Below, piece after piece: positions 1 to 64,000 of a stretch of 64,000 nt of DNA. This stretch comes from Pelagomonas calceolata (lineage: Eukaryota). The position numbers were made by a program, and so were the translations under genes. The notes beneath the pieces are model-generated. The model searched no databases and was not told the DNA's origin. It was given only the letters and a program-made list of their open reading frames with translations. Within the stretch, counting starts at the first letter, position 1, and each line of letters begins with the position of its first letter. The stretch is taken from positions 3,162,001 through 3,226,000 of the forward strand of contig CAKKNE010000006.1 of NCBI GenBank assembly GCA_918797485.1, in the 5' to 3' direction.

Positions 1-144
1 CAGGTCCGCCGCCCCGGCGTCGCCGCGCCAGCCATTCCTCGGCGCTACTTTCTGCCGCGCCGCGAGGCGTCCGACGACTGCTACGGCTGCCGCGGCGGCC
101 CACCACCACTTGTTGTGGCTCTGTCGTGCGCGCTTCCGCGGCAT
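1..144 (-). CDS. 5' end of a gene running off the window (partial, unknown product)
   Basis: ATG at 144-142 opens a stop-free frame MPRKRARQSHNKWWWAAAAAVAVVG... to the window edge; double-CTAG motif lies just upstream at 232-255. Confidence 0.4.
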   Translation of the reverse strand, partial: MPRKRARQSHNKWWWAAAAAVAVVGRLAARQKVAPRNGWRGDAGAADL

Positions 145-231
145 CTGGCGCTAGGGAACCATTGCTGCACTCTTGGGGCAGCGCGATTAGGCTGCCTTGC
201 AAAGCCCACTCTGGGATGCTTGCTGTGAGAT

Positions 232-255
232 GCTAGTGCCTTACATGCCGCTAGC
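232..255 (-). promoter_or_regulatory. Double-CTAG upstream motif
   Basis: Minus strand gctagcggcatgtaaggcactagc. Confidence 0.6.
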
Positions 256-480
256 TACGCGGGGCCCCGGGGGGTGCCTGGCATCGTAAGGCATCATTGG
301 AGATCATCATTGGTGCGTTCATACACACCAAACGATATATTTCCTGCCGCGACAGCGTCGCAAAGCTCAACCGCTTCGACGCGCGCTCAAGCGACACCCC
401 AGGAACGAGGCTCACGCTAATTACGTCGCGGGGGTCCCCCTAGCCCTCCCGCTCCCCCACGGGCAGCAGCGACCTCAAAT

Positions 481-1251
481 ATGCCGGCTCCAACAAAAGC
501 CTGCATCATATGTGGTGAAAAAGCGTCGCTCCGATGCAGCCGCTGTCGCCGAGGGCCGTTCTGCTCGGCGCCGTGCCAGCGAAGGGACTGGCCCGCGCAC
601 CGGAAGTTGTGCGTCCAAGAGTCCCGCAAACCCGAGGTCGAGGCCAGGGCCGCGCGCAAGCCCAGCCCGATGGCGGACGTCGCGGCGGCGCTGGGGCCCG
701 TGGAGGCCTGCATTAAGAGGAAGGGCGCGGCCGCACCGGAGGATATACAAAGGAGCGACCGGTGCGTGCTGACGCTCACGCCGATGCTCTTCGGGCGCTG
801 TGGGGAGAGGGAGTGTGGCGGGGAGGGGGACGACTACGACCGGCTCCTGGCGTCGCCGCGGTCGCTGCGGAGCGAAGCCGACGCCTTCGCGAAGGCCTGT
901 GGACGGTTCGCGCTGCTGGAGCTGCTGCGGGACCCCGCGGCGGCCTTTTCGACGCTCGCCGGGCGCGACGGCGAGTGCTGCGTCGTGGAAGATTGCCGGG
1001 ACCTGGGCGACGACGTGTTCTTCACGCTGGCGCCCGCGAACGCGCCGCTGGACCGCACGCGGCGCGCCGAAGTCAATAGGGCGGTGCAGCGCGGCGCGGG
1101 CCGGTTGGACGACGTCACGGCGGCGACGGCTCAAAGATGCGGCAAGGGAGACGAGTGGGACCGGGCGTTCCGGGCCTGCGGCTGCGACCCGTCCAAGGTC
1201 GTCATAAGGGTCGACTGCGCGGACCCGGCCGCGACGTTCGAGCCCGAGTAG
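481..1251 (+). CDS. MYND-type zinc finger protein
   Basis: N-terminal CIICG...CSRCRRGPFCSAPCQRRDWPAHRKLC matches the zf-MYND pattern. Confidence 0.85.
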   Translation: MPAPTKACIICGEKASLRCSRCRRGPFCSAPCQRRDWPAHRKLCVQESRKPEVEARAARKPSPMADVAAALGPVEACIKRKGAAAPEDIQRSDRCVLTLTPMLFGRCGERECGGEGDDYDRLLASPRSLRSEADAFAKACGRFALLELLRDPAAAFSTLAGRDGECCVVEDCRDLGDDVFFTLAPANAPLDRTRRAEVNRAVQRGAGRLDDVTAATAQRCGKGDEWDRAFRACGCDPSKVVIRVDCADPAATFEPE

Positions 1252-1264
1252 GAACACACTTATG

Positions 1265-2716
1265 TTAGATTAGAGGATCCCACGCCGCGCGCGCGCCGCA
1301 GTAGACCGGCGCGTCGTTCTGGACGAGGTGCAGGACGTGCGTCAGACATCGGAGGTGCTCCGACGTGTGGTGCGTCACGAAGACGAGCGTGCCGCGGGCC
1401 GCGTAGGCCTCGGCCAGCGCCAGGACGCGGCCCCGCTGGAAGGCGTCGAGGCCCTGCGTGACCTCGTCCAGGATGAGGAGCCGCGGCCGCGCGGCGACGG
1501 CCGCGGCCACGAGCAGCAACTTCTGCTCGCCCTGCGACAGCGCGCGAAAGGGCCGCTCGAGGTCGCGCAGGCCGAGGCCCGCCGCGAAGGGCGCCGCGTC
1601 CTCGGCGCCGAAGAGCGCCAGCATGGCCCGGGCGCTTTGCGCGGACGCGGCGGCCCGCAGGTGCAGTTCCGTCGAGACCCAGGCGACGCTGCGGGTCGTC
1701 CGGACCTCGCCTTCGATGGATCGCGTCGCCGCCGGGCCCCACCGTACGCCGTCGTCGCCCGCGGGCCGCGTCAACAGCGCCGCGAGCGTCGACTTGCCGG
1801 CGCCGTTGCCGCCCGCGACGAGCCAGTGCTCGCCCGGCGCGACGGTCCAGTCGACGCCCCGCAGGATCGTCGTGTCACCGGTCGTGACGCCGAGGCCGCG
1901 CGCCTCGACTAACAAATCGTCTCCATCTAAAGGCGGGCCGAGGTCCCGTATCAGATCGGCGACGGGCGCGACGTCCGCGCGGGCCGTCGCCGCGAGCAGG
2001 CGCGCCTCGAGGTCGTCGTCCGCGGTCCGTGCCTCCGTCCGTGCGCCCTCCTCCGTAATCCAGGTCAGCCGCGTCACCTCGGGCAGAATTTCAGAAGCGC
2101 GGTGCGTGACCTGGAGGAGCTGCGTCCGCGCGGCCTCCTTGGCCGACGGCATGTCTCTGACGAGGATGTCGCCCCAGCCGCGCGACATCTGCGACAGCAA
2201 CTTCGCCAGGGCCGCTCGGGACGGCGCGTCCAGCCCGTCGAAGGCGTTGTCGAGCACGACGAGGTCGGGCCGCGCCGAGAGGGCCCGAGCGAGCAGCACC
2301 TTGCGGATCTCGCCCGTGGACACGGCCTTGACGGGCCTCCAGAGGAGGGGGTGGAGGCCGAACCGTACCGCGAGGTACTTCGACGCTTTGGTCTGCAGCT
2401 TGCCCAGGGCTTCATAGACAGTAACGTCCTCCTTCGCGAGCGCCTCGTGGGCCTCGAAGGAGACGTGGGCCGTCCGGGCCGGCCGGTCGAGCGAACCGCT
2501 TTTGATGTGCGCGTCTCCACACAACGCGCGGCCGACGAGCGACTTGCCGCTGCCGTTGCGGCCGAGCAAGGCGTGGCCGCCGGCGTCCGCGTCGGCGATG
2601 TCGAGGTCGAGCTTTGCGGTGCCGTGTGCGAGTTCAGCTGCTCGCAGGGCGGCTAGGGGTGCGCTGGAGCTGCATCGTGCGGTGCAGCGCACGGCCCGCA
2701 GGAGTGCGACACGCAT
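1265..2716 (-). CDS. ModF-like soluble ABC ATPase with two nucleotide-binding domains
   Basis: Two Walker A motifs (GRNGSGKS, GGNGAGKS), signatures VSTGE/LSQGE, Walker B LVVLDN/LLILDE; no TM segments; Arg-rich transit-peptide-like N-terminus. Confidence 0.8.
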   Translation of the reverse strand: MRVALLRAVRCTARCSSSAPLAALRAAELAHGTAKLDLDIADADAGGHALLGRNGSGKSLVGRALCGDAHIKSGSLDRPARTAHVSFEAHEALAKEDVTVYEALGKLQTKASKYLAVRFGLHPLLWRPVKAVSTGEIRKVLLARALSARPDLVVLDNAFDGLDAPSRAALAKLLSQMSRGWGDILVRDMPSAKEAARTQLLQVTHRASEILPEVTRLTWITEEGARTEARTADDDLEARLLAATARADVAPVADLIRDLGPPLDGDDLLVEARGLGVTTGDTTILRGVDWTVAPGEHWLVAGGNGAGKSTLAALLTRPAGDDGVRWGPAATRSIEGEVRTTRSVAWVSTELHLRAAASAQSARAMLALFGAEDAAPFAAGLGLRDLERPFRALSQGEQKLLLVAAAVAARPRLLILDEVTQGLDAFQRGRVLALAEAYAARGTLVFVTHHTSEHLRCLTHVLHLVQNDAPVYCGARAAWDPLI

Positions 2717-2884
2717 GAATCAGCCAGCACAATACATTTGTGCAGACTCTGCGGCGAGAGCGTGTATCTATTGGTGCTGCAAGTATGCCGTGCTGTTGCT
2801 GATCAGATTACTGTAGTGATGCCGGCAGATACACTCTCTCGCTGCTACCAAAAACGTGCGAGCTTCGCGAGGACGCGACGGTCA

Positions 2885-2908
2885 GCTAGCGTCCAGTAAG
2901 ACACTAGC
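2885..2908 (+). promoter_or_regulatory. Double-CTAG upstream motif
   Basis: gctagcgtccagtaagacactagc between divergent genes. Confidence 0.65.
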
Positions 2909-2964
2909 AATCTCTCCTGGTTTTGCAGACGGCGCTCTCGCAAGTAATCCCAGCACCGCCCGTC

Positions 2965-3171
2965 GGCTGCCCCCGCGTGCGACGTACCACCGAGGAGCAT
3001 ACTAGTTGCACATCACACCGCGCTGCTGCCCGACGCGCCTCGCGGCCAGAACCAAGCTCAATCCTAGGCTGCCCCCGGGCGCTGCAGGCATACCACCGAG
3101 GAGCATACTAGCTGCACATCACACCGTCGCGCTGCTGCCCGACGCGCCTCGCGGCCAGACCCAGCTCAATC
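2965..3171 (+). repeat. Tandem duplication (~105-bp period) in the promoter/5'UTR
   Basis: taccaccgaggagcatactag(t/c)tgcacatcacacc...gctcaatc at 2985-3063 and 3091-3171. Confidence 0.85.
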
Positions 3172-3180
3172 GGCGCCACC

Positions 3181-4470
3181 ATGCCGACGCGCCGCCTCGT
3201 CGCGCTCGCCCTCGCGGCCGGCGCCTCCGCCGGCTGCGACGTGTGCAGCAAAGAGCTCTATGACGGCCGGTGCGGGCCCTTCGAGCGCGAGGCCCGGGGC
3301 AGGTGGGCCGACTGGACGACGCTGGCGCCGGACGTGAGTTGCCTCGAGGACGTGTGCTGCGCGCTGCACGAGGACGACTGCTGCGAGCCGGCCGCGGGCC
3401 CGATCGCCGGCCTCGTGATCGGCGCCGTCGTGCTGTTGGCGTTCGTCGGCGGCGCGTGCCTGCGGCTCTGCGGCCTCGCGGGAGGCAGGGACGCCGAAAG
3501 GTGGAGTTTACGCACGTCTGGCCACTGCTTCAGGAACGGGCCGAACCCGAGCCACGTCGGTTTAGTGGCCTTCGCGTGCGGCGTGGCGTACCTCGTGGCC
3601 CTCATGCCCCTCCGGCACTGGACGAGCTACAAACTCGTCGTGGAGGTGAACCTGGTCGGGCGTCTGGAAAGCCGCGCGAGGTTCGACCTGTGGCACGGGG
3701 CGGTGACGACGAAGAACGACTACCTCGGGGATTCCAAGGACGAGGACGCCATCCTGGCGGACCCCGAGGATTGCAACGACGGGGACCAATTTTGCAAGTC
3801 CCTCGTCGAGGCGAACAACGCCGCGCAGTCCTTGGTCATGGTGGCGCTTGTCCTGGCGTCGGTCGCGTGCCTCGCGATCGCGGGATGGAAATTCTGCTGC
3901 GTCGGCGTCGACGGAGAACCGAACGTCGCCGCCTGCGACAAGAACGCGAACGCATTCGCGGTCGCCTCCGCGCTGCTGGCGGTCAGCGGGGCCGTCGGCG
4001 TCGCGGGCGCGACCAACTACAAGTTTGCGATGAAGGACGCGTTCCTCGACCTCGCCGACGCATCGCGCGAAAGCGGGCCCGTCGGCATAGGCTCCGAACC
4101 CTGCAGAGCTGGCTGCGCCCTGTCCATCGTCGCGGGCGCGTTCGGTATCATCGTCGGCGTGCTCGGCGTGGTCCTGCACGTTTACGGTGTCGTCGTCGAG
4201 GCCAGGCCGGCCGGCGCCGAGAGTCCGGTGGGCCCGATCACCCTGGGCGGCGTGAAGATCGATCTAGCACAAGAGGACGTGTGCTCGCCGCGCCGCGTGG
4301 ACCTCGTGTACGCGCCGCTCGCGGCCTGGTACAACGCGACGGGGCGCGCCGCGCTGCGCGCCAAGCACGGCCCGCTCCCCGCGACCGCCGACGCTTTCTA
4401 CCAGTGGCCCACGCGCAACGCGGTCGTCATGGCGTTCCTCGACGACCAGGGCGTGCCGCCCGCCTTCTAG
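3181..4470 (+). CDS. Multi-pass membrane protein with signal peptide and Cys-rich ectodomain (claudin/tetraspan-like region)
   Basis: Signal peptide MPTRRLVALALAAGASA, Cys-rich segment, about 5 hydrophobic helices; GC3-rich codon usage. Confidence 0.7.
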   Translation: MPTRRLVALALAAGASAGCDVCSKELYDGRCGPFEREARGRWADWTTLAPDVSCLEDVCCALHEDDCCEPAAGPIAGLVIGAVVLLAFVGGACLRLCGLAGGRDAERWSLRTSGHCFRNGPNPSHVGLVAFACGVAYLVALMPLRHWTSYKLVVEVNLVGRLESRARFDLWHGAVTTKNDYLGDSKDEDAILADPEDCNDGDQFCKSLVEANNAAQSLVMVALVLASVACLAIAGWKFCCVGVDGEPNVAACDKNANAFAVASALLAVSGAVGVAGATNYKFAMKDAFLDLADASRESGPVGIGSEPCRAGCALSIVAGAFGIIVGVLGVVLHVYGVVVEARPAGAESPVGPITLGGVKIDLAQEDVCSPRRVDLVYAPLAAWYNATGRAALRAKHGPLPATADAFYQWPTRNAVVMAFLDDQGVPPAF

Positions 4471-4620
4471 CCATCCGAAGCTCCCCGCCTCCGCCGCCGG
4501 GACTAACAACTTGAAACCATACTTCTTCTACTAGGTATTCGAGTTAATTTATTTTATGAATTTTCGCCGCCCGCCCTTTCGTCCCGCCCGACACTAAAGC
4601 GAGGGCAAACGAGGGCGACC

Positions 4621-7600
4621 TCAGAGGGCCGCTTCCTCGGGTGTGCTTGGTTCGAGGGCCAGAGAACCGTGCCGGAGCAAGATGGCGGACCACACGGGCA
4701 CGTGGAAGTGGTCGCCGGGTCGCGCGCCCTTGGGGACGACGCCCTCGACGCTGCGGCCGTCCGGGAGGTCCTTCCTCACGCGCGTGACGCCCGGGACCGC
4801 TTGTGGCGGGACCACGAGGTCCACCATGCCCGGCGGTGTTCTCTGAGGCGGCGGCGGCGGCGGCGCGGCCGCCGGGCGCGGCAGTGGCGGGGGCGGCGCG
4901 GTCTGCGCGCCGCCTGTCGGGATCTCGAGATCGTCTCCGGGCCGCGCGCCCGGGGGCACCGTGATCATGACCTCGCTCCCGTCCGGCAGCGGAATCGACA
5001 GCTCGTCGCCGGCCCTCGCACCCTCAGGCACGGTCACCGTCACCATGGATGCTGCGGCCGGCGGCGGCGTGGCCGCCGGGCGCGGCAGTGGCGGTGGCGG
5101 CGGCGTGGCCGCCGGGCGCGGCAGTGGCGGTGGCGGCGGCGTGGCCGCCGGGAGCGGCAGTGGCGGTGGCGACGTGTCCATGGGGCGGACGGAGATCACG
5201 TGGCCGACAGCCACATGCTCCGGCACGGGCTGCCCCGGCGGCACAACGCGATACGCCCCCACGCGCTCGGCTGAAGGGGCCTCCTCAGGTTCCGTGGTGG
5301 TGGGGGGCGTGGCCTCCGATGGCGGCGGCGGCGGCGGCGGCGGCGCGGCCGCCGGGCGCGGCAGTGGCGGGGGCGGCGCGGTCTGCGCGCCGCCTGTCGG
5401 GATCTCGAGATCGTCACCGGGCCGCGCGCCCGGGGGCACCGTGATCATGACCTCGCTCCCGTCCGGCAGCGGAATCGACAGCTCGTCGCCGGCCCTCGCA
5501 CCCTCAGGCACGGTCACCGTCACCATGGATGCTGCGGCCGGCGGCGGCGCGGCCGCCGGGGGCGGCAGTGGCGGGGGCGGCGCGGTCTGCGCGCCGCCTG
5601 TCGGGATCTCGAGATCGTCACCGGGCCGCGCGCCCGGGGGCACCGTGATCATGACCTCGCTCCCGTCCGGCAGCGGAATCGACAGCTGGTCGCCGGCCCT
5701 CGCACCCTCAGGCACGGTCACCGTCACCATGGATGCTGCGGCCGGCGGCGGCGCGGCCGCCGGGGGCGGCAGTGGCGCGGGCGCGGGCTCGGGCGCCGGC
5801 TCCGGCCCGGCGACTGGCGGTATCCCGGGCGGCGCGGCCTCCTCCGTCGGCGCGAACTCGTTGTCGTCGTCCGCGGCTGGTTCGCGCGGCTGGATGCCAG
5901 CAGAGAGGGCCAGAAAACCGTGCCGGAGCACGATGGCGGACCACACGGGCACGTGGAAGTGGTCGCCGGGCCGCGCGCCCTTGGGGACGACGCCCTCGAC
6001 GCTGCGGCCGTCCGGGAGGTCCTTCCTCACGCGCGTGACGCCCGGGACCGCTTGTGGCGGGACCACGAGGTCCACCATGCCCGGTGGCGGCGCGCCGGGG
6101 GCTGATCGAGGCGGCGGCAGCAGCCGGTAGTCGAGTTTTGGCACCGCCGGTATTGACGCCGGCACCGGCGCCGGCACCGGCACTGCAGGTGGTGGTGGTG
6201 TGGCCGACCGCGCGCCGGCGTCGTGGGCGGCCAGGCGACGCGCGAGCTCCTCGACGAGCACGGCCGACTTCTGGTTCGCCTTGATGCCGCGCAACTTCGC
6301 GAGGCGCTGCAGCTCGCGCCGCTCCTGGTGGTCGACCGCGGCTCTTATTGCTTCGACCGTGGCTTCATCCAGGTCTGACAGGTCGTCCACTGCTGCGCGC
6401 GCCATTGGCGGCTGCGGCGAGGCTACGAGATTGTCCGCCGCCTCATCGGCCGTCTCGGCAATCTCAGTGTGGTTCTCGGGTGTGCTTGGTCGTGCTTGTC
6501 CAGCGGAGAGGGCCAGAAAACCGTGCCCTAGCACGATGGCGGACCACACGGGCACGTGGAAGTGGTCGCCGGGCCGCGCGCCCTTGGGGACGACGCCCTC
6601 GACGCTGCGGCCGTCCGGGAGGTCCTTCCTCACGCGCGTGACGCCCGGGACCGCTTGTGGGGGAACCACGAGGTCGATCATGCCCGGTGGTACCCCTGGA
6701 GGCCGCGGCGGCGGCGCGGCGGCGGTTTTCGAGGGAGGCGGTGGCGGCAGCCCGGCCGCCGTCTTCGGTGGTGGCAGCGCGGCCGCCGTCTTCGACGGCG
6801 GCGGCGGCGGCGGCGGTGCGCCCGGGCGCGGCAGGTCGTCCACGAAGTGCGCCCCCGCCCGCGGCGAGGGCGTCGGCAGGGACGTGTCCCAGGGCACGTA
6901 CACGATCTGGCCCGGACCGGATCCGGCCGGCGCGCGGAAGTAGACCGGCGCGCCCGTGGGCGTCGAGCACTTCACCTGAGAGCCCGCGCACGCGCCCGCC
7001 GGCAACTTGACGAAGAAGGTGCGCTCGTGGCCGGCGAGCGCCGGCCCGGGCGAGCCGAGCAGCTCGTAGCCCGGCATCGTGGCGACCTGCCACGGCCGAG
7101 CGACGCTCGTCTTCTTCTTCCCGCCACCCGCGTTCGATGCCTGCAGCATGCCCGACACGGCCTTGGCCGAGAAGTAGCAGCAGAACAGCGTAAGGACTAG
7201 CGAGACCAACAACGCCAGCAGAGCCAGGGTTTGGAGCCCCCAGCCCCGCTCCCCGGCGAGGATCTCGTTGAAGCCCTCGGCGGACATGGCCGAGGCCGAC
7301 GAGTCCGCCTTGCAGGTGGCCGTCATGGCGTGGGGCGCCCACGACGCAGTCCAGAAGTCGTACAGCTCCCACGTGCCCGTCGACGCCGCGGGGGAGAGGT
7401 CGCCCCCGGCGTCCGCGAGCTGGTACCCGACCGCGGTGAAGGTGCAACTGTAAAGCTCGTCCCATAACCCGTCCTCGTAGCGACGGAGCTGCCACGCGCC
7501 TTCGGCAGAAGAGTAGAAGATGTAGTGGTGCAAGCCCCGCTCCCAGCCCGGCTGGTCGCTCATGCACCGGTCCGCGTCGTCCCGGCAGTCGGGGTCGTCC

Positions 7601-8355
7601 CGGCAGTCCGCGCTCGCCGCGTGCTCGACGTACTCCGGCGAGTAGTCTTTGCAGCAAGTGCATTTGTAGTAGGGCCGGCCGTTGCACTCCCCCGCCTCCT
7701 CGTAGAGCCCGTCGTACGAGCCCCAAAACAACGAAGTCTCGGTGCCCGCGACCTCGACGGCGTCGCACGGTTCCCCGGAGGCGGCGGCCGTCGCCTCCTC
7801 GTCCTTGTTGTCCTTGTCCTCGTCCTTGTCCTCGTCCACGTCGTTGTTGCCGTTGTTGCCGTTGTCCGTCGGCGGCGACGCCGTCGGCGGCGACGCCGGC
7901 GACGCCGTCGGCGGCGACGCCGTCGGCGGCGACGCCGTCGGCGGCGACGCCACGGGCCGCGGCGTCGGCCGCGGCGTCGGGCGCCGCGTCGGCGCCGGCG
8001 CAGAGGCCACGGGCCGCGGCGTCGGCCGGGGCGTCGGCCGCCGCGTCGGCCGCGGCGTCGGCCGCCGCGTCGGGCGCTGCGTCGGCCGCCGCGTCGGCGG
8101 CGCCGGCGTCGGCGCCGAGGCCGTGCAGTCGCCGCCGCAGACGTTCTCGTAGCGGTCGCAGTTCTGGCCGTTTGCGCTGAAGCCCGGCTTGCCGCCGTAG
8201 CTCGAGCAGGCCTTGCAGTCGCAGTTCCGGTTCGAGCACTCGGAGTCGCTGGACGAGTAGCAGAACTCGTCGCTTGCGCAGTGCTTGTTCTTGTTGCAGT
8301 CGCCCGCGCGGGCGAGCGGCGCGAGGCCCAGGAGGAGGATCAGCGGGGCGCGCAT
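4621..8355 (-). CDS. Large single-pass surface protein with Pro/Thr-rich stalk and repeated cytoplasmic VPxG modules
   Basis: Signal peptide, Cys-rich N-terminus, PTRR/PTPR/SPPTA repeats, TM LALLALLVSLVLTLFCCYF, 3 copies each of two ~45-aa modules. Confidence 0.8.
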   Translation of the reverse strand: MRAPLILLLGLAPLARAGDCNKNKHCASDEFCYSSSDSECSNRNCDCKACSSYGGKPGFSANGQNCDRYENVCGGDCTASAPTPAPPTRRPTQRPTRRPTPRPTRRPTPRPTPRPVASAPAPTRRPTPRPTPRPVASPPTASPPTASPPTASPASPPTASPPTDNGNNGNNDVDEDKDEDKDNKDEEATAAASGEPCDAVEVAGTETSLFWGSYDGLYEEAGECNGRPYYKCTCCKDYSPEYVEHAASADCRDDPDCRDDADRCMSDQPGWERGLHHYIFYSSAEGAWQLRRYEDGLWDELYSCTFTAVGYQLADAGGDLSPAASTGTWELYDFWTASWAPHAMTATCKADSSASAMSAEGFNEILAGERGWGLQTLALLALLVSLVLTLFCCYFSAKAVSGMLQASNAGGGKKKTSVARPWQVATMPGYELLGSPGPALAGHERTFFVKLPAGACAGSQVKCSTPTGAPVYFRAPAGSGPGQIVYVPWDTSLPTPSPRAGAHFVDDLPRPGAPPPPPPPSKTAAALPPPKTAAGLPPPPPSKTAAAPPPRPPGVPPGMIDLVVPPQAVPGVTRVRKDLPDGRSVEGVVPKGARPGDHFHVPVWSAIVLGHGFLALSAGQARPSTPENHTEIAETADEAADNLVASPQPPMARAAVDDLSDLDEATVEAIRAAVDHQERRELQRLAKLRGIKANQKSAVLVEELARRLAAHDAGARSATPPPPAVPVPAPVPASIPAVPKLDYRLLPPPRSAPGAPPPGMVDLVVPPQAVPGVTRVRKDLPDGRSVEGVVPKGARPGDHFHVPVWSAIVLRHGFLALSAGIQPREPAADDDNEFAPTEEAAPPGIPPVAGPEPAPEPAPAPLPPPAAAPPPAAASMVTVTVPEGARAGDQLSIPLPDGSEVMITVPPGARPGDDLEIPTGGAQTAPPPPLPPPAAAPPPAAASMVTVTVPEGARAGDELSIPLPDGSEVMITVPPGARPGDDLEIPTGGAQTAPPPPLPRPAAAPPPPPPPPSEATPPTTTEPEEAPSAERVGAYRVVPPGQPVPEHVAVGHVISVRPMDTSPPPLPLPAATPPPPPLPRPAATPPPPPLPRPAATPPPAAASMVTVTVPEGARAGDELSIPLPDGSEVMITVPPGARPGDDLEIPTGGAQTAPPPPLPRPAAAPPPPPPQRTPPGMVDLVVPPQAVPGVTRVRKDLPDGRSVEGVVPKGARPGDHFHVPVWSAILLRHGSLALEPSTPEEAAL

Positions 8356-8766
8356 GGCGCGGCTGCTTCGTGCTGCTCGTCGCTGCCTGGTGTCAGCTGG
8401 GCCGGGGCTCGAGCATGCTGCCCCGTCGACGCGGCGGGCTGCGCCCGTCCTCGGTGCCCCCCGGGCGCTTCGCTGCGGCCCCTGCCGATGCCGGCGCCGC
8501 GGGGTCTCGCGGATAGATGGCGCTGTGCTCTTACTTTTGGATTGTAGAGACTAGTATGATTTTACGCTCCAGAGCGGATGACGTCTCCATCGCTCGTGAT
8601 TTAAATCATACTGACATGAATCATAAAAAAATTAAGATGTACTAAAAACAGTTTCTATCTTCTTTGCGGCAAGCTCGCTTCTAGCGCCGCGCGCCGGAAG
8701 CGGCCGGGGCAGCCCGCCGCATCGACGGGGCGTCCTTGAGCACCGGCTCGGCTGAGACGTCGCAGC

Positions 8767-11433
8767 ATGTCCGGCTGCCTCGCGAAGACGTGGTTGGTGA
8801 CGAAGGACCTGGGCGGCACGGTCTACCGCCTCACCGACGCCTGCGCCGAGGCGTATGACTGCGCCGCCGGCAGCTACTGCCCCGCGGGCTACTACGCGGG
8901 CTCGGAAGCCGACGCCGCGGCCTACTTCGCCCAGGCCTGGTGGCCCGGCGAGAACTACATGGACGTCGACTGCGCCGTGGTGGAAGGCAGCGCCAACGGC
9001 GTCTGGACCTACCAGTGCGCCTGCGGCAACGGCTTCTGGTGCGCCGCGAACACCGCGATGCCCAAGTTCTGCCCCCCGGGCTACTTCTGCGAGACGCCGG
9101 CGGTCATCGAGGAGTGCCCCAAGGGCCACTACTGCAAGGAGGGCTCCGTCGAGGCGCGCGCGTGCACGGCGGCGCAGGACTGCCCACGCGGGTCCGCGGT
9201 GCCCGAGGAGAGCTCGTCGGGCATCCTCTGGTTCGTGCTCATCTCGGTCGTCGCCTACGTCGCCTTTAAAATAAGGACGCGCTACCAGGAGGACGCCCTG
9301 CGCATCGAGGCGCTCGAGGCCGAGGCGTACCACGACGCCGTCGAGGCCGCGGAGCTGTTGAAGGAGAAGCGGGCGGCGGCCGCGGCCGCCGCGGCCGTGG
9401 ACGTGCGCGGCGGCGGCGCCGCGGCCAAGGGGGGGACCGGAGAGACCTACCGCATCGAGTTCGAGGACATCCGCCTCGACCTGCCCAACGGCGTGACGAT
9501 CATGCGCGGGCCGTCGGGCTGCTTCCTGCCGGGCACGTCGACGGCGATCATGGGCGCGTCGGGCGCGGGCAAGACGACGATCATGAACCTGGTCACGGGC
9601 AAGGTCAAGAAGACGTCGGGCGTCATCCGCGTCAACGGCGAGGAGTGCGACTCGCTCGCCAGGTGGCGGAGCCGCGTCGCCTTCGTGCCGCAGGAGGACG
9701 TCATGCACCGCGAGCTCACGGTCTTCGAGAACCTGGAGTTCAGCGCGCACACGCGGCTGCCCGCCGACTGGGCGCCGTCGCGCAAGCAGCAAATGATCTT
9801 CAAGGTCCTCGACTCGCTCAACCTCGCGGCGATCCAGCGCTCGAAGATCGGCGACGAGTTCGAGCGCGGCATCTCGGGCGGCCAGCGCAAGCGCGTGAAC
9901 GTCGGCCTCGAGCTCGTCGCGGACCCCAAGGTGCTCTTCCTCGACGAGCCGACGTCGGGCCTCGACAGCGTCTCGGCGACGGAGCTCTCGGAGATGCTGC
10001 GGTCCATCGCCGAGGCCGACGGCCTCACGATCGCGGCCGTCATCCACTCGCCGGGCCCCGCGGCCTTCGCCGCGTTCCACCGCTTCCTGCTGCTCCAGAC
10101 CGGCGGCCGCCTGGTCTACGCCGGCCCGACGCGCGACGTCGAGACGTACTTCGGCGCGATCGGCTTCCCCTACCCGCGCGGCGACACGCTCGACACCATG
10201 GCGGACTACATCCTCAAGTGCGTCGCCGGCGGCGTCCAGCCGACCGGGCGGGCGGGCGCCGCGGCCGTCGCGGCCGCCGGCGAGCCCTGGGACCACATGA
10301 CGGGCTTCACGAAGCTGTGGCACGCGTCGAACGGCCTCCCGCCGCCGCCCGCCGACGACGCCGCGGACCACCACCGCCCGAGCTTCCACCGCGGCCACCC
10401 GCGGCGCCACGTGCGCATCTTCAACCAGATTGTATCGCTGCTCAAGCAGGACCTCGTCGACTACCCGCGCGACGTCGCGCGCGCGTTCTGTCCTACCAGG
10501 GGCGACCCGGACCGGCCGGCGATCTCCGCGGTGACGACCTTCGCCATCTGCCTCAAGCGCGCCTGCCGCCAGGCCTACGCGAAGAAGTTCCGCGGCTTCT
10601 TCGTGGGCACGATCGCCGTCTACTTCGCCGTCGGCCACGTCCTCGCGTCGCTCGTCGGCGAGCACCTCAACGTGCTCGGGGGCTACGGCCCCGACATCTG
10701 CGCGCAGCAGTACCCCGAGCTGCAGCGCGCGTGCCTCAACCTCCAGGACAACTCGTACGTCCCCGCGATCTCGTCCATCCTCTTCATCCTCGTCGCGATG
10801 GGCGCGGCGACGAGCGCGGCGACCTTCGGCTGCGAGACGGCGCAGTACTGGCGCGAGGCGTCGACGGGCCTCCACACGCCGGCCTACTTCCTCGCCAAGG
10901 TCGTCGCGGACGTGCCCCTCTGCGCCGTGTCCGCGGTCTCGATCTGGGGCGCCTTCGTGAGCACGTTCTACTCGCCCATGCACAGCGGCGCGCTCCTCCT
11001 GGGCTTCCTCCTCATCAACTACTTCGGCTACTTCTCCGGCTACCTCCTGTCGTTCCTGCTGCCCTACACGGCCTGCGGCCTCGCCGCCGTGGCCGCGGCC
11101 GTCTGGTGGGCCATCTTGTACGCGGGCTGCAGCGCCGCGCGCGCCGGGCACATGCGGCGCGCGAAGTGGCCCGATACGTGGATCTACGCGATCTCCGCGC
11201 CGCGCTGGTTCATGGAGGGCATCTTCGACGCGACGACCGTCGAGCCGTACGAGGAGGTCCCCTCGGGCCCGGCCAAGGGCGAGGGCTACTACGACCTCTC
11301 GCGGCAGAAGGACTTCTACGACTTCCACACCTCGTACTCGAAGTGCATGCTCTACATGTGCGCCATCAACGCCTGCCTCCTCGCGCTCGACCTCTTCCTG
11401 ATCGTCGCCACGAAGCTCGACAAGAAGCGGTAG
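8767..11433 (+). CDS. ABCG-family half transporter with N-terminal Cys-rich extracellular domain
   Basis: GASGAGKTT, ISGGQRKRVNVG, LFLDEPTSGLD, C-terminal TM domain; CPxGxYC repeats N-terminally. Confidence 0.92.
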   Translation: MSGCLAKTWLVTKDLGGTVYRLTDACAEAYDCAAGSYCPAGYYAGSEADAAAYFAQAWWPGENYMDVDCAVVEGSANGVWTYQCACGNGFWCAANTAMPKFCPPGYFCETPAVIEECPKGHYCKEGSVEARACTAAQDCPRGSAVPEESSSGILWFVLISVVAYVAFKIRTRYQEDALRIEALEAEAYHDAVEAAELLKEKRAAAAAAAAVDVRGGGAAAKGGTGETYRIEFEDIRLDLPNGVTIMRGPSGCFLPGTSTAIMGASGAGKTTIMNLVTGKVKKTSGVIRVNGEECDSLARWRSRVAFVPQEDVMHRELTVFENLEFSAHTRLPADWAPSRKQQMIFKVLDSLNLAAIQRSKIGDEFERGISGGQRKRVNVGLELVADPKVLFLDEPTSGLDSVSATELSEMLRSIAEADGLTIAAVIHSPGPAAFAAFHRFLLLQTGGRLVYAGPTRDVETYFGAIGFPYPRGDTLDTMADYILKCVAGGVQPTGRAGAAAVAAAGEPWDHMTGFTKLWHASNGLPPPPADDAADHHRPSFHRGHPRRHVRIFNQIVSLLKQDLVDYPRDVARAFCPTRGDPDRPAISAVTTFAICLKRACRQAYAKKFRGFFVGTIAVYFAVGHVLASLVGEHLNVLGGYGPDICAQQYPELQRACLNLQDNSYVPAISSILFILVAMGAATSAATFGCETAQYWREASTGLHTPAYFLAKVVADVPLCAVSAVSIWGAFVSTFYSPMHSGALLLGFLLINYFGYFSGYLLSFLLPYTACGLAAVAAAVWWAILYAGCSAARAGHMRRAKWPDTWIYAISAPRWFMEGIFDATTVEPYEEVPSGPAKGEGYYDLSRQKDFYDFHTSYSKCMLYMCAINACLLALDLFLIVATKLDKKR

Positions 11434-11788
11434 ACACCTCCCGCGCGGCCGCGCCCTCGCGAGACGCCGGGGCCCAATTAGACCGGGGGCTGTCGCGCCT
11501 CCCCATTAGCCCATTAATAGCCTAAGTACTAGGTCCTAAGTATGCTACACGCTGCTCTGCTCGATTTGCTCACCCAAGGCCTAGCCTGCAGCTCCGTCGG
11601 CGCGATGCCGCGATGCCGCGCGCGCGATCGATATAAAATCCGACCACGCTTCGCGCCTCGCGGCCTGCATATGACTGGTGGCAACCACGGCTCCCGGGCG
11701 ACGCTTCGGATCTTACAAAAAATAGTGCGGGGCCAGAACAACAGAAAGAGGCAGCCCAAGGACACAGCTGTACAGGGTCGCGTGAAGG

Positions 11789-14700
11789 ATGAGCGCTGCA
11801 CCAAGCGACGCGGCCGCCGCTGCCCCGGCACCGGGCGAAAAGAAGGCCGCCCGCCTGCCCGGCTTGCGCGGCCACCACAAGCTCTACCTCGCTGCTGCTT
11901 CGCTGGTCGCGGTGTGCGTCTGGCTCATCGTCTGGCTCGTGGTCTTTGGGAAGGTGCTGCCCGACGACATTGTGGGCTTCGCCGCAGTCGTCTTCCAAGT
12001 CACTGTAAAGTCGGGCGTTTTCGCGCTGCTCTTCGCGCGCTACGTCGCCGGCGCGGGCGCCGTCGTCGCGCCGGCGGACCCGGAGGGCAAGGTCGGCGCG
12101 GCGCCGGGCCTCCGCGCGTGGGCGCACGAGGCCTTTGAGCTAGACGCGGCACGCACGCGGGCACGGGGCGGCGTCGACGCGGAGCTGCACGTCCGGCGGA
12201 TCCGGATGCGGCTCGCCTGTTTGCAAGTCTGGGCGTTGCTGGCCGTGCCGCTGGCGTGCGTCTACGCGCTGGATCCGAAGAAATGCGGGTGGTTGCCCGA
12301 ACGGAAAATAGTCGAGCAAGAGCCCACCTGTGCAACCACTATGGATGTGGAGGCGTGCTGCCCGTGCTGCATAACAGAATATCTAACGCAGTTTTCCGCC
12401 GCTCAATGTGATTTTTTAAAAGCCGAAGGAAGAGATTGCCATCCCGTCTGCGAGGTCACGGTCAGGCAGGCGGGTTGGGGCCGGGCCCGGTCGCCGGGGT
12501 TCGACCGCATCTCGCTCGAGAACGTCATGTGCCGCGAGGGCAACACGGCGACGTGGCAGCTCTGGCTCGCGATTCTGGCGCTGTACCTCGGCCACTGGGC
12601 CGCGTATCGGATCATCGACGCGCACGACGAGGAGGCCACCGAGACCATCCGTGCCGCGGCGGTGGACGCGCCGCCGAATCACTACGCCGTCGCGACGACG
12701 GGCCTGCCCGAGCATCTGCGGGAGCCGGCCGAGCTCGAGGCGTTCTTCGAGGGCGTCTTCGAGAGGCCCGGCGCCGTCGTGCGCGTCGTGCCGTGCCGCC
12801 ACCTGAGCGCGGCCACGCGCGAGGTGGAGGCCCTCGCGGGCGGCGCGCCGCCACCGCCGGAGGGAGACGCCGCGCCCGAGGCGGCCGCCCGCGACGCCGT
12901 GGAGGCCGCCGACGCGGCCGCCGCGCACGTCGAGCAGCTCAAGGCCGCCGGCGCGGCGCCGGCGGCCGTCGCGGAGGCCGAGGCGCGCCGCGAGTCCCTG
13001 AAGGACAAGGCCGCGCGCGCGCTCAAGGGCCTCTTCGGCGGCGACGGCGGCGCGCGCGGCCGCGTCCAGGCGTTCTGCGAGGCCCTCAAGGAGGTCGAGC
13101 GGGCCGAGTGGCGGCAGGCGCTGCACGAGCGCTGGGAAAGCGAGGAGAAGAAGATGGAGAAGTGCCAGCGGGGCTGCGCCAAGTGCATCGACGGGTGCAT
13201 CTGCTGCCGCTCGTTCGTCGGGCGCAAGATCCAGAACCAGGCGGCGTCCCCCGCGGAGGCGCGGCGCCGCTGCGAGGAGGCGCGGAAAGCCGTCGCTGAC
13301 CACGCGGCCGAAGCGTCTCCGGACGGAGGGTCGGCGATCGTCGTCTTCTCGAACCTCGAGAGCGCCCAGGCCGCCGCGACCTGCCCCCTCGGGGCGTCGG
13401 ACGCGGCGACGGAGGTCTCGAAGCCGACGTACCGCGAGGACAAGCCGCACCGGAAACAGGAAAAGCGCAGCCGCTTGATCGTGACGCTGGAAACGGCTGG
13501 CTATTACTTAACGGGGTTGCAGGGCTGCGGGTGCCGCAAGAGCAAGCCCGTGCCGATGGAGGTGACGCCGCTGCCGGAACCGAGAGATATAGATTGGGGC
13601 GAGCTCGAGACGCTCGACCAGGAGCGCGGCGAGAAGTCGGACCGGATGAACGCGGGGCGGCTCATCAAGCTTTGCGTCTGGTTCGGCTACTCGGCGATCG
13701 TCGCGGTGTTTGCCGTGAACTGGGAGGCGCTCTGCGAGGAATACGCCAAGGACGACGACGGCGGGCCCTCGGACACCGCGCTGCTCTGGGACCTGCTCGC
13801 CGGCTTCGTGCCGGCGTTCTTTCAGAGCTGGCTCTTCAATTACGTGGCGGTCATCTTGTACAACACGAACCGCATGTTCAACAGTTTGTGGAGCGAGTCC
13901 TCGCTGCAGGCGAGCGTCGCGCGGGACTACTCCATCTTCTTCTGGATCGTCGCGTTCGGCGCGTACCTGCTGTCCGTCACCTGGGCCGACATCTCGAACG
14001 AGGCCTGGTCCTGCGAGGGGGAGTGCGACACCGAGGATGAAGACGAGGACGTCGATGCTGCGAGCTTTAACCCCAGCGTCGCGGTCAAGCTCATGGCCCG
14101 CGCGGTGCCGCGCCACGCGTGGCCATTCGCCGCTATCTTCCTTTTGCTGATCGGAAACAAGGTGGCCGACGCGCTCAGGGTAGTCCCTTACCTCAAGTAC
14201 GAGCTCCTGAAGCGGGCCAAGGTCGCGTCGGACGCGAGCGTGGCGGAGTCGCTCGAGCCGGGCGACGCTGACCTCGGCGCGCCGGCCGGCTGGTCTCTGC
14301 GAGGGAATCAAACTGCCCGAAGTGTCACGTCCACGTCGACGCCATCGACGCTGCGTCTGCTCACTCATTGATTTCACCACAGGCTGGGAAGCGTTCGCAT
14401 TGTTGGTGGGGGCATCTTTCGCCTGCATCTCGCCGTTCACGTGCGCGGTCTGCTACCTCTACTTCGTGGCCGCGTACGAGGCCGGAAAGCACGCTCTGTG
14501 TTGCCTGGAGACGATGCCCTTCGACACGCGCGGCGCGCTCTGGTTCGACGGCGTCGCGCAGACCCACACCGCGCTGTTTATCGCGCTGGTCGTCCAGCTT
14601 GTCGTATTGTGGTTTAACATCACCAACAAAGGGTTCTGGCCGGTCATTGGCGGTATCCCCATCCTGCTCATGTGGAGGCGCTACCGGGACAGGTGTCGCC

Positions 14701-15089
14701 GCCGGCACGCTACGCGGAACCTCCACGGCTTGGCGCGGGGCAGGATGCCGCTGAGGGACGGAAACGTCGTCGACGCGCTGAGGGACGGAGACGTCGTGCG
14801 CGACGCCCTGGCCCACCTCGCCGACCGCGACCGCTTCTTCGAAGCGCCCGAGGTCCTGCCGCCCAGAGACCACCCGGTGTACCGGGACGCCCTGCCGGGA
14901 CCGCCGATTACTTCCTCGACGGACGTCGAGGCGCGGCTCGCGGCGGTGACCGCGTGGCTCGAGCGCCACGACGGCGCCGCGGCCGCGTTCCTCGAGCGCG
15001 TCAACGGCACCGCGACCGTGCTCGGCGAGGACGACGCCATTCTGGTGGAGGACGACGTCGCGTGCGGCACGATGGGCTGCGGCCTCTGA
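11789..15089 (+). CDS. CSC1/OSCA/TMEM63-like calcium-permeable channel; exons 11789-14288 and 14383-15089
   Basis: Motifs YAVATTGLP, AIVVFSN, PEPRDIDW, multi-TM C-terminus with FDTRGALW; removing a 94-nt GC-AG intron joins two ORFs in frame (APAG-WEAF). Confidence 0.8.
14289..14382 (+). mobile_element. Introner-like GC-AG intron (degenerate)
   Basis: First 8 nt gctggtct vs exon start gctgggaa (5/8); imperfect TIR ctgcgagggaatcaa / ttgatttcaccacag (11/15). Confidence 0.7.
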
Positions 15090-15198
15090 AACTATTCGCG
15101 CGCCGCCTACCATGTTCCCAAAAACCGGGGCGAGCGTAAAGCAGTTCAAGTTTCAGTCTTACACGCGTACACTTCGGGGAGGGGGGGGGCACAGACAC

Positions 15199-16678
15199 TC
15201 ACTTCTTCTGCTTCTTCGCCGGCCGCGCGAAGGCGGCCATGGACTTCTGCGGCGCCTTCGGCCAGGCGGCCACGTAGGCCGCGACGTCGAACTTGCGCTT
15301 GCACCCGTTGTAGTTCATGTAGCGGACCTTGCCGAAGACCTCGCGCTCCTTCCAGCCCATGTCGTGCGTGCCCATGACGCTCCAGGCGCAGCCCACGAAG
15401 CCGTTCGGGTCGCACCCATCCAACGAGTACTTGTCGTTCAGGTACAGCGCCGTCGCCAGCGCCTCGGCCGGCGACGCCGTCCACTCGAGAATCTTCTTCG
15501 CCCAGTACATGCGCCTGCGTGGACATCAAAGTTTTACGGCGCGTTCCGTCGGCACCGGTTGCTTTCCACACGGACGTGCGCATGAACCCGTGCATCTTGC
15601 CCTGTCTCACTAATTGACGCTGCGCCGCGTTCCAGACGTCCTCGGCGGCCTCGGCCTGCTCCAGCGCGTCTCGACCGTACACGTGCTCCCTTGTATCATT
15701 CGCGTGCAATTCCAGCGAGTCGCGCGCCCACGGCGCCGCGCCCGCCAGCGAGTCGTAGTGCGGCTGGTAGTGGCAGAAGTTGTCCGACAGTTCGCGGCGC
15801 ACGATCTGCTCTTCCAGAAAAGACGCGACGGACTCGCTGTGCTTGGACCGCTCCTCGCGGACGCGCAGCGCCGCGCGCTGGCACGAGAGCTGCCCGAAAT
15901 TCAAGTAGGGCGACAGGTGCGAGGCCGCCTCGACGTTCGGGTCGTTCCGATGCTTCGCGAAGCGCTTGAGGCGCCCGTCGCCGCAGAAGGCCTCGAGCGC
16001 ATCCAGTGATGCCTTGCTCCCCGGCGTCAGCCAGTCGACGGGCGTCACCGAGCGGTCCGTCTTCTGGCGCGCGGCCTTGATGACGGGCCGCCAGTCGACC
16101 GTCGGTTGTAATGGGGGGCCCTGCGCCTCGAGCTCGGGGAGCTCTTTCAAGTACCGCGGCAGCTGGTCCGTGATCTTCTTGCGCAGCGTGCGCGCGCCGA
16201 CCTCCTGCTTCGGCGACGCCGCCCAGACGGGCACGACATTGTGCGCGTCCACGAGGGACGCGCCTATATTGTCAGGTAAAGCGTCGACGAGGTCTTTTGT
16301 CCCTTGCTTCGCCTCGCGCAGCGGCGAGAAGTCACACACCACGTGACTCACCTCGTGCGCCGTCGCGAAGGCCGCCACCGCGGCGCCCGCGTCGTCCGCC
16401 ACTTCGATCAAATCGAACGCGAAGCCCTTCGCGTTCAGGTCGCGGCCCGTCTCGACCAGGCCCTTCAGCTGGAAGTCCAGGCGGCGCTCCGTCGTTATCG
16501 TTCCTAGAGCGAAGACGACGCGCGCCTTGCTTCCGTTTTCCTTGGCTAATGCGGCGGCTCTCAGGAGGGCCCAGTTGTCGGCCGCGCGCTGGTCGCGGGC
16601 CATCCAATACAGCACGTCGCCCTTGTTATTGGATCCAGCCTTGAGTGAGCGCTCACGCGTCGCGTCCCAAGCAGCCAT
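15199..16678 (-). CDS. Class II CPD photolyase; exons 16678-15582 and 15514-15199
   Basis: [62 protein letters not shown] after splicing, FGKVRYMN; basic C-terminus PAKKQKK. Confidence 0.93.
15515..15581 (-). mobile_element. Introner-like GC-AG intron
   Basis: Minus strand: TSD gcgcacgt vs gcgcatgt (7/8); TIR ccgtgtggaaagcaa / ttgatgtccacgcag (11/15); removal restores FMRMYW. Confidence 0.85.
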
Positions 16679-17145
16679 TGTTGTTGCAGTTCGTCGCGCG
16701 TTTCTCGCAGGCCTGCTGACTGAGAGCACACTCTGACGCAGTGAGTTTGTCCGCACGAATGCGCTAGCCGTCCCGAAGACCGCAGCACGGATGAGCGAAC
16801 GAATGATTGAAACGTTTGCGCGCGTGCAAGCAGTCAATGCTTGCGATTACGATGCGCTCAGCGTGTTTTTATGAGTTGGCTCCAGCTGCAGAGCTGGAAT
16901 CGAGAGCAAAGCAAATTAGACCCACGGTGTACAAGAACCCTAGAAGACATATGAAAAACATACTTTCAAGACTCGACCAAGTAGTTTAGCTTCTCGCGGG
17001 TTTTCCACGCTGATTTTCCGAGCGCCGCGCCGCCGCTCTCGCACATTCGTCGCCCTCTCACTCTCAAAGTCATTAATTTGGGTGGTGCGTTGCCCGTGGC
17101 TCGTGCCCCGCGGCCATAGATTTGGCAAAGCACATTCCCCTGAAA

Positions 17146-18141
17146 ATGGACTATCTCGCCTTCGGCTTCTCCGACGGCGTCGGCTCGCGCTCCTCGCTCT
17201 CGCTCCAGAACGGCGACCAGCCGATCGAGCGGCGCACGAGCCGTCTCTGGATCAATAAGCTCACGGGCCGCGTCGACGACGAGCCGGCGAGCCTCCCGGC
17301 GCGCCCCAATCGATTGACGCCGACGCGCAGTTTTCCTCAAGTCGCCGTGGGCCTGGAGGCGCCCTCCGACGGCCGCCGCACGACGCAATCGCCGCCGCGG
17401 CGGCTGTCGACGGTCGTCAGCGACCCGAGTGCCCAGAGCGGCCAGAGCCTCGACGCCGACCTGCGCAACCGCCTGGCGGCCTGTGAGGAAGCGCTCGACG
17501 CCGTCCAGACACGCCTGGCAACGCTCGAGGCCCAAGTTCACGGCGTGGACGACGACGAGCTCGAGGACGTCTCGGACGCGAACTGGGCCAGCGCGACGCG
17601 CGCCGTCACGGACCTCGACCGCCAGGTCGCGGCGCTCCGCCGGCGCCTTCCACCGCTCGACGCGCCCCGGGACGAGCCGCCGCCGCGGCCGGCGCGCGCC
17701 GGCTGGGCCTGCTGCAACTTCTTCGGCCGCCGCGCGCCCGCGCTCCCGGCGGGCCTGCCGCGGCCGACGTCGCTCGACCGGATCACGCCGTTCAACGAGC
17801 GCATGGCGCCGACGCCCGCGTCCGGGACGAGGTGTCTCGACGCGTCGCCGGACGCGCCGGCGCCGGTGCGCGGCCGCCGCGGCTTCTCGGGACGGTTCGA
17901 GCCAAACTTGTCCGAGCAGCTGGCCCAGTTCTCGCACAAGGCCCCGTCGCCGGCGGAGAGCCTCTTTTCGCGGACGCTCCCGAAGACGTCGCCGCTCTCG
18001 ACGCCCGGGACGTCGCAAGAGGCCCATCCGCCGACGCCGCCGCTCACGCCGCCCCTGACGCCCCCCGAGGGGACGCAGACGAAGCCGCAGGTGCTCGTAG
18101 GGCGGTGGCTGCCGGCCTACGGCGAGGAGGCGCCGCTCTAG
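17146..18141 (+). CDS. Hypothetical protein with coiled coil and Pro/Ser-rich regions
   Basis: Long ORF with GC3 bias; coiled-coil-like segment LRNRLAACEEALDAVQTRLATLEAQV. Confidence 0.6.
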   Translation: MDYLAFGFSDGVGSRSSLSLQNGDQPIERRTSRLWINKLTGRVDDEPASLPARPNRLTPTRSFPQVAVGLEAPSDGRRTTQSPPRRLSTVVSDPSAQSGQSLDADLRNRLAACEEALDAVQTRLATLEAQVHGVDDDELEDVSDANWASATRAVTDLDRQVAALRRRLPPLDAPRDEPPPRPARAGWACCNFFGRRAPALPAGLPRPTSLDRITPFNERMAPTPASGTRCLDASPDAPAPVRGRRGFSGRFEPNLSEQLAQFSHKAPSPAESLFSRTLPKTSPLSTPGTSQEAHPPTPPLTPPLTPPEGTQTKPQVLVGRWLPAYGEEAPL

Positions 18142-18180
18142 ACTAAGGTAAGCGAATCAATCAACACATCGCCTATTTAC

Positions 18181-19200
18181 TCAGAGCTCCTCTCCCTTGG
18201 CGCCGCCGCCGCCAAAGCGCTTCCGGAAGCCCGCGAAAGGCCCTGCCTTTTTGTCCGACGACGTGGCCGCGGCGCCGGCATCGGATGACGCCACGGTCCG
18301 CGGCCGCGGCGCCGGCGTCGGCGCCAGGGCCGGCGGCCACACATCGCCTGGAGAAGGCGGCACCTCGTCCGCGTCTATGCCATTCTCTTCCAACAAGACG
18401 CGCGTCCTCCTTTCAACGAGCGCCGCGTCGTCGCCCCAGAGTTTCCGATTCTCGGCAAGAAACGCGGAGACGGCCAGGCCCGCCTTCCGCGCGCGCACGT
18501 TGACGGCAGCGGGCTCGCCCAACTTTACCGCCTCGTCTAGCCAGTGCTTCGCCAGCGCCCGATCTTTTTTGTCGTCATTTCCTCGATTAGCATGAATGAA
18601 AAACAGGTTGAACGCCGCCGCCGAGTGGCCCCGGAAGGCCGCCTGCGCGTACCACTGCCGCGCGCGCGTCTCGCTCGCCGGCAGACATCTACAGTTATCT
18701 CTGTCGGCGAAGGTCACGAGGTCGTCGTTCAGCCACCAGGGCGTGAACAGGTCGTGCTGCGTGCCCAGATAAAAAGCCGCGGCGCCGGGCCTTCGATCTC
18801 CTTGACTAGGGTCGTCGACGCCTAGCACTTCAGGTCGCGGGAACTCCTTACTGTACATTTCAGCGGCCACCCTCACAATCCGCTCGCACCACGTCGCGTT
18901 CGGCGGCGGCGGCGCCGAACAGAAGGTCTTGCCCACCTGGAGCATGGCCCAACTGTCGCCCTGCGACGCGTTCCTTACTAAATCGGCGTGCCTTTCTGTT
19001 TCTGGTGTGAGCTCCGTGCCGAACCGGGCCGCCTCCAACCGCTCCTCCATGTACTCATAATGCGCGTCTTCGTCGCTCAGCGCGGCCGTGACCATGGCGT
19101 CCAATAGAGCATACATGCGCGCCTTGCCCCCCGCCTCGCTCGGGTCGTAGTCCTGGGCTGCCGCGGCGGCGTAGGGGAGGAACAATGCCGTGCGCCACAT
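18181..19200 (-). CDS. Secretory-pathway Sel1-like repeat protein
   Basis: Signal peptide; ARQWYAQAAFRGHSAAAFNL and AKHWLDEAVKLG resemble SEL1 repeats; C-terminal GEEL resembles an ER-retention signal. Confidence 0.7.
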   Translation of the reverse strand: MWRTALFLPYAAAAAQDYDPSEAGGKARMYALLDAMVTAALSDEDAHYEYMEERLEAARFGTELTPETERHADLVRNASQGDSWAMLQVGKTFCSAPPPPNATWCERIVRVAAEMYSKEFPRPEVLGVDDPSQGDRRPGAAAFYLGTQHDLFTPWWLNDDLVTFADRDNCRCLPASETRARQWYAQAAFRGHSAAAFNLFFIHANRGNDDKKDRALAKHWLDEAVKLGEPAAVNVRARKAGLAVSAFLAENRKLWGDDAALVERRTRVLLEENGIDADEVPPSPGDVWPPALAPTPAPRPRTVASSDAGAAATSSDKKAGPFAGFRKRFGGGGAKGEEL

Positions 19201-19798
19201 TGCTATCGCAGCAATGGTCTTTTGCAGCGAGGCGCGCGCCGGCGGGCAGCCTCTCTTTTTGAGTTCGGGGTTTGAAGGACCGCTGCCGACGCGCTAAGAG
19301 TCGTCGGAGGCCTTTGTCGATCCCTCGAATGGCCATTTCCAGGGGATAGCTACGATTGTTGCGCGCCGAACCCGAACAGCCTCTGAGCTCAGTTTTGTCT
19401 CTCCCAAGTTGATACCACCAGCAATCCAGAAAGTGAGTACCGACAGCCGCACGCGCGCGACCACAGCCCCACGATGCCTCCTTACCTTATCCGGCACGCC
19501 AGCAATCGCGTTCAGCAGTCGCTGCGTGCAAAAAAGCCGCGTGCGGCTTGGGCACGGCATGGCTGCAGAATAGCCGCATTTGCGTTGCATTGCTGCAACT
19601 CGCGCGCGTCGCGGTACCGCCCGGTCCCGCACGCGTCGCGCCGCTGGTTTGCGCTGCAAAGGAACGCCCTCACACAACGCTTTGCCCTCGAACGCGGGCC
19701 GACGACCACCGCCGCGAACTTGAACTCGCACGACTCGCCCGTCAGAAGATCACGACAAGCACACTGCGACCGCGCGCAGGCACAAACAACCAGCAACC

Positions 19799-20706
19799 AT
19801 GCAGCTCATCTCTACTCTCGCCCTCGCCGCCTCGGCCTCCGCGCTCGTCGCGCCGGTCGCGCCGCAGACGTCCAAGGTCGTCCGCGCCGGCGCCACGCTC
19901 GACGATCAGCTGAAGAAGATCCCGGGCGTCTCGCCGCTCAAGAACGCCCCGGCCGACTACGGCTTCGACCCGCTCGGCTTCGCCAAGGTCTCATACCCGC
20001 GCTTCGGCCTGCCCGACGACGAGCTGCTCCGCACGAACAACCTGCGCGACGCCGAGCTCCGCCATGGTCGCCTCGCGATGCTCGCCGCCGCGGCGTGGCC
20101 GATCCAGGAACTCGTTCACCCGTCGTTGGCCAAACTCGCGGGCGCCCCCGAGCTTTTGTCGGACGGCCGCTCGCCCTCCATCTTAAATGGTGGCCTCGTC
20201 GCGGGCCCGGTGCCGGCGTTCCTGCTCGCGACGGCTGCGGCGATCGGCTACCTCGACGTCCAGGCCGAAGCCAAGAAGGCCGAGTACCCGGCAGAAGATT
20301 GGATCCCTGGGTTCGGCGCCGTGTCTCTCAAGATGCCTTAGATATCACCAGCACGCCATCGACGCGGAGCCAAAATGATGTCCGCGCAGGTACTACGGCT
20401 TCGATCCCCTGAACATCGTCGGCGGCATGTCGCCGCTCGCGATCAAGAACATGCAGGCGCGCTTCGGAGTCCGAAACACACTCCACGCCGTCGACGCGCC
20501 AGCTCGACGCCTTCCGCACGCAGGCCAAGGAGATCAACAATGGAAGACTCGCTATGGTCGCCGTCGTCGCCTACGTCGTCCAGGAGGCCATGACGGGCGA
20601 GCCCGTGACCTCCGTGAGCGAGCAGTTCTTCACGCCCATCATCTACTACCCGTGGGTCCAGCACCTCCTCACGGACGCGTTCGGCATCGCGTCGTTCCGC
20701 TCCTAG
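19799..20706 (+). CDS. Light-harvesting chlorophyll-binding (LHC/FCP family) protein; exons 19799-20310, 20390-20456, 20524-20706
   Basis: Bipartite presequence (ASASAL), GFDPLG, AELRHGRLAMLA, second GFDPL and KEINNGRLAM after removing two introns. Confidence 0.93.
20311..20389 (+). other. GT-AG intron 1 of the LHC gene
   Basis: Removal gives WIPGYYGFDPL; contains acgccatcgacgcg motif. Confidence 0.85.
20457..20523 (+). other. GC-AG intron 2 of the LHC gene
   Basis: Removal gives NMQAKEINNGR; gcaggc repeated at both junctions; contains acgccgtcgacgcg motif. Confidence 0.85.
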
Positions 20707-20813
20707 GAAGCCCCCCTCTCTCGCGCGTTGTAAATGTCCCTTGTCGTTACTCGACGAACGCGGGCGCGCGCGGCCGGTCGCACTGACTCTGGCGCGCGCA
20801 GCTCTTCGTGTCG

Positions 20814-21158
20814 TTACCGTCGTGATGACACGGCTAACACCGCGAACGCGTTCTCGAGGTCGGAGACACACCGCGGGCTGCCCACGGGGACAATCGCGTT
20901 GCGGCGCCGGCGCGCCCGCGTCGTCGTATTCGCCTTCGTCGGCGAGAGCGCCTTCGGCTTCGCGAGCGACGTAGCAGTAGCCTTCCGCGTGCGCGGGTCG
21001 ATGTTCTCCTTGTTTTCGTCCTCCCAGCTCGCGTACGCACGGTGCTGCTGGGGTTTGGCGCTGGTCCGCTTCCGGCCGGGGCTGCCTGCTTTTTGCGGCG
21101 CACACTTGCCCGCAGCCTCTGGCCCCATGTCCACCTTCGTCGCGCCCTGCGCGGGCAT
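20814..21158 (-). CDS. Small basic protein with a KEN-box-like motif
   Basis: 114-aa ORF from ATG 21158 containing DENKENIDP and several SP sites; start uncertain. Confidence 0.45.
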   Translation of the reverse strand: MPAQGATKVDMGPEAAGKCAPQKAGSPGRKRTSAKPQQHRAYASWEDENKENIDPRTRKATATSLAKPKALSPTKANTTTRARRRRNAIVPVGSPRCVSDLENAFAVLAVSSRR

Positions 21159-21453
21159 ACGGTGTTGGCAGGTACGTCCGGCACGTCCGGCACTCCCCGC
21201 GCCGGCCAGCAACGTTCAAACCAAGCCCGTACCGTACGCGCGAGAGCATGGAAGACGCACGGACGGCTCGCTGGGATCGGCGACGCCTGGGCGCGGTCTG
21301 GGACCGGCTCCGCGCCGACGAAGCGCCGCAGTCGCACGTTCGTCCGTCCGTCGCGGCACCGGAGCTGCGAGCAGTCCAGGGCAAAAAAAACGCCTTCAGG
21401 TAATAAAACTCAACAAAAAAGACGCCTTGAGGTAATAAAAACACAACAAAGAA

Positions 21454-22449
21454 TTACCCGAAGCAAAGAAAAAACAGCAGCACCGCCCCCACAGACAGAA
21501 TCGCCGCGCGCAGCCGCCGCATCGCCACGCGCTCCCGATGCGTCGCGTTCGGCACGTGCGGCTCGTCGACGGCGCAGCACGACCACCGCCGCCGCCCCGG
21601 CCCCGCCGGCGCCGAGGTCAATTGTAACGCCACCACGGACGGAAAAAAGCCGCGCTGCCGCAGCCGCGCCGCGCCAAAGACGCCGTTCGCGACGCCCTCG
21701 TCCTGGGTCCCGGCCTGGGCCAGCTGCCCCAGCGTGCTGCGACTGGCCCGCGCGGCGTCCGTCCGCGCCGCTCTATCTTCCTCGGACCGGAGGCGCGCGT
21801 TCCTCCGCTCGTCGCGCTCCGCCTCGGCCTGGCACCGCTCGATGCACTTCCGTGCCAAAGCCTTGAGGCGTCTCCCCTGAAGTTGCGACGGCGACGCGGG
21901 CCTCAATGGATTCTCGACGTCCTCGTCCACCTGGCTCCAGTCCTCCCCGTCGAGCAACGCGACGACCGGCGACGGCGAGCCGTCCGTCGTCGACACGCGC
22001 GCGCCCGCATCCAATAAAGCGTCGGCGACGACGTAGCGCTTCGACGAGACCGCCACGAGCAGCACGGACCGTCCGGCCTCGTCGACGGCGTCGACGTCCG
22101 CGCCGCGCTCGGCGAGCTGTCTGATACATTTCGCGACGTCATCTTCGGACCGCTCCGCGTCCTCTATTAACTCAACGATGGACCGCCCCAATCTCCCTCG
22201 ATACGCGTGCACCAAGGACGCGAGCGACCGGTTCGGCACGAGCGCCCGGTGCGCCAACGGCGCGTTCGTCGTCGGCGACCGCCGATTCGTCCCCATGCCG
22301 AGCCACCGCTCGATGGCTTCCCGCTCGTACGTGAAACCGTCGGCCGCGATCACGGGATCCTCAAGCAGCTCCTGCGTGATCGGGCAGATGAGCGACGGCG
22401 GCGGGCCCTGGTCCGCGTCGCCGCCGGGCGTGAGCGGGTCGTCCATCAT
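21454..22449 (-). CDS. U-box + ankyrin repeat E3 ligase with C-terminal TM anchor
   Basis: LICPITQELLEDPVIAADGFTYEREAIERW...SPTTN...PN (U-box); GADVDAVDEAGRSVLLVA (ankyrin); hydrophobic tail; a short upstream exon is possible. Confidence 0.88.
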   Translation of the reverse strand: MMDDPLTPGGDADQGPPPSLICPITQELLEDPVIAADGFTYEREAIERWLGMGTNRRSPTTNAPLAHRALVPNRSLASLVHAYRGRLGRSIVELIEDAERSEDDVAKCIRQLAERGADVDAVDEAGRSVLLVAVSSKRYVVADALLDAGARVSTTDGSPSPVVALLDGEDWSQVDEDVENPLRPASPSQLQGRRLKALARKCIERCQAEAERDERRNARLRSEEDRAARTDAARASRSTLGQLAQAGTQDEGVANGVFGAARLRQRGFFPSVVALQLTSAPAGPGRRRWSCCAVDEPHVPNATHRERVAMRRLRAAILSVGAVLLFFLCFG

Positions 22450-22636
22450 ACTGTCCCAGCTGCCTTTTTTTGGCACCTGAGCTTGTATATTGGCTCACAG
22501 CGAATTTACAGCGACGGGAGGCTCGTCGAGATGAGTTGCGCTGCAGGAGGGGATGCTCAGCGATCACCAGGCTGTCGCTCGCGCGCACCACGGCCGTGTT
22601 TTGCGCGTCAATGCGTTTTTTTTTGCGGCTGCTTTA

Positions 22637-22661
22637 GCTAGCGGCCGGTAAGACACACTAG
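22637..22661 (+). promoter_or_regulatory. Double-CTAG upstream motif
   Basis: gctagcggccggtaagacacactag between divergent genes. Confidence 0.65.
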
Positions 22662-22812
22662 GAATCACCCGGCGGCTCGCACACGCAGCCGTACGAGTCA
22701 CTGACGCGTTTACGCGACGTTAGCGGTGGAACACGGACACCCCACGATCACGCCGGGGCGCTTTCCGCCTCCAAACGCTCGTAAAATACACGCAGCAGCC
22801 ACCCTGGGAGCA

Positions 22813-24369
22813 ATGGACCAAAATGACGCGACGCGCTGGACGAATCTCGGCGCCTCACTCCTGATCATTCTGGCGGGAGGCACGGTATACGCCTTCGGCG
22901 CGTACTCCGAAGCGCTGAAGAGGAAGCTCCACCTGACCCAGGCCCAACTCGAGCTTGCTGCTTTATGTGGCAACCTGGGGAACTATCTCGGGACGGCGGG
23001 CTTCTTCTACGACCGTTATGGTGCGGTCGCCTCCGCGAAATTCGGCGCGACGCTGATTGGTCTCGGCTACGGGCTCCAGTGGCTCCTCTGTGTGTATTTC
23101 GCGAGTGAACACGCCATTGAGTTCCTATGCGTCTTCTGCTTCGTGTGGGGCCACGGGAGCGGTTACCTGGACTGCGCGGCGATTGGGAGTGGTGTCCGGG
23201 CGTTTCCGAGGAGACGAGGGGCTGTTGTGGGGTTGCTCAAGTCGTTCTACGGCCTGGCGTCCTCTCTGATAATTCTGGGCGCGGCGCCGTGGTTATCAGG
23301 CGTCAATTTCATCGTCGCGCTCGCGGTCTTCGCGGGCGGCTTGCCTTTGTTGGCTCTCTGTAAATTCGAAGACGTTCCAGACCGCGCGCCGGAGGGCGAC
23401 GCCGTCGATGCTGTGGCCGCGGGCGTCCTCTCTTCGTTATCAATGCGCGTCGTGGGTTTCGCGCTGCTGGCGTTGTGCATCGCCGTTTTGCGCGTGATAA
23501 GGCCGCCGTCAGCGCTGGGTTTTAATGTTGCGTTCTCGCTGGTCATCGCGGTGGGTCTGGCGTGGATCGTGCGCGCCGCCGCGCGGGAGCACAAGCGCGA
23601 GGACGGCCTCTACGAGAACCGGGAGGACGAGGAAGAAGAGGACGCCGCCCCGACGCCCACGACTCCAGAGCACGACTCGCGGCCCTGCGCGACCCTAGGA
23701 TCGCCGAGCTATTGGCTCCTGCTCCTCGCCATCTTGCCGGGCACCGGCATGGGTTTGATGACGATCAACAACCTCGGCCAGATTATATCGGCGCGCGGCG
23801 GCCAGGCGTCGACGCAAAGAGCTGCTACCGCCGTCGTGAGCGTCGCGAACGGCCTCGGGCGGCTGGGCTGCGGCGCGCTCGCGGATAAGATTGTACAACG
23901 GGGCCGGCCCCGCGCCGTGCTGCTCGTGGCGGCGGACCTGGCAGGTGCGCTGGCCATGTTTTTGTTTTTTGTGTCTGGGACCTCGGTGCCGATGGCATTA
24001 ATAGCTGCGGCGGTGTCCGGGGCGGCGTACGGGGCCATCTGGACGCTGATTCCCACGCTCGCCGCGGATTTGTTCGGGCGGAAGCATTTTGGTGCTAATT
24101 ACGCCCTGATCCTCCCGGCGGTGAGTCTGGCAGCGATTTTGTTTTCCACCTTACTGGCGCCGGCGGTCTACGCGAGGCACGCCGACGACGACGGCTGCGC
24201 CGGCGCGGCCTGCTTTGGCACGACGTTCCTGGCCACGGCGGCGGCGTGCGGCGGCGGCGCCGTCATGGCTCTTTTGTTGGGAGTCCGGTCGCGGAAGCGC
24301 TACGCGCGCGCCGCGGAGCCGCCGGAGTCTTTGCTCGCCGCGGCGCGGACGGGGGAAACGGTCGTTTGA
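22813..24369 (+). CDS. Nodulin-like / MFS transporter
   Basis: GTVYAFGAYS, FPRRRGAVVGLLKSFYGL, TINNLGQI, LFGRKHFGANY; about 12 TM helices. Confidence 0.9.
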   Translation: MDQNDATRWTNLGASLLIILAGGTVYAFGAYSEALKRKLHLTQAQLELAALCGNLGNYLGTAGFFYDRYGAVASAKFGATLIGLGYGLQWLLCVYFASEHAIEFLCVFCFVWGHGSGYLDCAAIGSGVRAFPRRRGAVVGLLKSFYGLASSLIILGAAPWLSGVNFIVALAVFAGGLPLLALCKFEDVPDRAPEGDAVDAVAAGVLSSLSMRVVGFALLALCIAVLRVIRPPSALGFNVAFSLVIAVGLAWIVRAAAREHKREDGLYENREDEEEEDAAPTPTTPEHDSRPCATLGSPSYWLLLLAILPGTGMGLMTINNLGQIISARGGQASTQRAATAVVSVANGLGRLGCGALADKIVQRGRPRAVLLVAADLAGALAMFLFFVSGTSVPMALIAAAVSGAAYGAIWTLIPTLAADLFGRKHFGANYALILPAVSLAAILFSTLLAPAVYARHADDDGCAGAACFGTTFLATAAACGGGAVMALLLGVRSRKRYARAAEPPESLLAAARTGETVV

Positions 24370-24461
24370 TCGATCGTGGTTTTTGTTTAATGATGTCCTT
24401 TGTCTTATCAGCTCCCGCGCTCTAGCGCGAAGCTTCTTCTTTGCAAAGCTGCGGCAATTCA

Positions 24462-24483
24462 GCTAGCGGAGTAAGACACTAGC
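24462..24483 (+). promoter_or_regulatory. Double-CTAG upstream motif
   Basis: gctagcggagtaagacactagc upstream of DPH3. Confidence 0.65.
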
Positions 24484-24735
24484 TTGAAGCCTCGTGCGCA
24501 AACGCTGGGGGCTGGCGACAGTACGCTGGTACAGTACCAGTACCTCTCAAAACGGAGGTTTCCGCTGGCTTGCGCTGCGCGTAGCGTGGCTCGCGTCTGA
24601 CCGGATAGAGAGCACCGCTTAGAGCTTTACACTAGCATAGCAACTCAGCAACACGCCGCCGGCGCGCTAGCACATAGCAACCCACAGCCTGCAACACGCC
24701 GCCGCCGGCGCGCAAAAGGAAGAACCCAGCCGTTC

Positions 24736-24951
24736 ATGCCAGGCATCTACGAAGACGTCCCCATCGGGGACATGAGCTACGACGCCGACGAGCAACTGTA
24801 CCAGTACCAGTGCCCCTGCGGCGACTTGTTCGAAATTACGCTCGAGGAGCTTTGGGACGGCGACGACATCGCCCACTGCCCGTCCTGCACGCTCAAAGTG
24901 AGGGTCATCTTCGACAAGGAGCAGCTGCCTCCCTTACCTCCCGCGGAATGA
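24736..24951 (+). CDS. DPH3: Diphthamide biosynthesis protein 3 (CSL zinc finger, KTI11)
   Basis: IYEDVPIGDM...YQCPCGDLFEI...AHCPSCTLKVRVIF. Confidence 0.93.
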   Translation: MPGIYEDVPIGDMSYDADEQLYQYQCPCGDLFEITLEELWDGDDIAHCPSCTLKVRVIFDKEQLPPLPPAE

Positions 24952-26252
24952 TTCACTCGATGCAGCGCGACCGCGAGCGGCGGCTCCGGAGGAAGCCGCG
25001 GCGGAAGCGCGGCCTCGTCGCGTGTCTGATCGCGCTGACCGGCGTCGCGTTACTCGGGAACTTACTGACGTCGCCTCATTTAGAAGAGCCGACGACGGAC
25101 GCCGCGCATAACCCGCCGGGCTACCGGCCACCCGTCTTGGATCCCGTGGAGGCGGACGCGCGGGCGGCCGCGGCCGCATTGAGTATAGTGGACGCCCTGC
25201 CGCCGGCGCCCAGGATCGCCTACGCCGTGACCGTCACGGAGGAGCCCAAGGCTTCCAGTGTCGGCTTTCTGGACGGCGCCGCGGTCCTCGCGCAGTCCGT
25301 GCGATCGGCGCATAAACGGTCGACGTACGGCGCGCCGGCCTTTGTTGCCTTCGTCTCGCCGCGGATCTCACAAAGAACGCGGGCCTCGCTGCGAGGTATT
25401 GGTTTTAGAAGCATCGAGAAGCAATTGCCCATCGTTCCTGACAAAATAGAGGGTTCATTTCTCAGGAAGCTCTGGACTGAGCCAAATGAGAAGTTCCCGG
25501 ACCCGACGATGAGGGGAGGCTGCTGCGGCGCCTGGGAACTCCTGAAATTATATGCCTGGACCCTGACTGAATATGAACGCGTGATCCACGTCGACATGGA
25601 CTGCCTCCTGCTCCACCCCATCGACGAATTACTGTCTATAGACGCGTCACTCGTCTACACGGCGGACTACAACATGATGAACGACAACCAGCGGAAGAAC
25701 CGGTTGACGCCGGCCGTGCAGGGCGGGTTCTTGGTCGTGCGACCCTCTCATCAGGTGTTTGAGGCCCTCGTGGCGTTGATGCAACGGGGCAAGTGGGGCG
25801 GCAAGTGTTCCGGGTGGGAATGCACGGGCGTGGGCCATTGGTGGGGCGGCGCGACGATCCAAGGGTTATTACCTTACTTCTACGATCGGCACGCCAAGAC
25901 TCTAACGATGGCGCGGGCCTCGGACCTCAAGGCCGTCGAGGTCGACCGGTGCGTCTACGACAACATGGGGGATAAAGCAGTGGTCAATCCCTTGCCGTAC
26001 GTCGGGTGCAGCGCCGCGCGGCAGACGCCTTTTGACGACGTGAAGTTCGCGCATTTTACGGTCTGTCAAAAGCCGTGGACCTGCAACCCGGCGCGCGACC
26101 CCGACGACGACAAGAAGATCTGCCTCGCGCTGCACGCGGCGTGGTTCGACATCCGCCGCGAATTCGAGGAGGAGCACGGCATGCCGTCGGAGAAGAAGGT
26201 CTGCCGGCGGGGCTACAAGAAGATGGCGTTTCCCGCGGGGTTCGGGGAGTAA
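24948..26252 (+). CDS. Glycosyltransferase family 8-like type II membrane protein
   Basis: Basic tail + TM (GLVACLIALTGVALLG), KLYAWTLTEYERVIHVDMD (DxD), QGGFLVVRPS, HFTVCQKPW; first in-frame ATG overlaps the DPH3 stop (second ATG at 24960). Confidence 0.88.
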   Translation: MIHSMQRDRERRLRRKPRRKRGLVACLIALTGVALLGNLLTSPHLEEPTTDAAHNPPGYRPPVLDPVEADARAAAAALSIVDALPPAPRIAYAVTVTEEPKASSVGFLDGAAVLAQSVRSAHKRSTYGAPAFVAFVSPRISQRTRASLRGIGFRSIEKQLPIVPDKIEGSFLRKLWTEPNEKFPDPTMRGGCCGAWELLKLYAWTLTEYERVIHVDMDCLLLHPIDELLSIDASLVYTADYNMMNDNQRKNRLTPAVQGGFLVVRPSHQVFEALVALMQRGKWGGKCSGWECTGVGHWWGGATIQGLLPYFYDRHAKTLTMARASDLKAVEVDRCVYDNMGDKAVVNPLPYVGCSAARQTPFDDVKFAHFTVCQKPWTCNPARDPDDDKKICLALHAAWFDIRREFEEEHGMPSEKKVCRRGYKKMAFPAGFGE

Positions 26253-26314
26253 AATGAAGTTTGTTAGTCATGCTACTTGGGGTGGGTTCAATGAGCGACT
26301 CTCTCTCTCTATGC

Positions 26315-27173
26315 TCACGCGAGCGCCTTGACGACGGCCTCCGCGAAGGCTTCGGCCGACTGCGGGTTCTGGCCAGTCACTAAGTTGCCGGAGACGACGA
26401 CGTGCGACGTCCACGGGTCGCCCTTGCTGTACTTGCCGCCCTTGCCCGTGAGGCCCTGCTCGTTCGAGCCGGAGAATGGCTTGACGGCCTCCGTCTGTCC
26501 CACCTGCTCCTCTTCGACATCAGAGAAGCACGTGACCTCGAGGCCGGCGACGAGCGGCGTGCCGTCGGGCTTGGTCGCCTCGATCAGCCCGATGGGGCCG
26601 TGGCAGACCGCGCCGACGACCTTTCCGGCGGCGTATGTGCCCTCGACGACGGCCTTCAGCGCCGCCGCCGCGGGGCCGTAGAAGTCGACGCACCTGTGTG
26701 ACGCCGTCGACGCGACTCACGCGACTCGATTTCCACACAGAACACGCACGTCCCGTGGCCTCCGCACAAACAGACGGCGTCGTACTGGCCCGCCATCGAC
26801 GCGTCGACCTTGACCGAGTGCGAGAGCGCGCCAAAGGCCTTGGCGTCGTGCATGAACGCCTTCGCGTCGGGAGCGAAGAACGGCTCGGCCAGCGAGCCCG
26901 CGTCGATCGGCACCTGTGCATAAATCAACCAGTGAGTCGGGCCGATAATTCTTCACTGTGACAAAATAATTCGTCGACGACGCGAACGCGCCGTGAAATT
27001 TTGGTTTATGCACAGATCGGCACGGCGCCGCCGGCGATCGACGCGATCGTCACGTCGAAGCCGGCCTTCGTGAAGACCGTGTGCGGCTCCGCGAGCTCGG
27101 AGATCCAGAGGCCCGTCGGGTGCTCGCCCATCTGGCCGGCGCTGGTGCTCACGAGGAGGACTTTTTTAGCCAT
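26315..27173 (-). CDS. DJ-1/PfpI (Hsp31/glyoxalase III-like) protein; exons 27173-27024, 26913-26750, 26693-26315
   Basis: KKVLLVSTS, TGLWISELAEP, YDAVCLCGGHG, AVCHGP, NLVTGQNPQSA after splicing; 231 codons in frame. Confidence 0.92.
26694..26749 (-). other. GT-AG intron of the DJ-1 gene (degenerate introner-like)
   Basis: gtgcgt repeated at both junctions; ctgtgtg / cacacag inverted ends; removal gives GGHGTCVDFYG. Confidence 0.85.
26914..27023 (-). mobile_element. Intact introner element (intron-generating DNA transposon)
   Basis: Perfect 8-bp TSD atcggcac at 26906-26913 and 27016-27023; 15-bp TIR ctgtgcataaatcaa / ttggtttatgcacag (14/15). Confidence 0.93.
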
Positions 27174-27464
27174 GGTTTGTGACCTGCGCGCGTGGTAGCA
27201 CTGCGTGGCCAGCTTTTCCAGAGACTTCCTCTAAGCTTAATCTAAAACTTGCGTCAAAAGCGAGCGAGTGACTCTGCGCCGGACGAAGGGATGATAAACT
27301 AGCGGACTGAAGCGCGCTTTGATATAATAATAGCGCTAGCTATAGCACTGGAGATGGCAAAGCTTGAAAAACCCGTGTCGAACCCTTGAACCCCGCCTCT
27401 CCCGTAGCTGTTGGTAGTCAGTCGTCTACGTACTATCAACAAGTGACTTTACCAAGCCCTACTA

Positions 27465-28685
27465 CTACTTCCAGAACCGCAGCGTCGACGCCACGGCCGC
27501 GGCAGCCGGCCGCACCTTCGACGCCACGGCCGCGGCTACGGGCTGAACCTTCGAACCCACGGCCGCAACGACTGGCCGAGCCTTCGACGCCGCGGCCCCG
27601 AGAAATGGCGCGACCGCCGCTCGCACGGGGGGCGCCGCCGCCAGCGCGACGACCGCGAGGGGCACGACCCACCGCCGCTTCCTCCTCCGCGTCTCGCTCG
27701 TGATTTGAGCGGTGTCCTCGTCGCGCTGGAGCATGAGCTCGCCGGACGACGCCGGGTCGAAGGGCACCGCGACCTTTTCCTTCCGCAGCAGCTGCGGCGC
27801 GCGGTACGTCTCGACGCTGCCGTCGTCGTCCATCGTGACGGTGCACCACTCGTTCGCCGCGCAGCGCGCGACCGTGCCCGTGCGGTTGGTTTCCTCGACC
27901 ATGACGGCCTCGCCGATTTTCAACGTCGACGCCGGCACGAGCGCCTCGTCCTCTTCGAGAGCGAGCGCCTTGGCTCCAGGAGCGTCCGCCGCCTTCTCGA
28001 CGACGGTGATGGCCGAGTCGATGGCGCGCGCCTTGAGCGCGCTCGAGAAGCCGGCCTCCTCGTCCCAATTTTTGAGTTCGTTGTAGCCCGACACGCCGAC
28101 CGTGCCCACCGCGCGCGTGAGCTGGCCGATGTTCGATTTCTCGTCGGCGATGGCGACGGCCGCGGTAGCAACAGCGGCGACGGTCGCAAGTTCAATATCT
28201 ATACCTATTGCGACGGCGCCCGCCGCGAGCAGTGCCGCGCCGGCCACGGCCGTCGTCTCCGGCGCGTATTCGGGTTGGAGCGTTTCGCTCACGAAGCTAT
28301 CGATGTCCTCGGCGGGCGGCGGCACGCGGGACAACCGGCTGGCGAGACGGTCGGCGGCGGGCGCCGGTGTTGCCTCCTCCGCCGCGGCCGGCGCCGGCGC
28401 TGCGACCGCCGCGACCGGCTCCGGTGCCGCTACGGGCGTCGTCTCCTTCTCCTCCTTGATCGAGGCGACCAAAGCCGCCGCCTCGGCCGCCAGCCGGTCG
28501 GCCTCGGCCGCCGCCGCGTCCGCCTCGGCAAGCTTCGACGCCGCCTCGCCGCCGCCGGAGATCTGGTCGAGATAGTTTGAGAGGCGTACGTTGGTGCGCG
28601 TCGATGGCGTGTTGAGCGTCCTCCGGGGTAGCAGTTGCAATGCTGACGCTCCCTGAAGGATGGTCAACAGCAGCGCCAAATTCAT
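27465..28685 (-). CDS. Probable plastid-targeted membrane protein with SH3/KOW-like domain and C-terminal 11-mer repeats
   Basis: Signal peptide ending GASA-L, Ala-rich linker, hydrophobic hairpin, LKIGEAVMV...WCTVTMDD module; alternative ATG at 28697. Confidence 0.7.
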   Translation of the reverse strand: MNLALLLTILQGASALQLLPRRTLNTPSTRTNVRLSNYLDQISGGGEAASKLAEADAAAAEADRLAAEAAALVASIKEEKETTPVAAPEPVAAVAAPAPAAAEEATPAPAADRLASRLSRVPPPAEDIDSFVSETLQPEYAPETTAVAGAALLAAGAVAIGIDIELATVAAVATAAVAIADEKSNIGQLTRAVGTVGVSGYNELKNWDEEAGFSSALKARAIDSAITVVEKAADAPGAKALALEEDEALVPASTLKIGEAVMVEETNRTGTVARCAANEWCTVTMDDDGSVETYRAPQLLRKEKVAVPFDPASSGELMLQRDEDTAQITSETRRRKRRWVVPLAVVALAAAPPVRAAVAPFLGAAASKARPVVAAVGSKVQPVAAAVASKVRPAAAAVASTLRFWK

Positions 28686-29045
28686 GGTGGCACGCATCAC
28701 GAACGCAAAGAGCAGAGCGGCAAATGACGAATGCAGCGGCAGACAGAATTATACGCCGTGGCACGTGGTCGCTGGGCTCGTTGGAGAGCTTGTGAGTTTC
28801 TCTAGTGGGTGTGCTACGCTAGCACCTGCCAGGCTCGAGTCGCAAGTTTTGCGCGCACAGCCAGCAGGTTGCATCGCCAGGCGTCGCTGTTGACCGCTGT
28901 GAACCACGCAGCCGTGCTGACCAGCAAGCGTCCGCGCAAAGCTGCGCAAAGCACTGCAAGCGACTGCAGCCTTTGCACTGCGCTGCAACAAGCTGCGCAA
29001 AGCACCGCAAGCGACTTGCAGCCTTGCAGCACTGAGCACTGTGGC

Positions 29046-30405
29046 ATGCGCAACGCACTCCTCGCACTCAGCTGCTGCATAAAAGCAGCAGCAGCCATGT
29101 CGCCGCGCGAAGCCTTGGCGAAACGCGTCGTCGCCTCGCCCGCACCCGTGCTCGCGCCGCTGACGCGGGCGGGCACGGCGCCCTTCCGTGCGCTTTGCCG
29201 AAGGCACGGCGCCGACGCGACGATGGGCGAGATGATTTTCGCACGGCAGTTGTGCAAGGGCGACCGCCGCGAGCAGGCGAGGTTGCGGCGGCCCGAGGCC
29301 GAGACGCTGTTCGGGGCCCAAATCGCGACGAACCAGATCTCCGAGGGCGTCGCGGCCTGCGTGTTAGCGGAGGAGGCGGGCGCGGCGTGGGTCGATCTGA
29401 ACTGCGGCTGCCCTATTTATGAGGCGACGCGGCGAGGTCTGGGCTCGGCGTTGCTGAGGAAGCCGGCGAAACTCGCGAGGCTCGTCGGCGGGCTCGTCGA
29501 GGGGAGTCCGCTACCGGTATCGGTCAAGATCCGGTTGTCTCCGGCGGGCAACAAGGACGTGAACGCGCTGGAACATATCGAAGCATTGGCGGCGCTCGAC
29601 CACAAGCCGGCCTTCGTGACGCTGCACGCGCGGACGGCGACGCAGCGCTACGGCCGCGCGGCGACGTGGGAGGACGTCGAGGCCTGCGCGCGCAAGGCCG
29701 GCGAAAATTTTCCGGTGCTCGGGAATGGCGACGTGCTGACGCACTTCGAGGCCCGGAGGAAGCGCGCGGTCGCGCCGACGGCGGCGGGGCTCATGGTCGG
29801 GCGCGGGGCGCTGATCGGTGCACAAATCAAATTTTTTTGAGCACATAACTCACTGGTGGATTTGCGCACAGGCGCTGATCAACCCGTGGCTATTCGACGA
29901 TATCCGGAACGAGAAGTCCTGGCTGCCGACCGCCGCGGAGCGGCTCGAGGTCTACTACTCGCTGGTGGCGGGCTACCGGGACACGTTTGGCGACGACGAG
30001 CGCGGCCGGAAGACGGCCTGGTACTTTGTGCCCTTCCACTTCAACTTCTTCCACCGGTGGCGGCCGCTGAGTGAGGAGCACTTCGGCGCCTTCGAGATCC
30101 CACTCATCCAGAATGGCCGGGCCGTTGACGCGGCGCTGGAAGAGATCGAGGGGCCCCGCGCCGCGTTGGCCCCGCTCGAGCAGCTGCTCCGCTGCGCGCA
30201 CGCCGACGCCGGCGAGGCCATCGCCGACGCGCTCTGGTCGAGTTATAGCGTCGCCGACGCCGTGGCCGCAGTCACGAGGCTCGCGACGCCCGAGCACCTC
30301 GCGGCCTGGGAGCAGCCCGACGCCGAGACGCGGGACGAGGACGAGGGGCATTCCTCGTCATCGGCGGGGAAGAAGCGTGGCGGCGGCGGGAGGCGCAATT
30401 CATAG
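29046..30405 (+). CDS. tRNA-dihydrouridine synthase (DUS3-like); exons 29046-29807 and 29872-30405
   Basis: LAPLT, FGAQI, VDLNCGCP, VKIR, TLHART, LGNGDV, MVGRGALINPW after splicing. Confidence 0.92.
29808..29871 (+). mobile_element. Introner element forming a GC-AG intron
   Basis: Perfect 8-bp TSD gcgctgat at 29808-29815 and 29872-29879; TIR cggtgcacaaatcaa / tggatttgcgcacag; 3' end actcactggtggatttgcgcacag nearly matches the DJ-1 introner. Confidence 0.92.
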
Positions 30406-30440
30406 AGTAGTAAATATTAAAAATGGAGTATGGAATAAAA

Positions 30441-33400
30441 CTATATCGCGGCCAGGATCTCCTGTTTCTTCTGCTCGTACTCGGCCGGCGTGATGAACTC
30501 TTGAACCTCGTTGAGCTCCCTGAGGCGCTGCTGGGGGGACTTTGGATCCGAGGGAGCCGGGGGAGCCGGGGGAGCCGGATGCGCGCTCGAGCCAAACCAG
30601 CCCAGGTCCCAGGCCGACGCTGGCGTCGCGGGCGACACGGGCACGGCAGGCGACGTCGAGCCGAACCAGCTCCGGGCCACGTCCCAGGGCGTCGCTTGCG
30701 CGGGAGGGGGGCGGCACTCGACCTCGGCCTCGGGCCGATACCCCCGCCCGTGCTCGACCACGTATTTGAGCTCGTCGCGGAGCCGCCGGAGGTCCGGGTC
30801 GAACACCTCCGGAAAATCGAGCACGCGCAAGGCGCGGTCCAGCGGTTCTAGCCGCGACAACGGCGGCGGCGTCGCGGACGCGCCTGCGCCTTCGCACACC
30901 TCCTTGGCCATCCTTTCATACGCGAACAGCTTGTTCAGAATAGCCACCCCCAAGCCGACCGCGTACGGCTGCCCCTTAAGACGCTTAATGAACGGATGCG
31001 ACGCGCACATGGTCACCACGTGGGGCGGGGCAATTGGGGGCGGTTGCAGCCTGTTCGGGTTCGTGGCGCGGCGCTTGAGCTCGGGATCCCGCTGCAGGAG
31101 CAGGAAGGCGGTGTGGTCGTCCGTCATCCGGCCCAGCGGGATGATTTGCTCCGTGACACCATGCACCTGGCCGATGCCCGAGAACGACGAGCACGTCATA
31201 AGCACTTTTAGGTTCGAGCACGATTCCAGTAAACCCCGCAGTAACAGTCGACAGTGTTCTCTCGCTCGTTCTTTGTCGCCGGCCGTGACGACGAGTCGTT
31301 CAAAATCGTTCAGGACCACGAGCGTGGGCCCGGCGTGTGCCAAATGCGCCAGTGCGGAGGTGTCGAGCTCATGGGTGTCGAGGCGCGAATATGTCACGTG
31401 CTTGAAGATCCCCGCCGCTTCGTGCTGCTCCTGTTTGCGCTGTGCCTCCCTACTGTCCAGCGAGAAGTCGTCGTCGTCCGTGGAAGATCGCAGCCGCCTC
31501 GTGGACAGCGACGACGAGTACGTGCTCAGTCGCCGGTCGAGCGCCGCGCGCATGGGAGCCGCCTTCTGGATGACGTGCGCCGCAGCCTCGGCCACGTGGT
31601 GGAAGAAGCCGTCCCTTGTCGTGACTTTCACCCAGACGACGGCGTCGAAGTTCTGATGCTGTGAAACGTGAGCCGCCGCTTTTGCCGCCAGAGCGCTCTT
31701 ACCCGAGCCGTATCCACCACCAATCGTCGTGAGACGATGGTTGAGGATGGACTCGACGCAGAGCCATAACTCGGAATCCCGGCCCACGTAGAACGTCGGC
31801 GGCGGCGGCGCGTTCGAGGGCGGCGGCGGCCGCGTCGTTTCGTGGAACGACCCGGGGATCTCGGAGAAGATGGGCTCGTCGTGGGGTTGGTCCTCCGGGA
31901 GCAGTATGAAGCGCCCGTCGGAACCCTGCGTGTTTTGCGCCGCGGCGCAACCGATGTCGAAGGCTGTGCGTAACGAGTCCATATTAGCCAAAGATCGGTA
32001 GAACGCCCGGCAGAATTCTATGCCCGCGCGATCGGAAATTCTGCCATGGTTCTGGTTTTGCGCCACGGCAACCACGTGTTCCACGCCCGCGGCCACGAAC
32101 GCTCGCCCAACATCTTCGCTCTTGCACGAGTTTAACACCACCAATTTGCATGTCTCCGCGCCACAGGCCGACACCCGGTTTCTCAGCACCGTCGGGTCCA
32201 ATGTTTGCGCGCCGCCGTGGTCGTCTTCGAACATCATAAACTTTTCGTGGCCGTGGCCGGCAAAATGCACCACACGCGCCCCCAGCGTCACGGCCGACTG
32301 GAACGCGTCCACGGTGGCGGTGCGGATCTGGAGCTCAACGTCAATGTTCGCGTGAGCTGCGGCTTCGCGCAGCGCCTTCCGCAGCTTGTTGGCCTCGCCC
32401 TCGAGATTTAGTTTGGCGATCCCAGGGTTCAACGGCTCGCTCTGCAGCATGACGACGCGGTTCGCCAAAATCGCGCGGCTCGACTGCCGCTGCGGCGGCG
32501 AGCGGCTTGGCACAGGCGACGCAGGCCCGCCCGGTGGCGGCGAGGACGTCGCGCCGCCCGGCGGCGGCGAGGACGTCGCGCGCGGGACGTAGGCACCGTC
32601 GACGGCGCGGGCCGTCGACAGCGATAGCAGGACGCGTTGAAGGGCCTCCTGCTCGGTCGAGCTGTGGGCGACGAGATGCACCCGTTGGAGACCTGGATAC
32701 GCCATGTCGCCGATAGCCTTCACCGCGACTTTTAGCACGTTATCCAACGACTGTCTCCCGAGGCGGTTGCCCGCCGACAGCAGCGAAAATGCGACCGTCT
32801 TGCACTTGAGTCCATTGGCGCGCCGCATCGACGCTCGGTAGGCGTCCCTTAACAGATCGTCGCCCCTGGATAAATCATCGTCCATCTCCTTGTAGTTGGG
32901 ACCGACCGCGTGGATGATGGCTTCGCACCTCAGATAATTAAAGGGCCCGCCTGTGGTGACGACGGCGTCTCCCGTAAGACAGCGCGTGTCGCCGCTGATG
33001 ATGGGCAAGGCCTGGCGTTTCTCCGCTAATAACGCACCGCCGGCTCGTGAGATCGCCGCGTCCACGCCGGCGCCCTCGAGGCAGCTCTCTTTCACCGCGT
33101 TCACGAGCGCGTCCGTTTTTGCGTCCACCAGGCTTCCGGCCGAGGCCACTAACTCGCCGTATTTCAACGCGTGCCGCGCCAGGGGTACCAGGTTGTCGAC
33201 CAGTCCGCCGTGGTGATCCCAGTTATCGAAGTGGGCCTTGTGGTAGACTGGCTCCGTCCGTTGGATTCTTAGAGGTATTTCTTGGGGGGAGGGCGGGTCC
33301 GGCATCGTCTGGGCGCGCCGCACCGGGACGTACTCGCTGTTGAGGGCGAACTCCTCCGAGGCCGTTCGTCGCATATTGGAGGAGGCGTCCGAGAGGGGCG

Positions 33401-33494
33401 CCTCAGTTATTTCTGCTGCGCAGCGGTCCCGTACCTGGCGCGCCCGGATCGGCGCTCCAGGCTCCAGCGCCGGGCTCGCGCACCGGTCCGGCAT
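30441..33494 (-). CDS. Macro domain + CHAT (caspase-like) protease + STAND-like P-loop NTPase + SHOCT-like tail
   Basis: Macro: DALVNA, GAGVDAAISRAGG, GDAVVT, IIHAVGPNY, TVAFSLLSAG; CHAT: VVHFAGHG, LVVLNSC; NTPase: YVGRDSEL, GGYGSGKS, LVVLNDFE; tail ITPAEYEQKKQEIL. Confidence 0.88.
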   Translation of the reverse strand: MPDRCASPALEPGAPIRARQVRDRCAAEITEAPLSDASSNMRRTASEEFALNSEYVPVRRAQTMPDPPSPQEIPLRIQRTEPVYHKAHFDNWDHHGGLVDNLVPLARHALKYGELVASAGSLVDAKTDALVNAVKESCLEGAGVDAAISRAGGALLAEKRQALPIISGDTRCLTGDAVVTTGGPFNYLRCEAIIHAVGPNYKEMDDDLSRGDDLLRDAYRASMRRANGLKCKTVAFSLLSAGNRLGRQSLDNVLKVAVKAIGDMAYPGLQRVHLVAHSSTEQEALQRVLLSLSTARAVDGAYVPRATSSPPPGGATSSPPPGGPASPVPSRSPPQRQSSRAILANRVVMLQSEPLNPGIAKLNLEGEANKLRKALREAAAHANIDVELQIRTATVDAFQSAVTLGARVVHFAGHGHEKFMMFEDDHGGAQTLDPTVLRNRVSACGAETCKLVVLNSCKSEDVGRAFVAAGVEHVVAVAQNQNHGRISDRAGIEFCRAFYRSLANMDSLRTAFDIGCAAAQNTQGSDGRFILLPEDQPHDEPIFSEIPGSFHETTRPPPPSNAPPPPTFYVGRDSELWLCVESILNHRLTTIGGGYGSGKSALAAKAAAHVSQHQNFDAVVWVKVTTRDGFFHHVAEAAAHVIQKAAPMRAALDRRLSTYSSSLSTRRLRSSTDDDDFSLDSREAQRKQEQHEAAGIFKHVTYSRLDTHELDTSALAHLAHAGPTLVVLNDFERLVVTAGDKERAREHCRLLLRGLLESCSNLKVLMTCSSFSGIGQVHGVTEQIIPLGRMTDDHTAFLLLQRDPELKRRATNPNRLQPPPIAPPHVVTMCASHPFIKRLKGQPYAVGLGVAILNKLFAYERMAKEVCEGAGASATPPPLSRLEPLDRALRVLDFPEVFDPDLRRLRDELKYVVEHGRGYRPEAEVECRPPPAQATPWDVARSWFGSTSPAVPVSPATPASAWDLGWFGSSAHPAPPAPPAPSDPKSPQQRLRELNEVQEFITPAEYEQKKQEILAAI

Positions 33495-33951
33495 GGTCTG
33501 GGCTGGCTCCGTCTGTTTCCTGTTTTTGTGCTGTTTTGGTGCTGTTTTGGGTGCGGCTTGGACGGGGGCAGCCTCTGCCGCACTGGGCTTCTAAATCTTG
33601 AGCTTGCTTGCGCGCCCGTCCGGCTGGCTGGCACGGGGGGCAGCCCAGATGGCAGCCTGCCGCTGCTTCTGCCCCGCCGGGCCCGGGGATCTTGAGCTTC
33701 GGGCTAGTGTCTTACAGTCCCTAGTCCTAAGCATAGCAGCAGTCTTACAGGCCGCTAGCTTGAGGCCCCGAGACCCGGGAATCGCACGAGATATGGAACA
33801 GAGTAACACTCCCCCAAGGCTCGAGCCCTCCAGAGAACACTAGCGCAGAAAGCGACAAAGCCCGCGAGGCTGTATGACTCGGACAGTACCTAGTATCATG
33901 ATAAAAAATTTAAATGATAACGGCCAAATGCGAATAAAACGACGGCTGTTG

Positions 33952-36300
33952 TCACCGCCGCGCCTCGTATAAGAGCGCGACCGCGAGGACGTCAAGGACG
34001 AGGTGGACGACCGCGTCCAAGCGCACGTTCAGTACGAGGGCGTCCAGCGCCCCGCGCTCGGCCGCGTCGGCCGCCAGGCGCACGCCCCAGACCGCGGCGA
34101 GCGCTATCGCGAGCTGGCGCGGCTCGACGCTCGGCCCCAGGGCCCAGGGCGACGCGGGCGCGGAGGGCACCGCGGGCGTGGAGGGCGAGGCGACCGTGGA
34201 GGGCGACATGGGCGCGTCGAGCTGGAACTCGGGGGGCGGAGCCCAGGGCGACACGGTCGACGTGGGCGACGTGGGCGACGCGGGCGCGCCGTCGGGCCGA
34301 TACCTCCGCCCGTGCAGGACCACATGGTTGAGCTCCTCGCGGAGCCGCCGGAGGTCCGGGTCGAACAACTTCGGTTCGTCGAGCACGCGCAAGGCGCGGT
34401 CCAGCGGTTCGAGTTTCGACGCCGGCGGCAGCGTCTTGTGCGCGCCCGCGGCCTCGCATGCGGCCTTCGCCGCCTCTTCCGACGCAAACAGCTTGTTGAT
34501 TATAAGCACCGCCAGCGAGACCGCGAACGGCAGCCCATTGAGACGTTTCACGAACGGATGCGCCGCGTACGCGACGACCACGCTAGGAGGCGCAATTCGG
34601 GGCGATTGCCGCTTGAAGGGGTCCGTGGCGCGGCGCTTGAGCTCGGGGTTCCGCTGCAGGAGTAGGTACGCGGTGTCGGAAGGGGTCATCGGTCCGAGCG
34701 CGACGACCTGTTCCGTTACGCCCGGCACGAGGCCGATGCCCGAGCCCGACGAGCACGTCATCAGCACGCTGATGTTCGAGCAGCTTTCCAGTAAACCCCG
34801 CAGTAACAGTCGACAGCGTTCTCGCGCCGCTATCTGGGCCGCGGCGACACCCTGGCCCCCAAAGCCGTTCAGGACCAAATTTTCGAAATCGTTCAGGACC
34901 ACGAGCACCCTCCCGGCGCTCGCCAGGTCCACCAGGATGGAGGTGTCGAGCGCGGACGTGTCAGCCGTGTCAATAGAAGTACTCCTCTTCTTAATATGCA
35001 TCATTTTCTTGTTCATGGGATTCAGGTGGTCGTCCTCCGCCTTCTGGATGACGTACTTAGCCGCCTCGGCCACGTCGTCGAAGAAGCGGTCGGCGGTCGT
35101 GACGTTCACCCAGACCACCGCATCGAAGCGCCGGTGCTGCGACGCATAGTCCGCCGCTGCCATCGCCAGAGCGCTCTTACCCGAGCCGTATCCACCACCA
35201 ATCGTCGTGAGCCGATGCCGCAGCATGGACTCGACACACACACACTGGTCGGACGCCCGGCCGACGTAAAACGTCGGCGGCGCCGGCGCGTTCGAGGGCG
35301 GCGGCGGCCGCGTCGTCTCGCGGAACGACCCGGGGATCGGGGAGAAGATGGGCTCGTCGTGTGGTTTATCCTCCGGGAGCAGTATGAATTGTCCGTCGGA
35401 GCCCACCTCCCCGCGCATCTCCTTACGCGCGGCGGCGCAGCCAATATCAAAAGCTTTGCGCACCGAATCCATGTTCGCCAAAGATCGGTAGAACGCCTGG
35501 CAGAACGCGATGCCCGCGTGATCGGAAATCTTGCCATTATTCTGGTCCTGCGCCACGGCGACCACGTGTTCCACGCCCGCGGCCACGAGCGCGCGCCCAT
35601 TGGCTTCGCTGCTGCACGAGTTCAACACCACCAGTCGGCACGTGTGACGCCGGCCGGCGCCCGCCGACACCAGGCGCTGCAGCGCCTGCGGCTCCAGGGC
35701 CCGCGCGCCGCCGTGGCCGTCCTCGAACATCATGAATTTCTCGTGGCCGTGGCCCGCGATGTGCACGACGCGCGCCCCCAGCGTCATGGCCGATTGCAGC
35801 GCCTTCACGGTGGCGATGCCGACCTTGAGCTCGACGTCGACGTCGTTCGCGTAGGCGGCCTCGCGCAGCGCCTGTCGCAGCTTGTTGGCCTCGCCCTCGA
35901 GGTTCAGTTCGGCGAGCTTCGGGAGCTGGCGAATGTCGCCCCTTACCTTCAAATCGACGCCCAGCGGCTTGCTCAGCAGCACGTGGACGATGTTTGCCGG
36001 CGCCTTGGACGGCGGCGAAGGACTTTCGGATTCGTGACAAAGCATGGATGCCGTCTTAGTCCCGTGCTCGGGCCAGACCGTGTCGACGGCGCGGTCGTGG
36101 GCCGGCGAGCTCGGCCAGATCGAGTCGATCGCGAACTCCTCCGAGGCCGAGCGCCGCATATTTCTATTCGTGGAGGAGTCGTCCGAGAGGGGCACTGGCT
36201 CCGGCATCGTCTGGGCTCGCTGGACGAAGCGGTCCTTAAACGACGACGGATCGTGGTCCGCTTCGTTTTCCAGCGTCGGGGAGGCGCTCCGGTACGCCAT
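33952..36300 (-). CDS. CHAT protease + STAND-like NTPase, tandem paralog with hydrophobic C-terminus
   Basis: VVHIAGHG, LVVLNSC, YVGR, GGYGSGKS, LVVLNDFE; extensive identity to 30441-33494; no Macro domain; two hydrophobic C-terminal segments. Confidence 0.88.
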   Translation of the reverse strand: MAYRSASPTLENEADHDPSSFKDRFVQRAQTMPEPVPLSDDSSTNRNMRRSASEEFAIDSIWPSSPAHDRAVDTVWPEHGTKTASMLCHESESPSPPSKAPANIVHVLLSKPLGVDLKVRGDIRQLPKLAELNLEGEANKLRQALREAAYANDVDVELKVGIATVKALQSAMTLGARVVHIAGHGHEKFMMFEDGHGGARALEPQALQRLVSAGAGRRHTCRLVVLNSCSSEANGRALVAAGVEHVVAVAQDQNNGKISDHAGIAFCQAFYRSLANMDSVRKAFDIGCAAARKEMRGEVGSDGQFILLPEDKPHDEPIFSPIPGSFRETTRPPPPSNAPAPPTFYVGRASDQCVCVESMLRHRLTTIGGGYGSGKSALAMAAADYASQHRRFDAVVWVNVTTADRFFDDVAEAAKYVIQKAEDDHLNPMNKKMMHIKKRSTSIDTADTSALDTSILVDLASAGRVLVVLNDFENLVLNGFGGQGVAAAQIAARERCRLLLRGLLESCSNISVLMTCSSGSGIGLVPGVTEQVVALGPMTPSDTAYLLLQRNPELKRRATDPFKRQSPRIAPPSVVVAYAAHPFVKRLNGLPFAVSLAVLIINKLFASEEAAKAACEAAGAHKTLPPASKLEPLDRALRVLDEPKLFDPDLRRLREELNHVVLHGRRYRPDGAPASPTSPTSTVSPWAPPPEFQLDAPMSPSTVASPSTPAVPSAPASPWALGPSVEPRQLAIALAAVWGVRLAADAAERGALDALVLNVRLDAVVHLVLDVLAVALLYEARR

Positions 36301-36765
36301 AGGTCGGGCAGCCTCCTCTGACTACAATTCTGAAAGCTGTGGTGTACCGCCGCGAACGCAAAATCACGGACGCGTCGCAGCCGTCGCGGACGCGGGGCAG
36401 CCTCCCTCTGTCTGCCGCTTGAAATCTGGTGTATACCCGCGCGCACGCACCATCACGCGGACGGCTCCGCCGCAGCCGTCGCCGACGCCTCGCGCCCCGC
36501 CGGGACGCCTCCCGGGAGTCCCGGTAGACGCGCCTATTCAGCTTGTCGTCAACATCGTTCAACCAATCTGCTCCCACACATTGACTTCTTCGGTCCGACG
36601 CGCGACGCCGCGACGCAACGAGCGGCGCCCCGGCGCGCGCTGCCCCGCGCGCCGCGCCGCCTCGGAGGCCCCCTTCGTGCAGCCAGCGCCGGGCGCCCCG
36701 GGAAGGCTGCCTGCTGCTCTCTCAGCTTGAAGCCCATCAAGGGCGCCGCGCGCGCGACGTCGACG

Positions 36766-37434
36766 ATGGCCGACGTCGAGCGCCCGGCGAAGCTGATGAA
36801 GCGCGGGGCCTTCGTGCGCTTCCCCGGCGACTACGTCTTCGCGCTCGCCGACCATCGATTGTTAGCGATTGAGGACGACCCCGGCGCGGGGCGGTCCATC
36901 GCGAGCGACCTGAAGCACGTCAGCGTCAAGGGCGACGTCTTGAACATCACGGGCTACGACGAAGAGGAATTCCTGCGGCGCGGGCTCCCGTCGATGGCCT
37001 GGGATACGCAAGAGCTCGAGAATATAGGGAAGTCCTTCGAGCATCTTTGTAGAACCGGGTCGACGGAGAATTTACCGTGCTACGAGGCCAAATTTAGGCG
37101 GAAGGACGGCCGGCCGTTTTGGTTGAGGTTTGACAGATTGTCGCAGACGCCGAAGACGGGACGGCACATGACCATCATGCACGACGTGACCACGGAAGTG
37201 GAATTACGGGAGGCGCGGCAGGCGAGGGAGGCGGCCGAGAAGGCCTGCGCCGACCTCAGTCGCGAGGTCCAGGCAAAATTGGTCCCGACCATCGGTATGC
37301 TGGAGCGGATCAAGGAAAAGGCGCCGCTACTCTCAGACGACGTGGACGCGATCTTGGAGGCGAACCGGACGGTGACGGGTTTCGCTCAAGAAATGCTGAA
37401 AAAAGGGTCCGCCGACGCGGCGCGCCCCCCCTGA
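36766..37434 (+). CDS. PAS/PAC sensor protein with degenerate HisKA-like coiled coil
   Basis: NITGYDEEEFL, YEAKFRRKDGRPFWL, HDVTTEVELRE; LSREVQAKL lacks the phospho-His; no HATPase domain. Confidence 0.75.
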   Translation: MADVERPAKLMKRGAFVRFPGDYVFALADHRLLAIEDDPGAGRSIASDLKHVSVKGDVLNITGYDEEEFLRRGLPSMAWDTQELENIGKSFEHLCRTGSTENLPCYEAKFRRKDGRPFWLRFDRLSQTPKTGRHMTIMHDVTTEVELREARQAREAAEKACADLSREVQAKLVPTIGMLERIKEKAPLLSDDVDAILEANRTVTGFAQEMLKKGSADAARPP

Positions 37435-37766
37435 CGCGCCGCCGGCGCTGCTCACGACCCTGCTGCTCACGCCCCTTGCCCCCCAGCTGCTCTCTTCCCA
37501 CGTCCCGTCTCGGCGCGATGTGGGGCCCCTAACATGGATTGTAGTACTGGCAGCCTTGAGCAGTCGACGGGCCAATTCGCAATTCGCAGTTGATGGCTGC
37601 GCGAGCGCCCGAACTAGTCCCATGGACCAAGGTGCACTGAAACCGAGCTAGCGTATATCGACACACTAGTAAATTTAAAGATACGCCTCGATAGCGTCAA
37701 AAGAATGACCCAAATTCAGAATACATCCTAGTCGTTCGCCGAGACCAAAGATTTCAGAGTAGCGGC

Positions 37767-37951
37767 CCGGGAACATACCCTCGCGCCTCCCGGAAGGCAC
37801 CGCCCGCGACATTCGCGGATGAGTCTTACGAGTTTCCAAAGTAGACCAGCGATTGACGCCGCCATCTACCGTCTGAATGGTACATTATATCAACTCCAGC
37901 CCAGTTTTCATACACACTCGACGGAACCGGAGCCGACGGCCCGCGCTCGGA
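37767..37951 (+). repeat. Dispersed repeat copy A (~185 bp), probable transposon relic
   Basis: Reverse-complement match to 52994-53180, e.g. cagttttcatacacactcgacggaaccggagccgacgg. Confidence 0.88.
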
Positions 37952-39323
37952 GGGCGGGAGAAGAATTCTACTAGACAACTCTCGCGTTTATGTTCGTTTT
38001 CTTCCGTTTGTTAGTGGTAGAGTCTATCTAGCCCGCATCAGCGCCCACTGAGCTATTTGAGATATTCCGTTGGAGCCGCGCGATTCGTCATCTTCGCGCC
38101 CCCAAGTTTTAGCGAAGATGGATTCAGAACCTGGACCTGCGAGTATCAGCGACGCCACCCTCCAGATGGACCATAACGCCGTTGTTCTATTCACGATCGA
38201 CCGACTTGCCCGTTCTCCGCGGACGACGGTGCATACGCGGGGCACTGGAAAGGCCCCAGACCGGTGAGTTATAAAATAAATTTGCGTTTCAGGCGCTTTG
38301 GTGATGGGACGGGCCAGCTAACCGGCTTGATTGTGTACTACATTGCTCCGAGACCCAAAGATGCTCGGCGCGGGTTGTCGGTCTCGCGAGCCCACGATCT
38401 GGCTAGATTTGGCTCCACACCTGGACCTACGACCATCAGCCCGTGTACCATCACCATGGACCATAATGCGATCATTTGTTTCATGACCGACCGACTTGCC
38501 CGAGGTCCAGATCAAGATGTTCACGTCCCGAGCATGGGCAGCCAAAAGTACCCTTCTCGTGGTGTAGATGTCATATACTTGTAGTTGACTATCGGTGGGG
38601 TAGTATGGGGCCCAACGAGGCCGCTATTACGATTCTTGGGGGCCCTCGGGTAATTGACGTTTTTTACGGGAACGGGGCGCCATCGGGTCCAAATTATTTA
38701 CTTTTTGTGGATGTAGATCGGCTCGCGGACTCCCTCTGGGATAGGTCTGGGGTCGGGTAGTCGCCTACGCCGCATGCGCCGGCGCTTGGAGCTCCCCAGA
38801 GAGCTCTGGATCGAGAAGTTGTCGGACTTGTGCTCAAGCCCGACAGCTGGCTGGGGACCTGTACTGATATGTATCTATTGACGGAAGCGCCCGCGCATGC
38901 GCTGTAGGCGATTGCACGTGTATAATACCGACCCTAGGCGGCCTCGGGGACACCTCAGGACCACGAATCGACAGGATTCCACCGACGCGGCCGCCATGGT
39001 GGGATCGTCAATATCGCGAATTAAAAAAAATATTTTTTTTGGCCCCCAGTACGTGTCCCATTGATCCTCTTGGACTATTAGCGAACGGAACGATACTCGA
39101 ACGGCTGCATGTTGTCCTTATAAAACCTAGTGTGTCTCGCCTAGCCTACTTCGGCGCAATGCTGAGCTTGGTCGCGTACAAGTTGCCAGTTTTTTGTCCA
39201 GCGCGACCCAAAGTTGCCGTCTAGCTTGCTGGCAGTGGACCCATAACGTCTACGGTGGTCAAATCCTCGTGCAATTCAAGTTACTCATACCCGCCATCGC
39301 TTTCAGGGCTGCCGCATGCGCCA

Positions 39324-40430
39324 ATGCGGAGGTCTCAGTGGCTTGTCTTAGTCCTGCTAGACGCCATCGATGCGCTGAGTCTTCAGAGGAGCTATGCGTT
39401 TGCAAGCAAGCCAGGAGAAGGAAACCCGGCGAGCATCGGCGTCCTAGGCAAGGCGGACGCCTGGCCCGAGGCGCCGGCGAGCGGTGAGGCGACGGCATTT
39501 GTCCGACCGGCGGCCCAGGGGGACGCATACGACGTGCGATACTTCGCAGGGGGCGCAGAGATCGCCTTCTGCGGCCACGCGACGCTGGCGGCCGCCGACG
39601 CCGTGTTGGATAGCGCGCCGGGCGCCCGTGTGGATCTTGAGACGAGCAGCGGCCAAACTGTTGCTGCGACGCGTTCGAAGGACGGCGCCGTAGAACTGCG
39701 CCTCGCGGCTGGCGTGCCGGCGGATGCGGCACCAGCCGCCGTCGCCGCGGCCACCGCAGCGCTGGGCGGCGTCGAGGCACTCGACGCCCGGTACTTTGAT
39801 GACACGACACTTGTCATCGAGCTGTCGCCGGACGACTACGCGAGCCTCGACGCCGTCGACACGGCGGCGCTTAAGGATATAAGGCTAGTCGTCGCGGCCA
39901 CCACACGCGCATCGTCGGGCGATCTAGCTTTCCGGAGCCGCTGCTTCGTCAGCGGCGCTGACGACCTCGCGTGCGGAGTGGCGCACTGCGGCCTGGCGCC
40001 CTACTGGGCACCGCGACTTGGGGCGGACGGCTTCATGCGGGCGCGCCAGGACTCTCCGACCGGCGCGCGCCTCGACGTTGCCATCGACGGCGAGGAAGTA
40101 TTGCTGCGCGGCCAAGTGTCTTGGGACACGTTTCGTGAGAAACTTCGGCGCGGCGTGCGCCGGCTCGCCGACGCGCTGATCGCTCCCCTGCCAAAGTCTC
40201 GGTCCATCGAGGATGAGGCAAAAATTGAGCTAATAAAGGGCGGCGTCCTCCGGGCGCTCTTCATCGGCGGCACGGCGTTGGCGTCCGCGTGGTCGCTCAC
40301 GTTGTTCGGCGCGAGGTGGCAAGCACCACAATGGCAAGCGCCACGCGTGAAGCAGCCCGTCCTCGTCGCGCCCAAGCCCAAGACCCCTGTGTTTGTGAAG
40401 CCGCGGTGGCGGTTTAAGAGTGATTCGTAA
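39324..40430 (+). CDS. PhzF/PBLD-family isomerase with N-terminal targeting peptide and C-terminal TM extension
   Basis: YAFASKPGEGNPA, DVRYF, EIAFCGHATLAA, FRSRCF, DDLACGVAHCGLAPYW. Confidence 0.88.
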   Translation: MRRSQWLVLVLLDAIDALSLQRSYAFASKPGEGNPASIGVLGKADAWPEAPASGEATAFVRPAAQGDAYDVRYFAGGAEIAFCGHATLAAADAVLDSAPGARVDLETSSGQTVAATRSKDGAVELRLAAGVPADAAPAAVAAATAALGGVEALDARYFDDTTLVIELSPDDYASLDAVDTAALKDIRLVVAATTRASSGDLAFRSRCFVSGADDLACGVAHCGLAPYWAPRLGADGFMRARQDSPTGARLDVAIDGEEVLLRGQVSWDTFREKLRRGVRRLADALIAPLPKSRSIEDEAKIELIKGGVLRALFIGGTALASAWSLTLFGARWQAPQWQAPRVKQPVLVAPKPKTPVFVKPRWRFKSDS

Positions 40431-40661
40431 GTTCACTAAGTCGATGTTACGGTGCTGATCGTAGCTAGTGGCGTGTACATACTAGCATTGAGCCCCCGGG
40501 GAGGCCACTGCTCTTGCACGCGCGTCACCTAGCTCGCATCAATAGCGGGCTCCAAAAAACGCACGCTGATATTTTCACAGCGCTGTGTGGTCGCGTTCTT
40601 GTCCAGCCACGACGCTACGCAGAGGAGTTCTCCAAAAGGCTCAAGCAGTCGAGAGCATAAT

Positions 40662-43600
40662 ATGGGTGCCGCGTCGTCGAGCGAGGGCTCCCCGCCGGAG
40701 GAGCTGTCCACGAGGCTCAGCACGTGGGCCTCAAGCGAAGGCTCTGCGGCCGCGCTCGCGGCGCTCGAAACTGCGGCGCCCGCACTGAGTGCAGCGCTGC
40801 GCGCCTCCGATGCCGACGCCGTCACGAGTGCGCTGGGCGGCGGCGCCGCGGATGCCGATGCGGACCGCCCGGAAACCGTCGAGGGCGAAGGTGACGGCGC
40901 GGCCGCGAACGACTCGCCCACCCCGAAGCGGGCCCGCGCGCCCCTGGTCCCATTCACGAAGAGCATACTGGACCACCAAGATAACGCGTCGAAGGTCCTC
41001 GGCTACGCCGGTTACCGGACCGTGTTCACCTTAGAAGCGCTCTGCGCGAGGGCGCGACCGGCGCTCAAGGGCGCCAAACTCGTCCTCGACGTATCCACAG
41101 AGTCTTCGTTGACGACAGCGGCGCGCACCCAGAATCGGCACGAGCTCCTCGACGCGCGGCGCACGGGCAGCCTGCCTACGGATACGCCGCTGCGAATTGT
41201 ACTCAAGTCCACGGAGACGGGCGCGCAGCGGCGCACGGCCGACGTGTTATACAAAGACGACCGCGTCCTCTTCCCGAGCCCGCGGCCGCGCCAGCTCTTC
41301 CGCGCCGCGTCGACGGATCCGGGCGACCGCGACGTGGAGCGGTCGCGGGCGTCGCTCGAGGCCTACGAGCGCGAGCGGGCCGCGAACCTGGCCCTTGGCT
41401 GCATTATCGTCGACGCAGATAGTCGGGCGGGCGACCACGCCGGCGATATAACCAAGCGTGCGTTTTTCCGGACCGCAGTACAATCCAGCTCGGAGGATTC
41501 CGAAGCGGCTGACGAGGCGACCGCCGCGGCGCTCGTCGAAGCCATGGGCGGCGCGCGAATTATTCCGCGGCGCCTGGTGCTGGCGGCGGGTCGGGTTCAC
41601 GACCATCCAGTCTCGTCAGAATATGGGAGCCGGCTCCATCTCGAGAGGGCGTTCCAGTACTCCATGGACAAGTCCGTGGTGCTGGATTCGTTAGACGTAG
41701 CGCGGAGACTCTCGTGGTTCGCGGTCAAAGCCCTGCTCACGCATCGCTCGGAGACTCTCGTGGAGGCGGTCTTCAGAGAAAAGGTGTGCGAAGCGGCCGG
41801 CCTCAGCGCCACGGACTCGGCCGTCGTGTGGCGCGAGGCGATGGGAGGCGCCGTCCCGCCGTTCACGCCCTCGTACGTGGACCCCCTCACGCACGAGCGT
41901 CGCGAGGTCGGCGACGTTCGCCCGGGCGACGTCGCCGTGCTCGAAGTCATTGGTTGGCTGTGGCCAGCCCTCGCCGCGTTTGCGCTGGCCGCGTCGGCAC
42001 AGGGCGATCCCGCCAAGTGCTTCACGGCCTACGAGCCGTGCGTTGTCGCGGTGAAAACGTTCGAGGACATTGTGATCCGGCAAGAGATTGTTGGCTGCAA
42101 AGAAAACGGCTCCGAGTGGTCCTTGCCGCTGGCGGTCCTAGACGACCTCGCGTACCGGCGCGACGGCGAGGAGGACGACGCCCCGGGCCAAGCGCGGGTC
42201 GCTGTGGCGGTCGCGAGCCTGTTGTCGCCAGAGCGCGTCCCGACGTTTGCCGTCGGCGCCCAGGTCGAATACGGCGAGGGAGAGTCGACGGCTCCGCGGA
42301 ACAACCCGGTCGCCTGGGTCACCGCTAGCGTCACGGAGGTGAATGCCTCGACGGGAATCGCAACGATACGGACTGAAGGCGCAAACGAGACAAAAACAGT
42401 AGGTCTCGGCGCGCTCCGAGAAGGGCCAAGCAAGGTGCCCTGCGCAGCGGCGGTCGTCCTCGCGCACGCCGTCGCCGACCATCGGAACGATATTGTGCTT
42501 CAGATCCTCTCGTCGCCGCTCCTGGCTTCGCCGTTGTCGCTCGTCGTCGGCAAACCGGGAGCCAAGTTAAATGTAAGGGGCGTTACTCGCGCGACGGCCC
42601 TCGACCACGCAATTGCTTCTCGCAACATCGTAGCCGTTGGCCTGCTGACGAAGAATTATGCGTGCTCCTGGAAGCGCTGGGAAGCGGTGCTTTCGACGTG
42701 TGATAGCCTCGAGGAAGCCGATGAGCAACGATCAACTAAGGAAGGGTCACTGGTCGACTTGTCGTGCGCTCTCCGGTTGGCGCCGGGCGTCTTTCTGAAC
42801 TCGCTCAATGCATTCAGGGTCTTCGAAGCAGGGGCCGCCTTGGAGAGACATGAGCTGGAGTCTGAAGGAGATAAGCTTGGTATACCGTGCTTGATCGCGG
42901 CGCGCGACGGCGACGCTGCGAGAGCACTCGCCCTCTTCGAGACCCTGAAAAGAAAGTGTGATGCGGGGGTTGTGGACCTTGTTGCTGTGGACCAAATTAC
43001 GAGCCTGATGCTGACCTGGGCTGCGAAGTCGGGCTCTGCGGCGATCATCGACTATCTCCTCACACATCACAATCGGCCGGTCGAGATGGAGCTGGCGGTC
43101 CGCATTGCCATCGCTGATGGACACATTCATTGCCTCGAATCGCTTTTGGTCGTCGGTCCGTCACTGACGAATTATCTTGCAAGATTTTCTCCAGACGCGA
43201 TCTTATCTCCGGCGCCCCTCAAAGCTATCTTGGAGGCGGTCCAAATGGACGACGGCGCCGCGCTTGATCTTATGCGTTCGCGCGGCGTTAGGCTCGGGCC
43301 ATTTGATGGCCCAGGGATGGTCCCACGCCTCCAACCAATCGACGCCGCGGCGCAACGGGGGAGCTCTTCTGCGGTACGAGCGATTCTGCGCGACCCTTCC
43401 GTCGTCCAGTGGATCATGGCCCGCAAATCGGACGCGATCATGCGAGCTTGTGACCGCGGGCACCCCGAGTCGTTGGCTGCGTTGCTCGAGCGCGTGCAGC
43501 TGATTCACACGAAAGAAAATTCTGAGATCTTTGGGACTTCTTCGCCGCTTCTGCAGGCGATCACCAGCCGTAGTCTCGCGACGGTGGAGATAGTGTTAGC

Positions 43601-44231
43601 GCATGGCGTCGACGTGAACGAGAAGCTCGAGGGCAAGAGGTCGGCACTTGCGTGCGCCGCGGGTCTCCATGCCATCGACATCGCCACGGAGCTGTTAAAA
43701 CGGGGCGCGTCAGTGGGCTCGCCGTCCGACCTCACTCAAACTGCTCTGTCTTATGCGTTGAATAATTCTAAGGACATCGAAGATGCCTCCTTGCGCAATT
43801 CGATGGTCCAGCTGTTGCTGAGACACGACGCCAACCTGGTGGAACACTGGTTGCACTGGGCCAAGAAGAACTGGTTGAAGGTGGGGCAGCTCCAAGCCTT
43901 CCTAGGCGCCGGTGCAAATCCTTCTGTCAGCGACAGCAAAGGGGTCACACCCTTGCACATAAATGTTTTTCACGCCAAAATTCTAACAGATGCATCGATC
44001 GCCCAGCACGACATACTCGAAAATATAACGACCTTAGTTCTGGCTGGCGCTGATTTGACGGCCAAGACGACCGCGGACACGAGCAACGACGATGCCGGAT
44101 TCCCCTTGTTTGACGAGGTGCTGCCCGGGGGTCTTACGCCAATGCAGGTGGCCGAGACAGTCGGTTGGGGACCTTCCCGAGACCAGGTCGTCGCGCACCT
44201 CACGGCAGCCATCGCCCTGCGCGCGCTCTGA
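40662..44231 (+). CDS. Large ankyrin-repeat protein
   Basis: Multiple ankyrin motifs (SPLLQAI...HGVDVN, SALACAA...RGASV, GANPSVSDSKGVTPLH). Confidence 0.82.
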   Translation: MGAASSSEGSPPEELSTRLSTWASSEGSAAALAALETAAPALSAALRASDADAVTSALGGGAADADADRPETVEGEGDGAAANDSPTPKRARAPLVPFTKSILDHQDNASKVLGYAGYRTVFTLEALCARARPALKGAKLVLDVSTESSLTTAARTQNRHELLDARRTGSLPTDTPLRIVLKSTETGAQRRTADVLYKDDRVLFPSPRPRQLFRAASTDPGDRDVERSRASLEAYERERAANLALGCIIVDADSRAGDHAGDITKRAFFRTAVQSSSEDSEAADEATAAALVEAMGGARIIPRRLVLAAGRVHDHPVSSEYGSRLHLERAFQYSMDKSVVLDSLDVARRLSWFAVKALLTHRSETLVEAVFREKVCEAAGLSATDSAVVWREAMGGAVPPFTPSYVDPLTHERREVGDVRPGDVAVLEVIGWLWPALAAFALAASAQGDPAKCFTAYEPCVVAVKTFEDIVIRQEIVGCKENGSEWSLPLAVLDDLAYRRDGEEDDAPGQARVAVAVASLLSPERVPTFAVGAQVEYGEGESTAPRNNPVAWVTASVTEVNASTGIATIRTEGANETKTVGLGALREGPSKVPCAAAVVLAHAVADHRNDIVLQILSSPLLASPLSLVVGKPGAKLNVRGVTRATALDHAIASRNIVAVGLLTKNYACSWKRWEAVLSTCDSLEEADEQRSTKEGSLVDLSCALRLAPGVFLNSLNAFRVFEAGAALERHELESEGDKLGIPCLIAARDGDAARALALFETLKRKCDAGVVDLVAVDQITSLMLTWAAKSGSAAIIDYLLTHHNRPVEMELAVRIAIADGHIHCLESLLVVGPSLTNYLARFSPDAILSPAPLKAILEAVQMDDGAALDLMRSRGVRLGPFDGPGMVPRLQPIDAAAQRGSSSAVRAILRDPSVVQWIMARKSDAIMRACDRGHPESLAALLERVQLIHTKENSEIFGTSSPLLQAITSRSLATVEIVLAHGVDVNEKLEGKRSALACAAGLHAIDIATELLKRGASVGSPSDLTQTALSYALNNSKDIEDASLRNSMVQLLLRHDANLVEHWLHWAKKNWLKVGQLQAFLGAGANPSVSDSKGVTPLHINVFHAKILTDASIAQHDILENITTLVLAGADLTAKTTADTSNDDAGFPLFDEVLPGGLTPMQVAETVGWGPSRDQVVAHLTAAIALRAL

Positions 44232-44264
44232 GCCAGTAATGTGTAAGACTTATACCCCCGTGGA

Positions 44265-45491
44265 CTAGTCCCGCCACCCCCGCGGCGAATTCTCGGGACT
44301 CCTCCGCGGCGACGCCGTATCGCGCCAGACGTCGTCGTCGTCGACGCACTCCCGGACGACGCGCCCCGCCGCGGCGTTCTCGAGCCCCAGCAGCTCCGCG
44401 CGGCCCTTCGCCGACGCCGGGTTGGCCGCGTAGCAGATGCCGCATTCCATATCTTTTTCGCCGTTGCCCGCGTAGTAGCAGACGGCGCAGGCCCACGTCT
44501 TTTTCGATGATAAATCCAGCGACCGGCGCGACGGCTTCGCATCTACAGGCGCGCCGGCGAAGAGGTGGTCGTCGGGCGCGGGCGCGCAGAACGTCGGTGG
44601 CGAGCCCGCCGAGTTCAATCCGATTCTCCGATCCGCAATTGCTGAAGACAAGGCGTCAGGTGCTCTATTTTTGGTCGGCGGGGCGTACAAGGCTTCCTCG
44701 TCGTCGTCGGACTCGTCCTTGCGCGGCCTAGCTTTGCGCGGCGACGCGCGGCGGTTCCGCGCCGGCGACAGCGACAGCTCGAAGTAGGTCTTGTCTCTAT
44801 CCTCATCGTTCGACCGGCGCCGCCCGTAACTCTGGGACGCGGGCCGCGCGAACCAAGGTTCCTCGCCGTCTAAAGGTTGGCCCCGCTTCGGCGGCTTGCT
44901 GTGTCTTGTAGGTTCCGGCGCGAAGCGCGTCCGGCGGCCTCGTTTCGCCTTGCACTTCGCGGTTGCTAGCGCCGCGGCGAGGTGCCTGACCAGCAGCTCG
45001 TAGTCTACCACAGAAGCGTCATCCGGCAATGCAAAACGCGACGCCAACTGCTGCAACCGAAGCTCCGTCGTCTTCGCGCGCCAGTCGCGCAGGAACACGT
45101 CCCGAAACACGGCGACGGGCACGACGCCCGCCCCGCGCGGATCCGCTTCGAGGAGCGGCTCCAAGAGGTCCTCGGCGTCCCTCACCCGCAGACCGGAAGC
45201 GACGTCGGCCAACGCGCGGGCTAGCGCCGCGTCGTCGCTCAACGCCGCAAATCTACAAAAGTCGTTGTAGTCCGCCTTGCCCCTAGTCGCAAATCGTCTC
45301 GCGCACGCGCGGCGGTGGTGCCGTAGGACACCCAAGCGCTCGAGCGCCTCCTCGAAGGCCTCTACCGTAATTTTGCCGCGTCCCCGCTTGTCGTGCCTTT
45401 CAAAAACACTTCGCAGCTTCTCGCCCGCGCTGCGCGTGGCCGTCGACGCGGCGTCCAGCAACATGCCCTCGTCTCTATCAACCCCGTCCAT
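44265..45491 (-). CDS. EF-hand protein with C-terminal RanBP2-type zinc finger
   Basis: FERHDKRGRGKITVEAF and degenerate EF-hands; WACAVCYYAGN...CGIC. Confidence 0.72.
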   Translation of the reverse strand: MDGVDRDEGMLLDAASTATRSAGEKLRSVFERHDKRGRGKITVEAFEEALERLGVLRHHRRACARRFATRGKADYNDFCRFAALSDDAALARALADVASGLRVRDAEDLLEPLLEADPRGAGVVPVAVFRDVFLRDWRAKTTELRLQQLASRFALPDDASVVDYELLVRHLAAALATAKCKAKRGRRTRFAPEPTRHSKPPKRGQPLDGEEPWFARPASQSYGRRRSNDEDRDKTYFELSLSPARNRRASPRKARPRKDESDDDEEALYAPPTKNRAPDALSSAIADRRIGLNSAGSPPTFCAPAPDDHLFAGAPVDAKPSRRSLDLSSKKTWACAVCYYAGNGEKDMECGICYAANPASAKGRAELLGLENAAAGRVVRECVDDDDVWRDTASPRRSPENSPRGWRD

Positions 45492-45708
45492 GGTGCTCGA
45501 CGGCTGCCCCTTTGTTCCGGCACGGTGGGTCGACTGCGTGCGCGCGGCGCGGCAGCAATGCGGTCGCGGCGCGACGGCGTTTTGTCGTTGCGGTCCCAGC
45601 ACCGTTTTGCTGCCCCCTGCCAAACTGGCGAACCGGCGGGCGCGGGAGATGGGTCTCCGGACCAGGTTTTATGCTTCGCGAGGACTCCGAAGGTGCGGAG
45701 AACCGCAG

Positions 45709-45732
45709 GCTAGCGGCCGGTAAGACACTAGC
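45709..45732 (+). promoter_or_regulatory. Double-CTAG upstream motif
   Basis: gctagcggccggtaagacactagc between divergent genes. Confidence 0.65.
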
Positions 45733-45889
45733 AGCAACATGCCTGAGTGCTGAGCAGTGTTGGCGAACAAATTGAGTCCATTCAGCACTTACGAATCGGT
45801 GGCGAGAGACTGACAGACGAGTTCTCACAGCGCGCAGCGATCGAGACTTTAAGAAACCGTCTGAAGCGAGCAGTGCAGCACCTGCAACA

Positions 45890-47902
45890 ATGACTGAGAG
45901 CGCACCAGCCAACGCCAACGACAGCGGTGGCCGCGGACGCGGCCGTGGACGAGGAGGACGCGGGCGAGGCCGCGGCAAGGGCGGCAAGGGCAGGGGCGGC
46001 AGGGGCCGCGGCCGCGGCAAGGGCCGCGGCGGCGCCGACCAGGCCGCAGATGACGCGTCAGCGCTCCCGTACGGCGGCGACGTCCAGGCCGCGATGGCCG
46101 CGCAAGATAGGGACGCCGTCCGCGACCTGTTGAAGCACCAGGAGGCATCTAGACCTAAACCACAAAAGGACAAAAAGAAGAAGCCCCAACCCAAGAAGAA
46201 GAAGGACCGGTGGTGGCGGACGTCGACGGAAGTGGATCCTATTTCTCTAGAACCGTTGTCGGAGCTCGACTACCCGCCCTTCGAGCTCGGGCCCCACTTG
46301 TTCGACGGGCGGGTGCTGGCTTTTTACCTGGTCAGCACGGGCACGTTTCTCAACCCGATGTCGCGGGATGAACTGTCGATAGACGACTGCACGGCGCTCG
46401 ACGCGTATTTAGCACAAAATAACTTGGATCCTGCGAGAGTCGCCGACGCGTTGCGGCTCCAGAAGGCCTTGACCGTTGACACGGGTCGCGACGACTCAGC
46501 CGCGCAGCAGCAACAGCGCCAGGCGACGGCGGTGTTGCACGGCTTGTTCGGGTTCGCTAGGTATGGGGACTCGGCGACGCGGCCCGGGGCGCGTAGAACT
46601 GGCGGCGGCAATTTGCGGAGCGCCTACGACGAGGATGATAGAAGTTCGGGCGGCTTAATCGACGACGGAGACATTGGAGGCGACGAGAGCGACGAAGAGG
46701 AGGTCCTGCCGGAAGCGGCGTTCCCGACTTTATCTAGCGATGCGCCACGCGACATTGATCAAGGCGCGGGCTGGCGCCGCGCGGCCTCGTCGCAAGGGGG
46801 GGTATTGGCCGCCTCGGCGCTGACGACGGAGGACTTCCCGACGCTCGGGGGCGGGCCTACACGTCAATCAAGGCCCCAGGCCCCTGCTTATAGGAACGTG
46901 GTCCGGCCCTACGCCATCGACGCACACGAAGGGCACGTCAGGAGGGCGCCTCAAGTGCGCGACGAGCAGGTCGCGTTGCACGTGGCGCGGCCGCCGCAGA
47001 CGTACCAGGAGGCCTACCCCTCTCTCTCTGGCTCTGGGGGAAGCGCTCGTGCGCGCGTCGTGGCCGAGCAGTACCGCGCGCTCGCGCTCTCATCAAGACC
47101 GCAGCAACAACCTCAATCAGGATTGAGCAAGCGCGAGCGCGAGCGCGCGAGAAGGCGCGAGCGGGATAGAGAAAGGCGGCGCACGGAAGCGGCGGGCCTC
47201 GCGCCGCACCAGGGCGGCGGCAGCGTCGTCGCGCGCATCCGGGCCTGCGCCGGCGACGAGGCCCTCGCGCAGCTTCGGGAACGGTCGCTCGAATTTAGAA
47301 GAGGCGAGCTGTCCGCGGACGCGTTGTATGATTCGGCCAAGGCCCTGCTGCCTAGTGATCGGTTCCTGGAGCTGTTTGGGGGCCTCGTGAGCGTCATACC
47401 AGACGGCGACGCGCGCGCGGTCCTCGACGCGCTCCTCGACGAGCGCCACCCGGAACGGTCCGGCGCCGAAGTGGAGGCGCCGGCGCCTCCACCGCCCGGG
47501 CTATCGGCGCCGCCGCCCCCTCCCGCACGGCCGCCGCCCGCGGCTGCGCCGGCGCCGGCGCCACCACGGGCTTTGGCGCCGGGCGAGGCGCACTGGGCGG
47601 CGCCGCGGCCGCCGCCGCGCGCGCGCCAGCGGCCCGCGGCCGCGTCGGCGGCGGACTTCCCGACGCTGGGTTCGGGCGGCGCCGTGCCGCGCGCGGGCCC
47701 GGCGCTGCGCGGCTCTAGACCGCCACCGGGATTAGCCGCCGCGCTCGCGAAGGCCACGGGGCCGGCGCCCGGCCGCCGGGGACGCACGGGCATCGCGGTG
47801 GCGTCCCAGCGGCGCCGCGCGCCCGCGCAGCCGTCGCCGGCGCTCGCCGCGGCGGCCCAGGACTTCTCGGCGCCGCCGCCCGACCAGCGCGGGAAGAAGT
47901 AG
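45890..47902 (+). CDS. RGG-rich protein with repeated FPTL motifs (ZNF598/Hel2-like C-terminal features)
   Basis: N-terminal RG/RGG run; DPISLEPL...NPMSR degenerate RING/U-box-like segment; AFPTL, DFPTL x2, AYPSL; helical LRERSLEFRRGELSADALY domain. Confidence 0.65.
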   Translation: MTESAPANANDSGGRGRGRGRGGRGRGRGKGGKGRGGRGRGRGKGRGGADQAADDASALPYGGDVQAAMAAQDRDAVRDLLKHQEASRPKPQKDKKKKPQPKKKKDRWWRTSTEVDPISLEPLSELDYPPFELGPHLFDGRVLAFYLVSTGTFLNPMSRDELSIDDCTALDAYLAQNNLDPARVADALRLQKALTVDTGRDDSAAQQQQRQATAVLHGLFGFARYGDSATRPGARRTGGGNLRSAYDEDDRSSGGLIDDGDIGGDESDEEEVLPEAAFPTLSSDAPRDIDQGAGWRRAASSQGGVLAASALTTEDFPTLGGGPTRQSRPQAPAYRNVVRPYAIDAHEGHVRRAPQVRDEQVALHVARPPQTYQEAYPSLSGSGGSARARVVAEQYRALALSSRPQQQPQSGLSKRERERARRRERDRERRRTEAAGLAPHQGGGSVVARIRACAGDEALAQLRERSLEFRRGELSADALYDSAKALLPSDRFLELFGGLVSVIPDGDARAVLDALLDERHPERSGAEVEAPAPPPPGLSAPPPPPARPPPAAAPAPAPPRALAPGEAHWAAPRPPPRARQRPAAASAADFPTLGSGGAVPRAGPALRGSRPPPGLAAALAKATGPAPGRRGRTGIAVASQRRRAPAQPSPALAAAAQDFSAPPPDQRGKK

Positions 47903-48090
47903 CCCGCTTGCCGCACTTGTGGCGCCGCCTCCTCCTCCTGGCCAGCGCGGGAAGAAGTAGCCGCGCCGTGCGCCCGCTTGCCGCACTTCTCGGCGCCGAA
48001 GTATAATGTTGTTGATAACTCACTGCCAGTGCGCCGCGGCCGCCGCTAGCTACTGGCAACACGCCATCGCCGCGATCCATTATCAGACAA

Positions 48091-48711
48091 TTAGGTTATG
48101 AACGCGACCCCGGCGGCGCACTCGTCCCTGTGCCCCGCGAGCCAGTGCGCCTTGCGGCACGCGTCCCCGCAGTAGCGCGGCCCGCCGCAGCCGTCGCAGC
48201 GCTCTAACGGTTTGTCCTCTGGCCGCTGGCCGCAGCTGTCGCAGACGCGGCCGCGCTCGGCGCGCGCCGCGGTGGCCCTCCGAGCCCGCTCCTTCAGGGC
48301 CGCGAGCTCGGCCTTGCGCCAGGCGAGGTCGGCCTCCTTCCGCAAAATTTGCGAGCGCAGCTCCATCTCTTCCGCCCGATCCTCGACGAGCGCGACGACG
48401 CGGCCTCGTACCGCTTCGGGCAGGCGCGCGACGGCCAGCCGGATCTCCTTTACTTTTTCGGCGACGATGGCGCCACCGTAGCCCGCGTCCCGGAGCCGCT
48501 CGAGGGCCCGGAACTCGCTCGCCACACGCGCCACCGCCACGGCGGCGTCATCTGGCGGCGGGAGGGTCGCCGGACTATTTCTCCCGGAGCTCGATTGCGG
48601 CGGGAGGGTCGCCGGACTATTTCTCCCGGAGTTTGATTGCGGCGGCGGTACGGAGGGCGGTGGTGGAGGGGTATTTGCTGCCGGGGCGGCCCGGGCCGTC
48701 CAGTTGTTCAT
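48091..48711 (-). CDS. Protein with C-terminal MYND zinc finger
   Basis: CDSCG...[30 protein letters not shown] overlaps the NOP10 stop. Confidence 0.82.
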
Positions 48712-48905
48712 AGCGCATCGCGTTCTTTTTGCGTGGGCAGTAGCCCAAACCGCTTCTTGCACGCGAGGCGCTGCGCGCTGAACTTGTCGTCCGGCGAGAA
48801 GCGCGCGGGGTGCGCGCTGAGGGTGGGTTGCTCTTCCTCGCCGTGGGACTTTTTGAGGGTGTAGACGCGCTCGCCCTTCTCGTTGAGGTAGTACATGAGG
48901 TGCAT
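48708..48905 (-). CDS. NOP10: H/ACA snoRNP subunit NOP10
   Basis: [19 protein letters not shown]...[14 protein letters not shown]...[10 protein letters not shown]. Confidence 0.96.
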
Positions 48906-49314
48906 GGTTGTCGGGGGAGCTGCGGCGCTCGTCAGGCGAACCTGTGATGAGTTAGGCTGGCGCTGCGGCGAGTGTCGATTTTGAGTGGAGGGCAAGGAGC
49001 TAGCGGCTGTGAGGCACTAGGCAAGGCAAAACAGCAGGAGGGAGGGCGTTTCCAATTCCCGAGACGCGTCTCGTCCCCGCCGGAAGGATCGGCGCGCATT
49101 TGGATCCAAAATCAGCGGCTGTCACTTTACCAAAAGCCAAGTGCTTATCACTTCCTGTTGCTGCCGGTTGAAGCTGCGTGCCCGCCTAGCAGCCAGGAGC
49201 AGGCGCGGCGGAAAGCCGTAACGACGCGCGCTGCAGCGCGCTTGTGTGTAACCGTTCTCCGGATTCCCCGCTGCTCCTGATTTTCCCAATCTTAGTGACT
49301 AGCGCTGCTGCGCC

Positions 49315-50136
49315 ATGGCCGAGCACCTGCAGGTGGCGGATGCTGACACGGCAGCATTACAAGCGCGGCTCGACGCGCTGGAGAGCGAGACGCACTCGCT
49401 GCGCGAGGTCCTCACGGAGCGGCTCAAGCGCGACTCCTTGGACGAGGCCCTGCCGACGGGGCGCGGGCAGCGGCGGTCGCGCGACAAGCCGCGAGGTTCG
49501 AGAAGTTCCCGCGGCTCGTTTGAGCGAAGATCGCGGTCGCCGGAGCCGCCGTCGGGCGGCCGGTTCCGGTGGGTCCGCGGCGACGACGACGCCAAGAGTT
49601 TGGCGCGACTCGTGGTCGGCGCCGCGATGCCCGACGCCGTCGTCGGCTTCCCCGTGGACCTGCACGCGAAGTACGAGGCGAACGTGAATACGGCGCTGAA
49701 GGGCGTCGCGATCGCGGCGCGGCGCTGCCTCGAGGACCGCGACTTACATTTAGCCTGCGCGCCGCGGTTCCGGGACAACCGCAACGAGCTCACGGCGAGC
49801 GTCTACCCTCTTCTGGAACGACCTCCCGACCCGGACGCGCCCGACGTCGAGGTCCTGACCGTCGCGCGCGCGACGGACTACCGCGTCCTTGCGGGTGCGG
49901 TCGCGAAGCGCGCGCGCGACGGGCAAACTTCTCGGTTAAGAGCCATCGGCGCCGCCGCCGTGTTTACCGCTGCTAGAGCGGTCGCGACGGCGCGCGAGTA
50001 CCTGGCCGACGACGCGACGCGCTCGTCGGTGGCCTGCGTGCCGCGCTTCGCAACCGTACAGTTCGACGGCCGCGCGGAAGAGACGACGATCCTCGAGGTC
50101 GTCGTCTTCCGCGTCGCCGTCGACTCCGACGACTAG
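49315..50136 (+). CDS. Tandem SpoVS-like (Alba-fold) domain protein
   Basis: VLTVARATDYRVLAGAVA...LRAIGAAAVFTAARAVATAREYL...CVPRF, plus a degenerate N-terminal copy (NVNTALKGVAIA...CAPRF). Confidence 0.75.
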   Translation: MAEHLQVADADTAALQARLDALESETHSLREVLTERLKRDSLDEALPTGRGQRRSRDKPRGSRSSRGSFERRSRSPEPPSGGRFRWVRGDDDAKSLARLVVGAAMPDAVVGFPVDLHAKYEANVNTALKGVAIAARRCLEDRDLHLACAPRFRDNRNELTASVYPLLERPPDPDAPDVEVLTVARATDYRVLAGAVAKRARDGQTSRLRAIGAAAVFTAARAVATAREYLADDATRSSVACVPRFATVQFDGRAEETTILEVVVFRVAVDSDD

Positions 50137-52993
50137 CTCGAGCCGGTCCGCCGCGGGACTGCCCCCCTCTGACGGGGGGGCAGTCTAACCCCGCGGCGCG
50201 GCGCTCACCCTACTGCCGGCGTCTCTCGACGAGGCGCCGCTCCTCACTGCTGCCACGGCCCCGTCACACGACGGGGTCCCTCGCTCACTGACTACTTTCC
50301 GGGCCCCGTCGCTACGGCGCGGCCCGACGACCACTCTCACGACGAATTCCACTTCCACTACTCCGTTCGGCGATCGACGTTTTGTCCAACACAGATTGGG
50401 GCAACCTCGATTCTAATTAAGAACTGCCTTGCTTGACTTGATTAGTGTCCCGCCACGTCCGAACCCTTGGATGAAGATTGCGGCGAGTACACGTGTGCCG
50501 CGAGTAAATGGCTTGTGTGTGTGTCTATCGACTGCGAACTCCTTATGAGCGCTGGGGGGAGAGAGGAAACGACACGCGGGGTAAGTAAGAGGACGATGTG
50601 GGGGTAACAGTGCAGGGGGAACATGACGGCCTCGAAGAAGAAGACCGTTCGGACCCGGAGGGGCGTGGAGCCCACGGGCCGGCCCGCCCGACGTGAGGTC
50701 GAGCAGGGAAGAAGAGCACGAACGAACTCGCCCAGGACGTTCGCGCAGAGAGCTGGTCGGCCGCGCTCGCGGGCTGCGCAGATCGTTCTGCGCTCTGCGA
50801 TTTTTTTGATTCGCAAAGGGCCTTTGCGCCCCCCGGCCGGGTCCGCGGCCCCCGCGCGGCCCGGGAGGGCTCGGGGGCCTTGGGGGAGGCAATACTACGG
50901 AATTCCTACTCGCTGGAGGCGTCGGGGACCCCTTGCGCGGCACGACGCCGCCGCGGGCCGTCGCCTACAACCGCCTCAAGCGAAGCGAATGCGCGGCCAA
51001 AACCAACAACATATCATTAGCGGACAAGAAAGCAGCAGTACACGACCCGCGACGACGCGGCAGCGACGACGTTGCGGGCGACGCACACGTGCTCGACGAG
51101 GGCCGCTTCGGCGAACCCAGCCCGTCGCCACTTCACGGTTTCGAGGACCGAGACGCGGACCTTCTCGATCCTTTTGTACGTCGTAGCGACCGTTGAACTA
51201 AAAACGAATCCAACGGACCGGTTAACTGCTCCGAAAAGCATGACCCCCGGGCCCTCGAGCGGCACAAGTCGCGGAGCCAGACGCCGCCCACGAGAAGCTT
51301 CTTCGCCGACATAGCGTAGGGGTGGGATCACGAGCGCGCCCAAGCGCGCGCGAACTGGCGCAGTGCACCGCTCTAATGGAGCGAGTGACCATCCGACATA
51401 TCACGCCCTCCGCGCCCAGTCCTCCCCCGCCGGCACGGCGGCCACTGGTGCCACGCATCACGACCGCCGCGCAAGATAAACGATTGCGTACGTCGTCGGC
51501 GCCGCGCTCGTGCCGCCGGCGCTCCGCACTGCTACCGGCATCCCGTCGTGGAGGGCGGCCACCGTGCAAGCAACATGGGCGCCTCGTTTCGCCGTCGCCG
51601 CGGCCCGCGGCATCATCTAGGACATCGCCGTCCATTCTCTACGCCTCGACGGCGCACCGAGGAGTAGCTGTGACCTCCCGCCGTCGCGCAACAGCGCCGC
51701 CCATGCGCGTGGCCGAAGTTTCGTCGCCCGCGTTAGTAACGAGAGGCCGTCCTGTCCGGCTGTCTATCGCTCGTCTACTCGTGCCGCCAGGCCCGCGGCA
51801 GGGCTGCAGTTGCAGCTCATACGTATGGTGCTGGTGCTGGTGCTGGTGCTGTGCCGGCCACTCACAGCAGTCGTTGCTGTGGCGAGCGAGGCTACGAGGG
51901 GGCTTGCAAACGAACGCTCTGAGAGCTTTGAACGTCCTCCTGTCAACAGTCCGACGTATGTCGCAGGCCAGCCTTCCCTGGCTGTGGGAGAGCACAAGCA
52001 GCCTCAAGAGCCCTCGAGCTCAACCGAGCCGCATTGATTACGAGACGCCCCCGCAGCGGTATCTCAGGATGACGCATTGATGCCATCAGGCGACAACGGC
52101 CGCTCTTTGACCGGTGCCGCGCCACAAGCAAGGCATGGAGTGCCTCTGCAGCAGCACAACCTTCAGGGCGTGGCGTTACGTCGAACACGTCGCGTCGATG
52201 GCGTTAGGGTGGTCGGCCCGTCTCTGTTCGCGCTGTCCGAGCGCTGCGCACCGCAACGCTCCCCTCCGCGGCGGCGGCGGCGAGGTCGAGACCCGTGCTG
52301 CGGCTCTTAGGCGTCCCGGACCGCGGCACGGTGTCTCGACGTGCCGGTGCGCGAGCGGCTCGGAGCGGCGACGGAGCCGCACGCGACGCGGCGCCGGCGT
52401 CGTGGAGGCGCTGGAGCCTCTACGGTGTCTCGGGGGCCCGCCAGCCCTGTGGTCCCGTCGATCGGCCTACGGCGAAGGACGGCGGTGAAACGGGTAAGGC
52501 AGTGTGTGGGCCGAGGCCCGGCACGCCCGTCGACGCGGCGGCGGACCTGGATGTGATATGATGCCTGGCGGTCTCCTAGTGACGGACCGGCTCGAGCGCG
52601 GCTTTCTCTGAATCTGGTCACAACGATTGCTTATGTAGGGATTGGACCGAGGTCGAGGAGTAGAAAGTCAGAACCCGCTTGGACGAGCTATCGAAGAGGT
52701 GCTGCCGCGGCAACGGTTGCGCGGCCGTCCAGCTGTCCCAGGCGCGGGCGAGGCGTAGCCTACGGCTCGTGGCACGGTGCTTCCGGACGGCTCGAGGCCC
52801 GGCGGGACGTCGTCGATGCCGTCGACGCGGACGAGCCACTGGTGAGATGCTCACCCCGGGGGGGCGGGGGGGCCAAGCTAACATTGTTCGAGCGAGTGCT
52901 CTCCTTATGAGTCCCGGGGAGGTCGTGAGTTTAGGGAGGGCTCTGTGAATACACTTTCAGGGCGCCGTCATGTACCACCACGGGTGCTCGTCG

Positions 52994-53180
52994 TCCTAGC
53001 GCGGACCGTCGGCTCCGGTTCCGTCGAGTGTGTATGAAAACTGAGCTGGAGTTGATATAATGTCCCATTTGGACGGGAGATGGCGGCGTCAATCGCTGGT
53101 GTACTTTGGCAAGGTATAAGACTCATCAGCGAATGTCGCAGCGGGCGGTGTTCCGGGAGGCAATGAGGGTATCTTCCCGG
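52994..53180 (-). repeat. Dispersed repeat copy B
   Basis: Inverted copy of 37767-37951. Confidence 0.88.
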
Positions 53181-54122
53181 AGGCGTAGATGCAAATCTGA
53201 AGATCTGCAGTCATTTACTTATCGCAGTACTCGATGATTTCAAGTTCTCGAAATAATTGCACCTGCGCGGACGTACCCTTCTGATTCGGAAGCTCGGCCG
53301 GTCGGATGCGACGAACGATGTCAGAGACGGCTCCTCGCACACCAAAAATCGCGTCGGAGTCAATGATTTCGTACTGAACTGCCGGCGCTGCTCCGCGAGC
53401 CGCGAGCTGGCCTGGAGTGAGCCCGAGTTTCCGGCGCGGCGCGAGCGGTACCTGGGCCTCTCAGGCGCAGCTGCGCCGTCCGGGCAGGTCGCCGAGGCTC
53501 GTCATAGAGTCAACTGGGCGTGTTGGTCTGGTCTGCAGCGGCTCCGGCCGTCTGCACCGCGCTGGCGCCGTGGATGGCCACCGCCCAGATCGTTCTGCGC
53601 TCTGCGATTTTTTTGATTCGCAAAGTGAAATTACGCCCCCCGACCGGGTCCGCGGCGCGCCCGCGCAGCAGGAGGGCTCGGGGGCCTTAGGGGGACGGGT
53701 CCTAGCGGGTTTCTACTTTCTGGGGACGCCTGATACCCGTCACAAGGCCGACGCCGGCGCGGACGGGCGGCCCGGCCTCTGCGCCCGGCGGGCGAGTCCG
53801 CGGCGCGGGCGCGGCGCGGGCGCGGCGCGGGAGGCCTCCTGAGACTTGGGAGAGAGATTTCTACGGAGTTACTAGTCGCTAGAGGCCCATTGCCCACCAG
53901 CTTCGGAATTCGACGTTCGGGTTTTTCGCCCTTTTGCCGGGTTCTGGCGAGCCCCATATCAATACCGAACGTTCTAGGACATCATGGGACGGCTCCTGGC
54001 GGGTTCCTACTTTCTGGGGACGCCTGACACCCGTCACGAGGCGGCCGCGGGCCCGAACGGTAGACGACGCTAAATGTACCTTTACCAAAGAAAGAAAGAG
54101 CACGCTTCTTAATATTCACAAG

Positions 54123-55145
54123 TCACCCGTAGATGTCGTCGTCGTCGTCGGCGCCGCCGCCGTCGCCGTCGAGGTGCGCCCAGGGATTCTCCGCGGGCGG
54201 CGGCGGCCGCGCGGGGTTCGGCCGCGGCGGCGCGACGCCGCCGCGGAGCACGTCGAACATGTCCGGTACGCCGCCTTGACCGCCCATGAGTTGGGCCATC
54301 AGCTGCGGGTCGAAGGGCATGGGCCCGGGCAGCGGCAGGTCCGGCACCGGTTGTGGTTGCGGCGCCGCCCAGGGGTTCGGCAGCGGCGCGTCCGGGTCCG
54401 CATTCACAGAAGGCGCACTCGCACCGCCGCTCGACACGGCCATGCCCTCGAAGCCCTCCATGAGCGGTTCCTGGACCTCGGAGTACATCCTCCTTAAGGC
54501 ATTAAACCCTTCTGGGTGGTTTTCTAATTGAGATAAAGCCAGATCCTGGTGGCGCATGGCTTCTCTAGCTCGTGCTGGATTCCTGGCGACCTCGACGGCC
54601 TCCCTGAGCAAGTTGGGATCCTGCAAGGCATGCCGCAGCTGCGGATTCGCGTCCATTGCCCTCCTGAGTTGGGGATTGGCGTTGACCATCTGTCTGAGTA
54701 AATTCGGGTCATCTAACAAACTTCTAGTGAACGGGCTATCGAGGATCCTCGCGGTGAGCTCGGGGTCGCTCATCAGACGTCTCTGTAACGATGCCGGGTC
54801 ACTTGGTAATTGCATGCCGTGCAAACCACCTGCTAATAGACCATTCGCGGCCAACTGCGGTTGTTGCGGAGGCGCTTGCGGCTGTCGCGGCGGCGCCCTC
54901 AGTAAGTGTATGGTACACTGGTCGGTGACGTCGTACTCCGTTAAGAGGTCACCATCTTGTAAGGCCCTACCTTTATAGATGAGGCGCTGCTCCGCCGCCG
55001 GCACGTCCGCCGGCGTCTCACATTTTTCTTTGAACTCGAGTACTGACGCGGCCCTCGACACTACGAGCTGGAAATGCTTGCCCGTCGACGTCTTCACGAC
55101 GAGGGTCATGTCGACGCCCGGGGTTGTGGCGGTCATCGTTGCCAT
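54123..55145 (-). CDS. Ubiquilin/DSK2-like protein (UBL + STI1 repeats) lacking the UBA domain
   Basis: UBL: EQRLIYKGRALQD...CTIHL; STI1: NPQLR, ALSQLENHPEGFNALRRMY, PLPNPW; ends DDDDIYG. Confidence 0.88.
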   Translation of the reverse strand: MATMTATTPGVDMTLVVKTSTGKHFQLVVSRAASVLEFKEKCETPADVPAAEQRLIYKGRALQDGDLLTEYDVTDQCTIHLLRAPPRQPQAPPQQPQLAANGLLAGGLHGMQLPSDPASLQRRLMSDPELTARILDSPFTRSLLDDPNLLRQMVNANPQLRRAMDANPQLRHALQDPNLLREAVEVARNPARAREAMRHQDLALSQLENHPEGFNALRRMYSEVQEPLMEGFEGMAVSSGGASAPSVNADPDAPLPNPWAAPQPQPVPDLPLPGPMPFDPQLMAQLMGGQGGVPDMFDVLRGGVAPPRPNPARPPPPAENPWAHLDGDGGGADDDDDIYG

Positions 55146-55394
55146 CGTCTTTACGTCTGCGGCGACGGCGTGGGGTGCTTTTTGTTTGGAGGTCTCTGAG
55201 AGCTGATGGGTTTCAGAGAGACCGAGGGCCGTTGCGCGGCTCGCGGTCGACACGAGGCGCTGGCGGGTTCGCCCAGGCAAGCGGGAGAGAGCTCGCCTGA
55301 ACCGGTAGCGCCGGCGTTGGCTGCGTTTTTGGGCAGGAGCTGGAGCCCAGATTATTTTCTAGTGTGTTACTTCTGTTAGCTAAGTTTACCCTCA

Positions 55395-56261
55395 TTACGC
55401 CGTCGGAGACGACGGAGCGCGCCCGAGAGACCCTCCACCGAAATCGCGCCATCGCGAGGAGCGCCTCCGGAAAATCCGACACACAACAAATGCGGCGACG
55501 CCCACCGCGGCGCCCGTCAGATGTGCGCCGTGGCCGATATTATCCTGAGCGTCGATGAGGCGCCACTCGTGCACGAAATAGAAGCACGAACTCACGACGT
55601 GCAGCACCGCGTTGGCGTCGCACCGCCTTCCGAGAAGCAGCGCCTCGGCGACGACGCAGGTGTCGATGGCCACGAACGCTGACACTCCGGCGGAGGCGCC
55701 TATGGAGCGAATATTTTCGTTCACTTTTTTCGCCACGGCGTGCACGGCCGTCCTCCGCGCCTCGTCGAACGCCTTGGAGATTTTGTCGCCCAGGCGCTCA
55801 CCCACCACCTCCGAGGCACCCGAGAGGTTGAAGACCCGTCGGACCCGCTCGCCGATGCCCCACCGCTCGACGATGCGCTCGAGGCGCTGCGTGCCAAAGT
55901 CGAAGGGGTCCAGGGCCGCCGCGATGCCCGCGGCGACGTACGTCACCATCGCTCCGTTGACGCCTAAGGTGTCCGTTGCCGCCGGCCCGGCGACGAGGAT
56001 CGACTGCAGGTTGGACAGCGCGTGCGCCTGGTTCCCGTGCAAGAGCATGTAACTCGCCGTCGTCCACCAGCGGCCCTCGCGCAACGCCTGCCGGCTGAAC
56101 GTGAAGTGCTTTTCCAGCGTATTCATAGAGAGCGGCAGCGCTATTGACAAACGCGGCTCCCTTCCAGAGGCAGCTGCGAGTGTCGGTATTAGCGCGTGCA
56201 GCGCCAATAAAGGCGAGAAGTCGCCGGCAAACGCCACGACGCGTTCGAACGAGCGGTTCAT
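55395..56261 (-). CDS. Rhomboid-family intramembrane serine protease
   Basis: GRWWT, HGNQAHALSN, GASAG (catalytic Ser), HGAHLTGAAVG (catalytic His); ATG overlaps the LYR gene stop. Confidence 0.87.
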   Translation of the reverse strand: MNRSFERVVAFAGDFSPLLALHALIPTLAAASGREPRLSIALPLSMNTLEKHFTFSRQALREGRWWTTASYMLLHGNQAHALSNLQSILVAGPAATDTLGVNGAMVTYVAAGIAAALDPFDFGTQRLERIVERWGIGERVRRVFNLSGASEVVGERLGDKISKAFDEARRTAVHAVAKKVNENIRSIGASAGVSAFVAIDTCVVAEALLLGRRCDANAVLHVVSSCFYFVHEWRLIDAQDNIGHGAHLTGAAVGVAAFVVCRIFRRRSSRWRDFGGGSLGRAPSSPTA

Positions 56262-56488
56262 CACTTCTTGGACTTGTTCAGGCTCTTCATCACGAGGTAG
56301 TTCGACAGCGCGCGGACCGCGTCCGCTTTCAGCTTCGAGATCTCGGCCGCGTCCGTCACGCCAATATGTTTGCGGAAGCCGTCCTTGACGACTTGCTTGA
56401 GCGCTCGGCCCTTCGCCGAGTCGCCTCCAATATGATGCGCCGTGCGCAGGCAGTCGCGGAAGAGTTGTAGTGTTGTGCGCTCGAGCAT
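56261..56488 (-). CDS. LYR-motif (Complex1_LYR) small mitochondrial protein
   Basis: TLQLFRDCLR...VKDGFRKH...DAVRALSNY; 75 aa. Confidence 0.87.
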   Translation of the reverse strand: MLERTTLQLFRDCLRTAHHIGGDSAKGRALKQVVKDGFRKHIGVTDAAEISKLKADAVRALSNYLVMKSLNKSKK

Positions 56489-56859
56489 CGGCCGCTGCTG
56501 GGCCTGCACCGCGTCTAGACTACGAACAAATGGCAGCAAAGCTTTGCTCGACAGCGTGGCTGCTGGAGAGTAACTCCAAGGCCTTCGAAGCCTGCCGCAC
56601 CACGCGTTTAGCAGCGTTGGCAACTTGCGAGAGCTTCCTAGTGTGTCTAACCATTAGCTAATCACAGGCTCGGCTTTGTTGCGGCTGCTCAGGCACGCGC
56701 GAGTCGCGCAGGACTCGTTCGGGCGATCTCGGTACTCGCCACAGCGCCTGCTCACGCGCGCGGCTCATAACTGTCGCCAGATTTGGCGTACAGGTGCGGT
56801 GCTCTCTGAGAGCACTGTTCAGCAGCCTCAAAATCCGTGCGCGCGGCCTCGCGACAGCC

Positions 56860-57716
56860 ATGGCCGCCATGGCTGGCGGTAGCACTAAGCGCGCTATCGT
56901 CGAGATCATCAGTGATGTTGTGTGACCCTTCTGCTGGGTCGGCAAGCGCAACCTCGAGACTGCGCTCCGATCCACGGGCGTCCAGGCGCGCGTCCACTGG
57001 AAGGCCTTCCAGCTGAACCCCGGCGCCTCGGACACGCCCTCCAATAAACTCGAGATGTACATGTCCAAGTTCGGTTTCGAAGCGGTGTCCGTGATCGGTC
57101 GTCGAGAGCACTGCTGGCCCCCGGCACGCCATCGCGGCGATGGCGGGCGAGAGCACCCATCGCTACGCAGGCATGGGCCGCGACCAGGTGCTGCGCATGA
57201 CGGCGGGCATGCGCCAGAACTTTGCGAATGTGGGCCTCCCCTACGCGTTCACGGATCAAGGTCTTGTGGCGAACACGATGGACGCGCACCGCGTGCTCGC
57301 GTGGTGTGGTTCGCCGGAAGCGCAGGACAAGGCCGTCCGTAGCTCGGTGTCCTGCGAATTGGACGTCGAGAATGCGGCCGCGACGATGGCGTGGAGGTCA
57401 CCAAATTCTCCGCAATCGTTCTCAGGATAACCAAACGCAGGTCGAGGTCATATTCAACGGGTACTTCGCCGAGGAGCGCGCCCCGAACGACCGCGACCTG
57501 CTCATTGAGGCGTGCGTCGCCGCGGGCAAGTCCGAAGCGGATGCAAGAGCTTTCTTGGACGACAAGTCGGCCATGCGCGACCAGGTCCAGCGGGAATTAA
57601 GTGAAGCGCGGGGCGTCCGCGGCGTGCCGCACTTCGTCATCCGCCAGCCGGGGCGCGACCCCGTGCAGATCAGCGGCGCCCAGCCGCCGGAGATCTTCGA
57701 GCGCGCTCTGCAGTGA
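56860..57716 (+). CDS. DsbA/FrnE-family thioredoxin-fold selenoprotein; exons 56860-57073, 57171-57334, 57441-57716; Sec at TGA 56923-56925
   Basis: EIISDVV-TGA-PFCWVGKR aligns to the family CPxC site; FQLNP, NTMDAHR, VRGVPHF, ISGAQP; two GT-AG introns keep frame (218 codons). Confidence 0.9.
57074..57170 (+). other. GT-AG intron 1 of the DsbA gene
   Basis: Removal gives SKFGMGRDQV; contains acgccatcgcggcg motif. Confidence 0.8.
57335..57440 (+). other. GT-AG intron 2 of the DsbA gene
   Basis: Removal gives QDKAVEVIFNGYF; contains the intron motif in antisense (cgcgacgatggcgt). Confidence 0.8.
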
Positions 57717-57726
57717 AGCGCTACAT

Positions 57727-57788
57727 CGGTGCTGTGTATGACGGGCCACTACTACCCGTGGTGATGGCCCCGACAAGAAACGGCGCCG
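57727..57788 (+). promoter_or_regulatory. SECIS-like element in the 3'UTR of the DsbA selenoprotein gene
   Basis: Helix I cggtgctgt/acggcgccg (9 bp incl. G-U), ATGA at 57738-57741 with GA at 57772-57773, helix II gggcca-ctac / gtgg-tggccc. Confidence 0.8.
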
Positions 57789-57861
57789 CCGGCGCGTGGA
57801 TATAATTGTGTCTTGCTTTAGAGCGGCGCGACGACGGGGTCGGTGTCACAACATCACAAAC

Positions 57862-58977
57862 TTACGGAGGCTTGGGGGCGTTCGGCGGCGGCGGCGGCGG
57901 GGGACTGTCAGGACCACTAGCGGCGGCTCGCACCTCTCTCTCAACATCAACTAACGCCGTCATCGTCCGCCACCACAGCTCCCTTTGTTCTTCGTCGTCA
58001 AAACAAAGGTCGAGGGACCGGTCCTGCGTGACCAGTGAGAGATATTTGCCCTCATCTTTAACTTTTCCCGTCCTCCTTAAAACGTCGGTGTCCCTACCAC
58101 GAGAAATGCGTATTACCGAAGCCAGCTCGACGCCTTGTATTGAGGTACGTTTGCCCTTCCAGGTCAGGTACATGTACAGATACATGTCTCCTTGCACCAG
58201 TGATAGCTGGAAGGTTTTTTTGGAGGGCCGGCCCGATCTAAAAGGGTGCTTCGTCACACTGACACCGGTAGTTGTTAAAGCCTCAAACAATGAATACTCC
58301 TTCTCCGCGAGCGTCGCTCGTATGGTATACATGGTCGCCGCCATCGCGGTGTACGTCGTCCCGGGCGAACATAGGATCCTTTCGGCCGCCTTCCGCCGGT
58401 CCTCATTTTCGGTATCTTGTACAATGTGATGATGTTTATAGTCGGGCAGCACGGCCTCGCGCCACCAGAAGGGACCCCTTAGTCTGTATAACTCATCAGC
58501 AAAGGTGTGGTGGTACCAGGCCTGCAAGTCTTCCCTCGCATTGGCCCTGGCATGGAGGGTCCACTGCTCCTTGTCCATGGCTTGCCGCTCCCGATTCGCG
58601 TCTCGCACATATGAAACCCACCGGTCTCTCGCTGTCGTTAATCTGGACATGTTCCGTCGTCTCACGAGATTCTGCACTTTGTAACTCCCGTGCTCCACTC
58701 TTCTATCGCGAGCAAAGACGCGCAGGCGTTCTCGTACCGCGTCGACCTCGCGCTCCAGCGCTCTTATGTGAGCCACGGGGTCCAGCTCCTCGTTGAGGTG
58801 CGCGAGGCCATCCTTTTGACTTTGAGGGTTCGCGGCGGCGGCGTTGAGCTCGTTCTCATCGAGGGGCGATGGCGGCGCCGGCGGGGCCGCGTCGCTGGTT
58901 TGCTTCTTTGCCGAGCTTGGGGGCTTCTTTTCGGACGCCGTCGCCATCGGTGCGTCGTTTTTGGACGGCTTTGCCAT
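57862..58977 (-). CDS. Coiled-coil + C-terminal PH-domain protein
   Basis: GVSVTKH...LTW...IRISRG...YLSLVTQDRSLDLCFDDEEQRELW (PLC-type PH pattern). Confidence 0.78.
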   Translation of the reverse strand: MAKPSKNDAPMATASEKKPPSSAKKQTSDAAPPAPPSPLDENELNAAAANPQSQKDGLAHLNEELDPVAHIRALEREVDAVRERLRVFARDRRVEHGSYKVQNLVRRRNMSRLTTARDRWVSYVRDANRERQAMDKEQWTLHARANAREDLQAWYHHTFADELYRLRGPFWWREAVLPDYKHHHIVQDTENEDRRKAAERILCSPGTTYTAMAATMYTIRATLAEKEYSLFEALTTTGVSVTKHPFRSGRPSKKTFQLSLVQGDMYLYMYLTWKGKRTSIQGVELASVIRISRGRDTDVLRRTGKVKDEGKYLSLVTQDRSLDLCFDDEEQRELWWRTMTALVDVEREVRAAASGPDSPPPPPPPNAPKPP

Positions 58978-59212
58978 CGGTGCGCGTCGCGCCGCGCCGG
59001 CGTGCGCAAATGGGGTGCCCTTGGCCCCCCAGGCTTGCAAAATGAACTGCGAGCCAGAAGCGCTCGCTGGCGTTCTGGGCTGCGTCAGCTGTGATGGCTG
59101 GCGCCTCGCCTTGCCCGTGGGCAGCCCTTGCACGCGCTTTGCGGCGGCTGGCGGCCCAAAAAAAGGTGAATGCTAGTGTCTCTACGGCCGCTAGCCTCTG
59201 GCGGCGGCCTAG

Positions 59213-60048
59213 CATGGGGAGTAAAGTTGGGGTGGGTACCAGGCTATGTTTACCCCGCAGACTTAAGTCGCGTTTTGGCCTTTTTGGGGTGGTTGCCAGA
59301 GCGACCCAGCGGGTGCACCGCCACCAGCACTGCCCCGGGGGCCGAGGCACGCCCCCATGAGGGCCTCGCATGCCAAGTTTCAGCGGCAACGGTGCTCGGG
59401 AAGGGCAGCCACGGTCGGCGGTTCCATTCGACGATCGACGCCCCGCGGCCCCCTCTCGGTCGATTTGTAACTGAGCGCGACACAGGGGCTCAGGACAGCA
59501 TTTGCGTGAACTTTGCTATGAGAAAGTTACAAATCCACCGAGTAGATTTTCATCCATTCGTTCCCGAACACGGTCGCGAACGGGGGCACTACGGCTCATT
59601 TCCCGGCGGTTTTCGCTGGAGCCAAAGACGGACGCCGGTCGGTAGGGTATGAGAGGCTCCCTCGAGGCGCGACGACGCTCAACGGCTGCGTCAAGGCCAT
59701 ATGCACACCGTCGCCGCGATATAGTGTTTTTTTTAAGTTTATTTTTTTTACCCGTCTCGGGGCTCTAAAGCGGGAGGATTGAGCTCTGAAAGGGAGCCCT
59801 CGCGTTGGCGCTTCGATTTTCGCGCATCGACTAAAATTGCTAAACGTTTTGCCGTCGTGCTCGGCCAATTTTGCGCCTGCGCGCAAAAGAAAAGCTGCCG
59901 AGGGCCGCTTGGGTGCCCGTACGCCCACGCGCACGCGCACTTCCGCTGCCATGGGCGTGGGCAGCCGCACGGCCCCAAAAACAAAACCGCGACTTAAGTC
60001 GGCACGGCCGGTACCGTATGGTACCCACCCCATACTTTACTCCCCATG
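59213..60048. mobile_element. MITE-like non-autonomous element with long imperfect TIRs
   Basis: catggggagtaaagt-tggggtgggtacca...gacttaagtcgcg at 59213-59290 is inverted at 59971-60048; CTAG on both flanks; non-coding interior. Confidence 0.75.
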
Positions 60049-60285
60049 GGCCTAGGTCGCACGGCCCTATTGCTGCCTCTGTTAAGCCTTTGAGCAGCGC
60101 AAGACGTCGTTACGACTACCAATAAAAGCGCAAGCCCGCAAGTCCTGCAAGTAACGTCGCGCAATACGTACAGTAAGCTCATCACTGCACGACGCCATCG
60201 CAGCTGTCGTGCTACGGGCGGCGCGGCGACAAATCCCTCGTCGTAAGCAAGCTCGCTCGCTGCACGCCGCCGCAGCGCAGCACAG

Positions 60286-61380
60286 ATGTCCGGCCCCCGC
60301 TCGGAACCGGCCTTCGGCGTCGGCGCGTGCGCCTCCGTGCAACAAAGGTACGAAAGGCGAGACCGCGTCGGCGAGGGCACGTACGGCGTCATCTATCGGG
60401 CCTGGGACCGGCAACTACAGAGAGTTGTGGCCCTCAAAAGATTACTGCCCCACAACGAGGCGCAGGACGGCTTTCCCTTGACGTCCCTGCGGGAGGTCTC
60501 GACTTTACGACTGTTGCGGGGCCACGCGAACGTCGTTACCTTCCTGGACGTCGCTGTTGGTGCTAGAAGGGACGCGGTGTTTTTATCACTGGAGTTTGCG
60601 GAGCATGGAGATTTAGGCTCGTTGCTCGACGACCGAGCCATACGGAAGGGGCGGAAGAGGTTGTTTGACATTTCTCAAACCAAATGTTTAACAAGGCAAT
60701 TGCTCCTAGCATTGCGGCACTGCCACGAGCGCTACGTGTGCCACCGGGACGTAAAAGTGGCCAATCTACTGTACACGGCGGAGGGGCGCTTGAAGCTCTG
60801 CGACTTCGGCCTGGCGCGCATCATACCTTCCATTGATAGAGCGTTAACTCAAAATGTCGTGACGCTGTGGTATCGCGCGCCCGAGGTGTTGCTGCGATCG
60901 CCGTCCTATGCCCACCCCATCGACTGCTGGGCGGCGGGCTGCGTCATCGCCGAGATCTTTCGGGACGGGCGGCCTTTAGCGCCTGGTAGCACTCCGCAAC
61001 AGCAGTGGACGAAAATATTGGACGCGATCGGCGCGCCTTCGTCCGACGTGTGGCCCGGGTGTACCGAGCTTCCTGGTTTCGACGGTTCTGTGGCGTCTCT
61101 ACCTCTACCAGTAGGTAGCTTCGCGAGGGCGTCGAAACTCAATGTTTTGGTACCGGACGCGTCGTCCCAGGCGCTGGACTTGTTGTCCGGGCTGCTGTGC
61201 TACGACCCTAGGAGGCGGGACACGGCGTCGGAAGCACTAGCGTCGGCGTGGTTCGACGAGGCGCCGCGCAGTGCGCCGCTCCACGGCATGCCGACGTTTA
61301 ACATCGAGGAGACGACCGGCCGGAAGCGCGCGCCTCCTTCCAAAGCTCCCGAGGCGTCCGCCAAAAGGCGGCGGGCCTAA
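60286..61380 (+). CDS. Cyclin-dependent kinase, CDK10/CDK11 (PITSLRE-like) group
   Basis: GEGTYGVIY, VALK, FPLTSLRE, HRDVKVANLL, DFGLAR, VVTLWYRAPE. Confidence 0.93.
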   Translation: MSGPRSEPAFGVGACASVQQRYERRDRVGEGTYGVIYRAWDRQLQRVVALKRLLPHNEAQDGFPLTSLREVSTLRLLRGHANVVTFLDVAVGARRDAVFLSLEFAEHGDLGSLLDDRAIRKGRKRLFDISQTKCLTRQLLLALRHCHERYVCHRDVKVANLLYTAEGRLKLCDFGLARIIPSIDRALTQNVVTLWYRAPEVLLRSPSYAHPIDCWAAGCVIAEIFRDGRPLAPGSTPQQQWTKILDAIGAPSSDVWPGCTELPGFDGSVASLPLPVGSFARASKLNVLVPDASSQALDLLSGLLCYDPRRRDTASEALASAWFDEAPRSAPLHGMPTFNIEETTGRKRAPPSKAPEASAKRRRA

Positions 61381-61647
61381 GTTCGTGTTGTTGTTGTATC
61401 CTGTCGCGGCGAGGGCGTCGGCGACAGGCTCAGGCTCAGGCTAGTTACGTCGCAGGGTTCCCCTCCCCTCCCGCTCCCCCCGGGCCCACCCGTCTGGCTG
61501 GACTAGGGAGTCGATGTTACGGTGCTAGTACTAGTGGGCGGAGCCCCTGGGGGGCTAGACTAGGACGGATTGGCTGAGGCTGAGGCTAGTTACGTCGCAG
61601 GGTTCCCCGTACCCCGATTGGGCCCTAGTGACTTACAGCAGCTAGCA

Positions 61648-62366
61648 AGCCCCAGCGGCCTGGCTAGTGGGTTCGACAGCCCTGAGGAACACCCGCACTC
61701 AGTTTTTTTAGGGTTTTTAGCCCGTAGCTCGACGCGCGGGCAACCGCGTGCAACAAACTCACTCACAAAGAAAGGCCATAATAGCCTATCGACACGCGGC
61801 AAAAGACGCGGCAGCGATTGGGCTGCGTCTCGCAGAGAAAACGGACAAAAACCATGAAAAATGACACTCGACAGCCTTTGGCTGCCCCGTATCGCGCCGA
61901 TCGGGCCACCGCAGCGTCGGGTATCGTAGTACGTATAGCCTTCGACGATCTGAGACAAAAAGCAGCGGCAGCGGCCCATGGGATGTCGGCCTATGTGTGG
62001 TCCGCATTCTCGACGTGAACGCGCGTCGGGCTGAAAACGCCACCAATGAAGGCGAGATTTGGCTCGGGCCTTCCCAGCCACCGCGTCGGGCATCTCAGAC
62101 GGTCCCAGGGGATTCTAGCCCCCCGGACGCCCCAAACGAGCGTATCGGGGCAGCCTAGAGGGAATACAACGATTTTTGTCAATATTGGGCGGCTGCCGGC
62201 GCTTTTTGCGCAAGGCGGCCTTAAATAAGCTTTTTGGTCGATAGACACAAAAAGCGCCGGCTGCCAACACCCTCAGACTGCCGAATCGGCCAAAATTGGC
62301 CTCTCCAAAACCCGAAAAGCCGTGCGGGTTGGGGCTGTCGAACCTACTAGCCAGGCCGGCGGGGCT
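61648..62366. mobile_element. Second MITE-like element
   Basis: ggcctggctagtgggttcgacagccc...acccgcac at 61648-61718 is inverted at 62305-62366. Confidence 0.7.
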
Positions 62367-62565
62367 CGATTTGGGATTCGGGTCCACAGGGTCTCTCGGC
62401 GGCCTATCTACTCGGACAAAGGACCCGAAGACGCGAGGAGGAAGCGACCAGAGACCCGGAGGCCACCGGCAGCCCAACTCCTTCACCAGAAGACCGGGGG
62501 CAGCTCTCCCACCCAAGCACAAGCTGTGCTAAGGACCAGGACTAGCCCCCCCCGTCGCAAGCAAA

Positions 62566-63036
62566 ATGTCCAGCTTCGCCCTGCCGCGGCGCGCGACGTT
62601 GACAAGAAGGCCGCTCGTCGCCGCCGTCGCGGCCGCCGCCCTGTGCCTCGCGCTCGTCGCCGTCGCCGCGACCCACGACGAGGCGAGCGTAGCAAAGCGA
62701 CCGGCCCTCGCGCGGCAGCAGTCTGGACCGTTCGGCGACGTTTCTCGGACAATCTGGGCCTCGGACAAGTACCGCGGAGATCTGGGGCGGTCCCTCTTCC
62801 TCACTATCTTCGGACCCGGAGTGATAATAGCGGTCCTCGTCGGGGCGCGGTGCCGGGACCCGCCCCGGCGGCGGCGGAAGAACGTGCCCGTCGCGCACGC
62901 GAGATACGACGGCGAGGCCGAGGCGGTCGTCGCCGATGCGAGTGATGACGACGAGCTTGATTTATTGCCGGCGGCGCGGCCCGTCCACCGGAACCCCTTC
63001 GGTTCGCCGGGGCGACCACAATCCCGCGAGGTGTAA
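62566..63036 (+). CDS. Small membrane protein of unknown function
   Basis: 156-aa ORF with two hydrophobic segments, convergent with the next gene. Confidence 0.55.
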   Translation: MSSFALPRRATLTRRPLVAAVAAAALCLALVAVAATHDEASVAKRPALARQQSGPFGDVSRTIWASDKYRGDLGRSLFLTIFGPGVIIAVLVGARCRDPPRRRRKNVPVAHARYDGEAEAVVADASDDDELDLLPAARPVHRNPFGSPGRPQSREV

Positions 63037-63048
63037 CCCTACTTGTGT

Positions 63049-63541
63049 TTAGATCGCGAGCGCGCTGCCCGCCTTGGTGGCGGTGGAGATGAAATACTCC
63101 CGCGAGAACGTCGACGCCGCGAAGGCGTCGCTCGCGCCGGGCGCGACGCCTACCGCCGTGACGCTCGCCAGGCTCTCGACGGGCGCGTTTGTTTTTATGT
63201 GGATGACGTTGTAGTCGCTCTTCGCGCCGTCGATGAGTGCGATTTCCACCGAAGGCAGCGTGCCGTGCTCGTAGAAGACCACTGCCGCGTCGAAGGACTT
63301 CGCTAATTTCACGTATTGACAGATGCCCGTGTAGAAGCGCTTGATCCGCTCGCCCGTACCTCCCGACATTTCTCTTATGAGTTCGCTGCGTCCGCCGTTG
63401 GATTTGTACTTGTATGCTGGCACGGTCTTCCGAGGCTCGAAAAACGCGAACTCGTGCGCCGGCGACCGGCGTTTCACTCCAATGCAGGAAGAGGGTCCCT
63501 TGAGAAGCTGCACTAAACGTCAGATAACAACCTTTTGCCAT
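63049..63541 (-). pseudogene. IMP2 (immune mapped protein 2)-like gene with an apparent frameshift near 63451-63456
   Basis: MAKGCYLTF...LFLHWSETPVAGA in one frame continues as FAFFEPRKTVPAYKYKSNGGRSEL in another; family assignment from memory only. Confidence 0.5.
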
Positions 63542-63731
63542 GTCTGGTCCGTTTACAAGCGCTAGAGTGGTCAATAAATCACTGGTTGTGAATTGTCGAT
63601 TTTTGACGCGTGTTCCGCCGTGCCGGCTGATTTTCCGCCGATCTTTGGATGTCCCAGGTTCGCCTGGTTCCGCTTATGCCGCCAAGCAACGCCCGCTCGT
63701 CAAGCTTATAGGTCGGCAAAGCAAAGCGAGT

Positions 63732-63754
63732 GCTAGCGGTGGTAAGACACTAGC
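63732..63754 (+). promoter_or_regulatory. Double-CTAG upstream motif
   Basis: gctagcggtggtaagacactagc upstream of the 63541 ATG and of a + strand ATG at 63963. Confidence 0.65.
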
Positions 63755-64000
63755 AAGTCAGCAGCCGCGGCCAAAAGACAGGATAGAGGGGTGTATCACT
63801 GCATCCGTGATTCAAGTCACCAGGGATCTCTACAGAGACCATCTACGACAGCTGTGACCAAACGCGCTGCGTCGCGTGCGTCAAAAGCGAGCATCTCTGA
63901 AAGCGCCGGCCGCCAGACGCCATCGCAGCCAATTACGCCATCGCCGCGACGCATCTGTGACAATGGCCGCGACGGTAGCCGCCTCCGAAGCAAGACGCGT

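Follow-up and report, generated by a model that had tools for sequence, protein, structure and literature searches.

A paired CTAG element in the window

The whole stretch of DNA analysed here (the window) comprises 64 kb of the Pelagomonas calceolata genome, 45.3 kb of which was called coding using our own Markov model and hand annotation. The 18.7 kb outside the called coding segments harbours repeated copies of an element built on two CTAG boxes, along with two MITE-like insertions (Table 1). An earlier note, made from the sequence alone, had listed 16 of these copies as a lineage-specific general promoter element; a CTAG is present on the + strand at each of the 16 first boxes, and a second box lies 10–16 nt downstream in every case (TTAG at 55359 and 56638). 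CTAG alone is not enriched in the window (126 observed versus 111 expected). Pairs with starts 14–20 nt apart, however, occur 15 times in the non-coding fraction against 3.1 expected, a number reached in none of 20,000 random-placement simulations.

A metagenome scan provided 125 additional exact (seed) sites and, from the columns left free by the search pattern, the 29-bp consensus AG-CTAGCG-GCCT-GTAAGACACTAG-CAAGC. The element is accordingly asymmetric, about 29 bp long and more than two CTAG boxes. Its ends form an imperfect inverted repeat; conservation extends to the middle and to one tail, neither of which is symmetric, and on inspection of the consensus, the inner 14 bases between the CTAGs display no self-inversion. 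The dimeric factor site proposed in the note is thus borne out by the ends, but not by the conserved middle and tail.

A two-block profile was trained exclusively on the metagenome loci (L069 was removed as a duplicate of L070), with 15 bits as the threshold for strong sites. It retrieved 17 sites in the window, none of them in called coding DNA, against a mean of 0.3 and a maximum of 2 in 100 runs of a Markov null. This profile, trained elsewhere, confirms that the noted sites avoid coding sequences; 15 of the 16 reach the threshold (39127 being the exception), and two sites, 33737 and 53861, are added. The same exclusion holds in the loci, where called coding segments (187 of 289 kb) contain none of the 125 seed and none of 23 non-seed sites.

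Table 1. Copies of the element and adjacent insertions in the window (cores run from CTAG to CTAG; distances in parentheses separate a site from the RNA 5′ pile-up).
Feature	Position	Strand	Score (bits)	Context
Motif core	233..254	-	32.9	227 nt before start 481
Motif core	2886..2907	+	37.7	Divergent gap 2716-3181
Motif core, 16-nt spacer	22638..22661	+	26.7	Divergent; - strand RNA 5′ pile-up 22617 (21 nt)
Motif core	24463..24482	+	30.5	Tandem; + strand RNA 5′ pile-ups 24511-24533 (29-51 nt)
Degenerate core	28802..28822	-	19.8	Divergent
Motif core	33704..33724	-	26.7	Tandem
Second, partial copy, one CTAG lost	33737..33757	-	15.9	
Core	37648..37669	+	21.2	Left edge of repeat-rich 1.5-kb stretch
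Decayed core, 10-nt spacer	39127..39144	-	10.6	+ strand RNA 5′ pile-up 39182 (38 nt)
Degenerate core	40465..40485	Ambiguous	16.3	Tandem
Motif core	45710..45731	+	33.6	Divergent; same site in orthologous L126
Motif core	49000..49020	+	26.4	Divergent; - strand RNA 5′ pile-ups 48962-48978 (22-38 nt)
Weak core	53861..53882	-	17.2	Within 4-kb repeat-rich stretch 50136-54123
Core with TTAG	55359..55379	-	23.7	Tandem; - strand RNA 5′ pile-up 55315 (44 nt)
Core with TTAG	56638..56657	-	19.8	Divergent
Motif core	59173..59194	-	28.3	Divergent; 836-bp inverted-repeat element inserted 18 nt rightward
MITE-like insertion	59213..60048			Adjoins site 59173; has terminal inverted repeats; identical 7 bases at both borders
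Motif core	61625..61645	-	28.3	719-bp inverted-repeat element starts 2 nt rightward
MITE-like insertion	61648..62366			Between site 61625 and pile-up 62387; 35-nt terminal repeats
Motif core	63733..63753	+	38.6	Divergent; + strand RNA 5′ pile-ups 63776-63788 (23-35 nt)

Position relative to genes and RNA 5′ ends

Among intergenic regions that were not chosen by the motif, a site is present in 16 of 33 divergent (window 8/12, loci 8/21), 10 of 41 tandem (window 6/8; loci 4/33, a set that includes introns and mis-split genes) and 1 of 57 convergent regions (window 1/12, loci 0/45). The enrichment over convergent regions on which the promoter reading depended is therefore observed. The 56 short convergent gaps of the window and loci, 5.7 kb in total, are devoid of sites, and the depletion per base is significant for the short gaps (P=0.003) as well as with the 4-kb repeat stretch included (P=0.001). 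Three seed-bearing gaps in the loci were called convergent (L028, L041 and L073). The nearest-gene classes of the seed sites (29 divergent, 22 tandem and 4 convergent, n=55 with both sides called) are not counted as evidence, because convergent gaps are far shorter. Since 4 of the 12 divergent gaps in the window lack a site, the element is not universal; its description as often bidirectional suits the eight occupied divergent regions, and six of the eight tandem regions are occupied too.

In divergent gaps of the loci with a single site (n=24), the site lies at 0.16–0.78 of the gap (KS P=8e-4 versus uniform). The distance to the start codon has a median of 196 nt in the loci (n=77) and of 200 nt in the window, where 20 hand-tabulated starts span 95–295 nt, in agreement with the roughly 90–300 bp noted earlier; one further start, on the - strand behind 56638, is about 150 nt away. 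Motif and gene orientation coincide in 17 tandem gaps and are opposite in 8. Tandem sites of the window are often found 40–150 nt past a stop codon. The genes adjoining the sites have unrelated functions.

Stranded RNA-seq data (four runs, all from one sample) provided 5′ ends, which are fragment ends rather than cap sites. Six of the 14 listed 5′-end clusters lie 21–51 nt from a site; three of them share the orientation of the motif and three have the opposite one. The end at 48972, next to site 49000, is present in all four runs. Among the 12 non-coding listed clusters, six fall 15–55 nt outward of a core, against a background of 4.4% (P=6e-6, for a 15–55 nt range set post hoc), and the narrowness of their spread remains significant (P=8e-5) when starts are required to fall between core and ATG. 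Ten of the 16 sites in the RNA-examined stretches have no listed pile-up, none has listed pile-ups on both sides, and eight listed clusters lie away from any strong site. Cluster 36382 heads a divergent gap without a site even at 3 bits, and clusters 59281 and 59294 are located inside an insertion. The strongest + strand pile-up, at 62387, has its nearest strong site 742 nt away, a distance that shrinks to 23 nt once the 719-bp insertion is subtracted.

Core promoter elements usually fix direction, and the distance from TATA to start varies less than about 25 nt. The offset of the element varies by about 25 nt, although RNA-seq ends blur it; starts run equally with and against the motif, and one orthologous pair is inverted. 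These observations make it unlikely that the element is a core promoter element through which a diverged basal complex (a TATA substitute, or PSE-like with a SNAPc-like complex) places polymerase II directly. In favour of such a complex, the 21–51 nt offset corresponds to the zone of basal factor binding, TATAWA is rare beside the sites (0–3 per 112–122 scanned intervals), no initiator-like k-mer or TATA peak is seen 8–60 nt out from them, and oomycetes likewise lack TATA boxes, according to the accessible text of PMC3599244. The sites are not surrounded by any clear CG periodicity. A4/T4 runs are denser 5–30 nt than 80–130 nt from the loci sites, an excess that is absent at the window sites (3 and 4 of 32).

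A boundary role (replication origin, insulator or termination roadblock), with sites lying in promoter gaps as the only sizeable non-coding DNA, would account for their presence in most tandem gaps of the window, often soon after a stop codon, and yeast general regulatory factors do block polymerase II and Okazaki synthesis, as stated in the accessible portion of PMC5052057. Yet sites are missing from the short convergent gaps, where two transcripts end, and the offset to RNA 5′ ends is narrow. One site per 3.8 kb is also dense for replication origins, which are usually sparser. We regard this role as improbable.

Retention, repeats and possible origin

The element is kept between the promoters of L016 and L040, whose coding DNA is 82–87% identical and one of whose flanks is unalignable, and likewise between the diverged orthologous promoters of L015 and L105; L037 and L075 carry it at matching positions ahead of a homologous gene, inverted in one relative to the other. 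Apparent conservation is inflated, because these pairs were picked by the motif. L126 aligns to 45604-45945 of the window and is too close to inform on conservation. A strict pattern has no match in viral contigs and 10 in 596 Gb of prokaryotic genomes, fewer than the approximately 50 roughly expected by chance; L126 is among these 10, several of which resemble misbinned algal DNA; the 118 viral matches of a looser pattern, only 2 of which have CG after the first box, were read as chance. Our literature search found no description of the motif, nor of any promoter element for pelagophytes.

The great majority of 142 sites have unique flanks, while a minority adjoin repeats; in the window and loci, the few sites in repeat-rich gaps are 37648, 39127, 53861 and those of L028, L041 and L065. 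A 70–74% repeat near several loci, considered as a transposon, was set aside upon translation, as it encodes a RING/TPR-like gene family. Several observations nonetheless point to mobile DNA. A non-seed site of L008 shows homology, at equal spacing, to site 39127 together with some 130 nt of flanking sequence (score 101, against a shuffle maximum of 59); reads of other repeat copies cover position 37664 inside site 37648; and an element common to L028 and L115 carries a motif variant. Two repeat families occur 10–90 nt from sites with side and relative orientation constant (L007, L072, L062, L066, L116, L038, L110 and window position 61615), the motif follows a 35-nt repeat in L016, L028, L038, L070 and L098, and the terminal repeats at 61648/62366 contain a weak, outward-facing motif-like stretch (5.8–6.3 bits). 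The element may have been seeded by transposons and then co-opted as a promoter, like the m1m2 pair of C. elegans MITEs, a tentative scenario that is compatible with the reading favoured below.

That it is mainly a passive transposon relic today is, by contrast, very improbable. Only 7 upstream and 5 downstream 60-nt flank pairs out of about 9,500 exceed the shuffle maximum, two of these being orthologs and three barely exceeding it; no target-site duplication withstands multiple testing across 480 boundary settings (best P 0.004), and the 14-base stretch separating the CTAGs does not consist of inverted ends. The known transposon end or footprint that the note had envisaged as the contrary outcome was consequently not encountered. 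Furthermore, copies are absent from coding DNA and tightly tied to starts.

The least credible alternative is a DNA hairpin or cruciform, or part of a tRNA-derived or small-RNA gene, acting without a dedicated protein: the ends can pair as a 5–6 bp stem and one of six folded sites beats its shuffles (z -3.5), but the other five do not, one of them lacks any stem, and the unpaired middle is conserved. A tRNA-derived SINE or Pol III gene does not fit, as A-box matches occur at 0 of 125 sites, B-boxes (0–3 per scanned interval) are not enriched, no Rfam match was obtained in the window and 15 loci, and the window contains no tRNA. The motif resembles RFX X-boxes and splice sites in part, an unsupported likeness that was set aside.

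A candidate general promoter factor and its counterparts

Coding and convergent exclusion, central position in divergent gaps, nearby RNA 5′ ends in both directions and retention in diverged orthologs, with prokaryotic and viral matches no more frequent than chance, together favour the lineage-specific general promoter element proposed in the note. In our view, the element is probably bound by a single general promoter factor, abundant and specific to the lineage, that would open DNA both ways. Linked DNA-binding modules of this putative protein would read the CTAG-centred ends and the asymmetric middle of the 29-bp element, tolerating a 12–16 nt spacer; once bound, it would clear nucleosomes, by analogy with yeast Abf1, Reb1 and Rap1, and keep a short stretch of DNA open. 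RNA polymerase II would then start to the left, to the right or on both sides, in a zone fixed about 30–55 nt from the middle of the element, with neither TATA nor a visible initiator involved, and in tandem gaps the element may also serve as a barrier between genes. The MITE-like elements 2 and 18 nt from sites would fit such open DNA. Huff and Zilberman are said to have described nucleosome phasing in Aureococcus in 2014. A bolder proposal, which we deem rather unlikely, is that algae of the Pelagomonas type have exchanged TATA/initiator logic for a single long, transposon-spread, flexible-spacer master element, a single binder setting two-sided polymerase II starts at about half of the promoters and open flanks attracting new transposons; were it true, a whole-genome promoter code could be read from ocean metagenome sequence.

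Pelagophytes are abundant open-ocean algae, for which the element would help to annotate promoters and starts from sequence, including in metagenomes. If the window density (17 per 64 kb) held, the 32-Mb genome, with its 16,667 predicted genes, would contain several thousand sites, an extrapolation from one window that the loci suggest is too high. The element could also serve as a minimal two-way promoter for genetic tools and as bait for a general promoter factor, the first from an ochrophyte alga, and it makes promoter opening in very compact GC-rich genomes, as well as the transposon origin of such elements, testable.

Lineage-specific motifs are already described for TATA-less stramenopile promoters, namely the oomycete INR+FPR, DPEP and CCAAT box (accessible parts of PMC3599244 and PMC3520976). 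INR+FPR, as presented there, spans the start, is directional and is restricted to oomycetes, whereas RNA ends lie outside the pelagophyte element, on both sides. The accessible text of PMC3520976 does not contain CTAG, and that of PMC11267843 has it only inside a heat-shock-factor site. The Caenorhabditis m1m2 pair is likewise a lineage-specific paired motif with 12–16 bp spacing; as reported in the accessible part of 10.1101/2022.01.21.477252, it marks a third of a germline promoter class, involves HIM-17, and matches the CERP2/CELE2 MITE consensus, with thousands of copies outside promoters. The element differs in that most of its flanks are unique rather than matching a transposon consensus, and in that it adjoins unrelated genes of a unicellular host. 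Closer in layout are the ZNF143 sites SBS1 and SBS2 (with THAP11), long composite motifs of 18 and 25 bp which, in the available text of PMC3627581, prefer a position 70 bp upstream of starts, are over-represented in bidirectional promoters (present in 17% of those in humans) and have a proposed transposon origin. Compared by eye, their cores ACTACAN/TTCCCA share nothing with CTAG-N-CTAG; the element also lies nearer to RNA ends and occupies a larger share of divergent gaps.

The repertoire of yeast general regulatory factors is species-specific and turns over (PMC2897762, as far as its accessible text goes). Like the sites of Abf1, Reb1, Rap1 and Cbf1, the element is a single orientation-tolerant motif that recurs in the promoters of numerous unrelated genes; it is confined to non-coding DNA and, judging from the RNA-seq ends of one sample, keeps a fixed zone to RNA 5′ ends in either orientation. 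Yeast sites are short and fixed, that of Abf1 being bipartite, whereas the element, known from sequence and RNA ends, is about 29 bp long with a flexible 12–16 nt spacer; the two also differ in sequence and in host, fungal in one case and stramenopile in the other.

Sequence and placement of the double-CTAG element

All 16 sites that the earlier note had picked out as a recurrent double-CTAG motif are present in the window where it placed them (sites are named here by the + strand coordinate of their first box). CTAG alone occurs at close to its expected frequency (126 observed, 111 expected); pairs with starts 14-20 nt apart number 15 in the non-coding DNA of the window against 3.1 expected (0 of 20,000 simulations). 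Once oriented, the window sites share the pattern CTAG-CGGCN(N)-GTAAGACA-CTAG. Scanning metagenome contigs with an 18-base pattern returned at least 122 stretches, from which 121 loci (L handles) were kept and one duplicate removed, yielding at least 125 seed sites. In these, the columns left free in the search pattern hold 0.5-1.1 bits (AG before, GCCT within the spacer and CAAGC after), and information is at background level more than 2 bases upstream and more than 6 bases downstream of the motif, so that the unit spans about 29 bp. Its ends are imperfectly inverted, its middle and tail are asymmetric, and the spacer of non-seed sites, found only by profile, is 12-15 nt long.

The loci derive from more than one type of genome (coding DNA of L016 and L040 is 82-87% identical; L028 and the window, 94%). 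Viral contigs gave no match to the strict pattern; prokaryotic genomes gave 10. The full algal motif was seen on five contigs of prokaryotic MAGs (L123, L125, L126, L127 and L131); one of them, L126, can be aligned at 89% with window 45604-45945, which argues that algal DNA was binned into these prokaryotic genomes. The window itself is eukaryotic, densely packed with genes and 65.7% G+C; for its ubiquilin, the closest homologs with a species name come from Aureococcus anophagefferens (59%) and Chrysophaeum taylorii (52%), and environmental proteins match it at 90-94%. Its source is a pelagophyte, likely Pelagomonas calceolata, the genome of which is described in a preprint as six contigs, 32.4 Mb and 63% G+C (10.1101/2021.10.25.465678). 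Window 30441-36300 holds, in tandem, two paralogs that combine a CHAT protease with a STAND-like NTPase; one of them has a Macro domain as well. A multi-copy RING-like/TPR gene family (70-74% DNA identity) recurs in seven loci (L032, L071, L001, L004, L025, L054 and L010).

A profile trained on the metagenome loci only finds 17 window sites at a cut-off of 15 bits (null mean 0.3). None falls within the 45.3 kb of called coding DNA, in agreement with the earlier claim that the motif avoids called CDSs, and the called coding segments of the loci contain none of the 125 seed and none of the 23 non-seed sites. Among window gaps, classed by hand annotation, sites are present in 8 of the 12 divergent, in 6 of the 8 tandem and in none of the 11 short convergent ones; the only long convergent gap, a 4-kb repeat-rich stretch, holds a site. 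Loci gaps lacking a seed are occupied in 8/21, 4/33 and 0/45 cases, respectively. Because convergent gaps are short, promoter and convergent gaps were compared per base, and the motif is depleted from convergent DNA (P=0.003 or 0.001), as the promoter reading proposed earlier predicts; three seed-bearing gaps (L028, L041 and L073) are called convergent. The element occupies about half of the divergent gaps and many tandem ones. Within divergent gaps it sits centrally (0.16-0.78 of the gap, 24 cases, P=8e-4), at a median of 196 nt from starts. Start-to-start distances of 340-600 nt in 11 of the 12 divergent window pairs suggest a stereotyped promoter size.

RNA 5' ends beside the element

Stranded poly(A) reads from one sample covered window 44200-64000 (four runs) and 22000-41500 (two runs). 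Depth over known genes indicates that first mates run antisense to the RNA, and the listed read ends are therefore RNA 5' ends, in the sense of fragment ends rather than cap sites. Among the rows listed (40 of 71 and 19 of 25, respectively), 23 such positions form 14 clusters, six of which lie just outward of a motif core, the stretch from first to second CTAG; three run with the motif orientation and three against it. RNA ends occur some 30-60 nt from the element centre, on either side. This closeness is significant relative to non-coding background (P=6e-6) and given a start between core and ATG (P=8e-5), both for a distance window chosen post hoc. Two of the other eight clusters are within genes, and 10 of the 16 sites in the covered ranges have no listed 5' pile-up. 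Around the sites, neither TATA nor initiator-like words form a peak.

Three small conserved ORFs each lie just behind a motif site, their stop codons overlapping the start codon of the large ORF that follows. RNA depth, in coarse bins, is continuous across each pair; they are candidate two-ORF mRNAs with stop-start coupling.

Features in the window and in metagenome loci (window coordinates unless a locus is named)
Feature	Position	Strand	Remarks
RNA 5' cluster	22617		21 nt from core
RNA 5' cluster	24511-24533		29-51 nt from core
RNA 5' cluster	39182		38 nt from core
RNA 5' cluster	48962-48978		22-38 nt from core
RNA 5' cluster	55315		44 nt from core
RNA 5' cluster	63776-63788		23-35 nt from core
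RNA 5' clusters	38454, 52008		in repeat-rich DNA
RNA 5' clusters	59281/59294, 59432/59446		within an insertion
RNA 5' cluster	36382		divergent gap without site
RNA 5' cluster	62387		strongest listed; 742 nt from site 61625, 719-bp inverted-repeat element between them
Small ORF, CSL zinc finger	24736-24951	+	next ORF start 24948
Small ORF, Nop10	48708-48905	-	next ORF start 48711
Small ORF, LYR protein	56261-56488	-	next ORF start 56261
G+C-rich repeats near motif	408-464, 61427-61615		
~35-nt upstream repeat	L016:755-790, L028:4130-4170, L038:1-30, L070:3535-3570, L098:320-370		
MITE-like element	59213-60048		CATG ends, same 7 bases both sides; 18 nt from site 59173
MITE-like element	61648-62366		inserted 2 nt from site 61625

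Repeats near the element and other readings

A transposon origin of the element is possible. Some sites do go with repeats (39127 with L008; 37648; L028 with L115), and the terminal repeats of the MITE-like element beside site 61625 contain a weak resemblance to the motif that points outward; the strongest listed pile-up is 21 nt past the right end of this insertion. As to identity with a transposon end or footprint, which the earlier note named as a refutation of its reading, no target-site duplication was found at 480 settings (best P 0.004), and the flanks of most sites are unique. We read the association with repeats as insertion into open DNA with occasional capture.

Several repeats accompany the motif. 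Two short G+C-rich families, neither with an Rfam match, lie 10-90 nt away (also in L007, L072, L062, L066, L116, L038 and L110), nearly always on the side of the CAAGC tail and with the same relative orientation. A repeat of about 35 nt, 0-50 nt upstream in five loci and mostly within the stretch that separates a stop codon from the motif, is a candidate co-factor site or transposon remnant. The MITE-like element beside site 59173, which we take to be P-element-like, is transcribed or matched by reads from other copies. The repeat-rich stretches 37670-39100 and 50136-54123 have no called genes. A 189-nt segment occurs in both, in inverted copy (88%), and they attract strand-specific RNA reads, many of which derive from copies elsewhere.

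A Pol III or small-RNA gene is unlikely, A/B boxes at the sites, an Rfam family in the window and 15 loci and a tRNA in the window all being absent; so is a DNA fold, five of six sites folding no better than shuffles.

Conservation and likeness to known promoter systems

Ortholog pairs, all picked via the motif and hence indicative of retention rather than rate, keep the element where the right flank is unalignable (L016/L040) or the flanks have gaps (L015/L105); in L037/L075 it occupies the same position ahead of a homologous gene, inverted and between unrelated flanks. We conclude that the element put forward in the earlier note is real and probably a general promoter element, apparently without earlier description. 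A literature search of the running text of openly available papers and of preprint main texts returned no description of it, nor did the available parts of PMC3599244, PMC3520976, PMC11267843 and PMC5052057. One strand of the 12-base core occurs in none of the 30 papers listed out of 314; its reverse complement occurs, by the listing, in one yeast paper. "Motif" and "promoter" do not appear in the main text of the genome preprint (10.1101/2021.10.25.465678), the version covered.

A single abundant factor, built of linked DNA-binding modules, would bind the element and may keep a short stretch of DNA open, so that polymerase II could start on whichever side has a gene. The element may work like the sites of yeast general regulatory factors (PMC2897762) and the composite ZNF143 sites of mammalian promoters (PMC3627581), although its sequence matches neither. 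In form, the element resembles the paired m1m2 motif of Caenorhabditis germline promoters, from which it too differs in sequence (10.1101/2022.01.21.477252).

What the first reader, a model, noticed from the sequence alone, without database searches (positions are those of the whole stretch)
24736..26252. Candidate bicistronic locus 1: DPH3 stop overlaps the GT8 start (ATGA)
Seen: DPH3 TGA (24949-24951) overlaps the first in-frame ATG (24948-24950) of a complete GT8 glycosyltransferase. There is no intergenic space, and the double-CTAG motif occurs only upstream of DPH3 (24462). The same layout, a small conserved ORF of 65-75 aa whose stop overlaps the ATG of a long ORF, occurs three times in this 64 kb. 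Known: ATGA/TGATG overlaps mark translational coupling in bacteria and some viruses, and polycistronic nuclear mRNAs have been reported in green algae. Inference: this alga may use systematic bicistronic expression via termination-reinitiation or leaky scanning.
Basis: partly seen in the sequence, partly recalled or inferred. Interest (0 to 1): 0.85.

Follow-up and report, generated by a model that had tools for sequence, protein, structure and literature searches.

The report
Two-protein messenger RNA in pelagophyte alga
In a marine pelagophyte alga the small DPH3 gene ends on the very letters where a sugar-transferase gene begins, related algae keep the pair butted together, and both proteins are likely made from one messenger RNA, a layout known from green algae but not found in print for this group.

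Summary
The ATGA overlap of DPH3 (71 aa) and a GT8 glycosyltransferase (434 aa) is real. Stranded poly(A) RNA-seq (4 runs, one sample) shows 5' ends only at 24511-24533, level depth across the junction, no splice joint and one poly(A) end at 26266. Both ORFs are under purifying selection. All 5 pelagophyte-type DPH3 loci with downstream DNA carry GT8 at -4, -1 or +3 nt, including an Aureococcus-type one, so adjacency is kept while geometry and frame change. NOP10/MYND and LYR/rhomboid show the same layout; the 6 other tandem pairs lie 231-457 nt apart. Best reading: a nuclear bicistronic mRNA (about 0.85), GT8 likely reached mainly by leaky scanning past a weak DPH3 start; stop-start reinitiation is a serious rival. 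Not shown: full-length molecules, translation of both products, a genome-wide excess. Depth rises 1.5-4 fold in the 3' half of GT8, unexplained. Green algae have such genes, overlaps included; I found none in print for stramenopiles. This scan noted a similar locus in a diatom.

The parts
24463..24482 (+). Double-CTAG element (CTAGCGG..GTAAGACACTAG type), candidate promoter element, 29-31 nt before the main 5' end
   Evidence: 16 sites vs 1.95 expected; leave-one-out matrix score 31.7 here, at most 4.9 inside DPH3; kept upstream of DPH3 in L001, L002, L007; function inferred
24511..24533 (+). RNA 5' ends (likely transcription start) of the DPH3-GT8 transcript
   Evidence: Piles of molecule ends at 24511, 24513, 24533 in 3 of 4 runs; depth steps from 1-4 to 13-63
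24513..24735 (+). 223-nt leader without any ATG, with a short internal duplication
24736..24951 (+). ORF1: DPH3/KTI11 CSL zinc finger, 71 aa; weak start context (T at -3); second in-frame ATG at codon 13 (G at -3)
   Evidence: PF05207 E 4e-20; dN/dS 0.017-0.25 against 4 relatives; contexts
24948..24951 (+). ATGA stop-start overlap
   Evidence: ATGA in L001, TAATG in L002, L003, L004, TAG-aga-ATG in L006
24948..26252 (+). ORF2: GT8-family glycosyltransferase, 434 aa, basic N-tail, one hydrophobic segment at about residues 22-40, DxD (DMD) at 216; predicted type II membrane enzyme; second in-frame ATG at 24960
   Evidence: dN/dS 0.064 overall and 0.071 in the first 50 alignment columns against L002
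26266..26266 (+). Poly(A) site of the transcript, 14 nt after the GT8 stop
   Evidence: 6 reads with an A tail in X22; fragment ends at 26227-26259
24407..24407 (+). Poly(A) site of the upstream MFS gene (separate transcript)
   Evidence: 5 reads with an A tail in X23
48091..48972 (-). Second candidate bicistron: NOP10 (48708-48905) ATGA MYND-finger ORF (48091-48711); 5' end at 48972
   Evidence: depth falls from 46-128 to 2-20 in the 3' half of the MYND ORF in raw runs but not in X1 contigs (40.9 vs 42.1)
55379..56627 (-). Third candidate bicistron: LYR protein (56261-56488) TGATG rhomboid (55395-56261)
   Evidence: even depth in 3 raw runs and one X1 contig over both ORFs; rhomboid N-terminus conserved from this ATG, next ATG 45 codons on

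Best explanation
DPH3 and the GT8 glycosyltransferase overlap at ATGA and likely share one unspliced, polyadenylated nuclear mRNA (about 24513-26266), from which both would be made as separate proteins, GT8 likely mainly by leaky scanning. Steps: (1) shown: overlap, 5' ends upstream of DPH3 only, level depth across the junction, no splice joint, poly(A) after GT8; (2) shown: both ORFs under purifying selection and the adjacency kept between Pelagomonas-like and Aureococcus-type loci; (3) inferred: some scanning ribosomes start at the weak DPH3 AUG (pyrimidine at -3), the others pass it and codon 13 and start at the GT8 AUG (purine at -3) that sits on the DPH3 stop; (4) inferred: ribosomes that finish DPH3 may add to GT8 output by restarting on the spot. 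The partners have no evident common pathway, so the small gene likely shares a promoter rather than forming a functional operon. Confidence that the mRNA is bicistronic: about 0.85; that leaky scanning is the main route: about 0.6 of that.
For: RNA: first mates almost all on one strand; 5' ends pile at 24511-24533 and nowhere between there and the GT8 start; junction bin depth 49.8/32.4/18.8/40.2 against DPH3 mean 45.0/32.4/19.0/42.4; GT8 5' part/DPH3 ratio 0.76-1.03; no joints; A tails at 26266 and, for the upstream gene, 24407. Promoter-type element upstream of DPH3, NOP10 and LYR, none inside these ORFs; the matrix found the LYR and ubiquilin sites, which were not in its training set. Selection: DPH3 dN/dS 0.017-0.25; GT8 N-terminal 50 columns 0.071 vs L002, so the 5' end of GT8 is coding. 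Conservation: 5 of 5 pelagophyte-type loci with DNA past the DPH3 stop have GT8 at -4, -1, -1, -1, +3 (L003 and L004 are near-identical); L006 DPH3 is letter for letter the Aureococcus anophagefferens protein P0101. For scanning: -3 base of the DPH3 AUG is C or T in the window and 6 of 6 pelagophyte-type loci, but A in the 2 DPH3 loci with no downstream ORF (L005, L008) and a purine in 20 of 24 single genes of the window; the GT8 AUG has a purine at -3 in the window and 5 of 5 loci; no ATG in the leader; no out-of-frame ATG in DPH3 before the junction, against 2 and 4 in L005 and L008. This is the pattern tested by mutation in green algae (PMC11892635, passages).
Against: Short reads cannot show whole molecules; all four raw runs are one sample. 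Depth dips to 10-29 at 25172-25333 (GC 0.68-0.70) and is 1.5-4.0 fold higher in the 3' half of GT8 than over DPH3: 3' or GC bias, or an extra transcript starting inside GT8; 8 molecules end at 25307 in one run; 3 loose-end rows were not shown. No protein evidence for either product (one search found nothing; 11 of 17 files searched). Against scanning: each of the three loci has an AUG with G at -3 between the ORF1 and ORF2 starts; NOP10 has a strong start (A at -3); the DPH3 leader is 223 nt against green-algal medians of 54-83 nt; lack of out-of-frame ATGs is not significant (P(0)=0.15 under the window's codon usage; weak ORF1 start in 2 of 3 loci vs 4 of 24, Fisher p 0.11). dN/dS of the first 50 GT8 columns is about 1 against the distant L003 and L006 (dS saturated, alignment poor).
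Confidence: 0.52

Rival explanations
1. Same bicistronic mRNA, but GT8 is made mainly by coupled termination-reinitiation: ribosomes that stop at the DPH3 TGA restart on the overlapping AUG.
For: Stop and start stay within -4 to +3 nt through three geometries and a change of frame; 3 of 3 loci in the window are at -4 or -1, against 0 of 35 Chlamydomonas rows and 6 of 43 Auxenochlorella rows at 3 nt or less (Dataset S01); AUGA and UAAUG are the textbook stop-start forms and efficiency falls with distance (PMC5972666, passages); in-frame internal AUGs (DPH3 codon 13, LYR codon 67) do no harm under this model; NOP10 has a strong start. The N-terminal MTITESM is identical between L003 and L006 while the next residues diverge.
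Against: No conserved TURBS: UGGGA lies 99 nt before the end of DPH3 in the window, L001 and L002, where it encodes Trp-Asp, and is absent in L003, L006, NOP10 and LYR; no conserved or unusually stable fold at the junction (z +0.4 to +2.1 in 4 DPH3 junctions; covariation term +1.12); a weak DPH3 start in every lineage is not expected; the three loci were found because they overlap, so the tightness is partly ascertainment; a compact genome can erode spacers to zero.
Confidence: 0.3
2. Two overlapping monocistronic transcripts: DPH3 mRNA runs on into GT8 as 3' UTR, and GT8 has its own start inside DPH3 that the reads did not resolve.
For: Higher depth in the 3' half of GT8 and a dip at 25172-25333; not every gene carries the CTAG element (3 of the 24 single genes have no CTAG within 300 nt), so its absence in DPH3 proves little; internal monocistrons accompany polycistrons in Cryptosporidium (PMC11761812, passages).
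Against: No depth step or 5'-end pile before the GT8 AUG (ratio 0.76-1.03); the rise begins about 460 nt inside GT8, so such an RNA would lack the membrane anchor; it gives no reason to keep stop and start within 4 nt across genera.
Confidence: 0.11
3. One fused DPH3-GT8 protein made by splicing, read-through or frameshift.
For: An NCBI model for Aureococcus (KAK7253229, P0102) joins DPH3 to GT8; in L006 the two ORFs are in frame, separated by TAG AGA.
Against: No splice joint in 4 of 4 runs; the frame differs between lineages (-4, -1 versus +3); no slippery heptamer in the 90 nt before the GT8 AUG in 4 loci; the fused model replaces the anchor with an unrelated-looking stretch; 0 of 7 longer DPH3 relatives carry a GT8 domain (weak search, it also missed P0102).
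Confidence: 0.03
4. Bicistronic, but the overlap is incidental: GT8 really starts at the second ATG (24960) and the ATGA is a by-product of a TGA stop after an A.
For: The second ATG (tcgATG) is kept in the window and 5 of 5 loci.
Against: The first ATG is kept too, also behind TAA and TAG stops; the spacing between the two ATGs changes by 6 nt, in frame; the second ATG has T at -3 in all, the first a purine.
Confidence: 0.04

Closest known systems
Nuclear bicistronic genes of green algae translated by leaky scanning (Gallaher et al. 2021, PMC7896298; Duenas et al. 2025, PMC11892635 / preprint PMC11291117)
   Same: Short conserved ORF1 then long ORF2, own start and stop each, weak ORF1 and stronger ORF2 start context, arrangement kept between genera, LYR proteins among the members, overlapping stop and start in some Auxenochlorella loci.
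   Different: A stramenopile, not a chlorophyte; all 3 loci and 5 orthologous loci lie within -4 to +3 nt (medians 183 and 40 nt in the two green algae); DPH3 leader long (223 nt); DPH3, NOP10 and rhomboid were not found by name in the supplements searched (these tables mostly carry gene ids, so this is weak); no long-read, Ribo-seq or proteome proof here.
Coupled termination-reinitiation at AUGA/UAAUG stop-start sites (caliciviruses, influenza B; a few cellular mRNAs; review PMC5972666)
   Same: Stop-start geometry AUGA, UAAUG, UGAUG with a few nucleotides of play.
   Different: No conserved UGGGA TURBS motif or structure; nuclear housekeeping genes; ORF1 only 65-75 codons; coupling untested.
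Prokaryotic translational coupling at ATGA/TGATG overlaps (PMC6728339, search listing only)
   Same: Same overlap words.
   Different: Eukaryotic poly(A) mRNA with cap-dependent scanning; partners are not subunits of one complex.
Polycistronic transcripts of Cryptosporidium (PMC11761812) and, as cited there, red algae
   Same: Non-trans-spliced dicistrons in a compact genome.
   Different: There often accompanied by internal monocistrons; none seen here before the GT8 start.

Membership tests
Green-algal-type nuclear bicistron | Both ORFs on one mature mRNA, exclusively (long reads) | tested here: inconclusive
   Short reads fit (one 5' end region, level junction depth, one poly(A) end) but no long reads; 3' excess unexplained
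Green-algal-type nuclear bicistron | Two separate ORFs, not joined by splicing or a shared frame | tested here: met
   No joints in 4 of 4 runs; frame differs between lineages
Green-algal-type nuclear bicistron | Both ORFs translated (Ribo-seq, peptides) | not testable with these tools
   Only indirect: purifying selection on both; one search found no DPH3/NOP10 entry in the files searched
Green-algal-type nuclear bicistron | Short ORF1, long ORF2 | tested here: met
   216/1305, 198/621, 228/867 nt
Green-algal-type nuclear bicistron | Weak ORF1 and stronger ORF2 start context | tested here: met
   Met for DPH3/GT8 in the window and all relatives and for LYR; not for NOP10; judged on the -3 base only
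Green-algal-type nuclear bicistron | AUG depletion upstream of ORF2 | tested here: inconclusive
   0 ATG in leader, 0 out-of-frame in DPH3 vs 1.7 expected, P 0.15; one in-frame internal ATG
Green-algal-type nuclear bicistron | Short 5' leader (a tendency: medians 54-83 nt) | tested here: not met
   223 nt for DPH3; 67 nt NOP10; about 139 nt LYR
Green-algal-type nuclear bicistron | Pair kept together in relatives | tested here: met
   5 of 5 informative pelagophyte-type loci; not tested at DNA level for the other two pairs
Green-algal-type nuclear bicistron | ORF2 output falls when the ORF1 start is strengthened | not testable with these tools
   Needs reporter mutants
TURBS-dependent termination-reinitiation | Stop and start overlapping or within a few nt | tested here: met
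   -4, -1, +3
TURBS-dependent termination-reinitiation | Conserved UGGGA motif 40-90 nt before the stop, in a stem-loop | tested here: not met
   At 99 nt in 3 of 5 DPH3 ORFs examined, absent in L003, L006, NOP10, LYR; no conserved fold
DPH3/KTI11 | CSL zinc finger with CPCG and CPSC pairs, about 70-80 aa | tested here: met
   PF05207 71.7 bits, cut-off 29.2
GT8 glycosyltransferase | PF01501 domain with DxD motif | tested here: inconclusive
   23 bits vs cut-off 24.3 for this protein; 12 of 12 relatives hit; DMD at 216 invariant as DxD; profile hits glycogenin E 7e-11; substrate unknown

The most novel reading that the evidence does not exclude
Pelagophytes routinely park small essential genes (DPH3, NOP10, LYR proteins) directly on the start codon of an unrelated long gene, at hundreds of loci or more (3 in this 64 kb), and translate the second gene by TURBS-free stop-start reinitiation: bacterial-style translational coupling as a regular nuclear expression mode in a stramenopile, with the small genes largely missing from annotations.
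Probability: 0.2. Interest if true: 0.85.

Novelty: new variant of a known kind. Interest (0 to 1): 0.6.

Why it matters
It would carry nuclear bicistronic genes into the stramenopiles, in one of the most abundant groups of ocean picoalgae, and with a tighter geometry than in green algae, which makes leaky scanning versus reinitiation directly testable on natural loci. It also points to an annotation gap: the exact GT8 and MYND proteins are on record from a 3.9-Mb contig, while the exact DPH3, NOP10 and LYR proteins are on record only from contigs of 8.4 kb or less, and an Aureococcus model fuses DPH3 to GT8; one-ORF-per-transcript pipelines would drop or fuse such small essential genes (inference). 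A zero-spacer bicistron would also be a simple co-expression tool for stramenopile algae.

Tried and rejected
Whole-genome count: no genome is held for this window. Viral contigs as a source of stray pelagophyte DNA: NOP10 gave 1 distant hit (L012, not examined), the GT8 alignment 0, the promoter pattern 0. The promoter pattern in prokaryote genomes gave 7 loci with only short eukaryote-like pieces, too little for a count. TURBS motif, slippery site and conserved junction structure: not found. Longer DPH3 forms: 7 hits, none a GT8 fusion; P0055 is only an upstream extension. L009-L011 (weak 16-18 aa matches) were dropped unexamined; L007 ends inside DPH3 and was used for the start context only. 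Other small conserved ORFs upstream of long ones: Pfam on 101 ORFs (chosen from 214 ATG-started ORFs of 50 aa or more mostly by GC3 of 0.72 or more) showed none beyond the three; spliced or shorter ones were not covered. Name searches of supplements for DPH3, NOP10, rhomboid: none. No structure or complex prediction was run: no binding is claimed.

Full report
1. The observation. The window is GC-rich eukaryotic DNA; named homologues of the long ORF are pelagophyte (Pelagophyceae sp., Chrysophaeum, Aureoumbra, Aureococcus), so the source is a pelagophyte, probably Pelagomonas-like (inference). DPH3 (24736-24951, 71 aa, PF05207 E 4e-20) ends in ...GAATGA; the same ATGA opens a 434-aa ORF. That ORF has a basic N-tail, one hydrophobic segment at about 22-40 and a DMD motif at 216; it scores just under the GT8 cut-off alone, but 12 of 12 aligned relatives hit PF01501 and their profile hits glycogenins. 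Two more cases exist: NOP10-ATGA-MYND and LYR-TGATG-rhomboid. In a hand list of 30 ORFs, 9 same-strand neighbour pairs have gaps of -4, -4, -1 and 231, 249, 291, 355, 366, 457 nt (the list omits some spliced genes). A purely mechanical count is weak (about 0.8 expected among 45 long ORFs, 3 seen); the weight comes from all three upstream ORFs being conserved proteins.

2. Transcript. Four stranded poly(A) runs of one sample were laid on 24200-26600 (6-12% of each run read). The upstream MFS mRNA ends with an A tail at 24407. Molecule 5' ends pile at 24511-24533 in 3 of 4 runs. Depth over DPH3 (45, 32, 19, 42), over the junction bin (50, 32, 19, 40) and over the first 160 nt beyond it (47, 28, 14, 36) is level. 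No splice joint is listed. An A tail is seen at 26266. Against a clean picture: depth dips to 10-29 at 25172-25333, in a GC-rich stretch, then is 1.5-4.0 fold higher over the 3' half of GT8; 8 molecules end at 25307 in one run; 3 loose-end rows were not shown. An RNA starting near 25400 would lack the anchor and about 150 codons, so it cannot be the source of full-length GT8, but it is not excluded. For LYR/rhomboid, depth is even in 3 raw runs and one contig of run X1 covers both ORFs (55379-56627; a contig does not prove one molecule). For NOP10/MYND, the 5' end is at 48972 and depth is level across the junction, but falls from 46-128 to 2-20 in the 3' half of the MYND ORF in the raw runs (GC 0.75; not seen in X1 contigs), so many NOP10 mRNAs may end inside it.

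3. Promoter clue. CTAG-N10-16-CTAG occurs 16 times against 1.95 expected, consensus CTAGCGG..GTAAGACACTAG. It lies about 30 nt before the DPH3 and NOP10 5' ends and is kept upstream of DPH3 in L001, L002 and L007. A matrix trained on 14 other sites scores 31.7 upstream of DPH3, finds untrained sites upstream of LYR (28.9) and ubiquilin (27.9), and scores at most 4.9 inside the three ORF1s (99.9th percentile of the window 6.4). Some genes lack it, so absence is only supportive.

4. Conservation. A DPH3 search of metagenome contigs gave 11 loci: 8 clear DPH3, 3 weak ones dropped. Six are pelagophyte-type; L007 ends inside DPH3. In the other 5 of 5, the GT8 orthologue follows at once: ATGA (L001), TAATG (L002, L003, L004; the last two near-identical), TAG-aga-ATG (L006). 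L006 DPH3 equals Aureococcus anophagefferens P0101, and an NCBI Aureococcus model fuses the two ORFs. The two lower-GC, more distant DPH3 loci (L005, L008) have no such ORF. dN/dS is 0.017-0.25 for DPH3 and 0.064, 0.17, 0.36 for GT8 (dS near saturation for the distant pairs); the first 50 GT8 columns give 0.071 against L002 but about 1 against L003 and L006. The first GT8 ATG is kept behind TGA, TAA and TAG stops, and the distance to the second ATG changes in frame (12 vs 18 nt), so the ATG at the stop is likely the real start. The frame between the ORFs is not kept, which argues against a conserved fusion, read-through or frameshift.

5. Mechanism. For leaky scanning: the DPH3 AUG has a pyrimidine at -3 in the window and 6 of 6 pelagophyte-type loci, against A in L005 and L008 and a purine in 20 of 24 single genes; the GT8 AUG has a purine at -3 throughout; the leader has no ATG and DPH3 no out-of-frame ATG (not significant, P 0.15). 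For reinitiation: stop and start stay within -4 to +3 nt; 3 of 3 loci are that tight, against 0 of 35 and 6 of 43 rows in the green-algal tables (biased, as the loci were found by their overlap); each locus has an internal AUG with G at -3; NOP10 starts in a strong context. No conserved TURBS motif, slippery site or fold was found. I commit to leaky scanning as the main route for DPH3/GT8 (0.52 overall), with reinitiation second (0.30); the two can act together. That DPH3 serves diphthamide synthesis and the Elongator pathway, and so has no evident link to a glycosyltransferase, is recalled knowledge, not a call.

6. What is known. Seen: PMC11291117 parts 1-2 of 11; PMC11892635 passages, SI part 1 of 5, Dataset S01 part 1 of 4, supplement search; PMC7896298 passages and supplement search; PMC5972666 passages; PMC11761812 passages; bioRxiv 2021.10.25.465678 passages (short single-exon models without protein match were excluded in that P. 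calceolata annotation; its supplements were not seen); PMC13284251 supplement search only, 11 of 17 files. [quoted passage not shown] Searches for native nuclear bi- or polycistronic genes in stramenopiles or pelagophytes (listings of 6-20 papers each) showed none; the library lacks most subscription papers. Two earlier notes of this scan describe like layouts in a diatom and an arthropod-like genome; I did not test them.

7. Verdict. Real feature, very likely a bicistronic mRNA, conserved between pelagophyte genera; works like a green-algal bicistron, membership incomplete (no long reads, no translation data, long leader). New variant of a known kind: new supergroup, zero-spacer geometry. Interest 0.6. 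The genome-wide claim remains open.

Noticed in passing
window 233-63753, 16 sites, e.g. 22638, 24463, 45710, 49000, 63733: Recurrent double-CTAG element (CTAGCGG..GTAAGACACTAG), 16 vs 1.95 expected, near gene 5' ends and often between divergent genes; about 30 nt from mapped 5' ends; candidate pelagophyte promoter element. Not checked in the literature.
   Followed up: partly
window 24953 and 48710, 48731: Minor alleles in RNA reads: T>C at 24953 in 15 of 109 reads (silent, same codon as in L002) and A>C at 48710 in about 12% of reads, inside the NOP10 ATGA overlap; probably sequencing error or strain mixture; needs a DNA run.
   Followed up: no
window 24736-24951, 48708-48905, 56261-56488: The exact DPH3, NOP10 and LYR proteins are on record only from short contigs, while GT8 and MYND are on record from a 3.9-Mb contig: the small ORFs are likely missing from the chromosome-level annotation.
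   Followed up: partly
P0102 (KAK7253229) and L006:34-1557: Aureococcus gene model fuses DPH3 to GT8 and drops the membrane anchor; likely a prediction artefact caused by the bicistron.
   Followed up: partly
window 24626-24720: Short tandem duplication in the DPH3 leader, also expanded in L007 but absent in L001 and L002.
   Followed up: no
L014, L017, L019: Prokaryote MAG contigs that carry eukaryote-like, pelagophyte-like segments with the double-CTAG element next to bacterial or archaeal genes; L017 and L019 share one such segment: likely chimeric assemblies.
   Followed up: no
window 49315-50136: Expressed algal gene with a SpoVS domain (PF04232 E 1e-19), a family known from bacteria.
   Followed up: no
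window 30441-36300: Two tandem CHAT-domain genes, one with a Macro domain.
   Followed up: no
window 53079-53109 and 53577-53626: Many RNA reads match only these 30-50 nt stretches and run on into other sequence: short repeats of expressed genes elsewhere, or distant exons.
   Followed up: no
window 26270-27173 and L003:5589-6284: The DJ-1/PfpI-like gene downstream (family name recalled, no Pfam hit for the 5' piece) is interrupted in the window but a single 231-aa ORF in L003: recent intron gains in the window's lineage are likely.
   Followed up: no

Follow-up and report, generated by a model that had tools for sequence, protein, structure and literature searches.

In the window, that is the whole stretch of 64,000 nucleotides of Pelagomonas calceolata DNA that was analysed (contig CAKKNE010000006.1, positions 3,162,001 to 3,226,000), two adjacent intronless genes are arranged head-to-tail on the minus strand. 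Gene B (33952..36300; ATG at 36300, stop at 33952) encodes a protein of 782 aa composed of a CHAT protease domain, a STAND-type NTPase, a helical domain and a hydrophobic hairpin, and gene A (30441..33494; ATG at 33494, stop at 30441) a protein of 1017 aa, in which a Macro domain precedes the CHAT, STAND and helical domains and a SHOCT-like tail follows. Both open reading frames, with cores 59% identical over 670 aligned columns, and all motifs previously quoted for them were recovered, as expected from the two adjacent paralogs of the preliminary description. Stranded polyA reads of one sample, which offers no infection comparison, cover A and B on the expected strand at low depth; depth is about zero at 33656-34137, as in the spacer from the stop of B to the start of A (33495..33951), which contains the 5' untranslated region of A. 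Since this drop between the genes coincides with an absence of splice joints inside A or B in the same reads, two transcripts are indicated. Equally, neither a hidden repeat exon nor a spliced extension of A or B was seen in these reads and TPR, WD40, LRR or ANK repeats gave no Pfam match at E<=0.1, in agreement with the earlier view that sensor repeats are absent. Joints of A/B in one metatranscriptome are contig-level and may belong to other paralogs, for which reason they were left out of account. Rfam gave no match between 29000 and 55000.

The CHAT caspase-like domain extends over 31869..32465 in A, with His414 (32253-32255) and Cys457 (32124-32126), and over 35347..35994 in B, with His184 (35749-35751) and Cys229 (35614-35616). 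Pfam places both above the cut-off of 24 bits (A, 48.2 bits, E 1e-12; B, 37.8 bits, E 2e-9), and the dyad motifs HFAGHG/HIAGHG plus LNSC are present in both proteins. The closest structure in PDB is SAVED-CHAT 8tl0, by sequence profile (E 2e-9) and by fold, the latter seen with B. The dyads of A and B align with the SAVED-CHAT dyad, whose aligned His and Cys stand 47 residues apart in 8tl0, the same spacing as in the catalytic residues H375/C422 given in the accessible part of the source (10.1101/2023.06.23.546230). The intact dyad proposed for both paralogs is thus real, and the CHAT domain evolves at a dN/dS of 0.27-0.45.

The NTPase lies at 31125..31817 in A (Walker A 31695-31718, Walker B 31299-31322) and at 34681..35298 in B (Walker A 35173-35196, Walker B 34882-34905), and both carry YVGR, GGYGSGKS and LVVLNDFE, including the Walker A Lys, the hhGR motif and an ASCE P-loop fold. 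A helical domain with a GxP motif follows, at 30735..31124 in A (GQP, 30966-30974; fold taken over from the B model, no repeats thereafter) and at 34297..34680 in B (GLP, 34528-34536), G260 and P262 being nearly invariant among 73 sequences. Against Pfam, nSTAND1, NB-ARC, NACHT and AAA_16 all remain below cut-off (best E 1e-4), so that in the proposed profile check CHAT and Macro passed, whereas NB-ARC, NACHT and SHOCT did not. The structure model of the B NTPase (pLDDT 90.6) matches PaBy2304 (Z 14.1) and Apaf-1 (Z 13.7, rmsd 3.5, 229 aligned), as well as CED-4, ZAR1 and MalT; two AAA+ initiators, TnsC (Z 13.8) and ORC/Cdc6 (Z 13.6), score as well as Apaf-1, and the fold comparison therefore does not separate STAND proteins from AAA+ initiators. 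After the GxP motif the model consists of helices only, with no winged-helix hairpin or MHD motif seen, although the Apaf-1 alignment nonetheless reaches residue 445. Taken together, GxP, hhGR, fold matches and homology to prokaryotic CHAT-STAND-TPR proteins agree with the NLR/STAND-like protease initially suggested. The first Asp of Walker B is replaced by Asn and the sensor-1 TCSS is without Arg in 15/15 Pelagomonas-like copies; the canonical hhhhD Walker B is kept in the 4 other pelagophyte proteins. From the sequence, we infer a switch that would hydrolyse ATP weakly.

The termini are where the two proteins part. B ends, as described before, in hydrophobic segments, a conserved two-helix tail (33955..34137) with a Trp in helix 1 and His-x3-Asp in helix 2, predicted to be a membrane anchor; a hydropathy mean of 1.4 is passed by its second helix only. 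In A this ancestral tail is replaced by a short SHOCT-like tail (30444..30527), for which the preliminary assignment is partly retained: a weak Pfam match exists (E 0.029, 14.6 bits), below the cut-off of 27 bits. SHOCT is also listed for the paralogs P0013, P0016 and P0017. The motifs RAQTMP and RRxASE, which we take to be 14-3-3 or kinase-site-like, are not kept in Chrysophaeum, Aureoumbra and CCMP2097.

The Macro domain (32619..33167) is, in line with the first description, above the Pfam cut-off in A alone (E 8e-21). It resembles the MacroD/YmdB O-acetyl-ADP-ribose deacetylases (YmdB match at E 2.5e-12), and no NCBIfam model comes near its cut-off. NAAN is changed to NAVK, a His to Ser, the loop Tyr to Arg and the Asp of GDIT, a motif presumed to have a role in the domain, to Ser, while the first Asn and the GVD Asp are kept. 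Unlike in these deacetylases, only 2/5 of the equivalents of the MacroD active-site residues N27, N30, D40, H44 and Y134 are therefore kept and 3/5 are lost (residue roles as stated in the available portion of PMC5413906). Neither this degenerate active site nor the Walker B Asn was remarked upon in the first description. Searched against 318 proteins, a profile of 4 Pelagomonas-like Macro domains matched none of the other family members. A Nudix gene beside the L002 paralog was dropped as a sign of ADP-ribose signalling, being MTH1-like and no ADP-ribose pyrophosphatase.

The nearest named relatives of A and B are pelagophytes. The B tail is common to Chrysophaeum, Aureoumbra, CCMP2097 and three sister relatives, and the syntenic locus of a related alga (L005/L006) holds one gene only, of B type; B therefore represents the ancestral type, and A is a derived duplicate. 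MYND-TPR open reading frames beside the L005 gene were rejected as partners, since similar ones in L002 and at 421-1248 of the window make the association probably one of chance.

Compared with a same-locus haplotype (L004/L007), the core shows a dN of 0.16-0.32 versus 0.036 in the neighbouring PAS gene and 0.035 in the B tail, that is 5-9x the neighbour (Fisher p<2e-6 in each of 4 regions). The dS of the PAS neighbour (0.38) is not significantly below that of CHAT (0.55; p 0.14), for which reason L004/L007 may be a sister lineage and not a balanced allele. The helical domain of B has the highest dN/dS within the protein between haplotypes, 1.2, a value that does not exceed 1 significantly (p 0.50), and in comparisons of species purifying selection acts on the core. 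For four proteins that carry the B tail, a single clade is rejected on the core alignment (AU p 2e-65), and tails and inserts vary among copies, including SHOCT and two that are presumably SAM-like and Tudor-like. The aligned copies show a locus that has evolved fast and with mosaic ancestry, by core replacement and tail swaps. Such evolution fits a role in conflict; on the other hand, relaxed selection after duplication could have produced the high dN and the eroded Walker B and Macro motifs. A stretch of L007 with 99.5% identity at 37650-37850 was discarded as a clean flank because it is a multicopy repeat.

The CHAT-STAND core family comprises 411 representatives at E<=1e-30, including prokaryotic CHAT-STAND-TPR proteins. 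Protist members are mostly devoid of TPR and fused to LRR, FHA, SH2, SPRY, SAM, kinase, receiver or Roc-COR (L008) domains; among 130 scanned matches SPRY occurs 6, SH2 5, LRR 3, SAM 3, FHA 2, kinase 2 and receiver 1 times. Protease and STAND switch share a single chain in diatoms, pelagophytes, a chlorarachniophyte and a malawimonad. An Atlas search returned bacterial CHAT-AAA clusters (0.95, 0.94) and, as a lead only, an oomycete FHA cluster (0.88). Family trees settle neither root nor donor, and ten prokaryotic loci have no common neighbour gene, two Methanothrix relatives excepted. A description of the protist family was not found in a literature search that covered mainly the main texts of journals free of subscription. 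A widely conserved single-copy housekeeping gene, the outcome first named as speaking against a defence module, is approached in that the core family is widespread in protists, but the locus is multi-copy and fast-evolving.

We favour, with a probability of roughly 0.55, that A and B are NLR-like proteases activated by self-assembly with a role in defence or cell death. Nucleotide binding would lead to STAND assembly and bring CHAT domains into contact, comparable to SAVED-CHAT filament formation, upon which the active protease would cut a substrate; since ATP would be hydrolysed only weakly, the switch would return slowly to its resting state. Input might enter via the helical domain or appended modules, a repeat domain being absent. 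The hairpin would hold B at the membrane and A, without it, would be soluble; its Macro domain would serve to bind an ADP-ribosylation target, or to imitate one, rather than to hydrolyse it well. The two might act as parallel variants that may co-assemble without forming an obligate pair. More tentatively, and at less than even odds, protists would have taken up prokaryotic CHAT-STAND-TPR receptors, possibly twice, and dropped the TPR, the core becoming a plug-in caspase-like switch with phosphorylation (FHA, SH2, kinase, receiver), GTP (Roc-COR), ADP-ribose (Macro) or membranes (His-x3-Asp hairpin) as inputs; the Pelagomonas locus would then be a non-self or antiviral death locus with deeply divergent recombining haplotypes and a fixed hydrolysis-poor switch. 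In close-match scans of viral contigs, none of 28 pattern matches proved to be a relative of the core and none of 8 a relative of the Macro domain, and a viral fold library gave generic AAA+ and caspase-fold matches only.

A general signalling or stress protease outside immunity, with protist CHAT-STAND proteins relaying phosphorylation and GTPase signals to proteolysis and the Pelagomonas copies as drifting duplicates, appears rather improbable. The partner domains of protists are indeed general signalling modules, diatoms and Triparma share a uniform LRR-CHAT-STAND architecture of ~1450 aa, Chrysophaeum, Aureoumbra and CCMP2097 yielded one representative each, and the core dN/dS between species is ~0.3. 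Against this stand the excess of core dN over the neighbour at the same locus and the core replacement and tail swapping, which are unusual in housekeeping signalling genes. Furthermore, the CHAT proteases characterised in the accessible sections of PMC8851545 and 10.1101/2023.06.23.546230 have roles in defence or cell death.

The paired sensor/executor system of the preliminary description, in which the Macro domain of A senses ADP-ribose and B, bound to the membrane, is the executor, is unlikely and was not upheld; nor is the giant-virus trigger that was suggested with it supported. Haplotype L004 preserves the arrangement of B followed by A up to its end, where the opening residues of A are present (18/18), the architectures are complementary, and a dN/dS of 0.51 between paralogs indicates purifying selection on the Macro domain; yet each protein retains its own dyad, the genes lie head-to-tail with separate transcripts, the B-type gene stands alone in L005/L006, the Macro-type paralog of L002 has no B-type gene in 7.7 kb upstream, and each of 5 copies has its own version of the Macro motifs. 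Paired NLRs are characterised by head-to-head linkage, an integrated domain in one partner and mutual dependence, of which A and B show the integrated domain only. Decay of A, and perhaps B, for which the Walker B Asn, the missing sensor-1 Arg, the eroded Macro motifs and relatives with truncations or frameshifts, P0020 for example, could be invoked, is very improbable given full open frames, transcription, CHAT domains with intact dyads under constraint and an Asn that is fixed in all copies, not scattered.

Phytoplankton undergo regulated death, also under virus attack, and the receptors and proteases behind it are poorly known. Pelagomonas calceolata is an abundant marine picoalga. A single-chain protease with a STAND switch is a concrete candidate for this death machinery, and an antiviral or non-self death locus, if real, would supply the missing regulated caspase-like component. 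A and B offer a natural comparison between a derived Macro-bearing and an anchored ancestral form, would reveal what controls a STAND protein that has no sensor repeats and, intronless and transcribed, are small enough for expression.

Among known systems, Apaf-1/CED-4 apoptosomes, plant resistosomes and bacterial Avs share the fold class of NTPase plus helical domain, whereas A and B are without CARD, CC, TIR, WD40 and LRR and carry the protease in the same chain; PADLOC models, a prokaryotic library, did not match A or B at E<=0.001. The Ectocarpus NB-ARC-TPR and ROCO candidate receptors are equally STAND-type genes of a stramenopile alga with fast birth and death, as far as the available text reports (PMC3341825), but shuffle TPR/LRR exons, whereas A and B, without introns or repeats, diversify through replaced cores and exchanged tails. 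SAVED-CHAT of type III-B CRISPR-Cas, the closest solved CHAT, has a His/Cys dyad activated by assembly, in the part of its description that was accessible; this assembly is driven by cA3 binding to SAVED, whereas in A and B a STAND NTPase is the neighbouring domain and neither a CRISPR context nor a substrate gene was seen at the locus. Fungal HET-Q2-like CHAT NLRs, which cut gasdermin, likewise fuse a eukaryotic protease directly onto an NLR-type core, according to the portion of PMC8851545 at hand; A and B differ in the lack of a repeat domain, and none of 7 neighbouring open reading frames has a gasdermin-like Pfam match. CHAT also serves as an N-terminal domain in bacterial NLRs, as stated in the available excerpt of 10.1101/2020.01.06.895854. 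From the prokaryotic CHAT-STAND-TPR proteins (for example HXU31953.1 of a Thermoanaerobaculia bacterium; also in Chloroflexota, Methanothrix, Cloacimonetes), putative NLR-like receptors, A and B differ in being eukaryotic, in lacking the TPR array, in the Walker B Asn and in a membrane-type tail or Macro/SHOCT additions, but CHAT and NTPase are homologous in the same order and spacing, and the dyad is shared, as are the hhGR, Walker A and GxP motifs.

Two long open reading frames lie side by side on the minus strand of the GC-rich, eukaryotic window, gene A from 33494 to 30441 (1017 aa) and gene B from 36300 to 33952 (782 aa), both with CHAT above the Pfam cut-off, and the adjacent pair of CHAT and NTPase paralogs of the preliminary description is thus real. 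Their common core of CHAT, STAND NTPase and helical part is 59% identical, and their closest named relatives are proteins of Pelagomonas calceolata and Chrysophaeum taylorii. Stranded polyA reads (three runs, one sample) cover both genes with about zero depth in between and contain no splice joint inside either; equally, Pfam finds no repeat domain in A or B, which upholds the earlier claim that TPR, WD40 and LRR sensor repeats are absent. A SAVED-CHAT structure (8tl0) is the sole significant PDB match to the core profile (E 2e-9) and is likewise matched by the predicted structure, with the putative catalytic dyads His414/Cys457 of A and His184/Cys229 of B aligned to a His/Cys pair of SAVED-CHAT whose members lie 47 residues from each other, as do the reported catalytic H375/C422 (10.1101/2023.06.23.546230). 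The surrounding genes encode a Dus, a PAS, a PhzF-like, an ankyrin, a DJ-1-like and a GT8-like protein. The short PAS and coiled-coil gene (36766-37434) is strongly transcribed and divergent from B, and its dS versus L007, which represents this locus in a closely related lineage, falls from 0.61 close to B to 0.20 farther off. A multicopy repeat (37650-38400 and 52994-53180) whose contig depth is very high in RNA-type runs has no Rfam match and is partly retained at the syntenic position in L006, a related alga's locus, and within 4654-6747 a long ORF contains several direct repeats, 180-315 bases in length and nearly identical.

The Pfam matches to the NTPase are below cut-off in both genes. 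The best fold matches of a model of the B NTPase and helical part (73 sequences, pLDDT 90.6), namely PaBy2304, TnsC, Apaf-1, ORC/Cdc6, Sso1545, CED-4, ZAR1 and MalT, span about one Z unit, with a similar Foldseek result, and because STAND and other proteins fall within this range, the fold alone does not prove the STAND class. More is done for this earlier assignment by the hhGR motif, the GxP motif, described as the GLPL equivalent (PMC6713354), and homology to prokaryotic NACHT/NB-ARC-TPR proteins. The Walker B reads LVVLNDFE and the sensor-1 Arg is absent in all 15 Pelagomonas-like proteins examined; the Walker B Asp is retained in four of four other pelagophyte proteins and in 55/55 of those among 252 further hits in which the pattern was found (154 lacked a pattern match and 43 a Walker A match). 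As Walker B changes are reported to inhibit the ATPase activity of NB-ARC proteins (PMC6713354), ATP hydrolysis by the Pelagomonas-like proteins, A and B included, would be weak.

At its ends, A combines a Macro domain above the Pfam cut-off with a weak SHOCT match. The Macro domain is YmdB-like and, unlike in MacroD hydrolases, retains two of the five residues named for MacroD catalysis (PMC5413906), which places it outside the MacroD hydrolases; the active-site motifs differ in each of five copies compared. In the protein P0005, a partial STAND-helical unit and a complete Macro-CHAT-STAND unit are fused in frame, an arrangement that suggests read-through of tandem units or recombination. The hydrophobic tail of B (33955-34137) aligns with those of Chrysophaeum, Aureoumbra, CCMP2097, a syntenic pelagophyte and three further sister proteins, with a helix 1 Trp and a helix 2 His-x3-Asp invariant in 8/8; these residues may form a site for metal, haem or dimerisation. 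Both helices pass a mean hydropathy of 1.4 in 7/8, in B the second only, and B would be located at a membrane. With a probability of roughly 0.55, A and B are NLR-like proteases: upon a putative input the STAND domains would assemble and thereby activate the protease, which would act on a putative substrate in defence or cell death, B being positioned at a membrane and A being a soluble variant whose Macro domain would only bind or serve as a decoy.

Among 1.84 billion representatives, a search with the profile retrieved 411 at E<=1e-30, and in 130 of 147 new proteins listed (17 mostly short ones omitted) strict Pfam thresholds identified TPR (12), SPRY (6), SH2 (5), LRR (3) and SAM (3) and, more rarely, FHA (2), kinase (2), receiver (1) and EAD7 (1) domains. 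With such partners a role as general signalling protease can be considered, which we hold to be possible at about one chance in four. Of the 117 proteins with CHAT His motif and Walker A, 80 lack a TPR hit and extend no more than 480 residues past Walker A; some of these 80 may be fragments. Named members with TPR come from Acidobacteriota, Chloroflexota, Methanothrix and Cloacimonetes, named eukaryotic ones from Gefionella, Platysulcus, Norrisiella, diatoms and Triparma. In the tree, the pelagophyte clade stands apart from a second clade of protists, with prokaryotic proteins placed between them without clear position, and two protist acquisitions of the module are possible; no candidate substrate gene is shared beside prokaryotic members across ten loci. 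Another eukaryote (L008:102-4526, GC 50%) encodes a repeat-less 1475 aa protein with Roc-COR ahead of CHAT-STAND and HCG as CHAT His motif. Diatoms and Triparma possess a uniform protein of ~1450 aa with LRRs ahead of CHAT-STAND, an inverted NLR order, several with Walker A Lys replaced by Arg, and SH2 is C-terminal to CHAT-STAND in P0075, P0080, P0088, P0098 and P0159.

Judged by their sequence, L004, which continues into the start of A, and L007 are the window's locus in a close lineage. Versus these, identity reaches 94-98% in the 5' flank of B and 92-93% in the tail, but only 57-79% in the core; dN is 0.16-0.32 in the core and 0.036 in the adjacent PAS gene, and dS of the tail (0.11) is significantly below that of CHAT and NTPase (0.55-0.84). 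The helical domain has a dN/dS of 1.2, above CHAT (p 0.016) but without a significant excess over 1. Tree building places the core of the window's B among A-type paralogs, apart from L004-type B, and a topology keeping together four B-tailed proteins, a group chosen after an earlier result had been seen, is rejected (AU p 2e-65). Together with the further mosaics P0009 and P0016, these results speak for gene conversion and an exchange of modules. As the PAS dS (0.38) is similar in magnitude to the CHAT dS, L004 may represent a balanced allele or else belong to a sister species. A 59-aa insert in the helical domain of P0006, P0008, P0009 and L004, one haplotype class, is presumably Tudor-like.

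The proteins compared above for their B-like tails form one clade (support 97-98). In L005 and L006, whose neighbour genes are 71-81% identical to the window's, the locus contains just one such gene, of B type. Because the tail is common to distant relatives and these loci have B alone, A is a duplicate derived after B, with gain of Macro and loss of the tail. An obligate A/B pair, to which the adjacency of the two genes would conform, is rather unlikely next to such single genes and next to a Macro-type paralog on contig L002 that has no B-type gene within 7.7 kb upstream. The annotation of P. calceolata includes one more paralog with Macro (P0015). That two transcribed genes with altered Walker B are decaying duplicates is hardly credible. 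An A-type allele contains a 137-base GT..AG intron (L003:1232-1368) that is absent from the window's A and resembles pelagophyte introner elements; P0019 reads through a similar insert.

No description of a repeat-less protist CHAT-STAND family was found in the open literature. CHAT fused to NLR cores has been reported from bacteria (10.1101/2020.01.06.895854) and fungi (PMC8851545), and NB-ARC-TPR genes are described as fast-evolving in brown algae (PMC3341825). Having no repeats, A and B fall outside the NLRs, yet would probably work in an NLR-like manner.

Follow-up and report, generated by a model that had tools for sequence, protein, structure and literature searches.

A nuclear locus of a likely pelagophyte, where the stop codon ending NOP10 (a subunit of the H/ACA snoRNP) is overlapped by the start codon of a MYND-finger ORF (ORF2), is real, conserved, and likely bicistronic. 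We propose, as a model to which we give an even chance, that both ORFs share one mRNA and that the ORF2 protein is produced by termination-reinitiation: a single start site upstream of NOP10 would give one bicistronic mRNA carrying NOP10 and ORF2; ribosomes finishing NOP10 would reinitiate on the overlapping AUG and synthesize the ORF2 protein; and the small, strongly initiated NOP10 would in this way lend its promoter and terminating ribosomes to a low-abundance partner. Reinitiation is preferred to leaky scanning, and these two mechanisms are not mutually exclusive. The novelty likely lies in an exact-overlap variant of the known algal bicistrons, found here in a likely pelagophyte.

The NOP10/MYND locus and its RNA

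The window (the whole 64,000-nt stretch of DNA that was analysed) is GC-rich and intron-poor, and the junction on its minus strand is gat gcg ctA TGA ac, with the A at 48711 and the TGA at 48710-48708 (Table 1). The sequence-only reading had proposed that the NOP10 TGA overlaps the ATG of a 206-aa zf-MYND ORF, and both the overlap and the ORF (48711-48091) were found as described. The two ORFs are separate, each with its own start and stop, and both are protein-coding by Pfam and dN/dS: Nop10p (PF04135) matched ORF1 with an E value of 1e-20 (73.9 bits; curated Pfam cut-off, 27.2), and zf-MYND (PF01753) matched ORF2 with an E value of 2e-9 (37.9 bits; curated cut-off, 22.7) over model positions 1-39 of 39. 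A second MYND-finger gene is present in the window at 481-1251 (+), with its own double CTAG at 233/251.

Table 1. Positions of features at the NOP10/MYND locus and of both sister pairs.
Feature	Position	Strand	Details
Double-CTAG motif, CTAGTG...GCTAG	49000..49020	-	CTAG at 49000 and 49017; 20-48 nt 5' of RNA 5' ends
RNA 5' end cluster	48962..48980	-	Main site 48972; leader about 57-75 nt; four stranded poly(A) runs
ORF1 = NOP10 (H/ACA snoRNP subunit), 65 aa	48708..48905	-	AUG context acaaccATGC, very strong
Out-of-frame AUG	48716..48718	-	7 nt 5' of ORF2 AUG; opens 32-39 codons; also in L001-L003
ATGA stop/start overlap (-4)	48708..48711	-	Identical in 3/3 close wild loci (L001-L003)
ORF2, 206 aa, coiled-coil/MYND finger	48091..48711	-	ORF scan, Pfam, dN/dS, AlphaFold2
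42-bp tandem repeat, 2.2 copies	48555..48645	-	In frame, N-terminus of ORF2; single copy in L001-L003
zf-MYND domain, aa 157-198 of ORF2	48118..48243	-	Pfam
Farthest 3' reach of RNA-like contigs	48082..48091	-	Just past ORF2 stop; X5 piece ends 48082, X6 piece 48089
DPH3-like (CSL zinc finger) ORF, 71 aa	24736-24951	+	ATGA into GT8-like ORF; Pfam
GT8-like ORF, 434 aa	24948-26252	+	Starts at ATGA overlap; Pfam
LYR ORF, 75 aa	56488-56261	-	TGATG into rhomboid ORF; Pfam
Rhomboid ORF, 288 aa	56261-55395	-	Starts at TGATG overlap; Pfam

Transcription was followed mainly in four stranded poly(A) raw-read runs from one sample (X21-X24), 6-12% of each of which was read. The 5' end at 48972 was found in all four runs (20, 8, 7, and 9 molecules, respectively), with others at 48962, 48978, 48979, and 48980, and this cluster is likely the transcription start. 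Minus-strand depth over the junction bin was 79-153 with no break, and the runs contained no joints, no indels, and no second 5' end cluster at the locus, with none at ORF2 (start sites with under a fifth of the local depth escape this listing of 5' ends). An independent MYND start site, which had been raised as the contrary possibility, was thus looked for in four stranded runs and not seen. The earlier claim that the two ORFs are coupled, with a tiny housekeeping ORF in the lead, is supported by this single 5' end cluster, the gapless depth at the junction, the conserved overlap and ORF2 start, and two sister pairs (see below).

The double CTAG had been described as lying upstream of NOP10 only. 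The position holds: no CTAG occurs between the NOP10 start and the ORF2 stop, and the next one downstream is a single copy at 48046, past the ORF2 stop. However, the motif is not special to this locus, with 10 matches to CTAGTG-N8-12-GCTAG in the window (0.08 expected), most of them preceding ordinary genes. Pairs of CTAGs at a spacing of 14-20 nt number 16 in the window (1.7 expected; maximum of 8 in 2000 random placements), and NOP10 is preceded by a double CTAG in L002 and L003 and by a single CTAG in L001. By its position, we infer that the double CTAG functions as a general promoter motif of this genome. The likely core-promoter element, CTAGTG(TCTTAC)...GCTAG, has 16-18 nt between the CTAGs and often lies between divergent genes (e.g., 233-254, 2886-2907, 24463-24482, 28802-28822, 45710-45731, and 59173-59194); no description of it was found in a literature search. 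The NOP10 leader and promoter (48930-49000) align poorly with L001-L003, in contrast to the conserved coding region and the bases immediately past the ORF2 stop. Divergent from NOP10 is a eukaryotic gene with a SpoVS domain (E value of 1e-19; 49315-50136, +), the 5' ends of which are at 49156-49173.

The depth in X21-X24 fell from 36-138 at 48461-48511 to 0.6-4 at 48257-48307, before the MYND finger, over which it was 3-6 in X21 and 0 in X22-X24. Since X21 also fades over the final 800 nt of coding sequence in the convergent ZNF598-like gene (63-90% GC; 22.9, 7.3, 2.6, and about 0.5 in succession), the collapse near 48300 is taken to be partly GC/3' bias. On the other hand, the drop is 30-fold or more, compared with a 4- to 6-fold dip in the 76% GC part of the SpoVS-like gene, and looks steeper; an early end is therefore possible for some of the mRNA. 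Among the loose ends at 48300-48340, there were none with poly(T). In two other studies (X5 and X6), contigs tile the locus from 48082/48089 to 48956/48979, interrupted only at the 42-bp repeat. Intergenic gaps are uncovered in both, and they are therefore taken to be RNA-like, their RNA status being itself a guess. The mean depths of the ORF2 and NOP10 pieces were 212.6 and 517.7 in X5 (ratio of 0.41) and 34.5 and 23.6 in X6 (1.5), respectively. In X14, a seawater poly(A) metatranscriptome, summed depths in bins from NOP10 to past the ORF2 stop were 780, 696, 378, 338, 74, and 3. The coverage in X5, X6, and X14 indicates that RNA spans all of ORF2 in three further datasets, and the stretch was also present in seawater metatranscriptomes.

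Early polyadenylation after NOP10, the other possibility raised against the pair, is thus countered only in part: the four runs lose depth near 48300, whereas contigs of two other studies reach the ORF2 stop. An mRNA simply ending near 48300 was rejected on the basis of these contigs and the similar fade of the neighbouring gene, and is retained as a rival in part. Splicing out of the Pro-rich N-terminus of ORF2 as an intron (a CAG at about 48552 is acceptor-like) was also rejected, as there were no joints in X21-X24 or in the contigs there. All of the RNA evidence is short-read, and Logan contigs cannot prove a single molecule; nevertheless, at least a share of single molecules very probably reaches the ORF2 stop. 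As separate observations, a joint in a wild contig goes back 116 nt at an imperfect direct duplication (47862-47977) where the ZNF598-like gene has its 3' end, and reads show low-level letter differences (up to about 18%) within NOP10 (48691-48867), clustered and strand-pattern-like, probably through sequencing error.

Conservation of ORF2 and its predicted protein

A search over 5.8 billion proteins found 33 homologues of ORF2 besides the window's own, and all 34 sequences are from close marine relatives. The start at the same Met (MN[ND]W[TK]A[RQ]A) is shared by 28 of the 33, with 26 intact from the overlap Met to the finger and 2 sharing the start and diverging later; the other 5 are partial or otherwise started. 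A relative with 62% identity still starts with MNNWTARA, though it also carries, at aa 41, another in-frame Met, which gene callers picked in 4 of 7 cluster members. The Pro-rich N-terminus comprises 40 to 74 residues before the core across homologues, with the frame kept throughout, a count of in-frame indels that is biased because gene callers favour open frames. In the DNA of the window and L001-L003, dN/dS of ORF2 was 0.08-0.19 in 6 of 6 pairs (helical core, 0.05-0.10; finger, 0.03-0.15; N-terminus, 0.29-0.49), and substitutions by codon position were 10/9/54, 12/11/40, and 10/12/43. As judged from these sequence comparisons, ORF2 is under purifying selection from the overlap AUG. The next in-frame Met is aa 116, within the conserved core; therefore, no later AUG could yield this core.

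The overlap is retained in L001-L003 at a dS of about 0.3-0.5, with ORF2 of 191, 199, and 197 aa, respectively. Among the 80 NOP10 loci examined (366 confirmed), the pairing and overlap were absent from 77, those with 78% identity or less, and the pairing is therefore lineage-restricted as far as tested. When the ORF2 alignment was scanned against viral contigs and genome contigs, there was no match.

The AlphaFold2 model of ORF2 had a mean pLDDT of 72 (mostly under 50 for aa 1-50), and its predicted layout is a disordered Pro-rich arm (1-52), a helical hairpin plus a long 55-residue helix (53-153), and the MYND finger. The closest folds in Foldseek were MYND domains, none at an E value of 0.001 or lower, and the ESM Atlas returned generic MYND clusters only, under 0.9. 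ORF2 resembles the coiled-coil-MYND modules of BS69/ZMYND11 in its layout of a long helix ahead of a MYND finger at the C-terminus (5hda, rank 14), a weak match (E value of 0.11, TM of 0.23) from which no orthology follows. From general knowledge of MYND fingers, the protein is presumably a protein-binding adaptor. No link of ORF2 to H/ACA snoRNPs is evident, and no functional tie between the NOP10 and ORF2 proteins is implied.

Sister pairs and the probable translation of ORF2

A scan of the 64-kb window for same-strand pairs of coding-like ORFs with gaps of -20 to +60 gave exactly three, at -4, -4, and -1 (Table 1). The overlapping Met is the start in 68 of 83 homologues of the rhomboid ORF. 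The closest homologue of the GT8-like ORF starts at the overlap Met, and two more begin with Met-Thr, compatible with ATGA; its best named relatives are from Chrysophaeum taylorii (60%) and Pelagophyceae sp. CCMP2097 (56%). The assignment to a likely pelagophyte is based on such best hits and not on a tree; the LHC gene matched antenna proteins, chlorophyll a/c-type ones among them, at a strength insufficient for placing the host. The DPH3-like/GT8 pair has a double CTAG at 24463/24479. Tandem gaps in a hand-picked gene list, which is not a full annotation, were 142-1889 nt in 8 of 11 cases and -4, -4, and -1 in the other 3, and the stop was overlapped by an ATG in none of 23 ordinary genes of the window. 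We tentatively suggest, as somewhat doubtful, that pelagophytes have a genome-wide class of bacteria-like coupled nuclear pairs, in which tiny NOP10, DPH3, and LYR ORFs would hand terminating ribosomes to an unrelated gene via ATGA or TGATG without a viral-type RNA element. If the window is typical, three pairs per 64 kb would correspond to hundreds per genome.

Start contexts were scored with a matrix built from 26 unverified starts in the window. Among 1103 window ATGs, that of NOP10 ranked in the 99th percentile; its A at -3 is kept in L001-L003, and it scored 3.98 bits versus 0.14 bits for the ORF2 AUG, the reverse of the weaker ORF1 start expected for leaky scanning. The sister ORF1 starts were in the 7th and 51st percentiles, ORF1 being weaker than ORF2 in the DPH3-like pair and level with it in the LYR pair. 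The ORF2 AUG itself has a middling context, and the AUG at 48716..48718, equally strong in 4 of 4 sequences, is a competitor of it for scanning ribosomes. Between the NOP10 and ORF2 starts there are 2 AUGs, about 1.5 being expected (0.9 in frame and 0.6 out of frame). Because the NOP10 context is very strong, ORF2 is likely to be reached by termination-reinitiation; the -4 overlap also has the geometry of reinitiation (an out-of-frame start no farther than about 20 nt from the stop). UGGGA is a TURBS-like motif. TGGGA was absent within 100 nt in the window locus and L001-L003, covariation supported 1 of 29 pairs of the junction RNA structure (term +0.62; 4 sequences), and neither a shared junction structure nor a TURBS motif was found. 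The overlap may act like TURBS-type termination-reinitiation without being a member of that class, and, in the accessible text of PMC10275272, AUG-on-stop is the geometry of known reinitiation sites.

The same bicistronic mRNA may alternatively yield ORF2 by leaky scanning past the NOP10 AUG, the overlap being merely genome compaction, which we regard as possible and rather unlikely. Leaky scanning is the mechanism shown for green-algal bicistrons, which have weak ORF1 contexts and spacer medians of 40-260 nt (available parts of Gallaher 2021, PMC7896298, and Duenas 2025, PMC11892635). The short leader (about 67 nt), the tiny ORF1, the two intervening AUGs (one in a weak context), and the weak or average ORF1 starts of the sister pairs are consistent with it, and a leak of a few percent could suffice for a regulatory protein. 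However, the conserved NOP10 context belongs to the window's strongest class, the ORF2 AUG is preceded in all four sequences by a similarly strong AUG that is out of frame, and overlaps are found here in place of such spacers; furthermore, leaky scanning needs no AUG on the stop, yet 3 of 3 pairs have one. The exact overlap in three pairs is left without a reason if NOP10 mRNA is mostly monocistronic, ending near 48300 or earlier, and ORF2 comes from a rare transcript starting inside NOP10. The depth collapse in the four runs, small molecule-end clusters at 48299 and 48332, and depth that climbs by 10-20% toward the junction in 3 of 4 runs agree with such a transcript, but neither a 5' end cluster nor a double CTAG lies within 48711-48905, X6 contig depth is not lower over ORF2 than over NOP10, and ribosomes on a transcript starting internally would still come to the out-of-frame AUG before that of ORF2; we consider it improbable.

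Two further explanations dispense with initiation at the overlapping AUG. A -1 ribosomal frameshift in NOP10 would give a NOP10-MYND fusion, and in 4 of 4 sequences no stop interrupts the ORF2 frame anywhere in NOP10, as also holds for ORF1 of the two sister pairs. Since chance alone often leaves the -1 frame open (in 64 of 160 ordinary 70-codon windows) and ORF1 sequence occurs in 0 of 191 proteins examined, a fusion of about 270 aa being within the length range searched, this is very unlikely; moreover, no conserved X-XXY-YYZ heptamer was seen by eye in the alignment, and the AUG, which a fusion does not need, is conserved. The least likely explanation, and one largely refuted, is that ORF2 is an untranslated relic in the NOP10 3' UTR: the low read depth over the finger in four runs and the codon usage of its N-terminal 54 codons, below background, are in line with this, whereas the low dN/dS of the core and finger and the 26 of 33 homologues intact from Met to finger argue against it. 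Termination-reinitiation on the bicistronic mRNA is thus the reading that we prefer.

Other NOP10 neighbourhoods and known systems

NOP10 is followed by other ORFs elsewhere. In another GC-rich eukaryote (L040 1-1273 and L024 1-1616), a Nop25/NOL12 ORF (312 and 308 aa) lies 54 and 41 nt after NOP10, respectively; L040 begins 29 nt before NOP10, ends in 10 A's, and thus has the look of a complete bicistronic mRNA encoding two nucleolar proteins. A 2OG-Fe(II) oxygenase lies 22 nt after NOP10 in L022 (80-1364), a TraB-family ORF 101-106 nt after it in six loci (L004-L008 and L015), and a PH-domain ORF 85 nt after it in L025. NOP10 may recur as a first cistron.

According to the accessible part of PMC11761812, nuclear polycistronic mRNAs without trans-splicing occur in green and red algae, some fungi, Drosophila, and Cryptosporidium. 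Our literature searches, with supplements of the green-algal papers and most subscription papers outside their scope, found no nuclear bicistrons in pelagophytes and no NOP10/MYND locus, and neither "bicistronic" nor "dicistronic" occurs in the main text of a pelagophyte genome paper (PMC9481584). The annotation pipeline of that paper cut back UTRs that ran into the coding sequence of an adjacent gene and discarded short single-exon models lacking a protein match, and such overlap units would thereby be hidden from annotation. The distance rules for reinitiation in eukaryotic mRNAs are stated to be unknown in the available text of PMC10275272. Stop/start overlaps that occur naturally between cellular genes, with a very strong first AUG in one case, would allow a direct test of routine eukaryotic reinitiation without a viral tethering element, and the weight of the locus lies in this testable case for cellular termination-reinitiation together with the clustering of exact overlaps.

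With the green-algal nuclear polycistronic loci, as presented in the parts of the sources available, the pair shares a tiny ORF1, a longer unrelated ORF2, separate starts and stops, one promoter, and a short leader; LYR-motif proteins are frequent in those loci, and a LYR ORF heads one sister pair here. It differs in being from a likely pelagophyte (stramenopile), in the overlap (-4/-1) instead of a spacer, and in the strong instead of weak context of the NOP10 AUG, and the NOP10/MYND case rests on short reads and sequence. The CDC26-TTM3 bicistron of Arabidopsis and green algae (accessible text of PMC11892635) similarly joins a very small housekeeping ORF1 to an unrelated ORF2 on one mRNA, but its conservation extends through plants and green algae, whereas of 80 NOP10 loci just the 3 closest had the NOP10-MYND pairing. 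Where viruses and retrotransposons use termination-reinitiation, at AUGA/UAAUG (caliciviruses, influenza B, HvV190S, and CHV1; PMC10275272, in part), the stop and start share nucleotides and ORF2 is in the -1 frame, as at this locus; here, however, the genes are cellular and nuclear, with no TURBS-like UGGGA or supported RNA structure. Prokaryotic coupling at ATGA/TGATG (PMC6728339, in part) involves the same overlap types, -4 and -1, while the present locus is eukaryotic and nuclear and is seen in poly(A)-selected RNA, and its partners are, as far as their Pfam families indicate, not subunits of one complex.

Follow-up and report, generated by a model that had tools for sequence, protein, structure and literature searches.

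A candidate bicistronic nuclear mRNA was found in the window, the whole 64-kb stretch of Pelagomonas calceolata DNA analysed here. Two minus-strand genes, specifying a small LYR-motif protein and a rhomboid protease, overlap stop to start and are covered by continuous RNA, which makes the pair a real, RNA-supported candidate in a lineage for which no report of such mRNAs was found. Taken as a whole, the best explanation, towards which we lean slightly, is that a single mRNA carries both genes and that the rhomboid is made by ribosomes scanning past a weak LYR start codon. The minus strand at 56266–56256 reads AAG TGA TG AAC, with base 56261 common to the LYR stop (56263–56261) and the rhomboid ATG (56261–56259); on re-reading, these letters and coordinates of the TGATG overlap proved identical to those in the preliminary description of the locus. 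The features are listed in Table 1. The window is gene-dense, with a GC fraction of 0.59–0.74 per 2 kb, and the available text of the Pelagomonas genome preprint (10.1101/2021.10.25.465678) gives 63% GC and 11% intergenic DNA. Spliced GT-AG introns are visible in the window's reads, most matches of a light-harvesting protein encoded at 19799 are antenna proteins of the chlorophyll a/c type, and near-identical relatives are common in marine metagenomes.

Table 1. Features of the LYR/rhomboid locus and of two further overlapping pairs in the window (last two rows, recognised from sequence).
Feature	Position	Strand	Remarks
Core-promoter-like motif, likely bidirectional	56638–56658	−	In the 41-nt gap between the LYR/rhomboid transcript and the divergent DsbA-like transcript; putative promoter
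Transcription unit with both ORFs, ~1.25 kb, intronless	55379–56627	−	X1 contig and read depth; ends approximate
5′ leader, ~110–140 nt, ATG-free	56489–56627	−	Covered by reads; first ATG past the motif is the LYR start (+149)
ORF1, LYR-motif protein, 75 aa	56261–56488	−	Pfam PF05347; start context ccgATGC
Met67, sole internal ATG of ORF1, in frame	56288–56290	−	Context gtgATGA
TGATG stop-start overlap	56259–56263	−	ORF2 in −1 frame relative to ORF1; same in L001–L004
ORF2, rhomboid protease, 288 aa, predicted active	55395–56261	−	Pfam PF01694; G188-x-S190, H247
Second motif copy, likely promoter of separate ubiquilin transcript	55359–55380	−	14 nt past the rhomboid stop
DPH3-like CSL zinc finger (71 aa, T at −3) and 434-aa glycosyltransferase-8-like ORF, ATGA overlap	24736–26252	+	Motif at 24462–24482
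NOP10 (65 aa, A at −3) and 206-aa MYND-finger ORF, ATGA overlap	48091–48905	−	Motif at 48999–49020, between NOP10 and a divergent gene

Raw RNA reads came from a single sample, sequenced in four stranded poly(A) runs (X21–X24; 6–12% of each run was read; runs X11–X20, with small shares, were left aside), with depth in 51-nt bins for X21, X23 and X24 and only in 127-nt bins for X22; contigs came from run X1, another sample, the RNA status of which is presumed. Minus-strand reads are unbroken from ~56626 to ~55400 in all four runs. The lowest depth at the junction is 15.3 (X21), 7.0 (X23) and 6.7 (X24) in 51-nt bins and 9.8 in the 127-nt bins of X22; depth is 0–0.4 in the gap to the divergent DsbA-like gene (bin 56627–56677), where the reads switch strand, and 1.7–3.5 in the gap to ubiquilin (bin 55352–55402). 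An X1 contig of 1249 nt sits on 55379–56627 without any letter difference, and its neighbours are separate contigs, that of ubiquilin ending at 55339 and that of the DsbA-like gene beginning at 56669 (gap 56628–56668). Since DNA would not break at these two intergenic gaps, the X1 contig counts as RNA-like. Short reads and one contig across two genes indicate continuity, which is distinct from single-molecule proof. The RNA starts at ~56600–56627, beside the motif; poly(A) tails were seen at no gene in the reads, the 3′ ends of the unit are approximate, and the rhomboid 3′ UTR is only ~16 nt. The preliminary description had raised the possibility that the rhomboid has its own transcription start, and the reads speak against it: clusters of molecule starts inside LYR are absent from all four runs (the ubiquilin start has them in all four), and no motif copy precedes the rhomboid, the leader and LYR coding sequence holding just two half-sites with two mismatches each. 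No splice joints, other letters or loose ends were found in 55250–56750 among three raw runs and one contig set, which rules out a fusion of the ORFs by splicing or editing and also a spliced-leader operon. The bicistronic locus proposed in the preliminary description is thus likely, being backed by the stranded reads, by a contig whose ends match, by conservation and by a promoter-like motif that precedes LYR but not the rhomboid, and a bicistronic mRNA is very probably the main form of LYR and rhomboid RNA.

The LYR ORF (228 nt) specifies a 75-aa protein that matches Complex1_LYR (PF05347) with E = 3.5e-11 and 43.3 bits, against a curated cut-off of 24.8, and the best PDB matches of its profile are LYRM4 (E = 2.5e-4). 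A metagenome search with the LYR alignment gave 118 confirmed matches, and a comparison of at least 80 of their loci showed the pair to be conserved among close relatives. LYR is at least 85% identical in seven loci, one of which (L009) ends inside LYR, and the rhomboid comes next in all six others, so that the pair is not unlinked in close relatives, another outcome that the preliminary description had envisaged. The junction is TGATG in L001–L004; L005 and L006, apparently a single sequence type, have TAA-atc-ATG there, in frame and with a 3-nt gap. The rhomboid is next to LYR in none of 73 more distant loci, and in 12 of these 73 another ORF begins 0–91 nt past the LYR stop, by a rule that is blind to introns and with L028 left out for its broken LYR frame. 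The partners scanned in seven of the 12 comprise one methyltransferase-like, three C2H2 zinc-finger and one EngA GTPase protein and two without a family; in L010, LYR is followed by a convergent gene. Further bicistron candidates, recognised from sequence as LYR homologues with an unrelated ORF 0–91 nt on, are L007 (1229–1269), L015–L020, L025–L027, L062 and L065.

Both proteins are likely to be made, the rhomboid from the overlapping AUG, because purifying selection acts on LYR, on rhomboid codons 1–46 and on the rest of the rhomboid. Pooled dN/dS values, from comparisons of the window with five loci in which the pairs are not independent, are 0.075 for LYR, 0.12 for rhomboid codons 1–46 and 0.22 for the remainder. 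The products are likely to be two separate proteins rather than a fusion: no fused protein was found, and the relative frame, −1 in one sequence type but 0 in the second, speaks against a joining of the ORFs by read-through or frameshift. A rhomboid Pfam domain is absent from seven longer LYR-containing matches, a weak negative in which six of the seven sequences were read. One apparent fusion, P0090, continues past LYR for a few rhomboid residues before it leaves the frame, and is read as a sequence error in a single contig.

Translation of the second gene would proceed as follows. One promoter at 56638–56658 would give a capped mRNA of ~1.25 kb; part of the 43S complexes would initiate at the LYR AUG, which has C at −3 and +4, and others would scan past it and past the in-frame Met67 AUG to the rhomboid AUG, which has G at −3, to yield two separate proteins, the protease being the scarcer. 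A purine stands at −3 in 25 of 30 other ORFs of the window, and G in all three of its ORF2 starts; the C at −3 of the LYR start is kept in 7/7 close loci, including L005 and L006, where the leader is unrelated. This weak but conserved start context favours leaky scanning, as it is the signature shown by mutation in green algae (PMC11892635, available text). AUGs ahead of ORF2 number none in the leader and one in LYR, versus 1.55 expected, and internal ATGs are not depleted across the three ORF1s of the window (4 versus 4.4 expected, P = 0.56). Three observations count against scanning: Met67 shares the −3/+4 context of the rhomboid start and should divert scanning ribosomes, the start of NOP10, itself a candidate ORF1, has A at −3, and stop and start are never more than 4 nt apart in L005, L006 or the three pairs of the window, a closeness that scanning does not need. 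Given a bicistron, leaky scanning is nevertheless probably the main route to ORF2.

That closeness is the main attraction of termination-re-initiation on the same bicistronic mRNA, a lesser but appreciable possibility by which ribosomes ending at the TGA would restart on the overlapping AUG and so couple the two proteins, either after the whole LYR ORF or after a nine-codon mini-ORF that begins at Met67 and ends at the shared TGA. The stop-start distance is −1 (window and L001–L004) or +3 (L005/L006) in 6/6 close loci, within the 20 nt of TURBS-type re-initiation, and −4 at the DPH3 and NOP10 pairs; green-algal median spacers, at 40 and 183 nt, are far wider (PMC11892635), and viral re-initiation sites are marked by such overlaps (PMC10275272), as far as the available text of each goes. 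Met67 is invariant in 12/12 rows of alignment A3, and dS drops around the junction from 0.49–0.70 to 0.24 (final 15 codons of LYR) and 0.33 (first 15 of the rhomboid), values that come from few sites. On the other side, the TURBS-like motif UGGGA is missing from the LYR coding sequence, no Rfam match at E ≤ 1 was returned for 54000–58500, and a weak ORF1 start would be costly for such a mechanism. Local folding energy has no clear feature at the junction. Gaps reach 0–91 nt at the more distant LYR loci, and tight spacing can arise from genome compaction alone, the rhomboid 3′ UTR being so short.

It is improbable that the continuous coverage arises from two overlapping transcripts, an LYR mRNA ending near or in the rhomboid coding sequence and a rhomboid mRNA starting inside the LYR gene, merged by short reads and contigs. 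Such a pair of transcripts would account for a dip in depth at 56168–56269 to 0.36–0.45 of the LYR level, with a sharp step at ~56270, in all three runs with fine bins, for rhomboid/LYR depth ratios that differ from run to run (0.60, 1.47, 0.87 and 0.71), and for five molecule 5′ ends clustered at 56157, within the rhomboid coding sequence, in X23 alone among the four runs. Past the dip, depth recovers fully in X23 and X24 and stays at ~0.62–0.64 of LYR over the X21 rhomboid. Ubiquilin has a similar, milder 5′ bump and dip (0.55–0.70), given which part of the junction dip can be explained as library bias; the dip also fits the presence of some LYR-only mRNA. A rhomboid mRNA bearing Met1, however, must start above 56261, and should produce a deeper LYR 3′ half and an end cluster; no such cluster is listed in any of the four runs. 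A start at 56157, which has no motif copy nearby, would drop codons 1–46, which are under purifying selection, and would require initiation at M47. The preliminary description had also considered a downstream ATG as the rhomboid start, and initiation at M47 is ruled out by this selection together with the loss of M47, which is replaced in 9/14 aligned homologues covering that position. Of the 15 homologues aligned (from 83 matches), 14 retain Met1 or a start two to four residues before it, and the fifteenth is a fragment.

ORF2 matches the Rhomboid family (PF01694) with E = 2e-12 over a protein of 288 aa, above the curated cut-off, and the family profile matches GlpG (E = 2.4e-5). The GxS and H dyad motifs and the HxxxN motif are present, and H80, N84, G188, S190, H244, H247, G250 and G254 are invariant in 36/36 aligned rows; S190 and H247 are taken by us, from the GlpG motifs, to be the catalytic dyad, and the protease is predicted to be active. 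Other searches added little: the AlphaFold model had a mean pLDDT of 43 and was unusable, a PDB profile search with a shallow alignment matched no rhomboid, and NCBIfam returned only rhombosortase, below cut-off. Members of the PARL/Pcp1 subfamily have an N-terminal mitochondrial presequence and an extra helix. The ORF2 protein shares with them the active-site motifs and a GRWW-type loop motif, but it lacks the presequence and the extra helix, and, together with its nearest relatives, it has an insertion of ~60 residues before the catalytic serine that sets it apart from PARL/Pcp1. Its first hydrophobic segment spans residues 8–33, its first 30 residues include two basic and two acidic ones, and a presequence-like extension is absent here as in the nearest relatives. 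A quick tree of 123 rows (from 146 new matches and three others after a length filter, the search for the best tree being unfinished) places it in a clade of support 99 in which 10/10 rows have a short N-terminus; the rows of this tree include no named PARL. More distant matches include proteins with long basic N-terminal extensions, PARL-like by eye. The architecture does not bear out the PARL-type label of the preliminary description, which was that reader's inference.

The same description proposed a functionally coherent, operon-like mitochondrial pair, which is not borne out by a rhomboid without presequence and by distant LYR genes with differing partners. A selected mitochondrial module of an LYR assembly factor and a PARL-like protease, possibly fused so that LYR supplies the import signal, is very improbable: LYR proteins are mitochondrial accessory factors (PMC7896298, available text), LYRM4 is the best PDB match and the PARL-like distant matches point the same way, but presequences are absent from the rhomboid and its nearest relatives, the LYR partner changes in other lineages, the frame varies, and the longer LYR-containing matches (the weak negative above) have no rhomboid domain. 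The pairing is more likely that of a small housekeeping ORF whose promoter is shared by a neighbour in a very compact genome.

The motif variant reported upstream of LYR in the preliminary description is present at 56638–56657. It belongs to a CTAG-bounded motif of ~22 nt with 14 copies in the window versus 0.16 expected (100 shuffles), a pattern fitted to these same copies; the excess in the window is real. Copies lie mostly upstream of genes, single genes included, and both local ones fill ~40-nt gaps between transcripts. Ubiquilin 5′ ends cluster at 55331, 55327 and 55315, 28–44 nt past the second copy, with a step up in depth in 4/4 runs, and at the three starts seen the motif is 11–44 nt from the RNA 5′ ends. 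It is kept in L001–L004 while the leader diverges, and was not found in L005/L006 with the window-derived pattern. A role as branch point and splice acceptor or as spliced-leader site is ruled out, as the motif is outside the RNA and no joints or loose ends occur. The motif probably acts as a general core promoter, shared at this locus by two divergent genes, and offers a candidate core promoter for this algal group. In L002, a short CTAG-rich element (~4095–4150) is inserted right after the rhomboid stop with its flank duplicated; it resembles window 61503–61558 and 40455–40470 and is possibly a small mobile repeat.

Among 36 hand-picked ORFs in the window, which form 12 same-strand neighbour pairs, stops overlap starts in three pairs (−4, −4 and −1), and the other nine are spaced by 142–1889 nt. 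The first genes of the three overlaps are the shortest complete genes of the list (65, 71 and 75 aa). Finding three overlaps among 36 ORFs in 64 kb suggests that the genome holds many more. That there are hundreds of bicistronic nuclear genes, each with a tiny housekeeping ORF (LYR, DPH3, NOP10) set stop to start with an unrelated partner and coupled in bacterial style with no viral TURBS, is an unlikely extension; if true, an abundant ocean alga would have a eukaryotic stop-start system of its own.

In green algae, the existence of exclusively polycistronic nuclear mRNAs is established; LYR proteins are frequent among the cistrons, bicistronic transcripts being reported for five LYR subfamilies (PMC7896298, Gallaher 2021), and a short ORF1 with a weak start context was shown by mutation to allow ORF2 to be made by leaky scanning (PMC11892635, Duenas 2025). 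As described in the available text of these two papers, the green-algal loci resemble the present one in their short ORF1, longer ORF2, single promoter, weak ORF1 start and collinearity in relatives, and differ from it in their median spacers of 40–183 nt, as opposed to a stop-start overlap, and in lineage, the present one being of the chlorophyll-c type. The words 'rhomboid', 'diatom' and 'stramenopile' do not occur in the two main texts, nor 'rhomboid', 'NOP10' and 'DPH3' in seven Duenas supplements, and the Gallaher supplements may list related pairs. 'Cistronic' does not occur in the available text of the Pelagomonas preprint (10.1101/2021.10.25.465678), and no report of bicistronic or polycistronic nuclear mRNAs in pelagophytes or other stramenopiles was found in literature listings, in which subscription journals are mostly uncovered. 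The human MIEF1 mRNA, a candidate bicistronic nuclear mRNA, likewise has an LYR microprotein (PF05347) as its upstream ORF (PMC4383229, available text). Its partner, MiD51, is different, and orthology of the two LYR ORFs is without support from the PDB matches of the LYR profile, the MIEF1 upstream-ORF chain being absent from the 11 at E ≤ 1. Calicivirus and influenza B use termination-re-initiation with TURBS, at sites where, as here, the stop overlaps an out-of-frame start (PMC10275272, available text), but the present mRNA is cellular and has no TURBS-like motif in the LYR coding sequence. The pair would extend nuclear bicistronic mRNAs, with RNA support, from green algae to a chlorophyll-c lineage. 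That LYR is found as ORF1 with differing partners in green algae, in humans and in this alga points to a property of the small gene and not of the pair. Gene finders limited to one ORF per transcript would likely miss ORF1, and the overlap offers a clean test of leaky scanning versus re-initiation in a cellular mRNA.

Three other genes of the window deserve brief mention. The divergent DsbA/FrnE-like gene (56860–57716, plus strand) has two spliced introns (57074–57170 and 57335–57440) and an in-frame TGA where the Cys of a DVVxPFC motif would stand, and its predicted product is likely a selenoprotein (UxxC); an Rfam scan of 54000–58500 returned no SECIS element. Read depth over ubiquilin drops from 21–58 to 1–7 at ~54254, ~130 nt before the predicted stop (54123–54260), which may reflect early poly(A) addition, dropout or filtering; reads at 54092–54202 stem from another similar place. 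Elsewhere in the window, a 273-aa ORF (49315–50136, plus strand) contains two SpoVS-like domains (PF04232, E = 9.5e-20), a bacterial family name in an algal nucleus.
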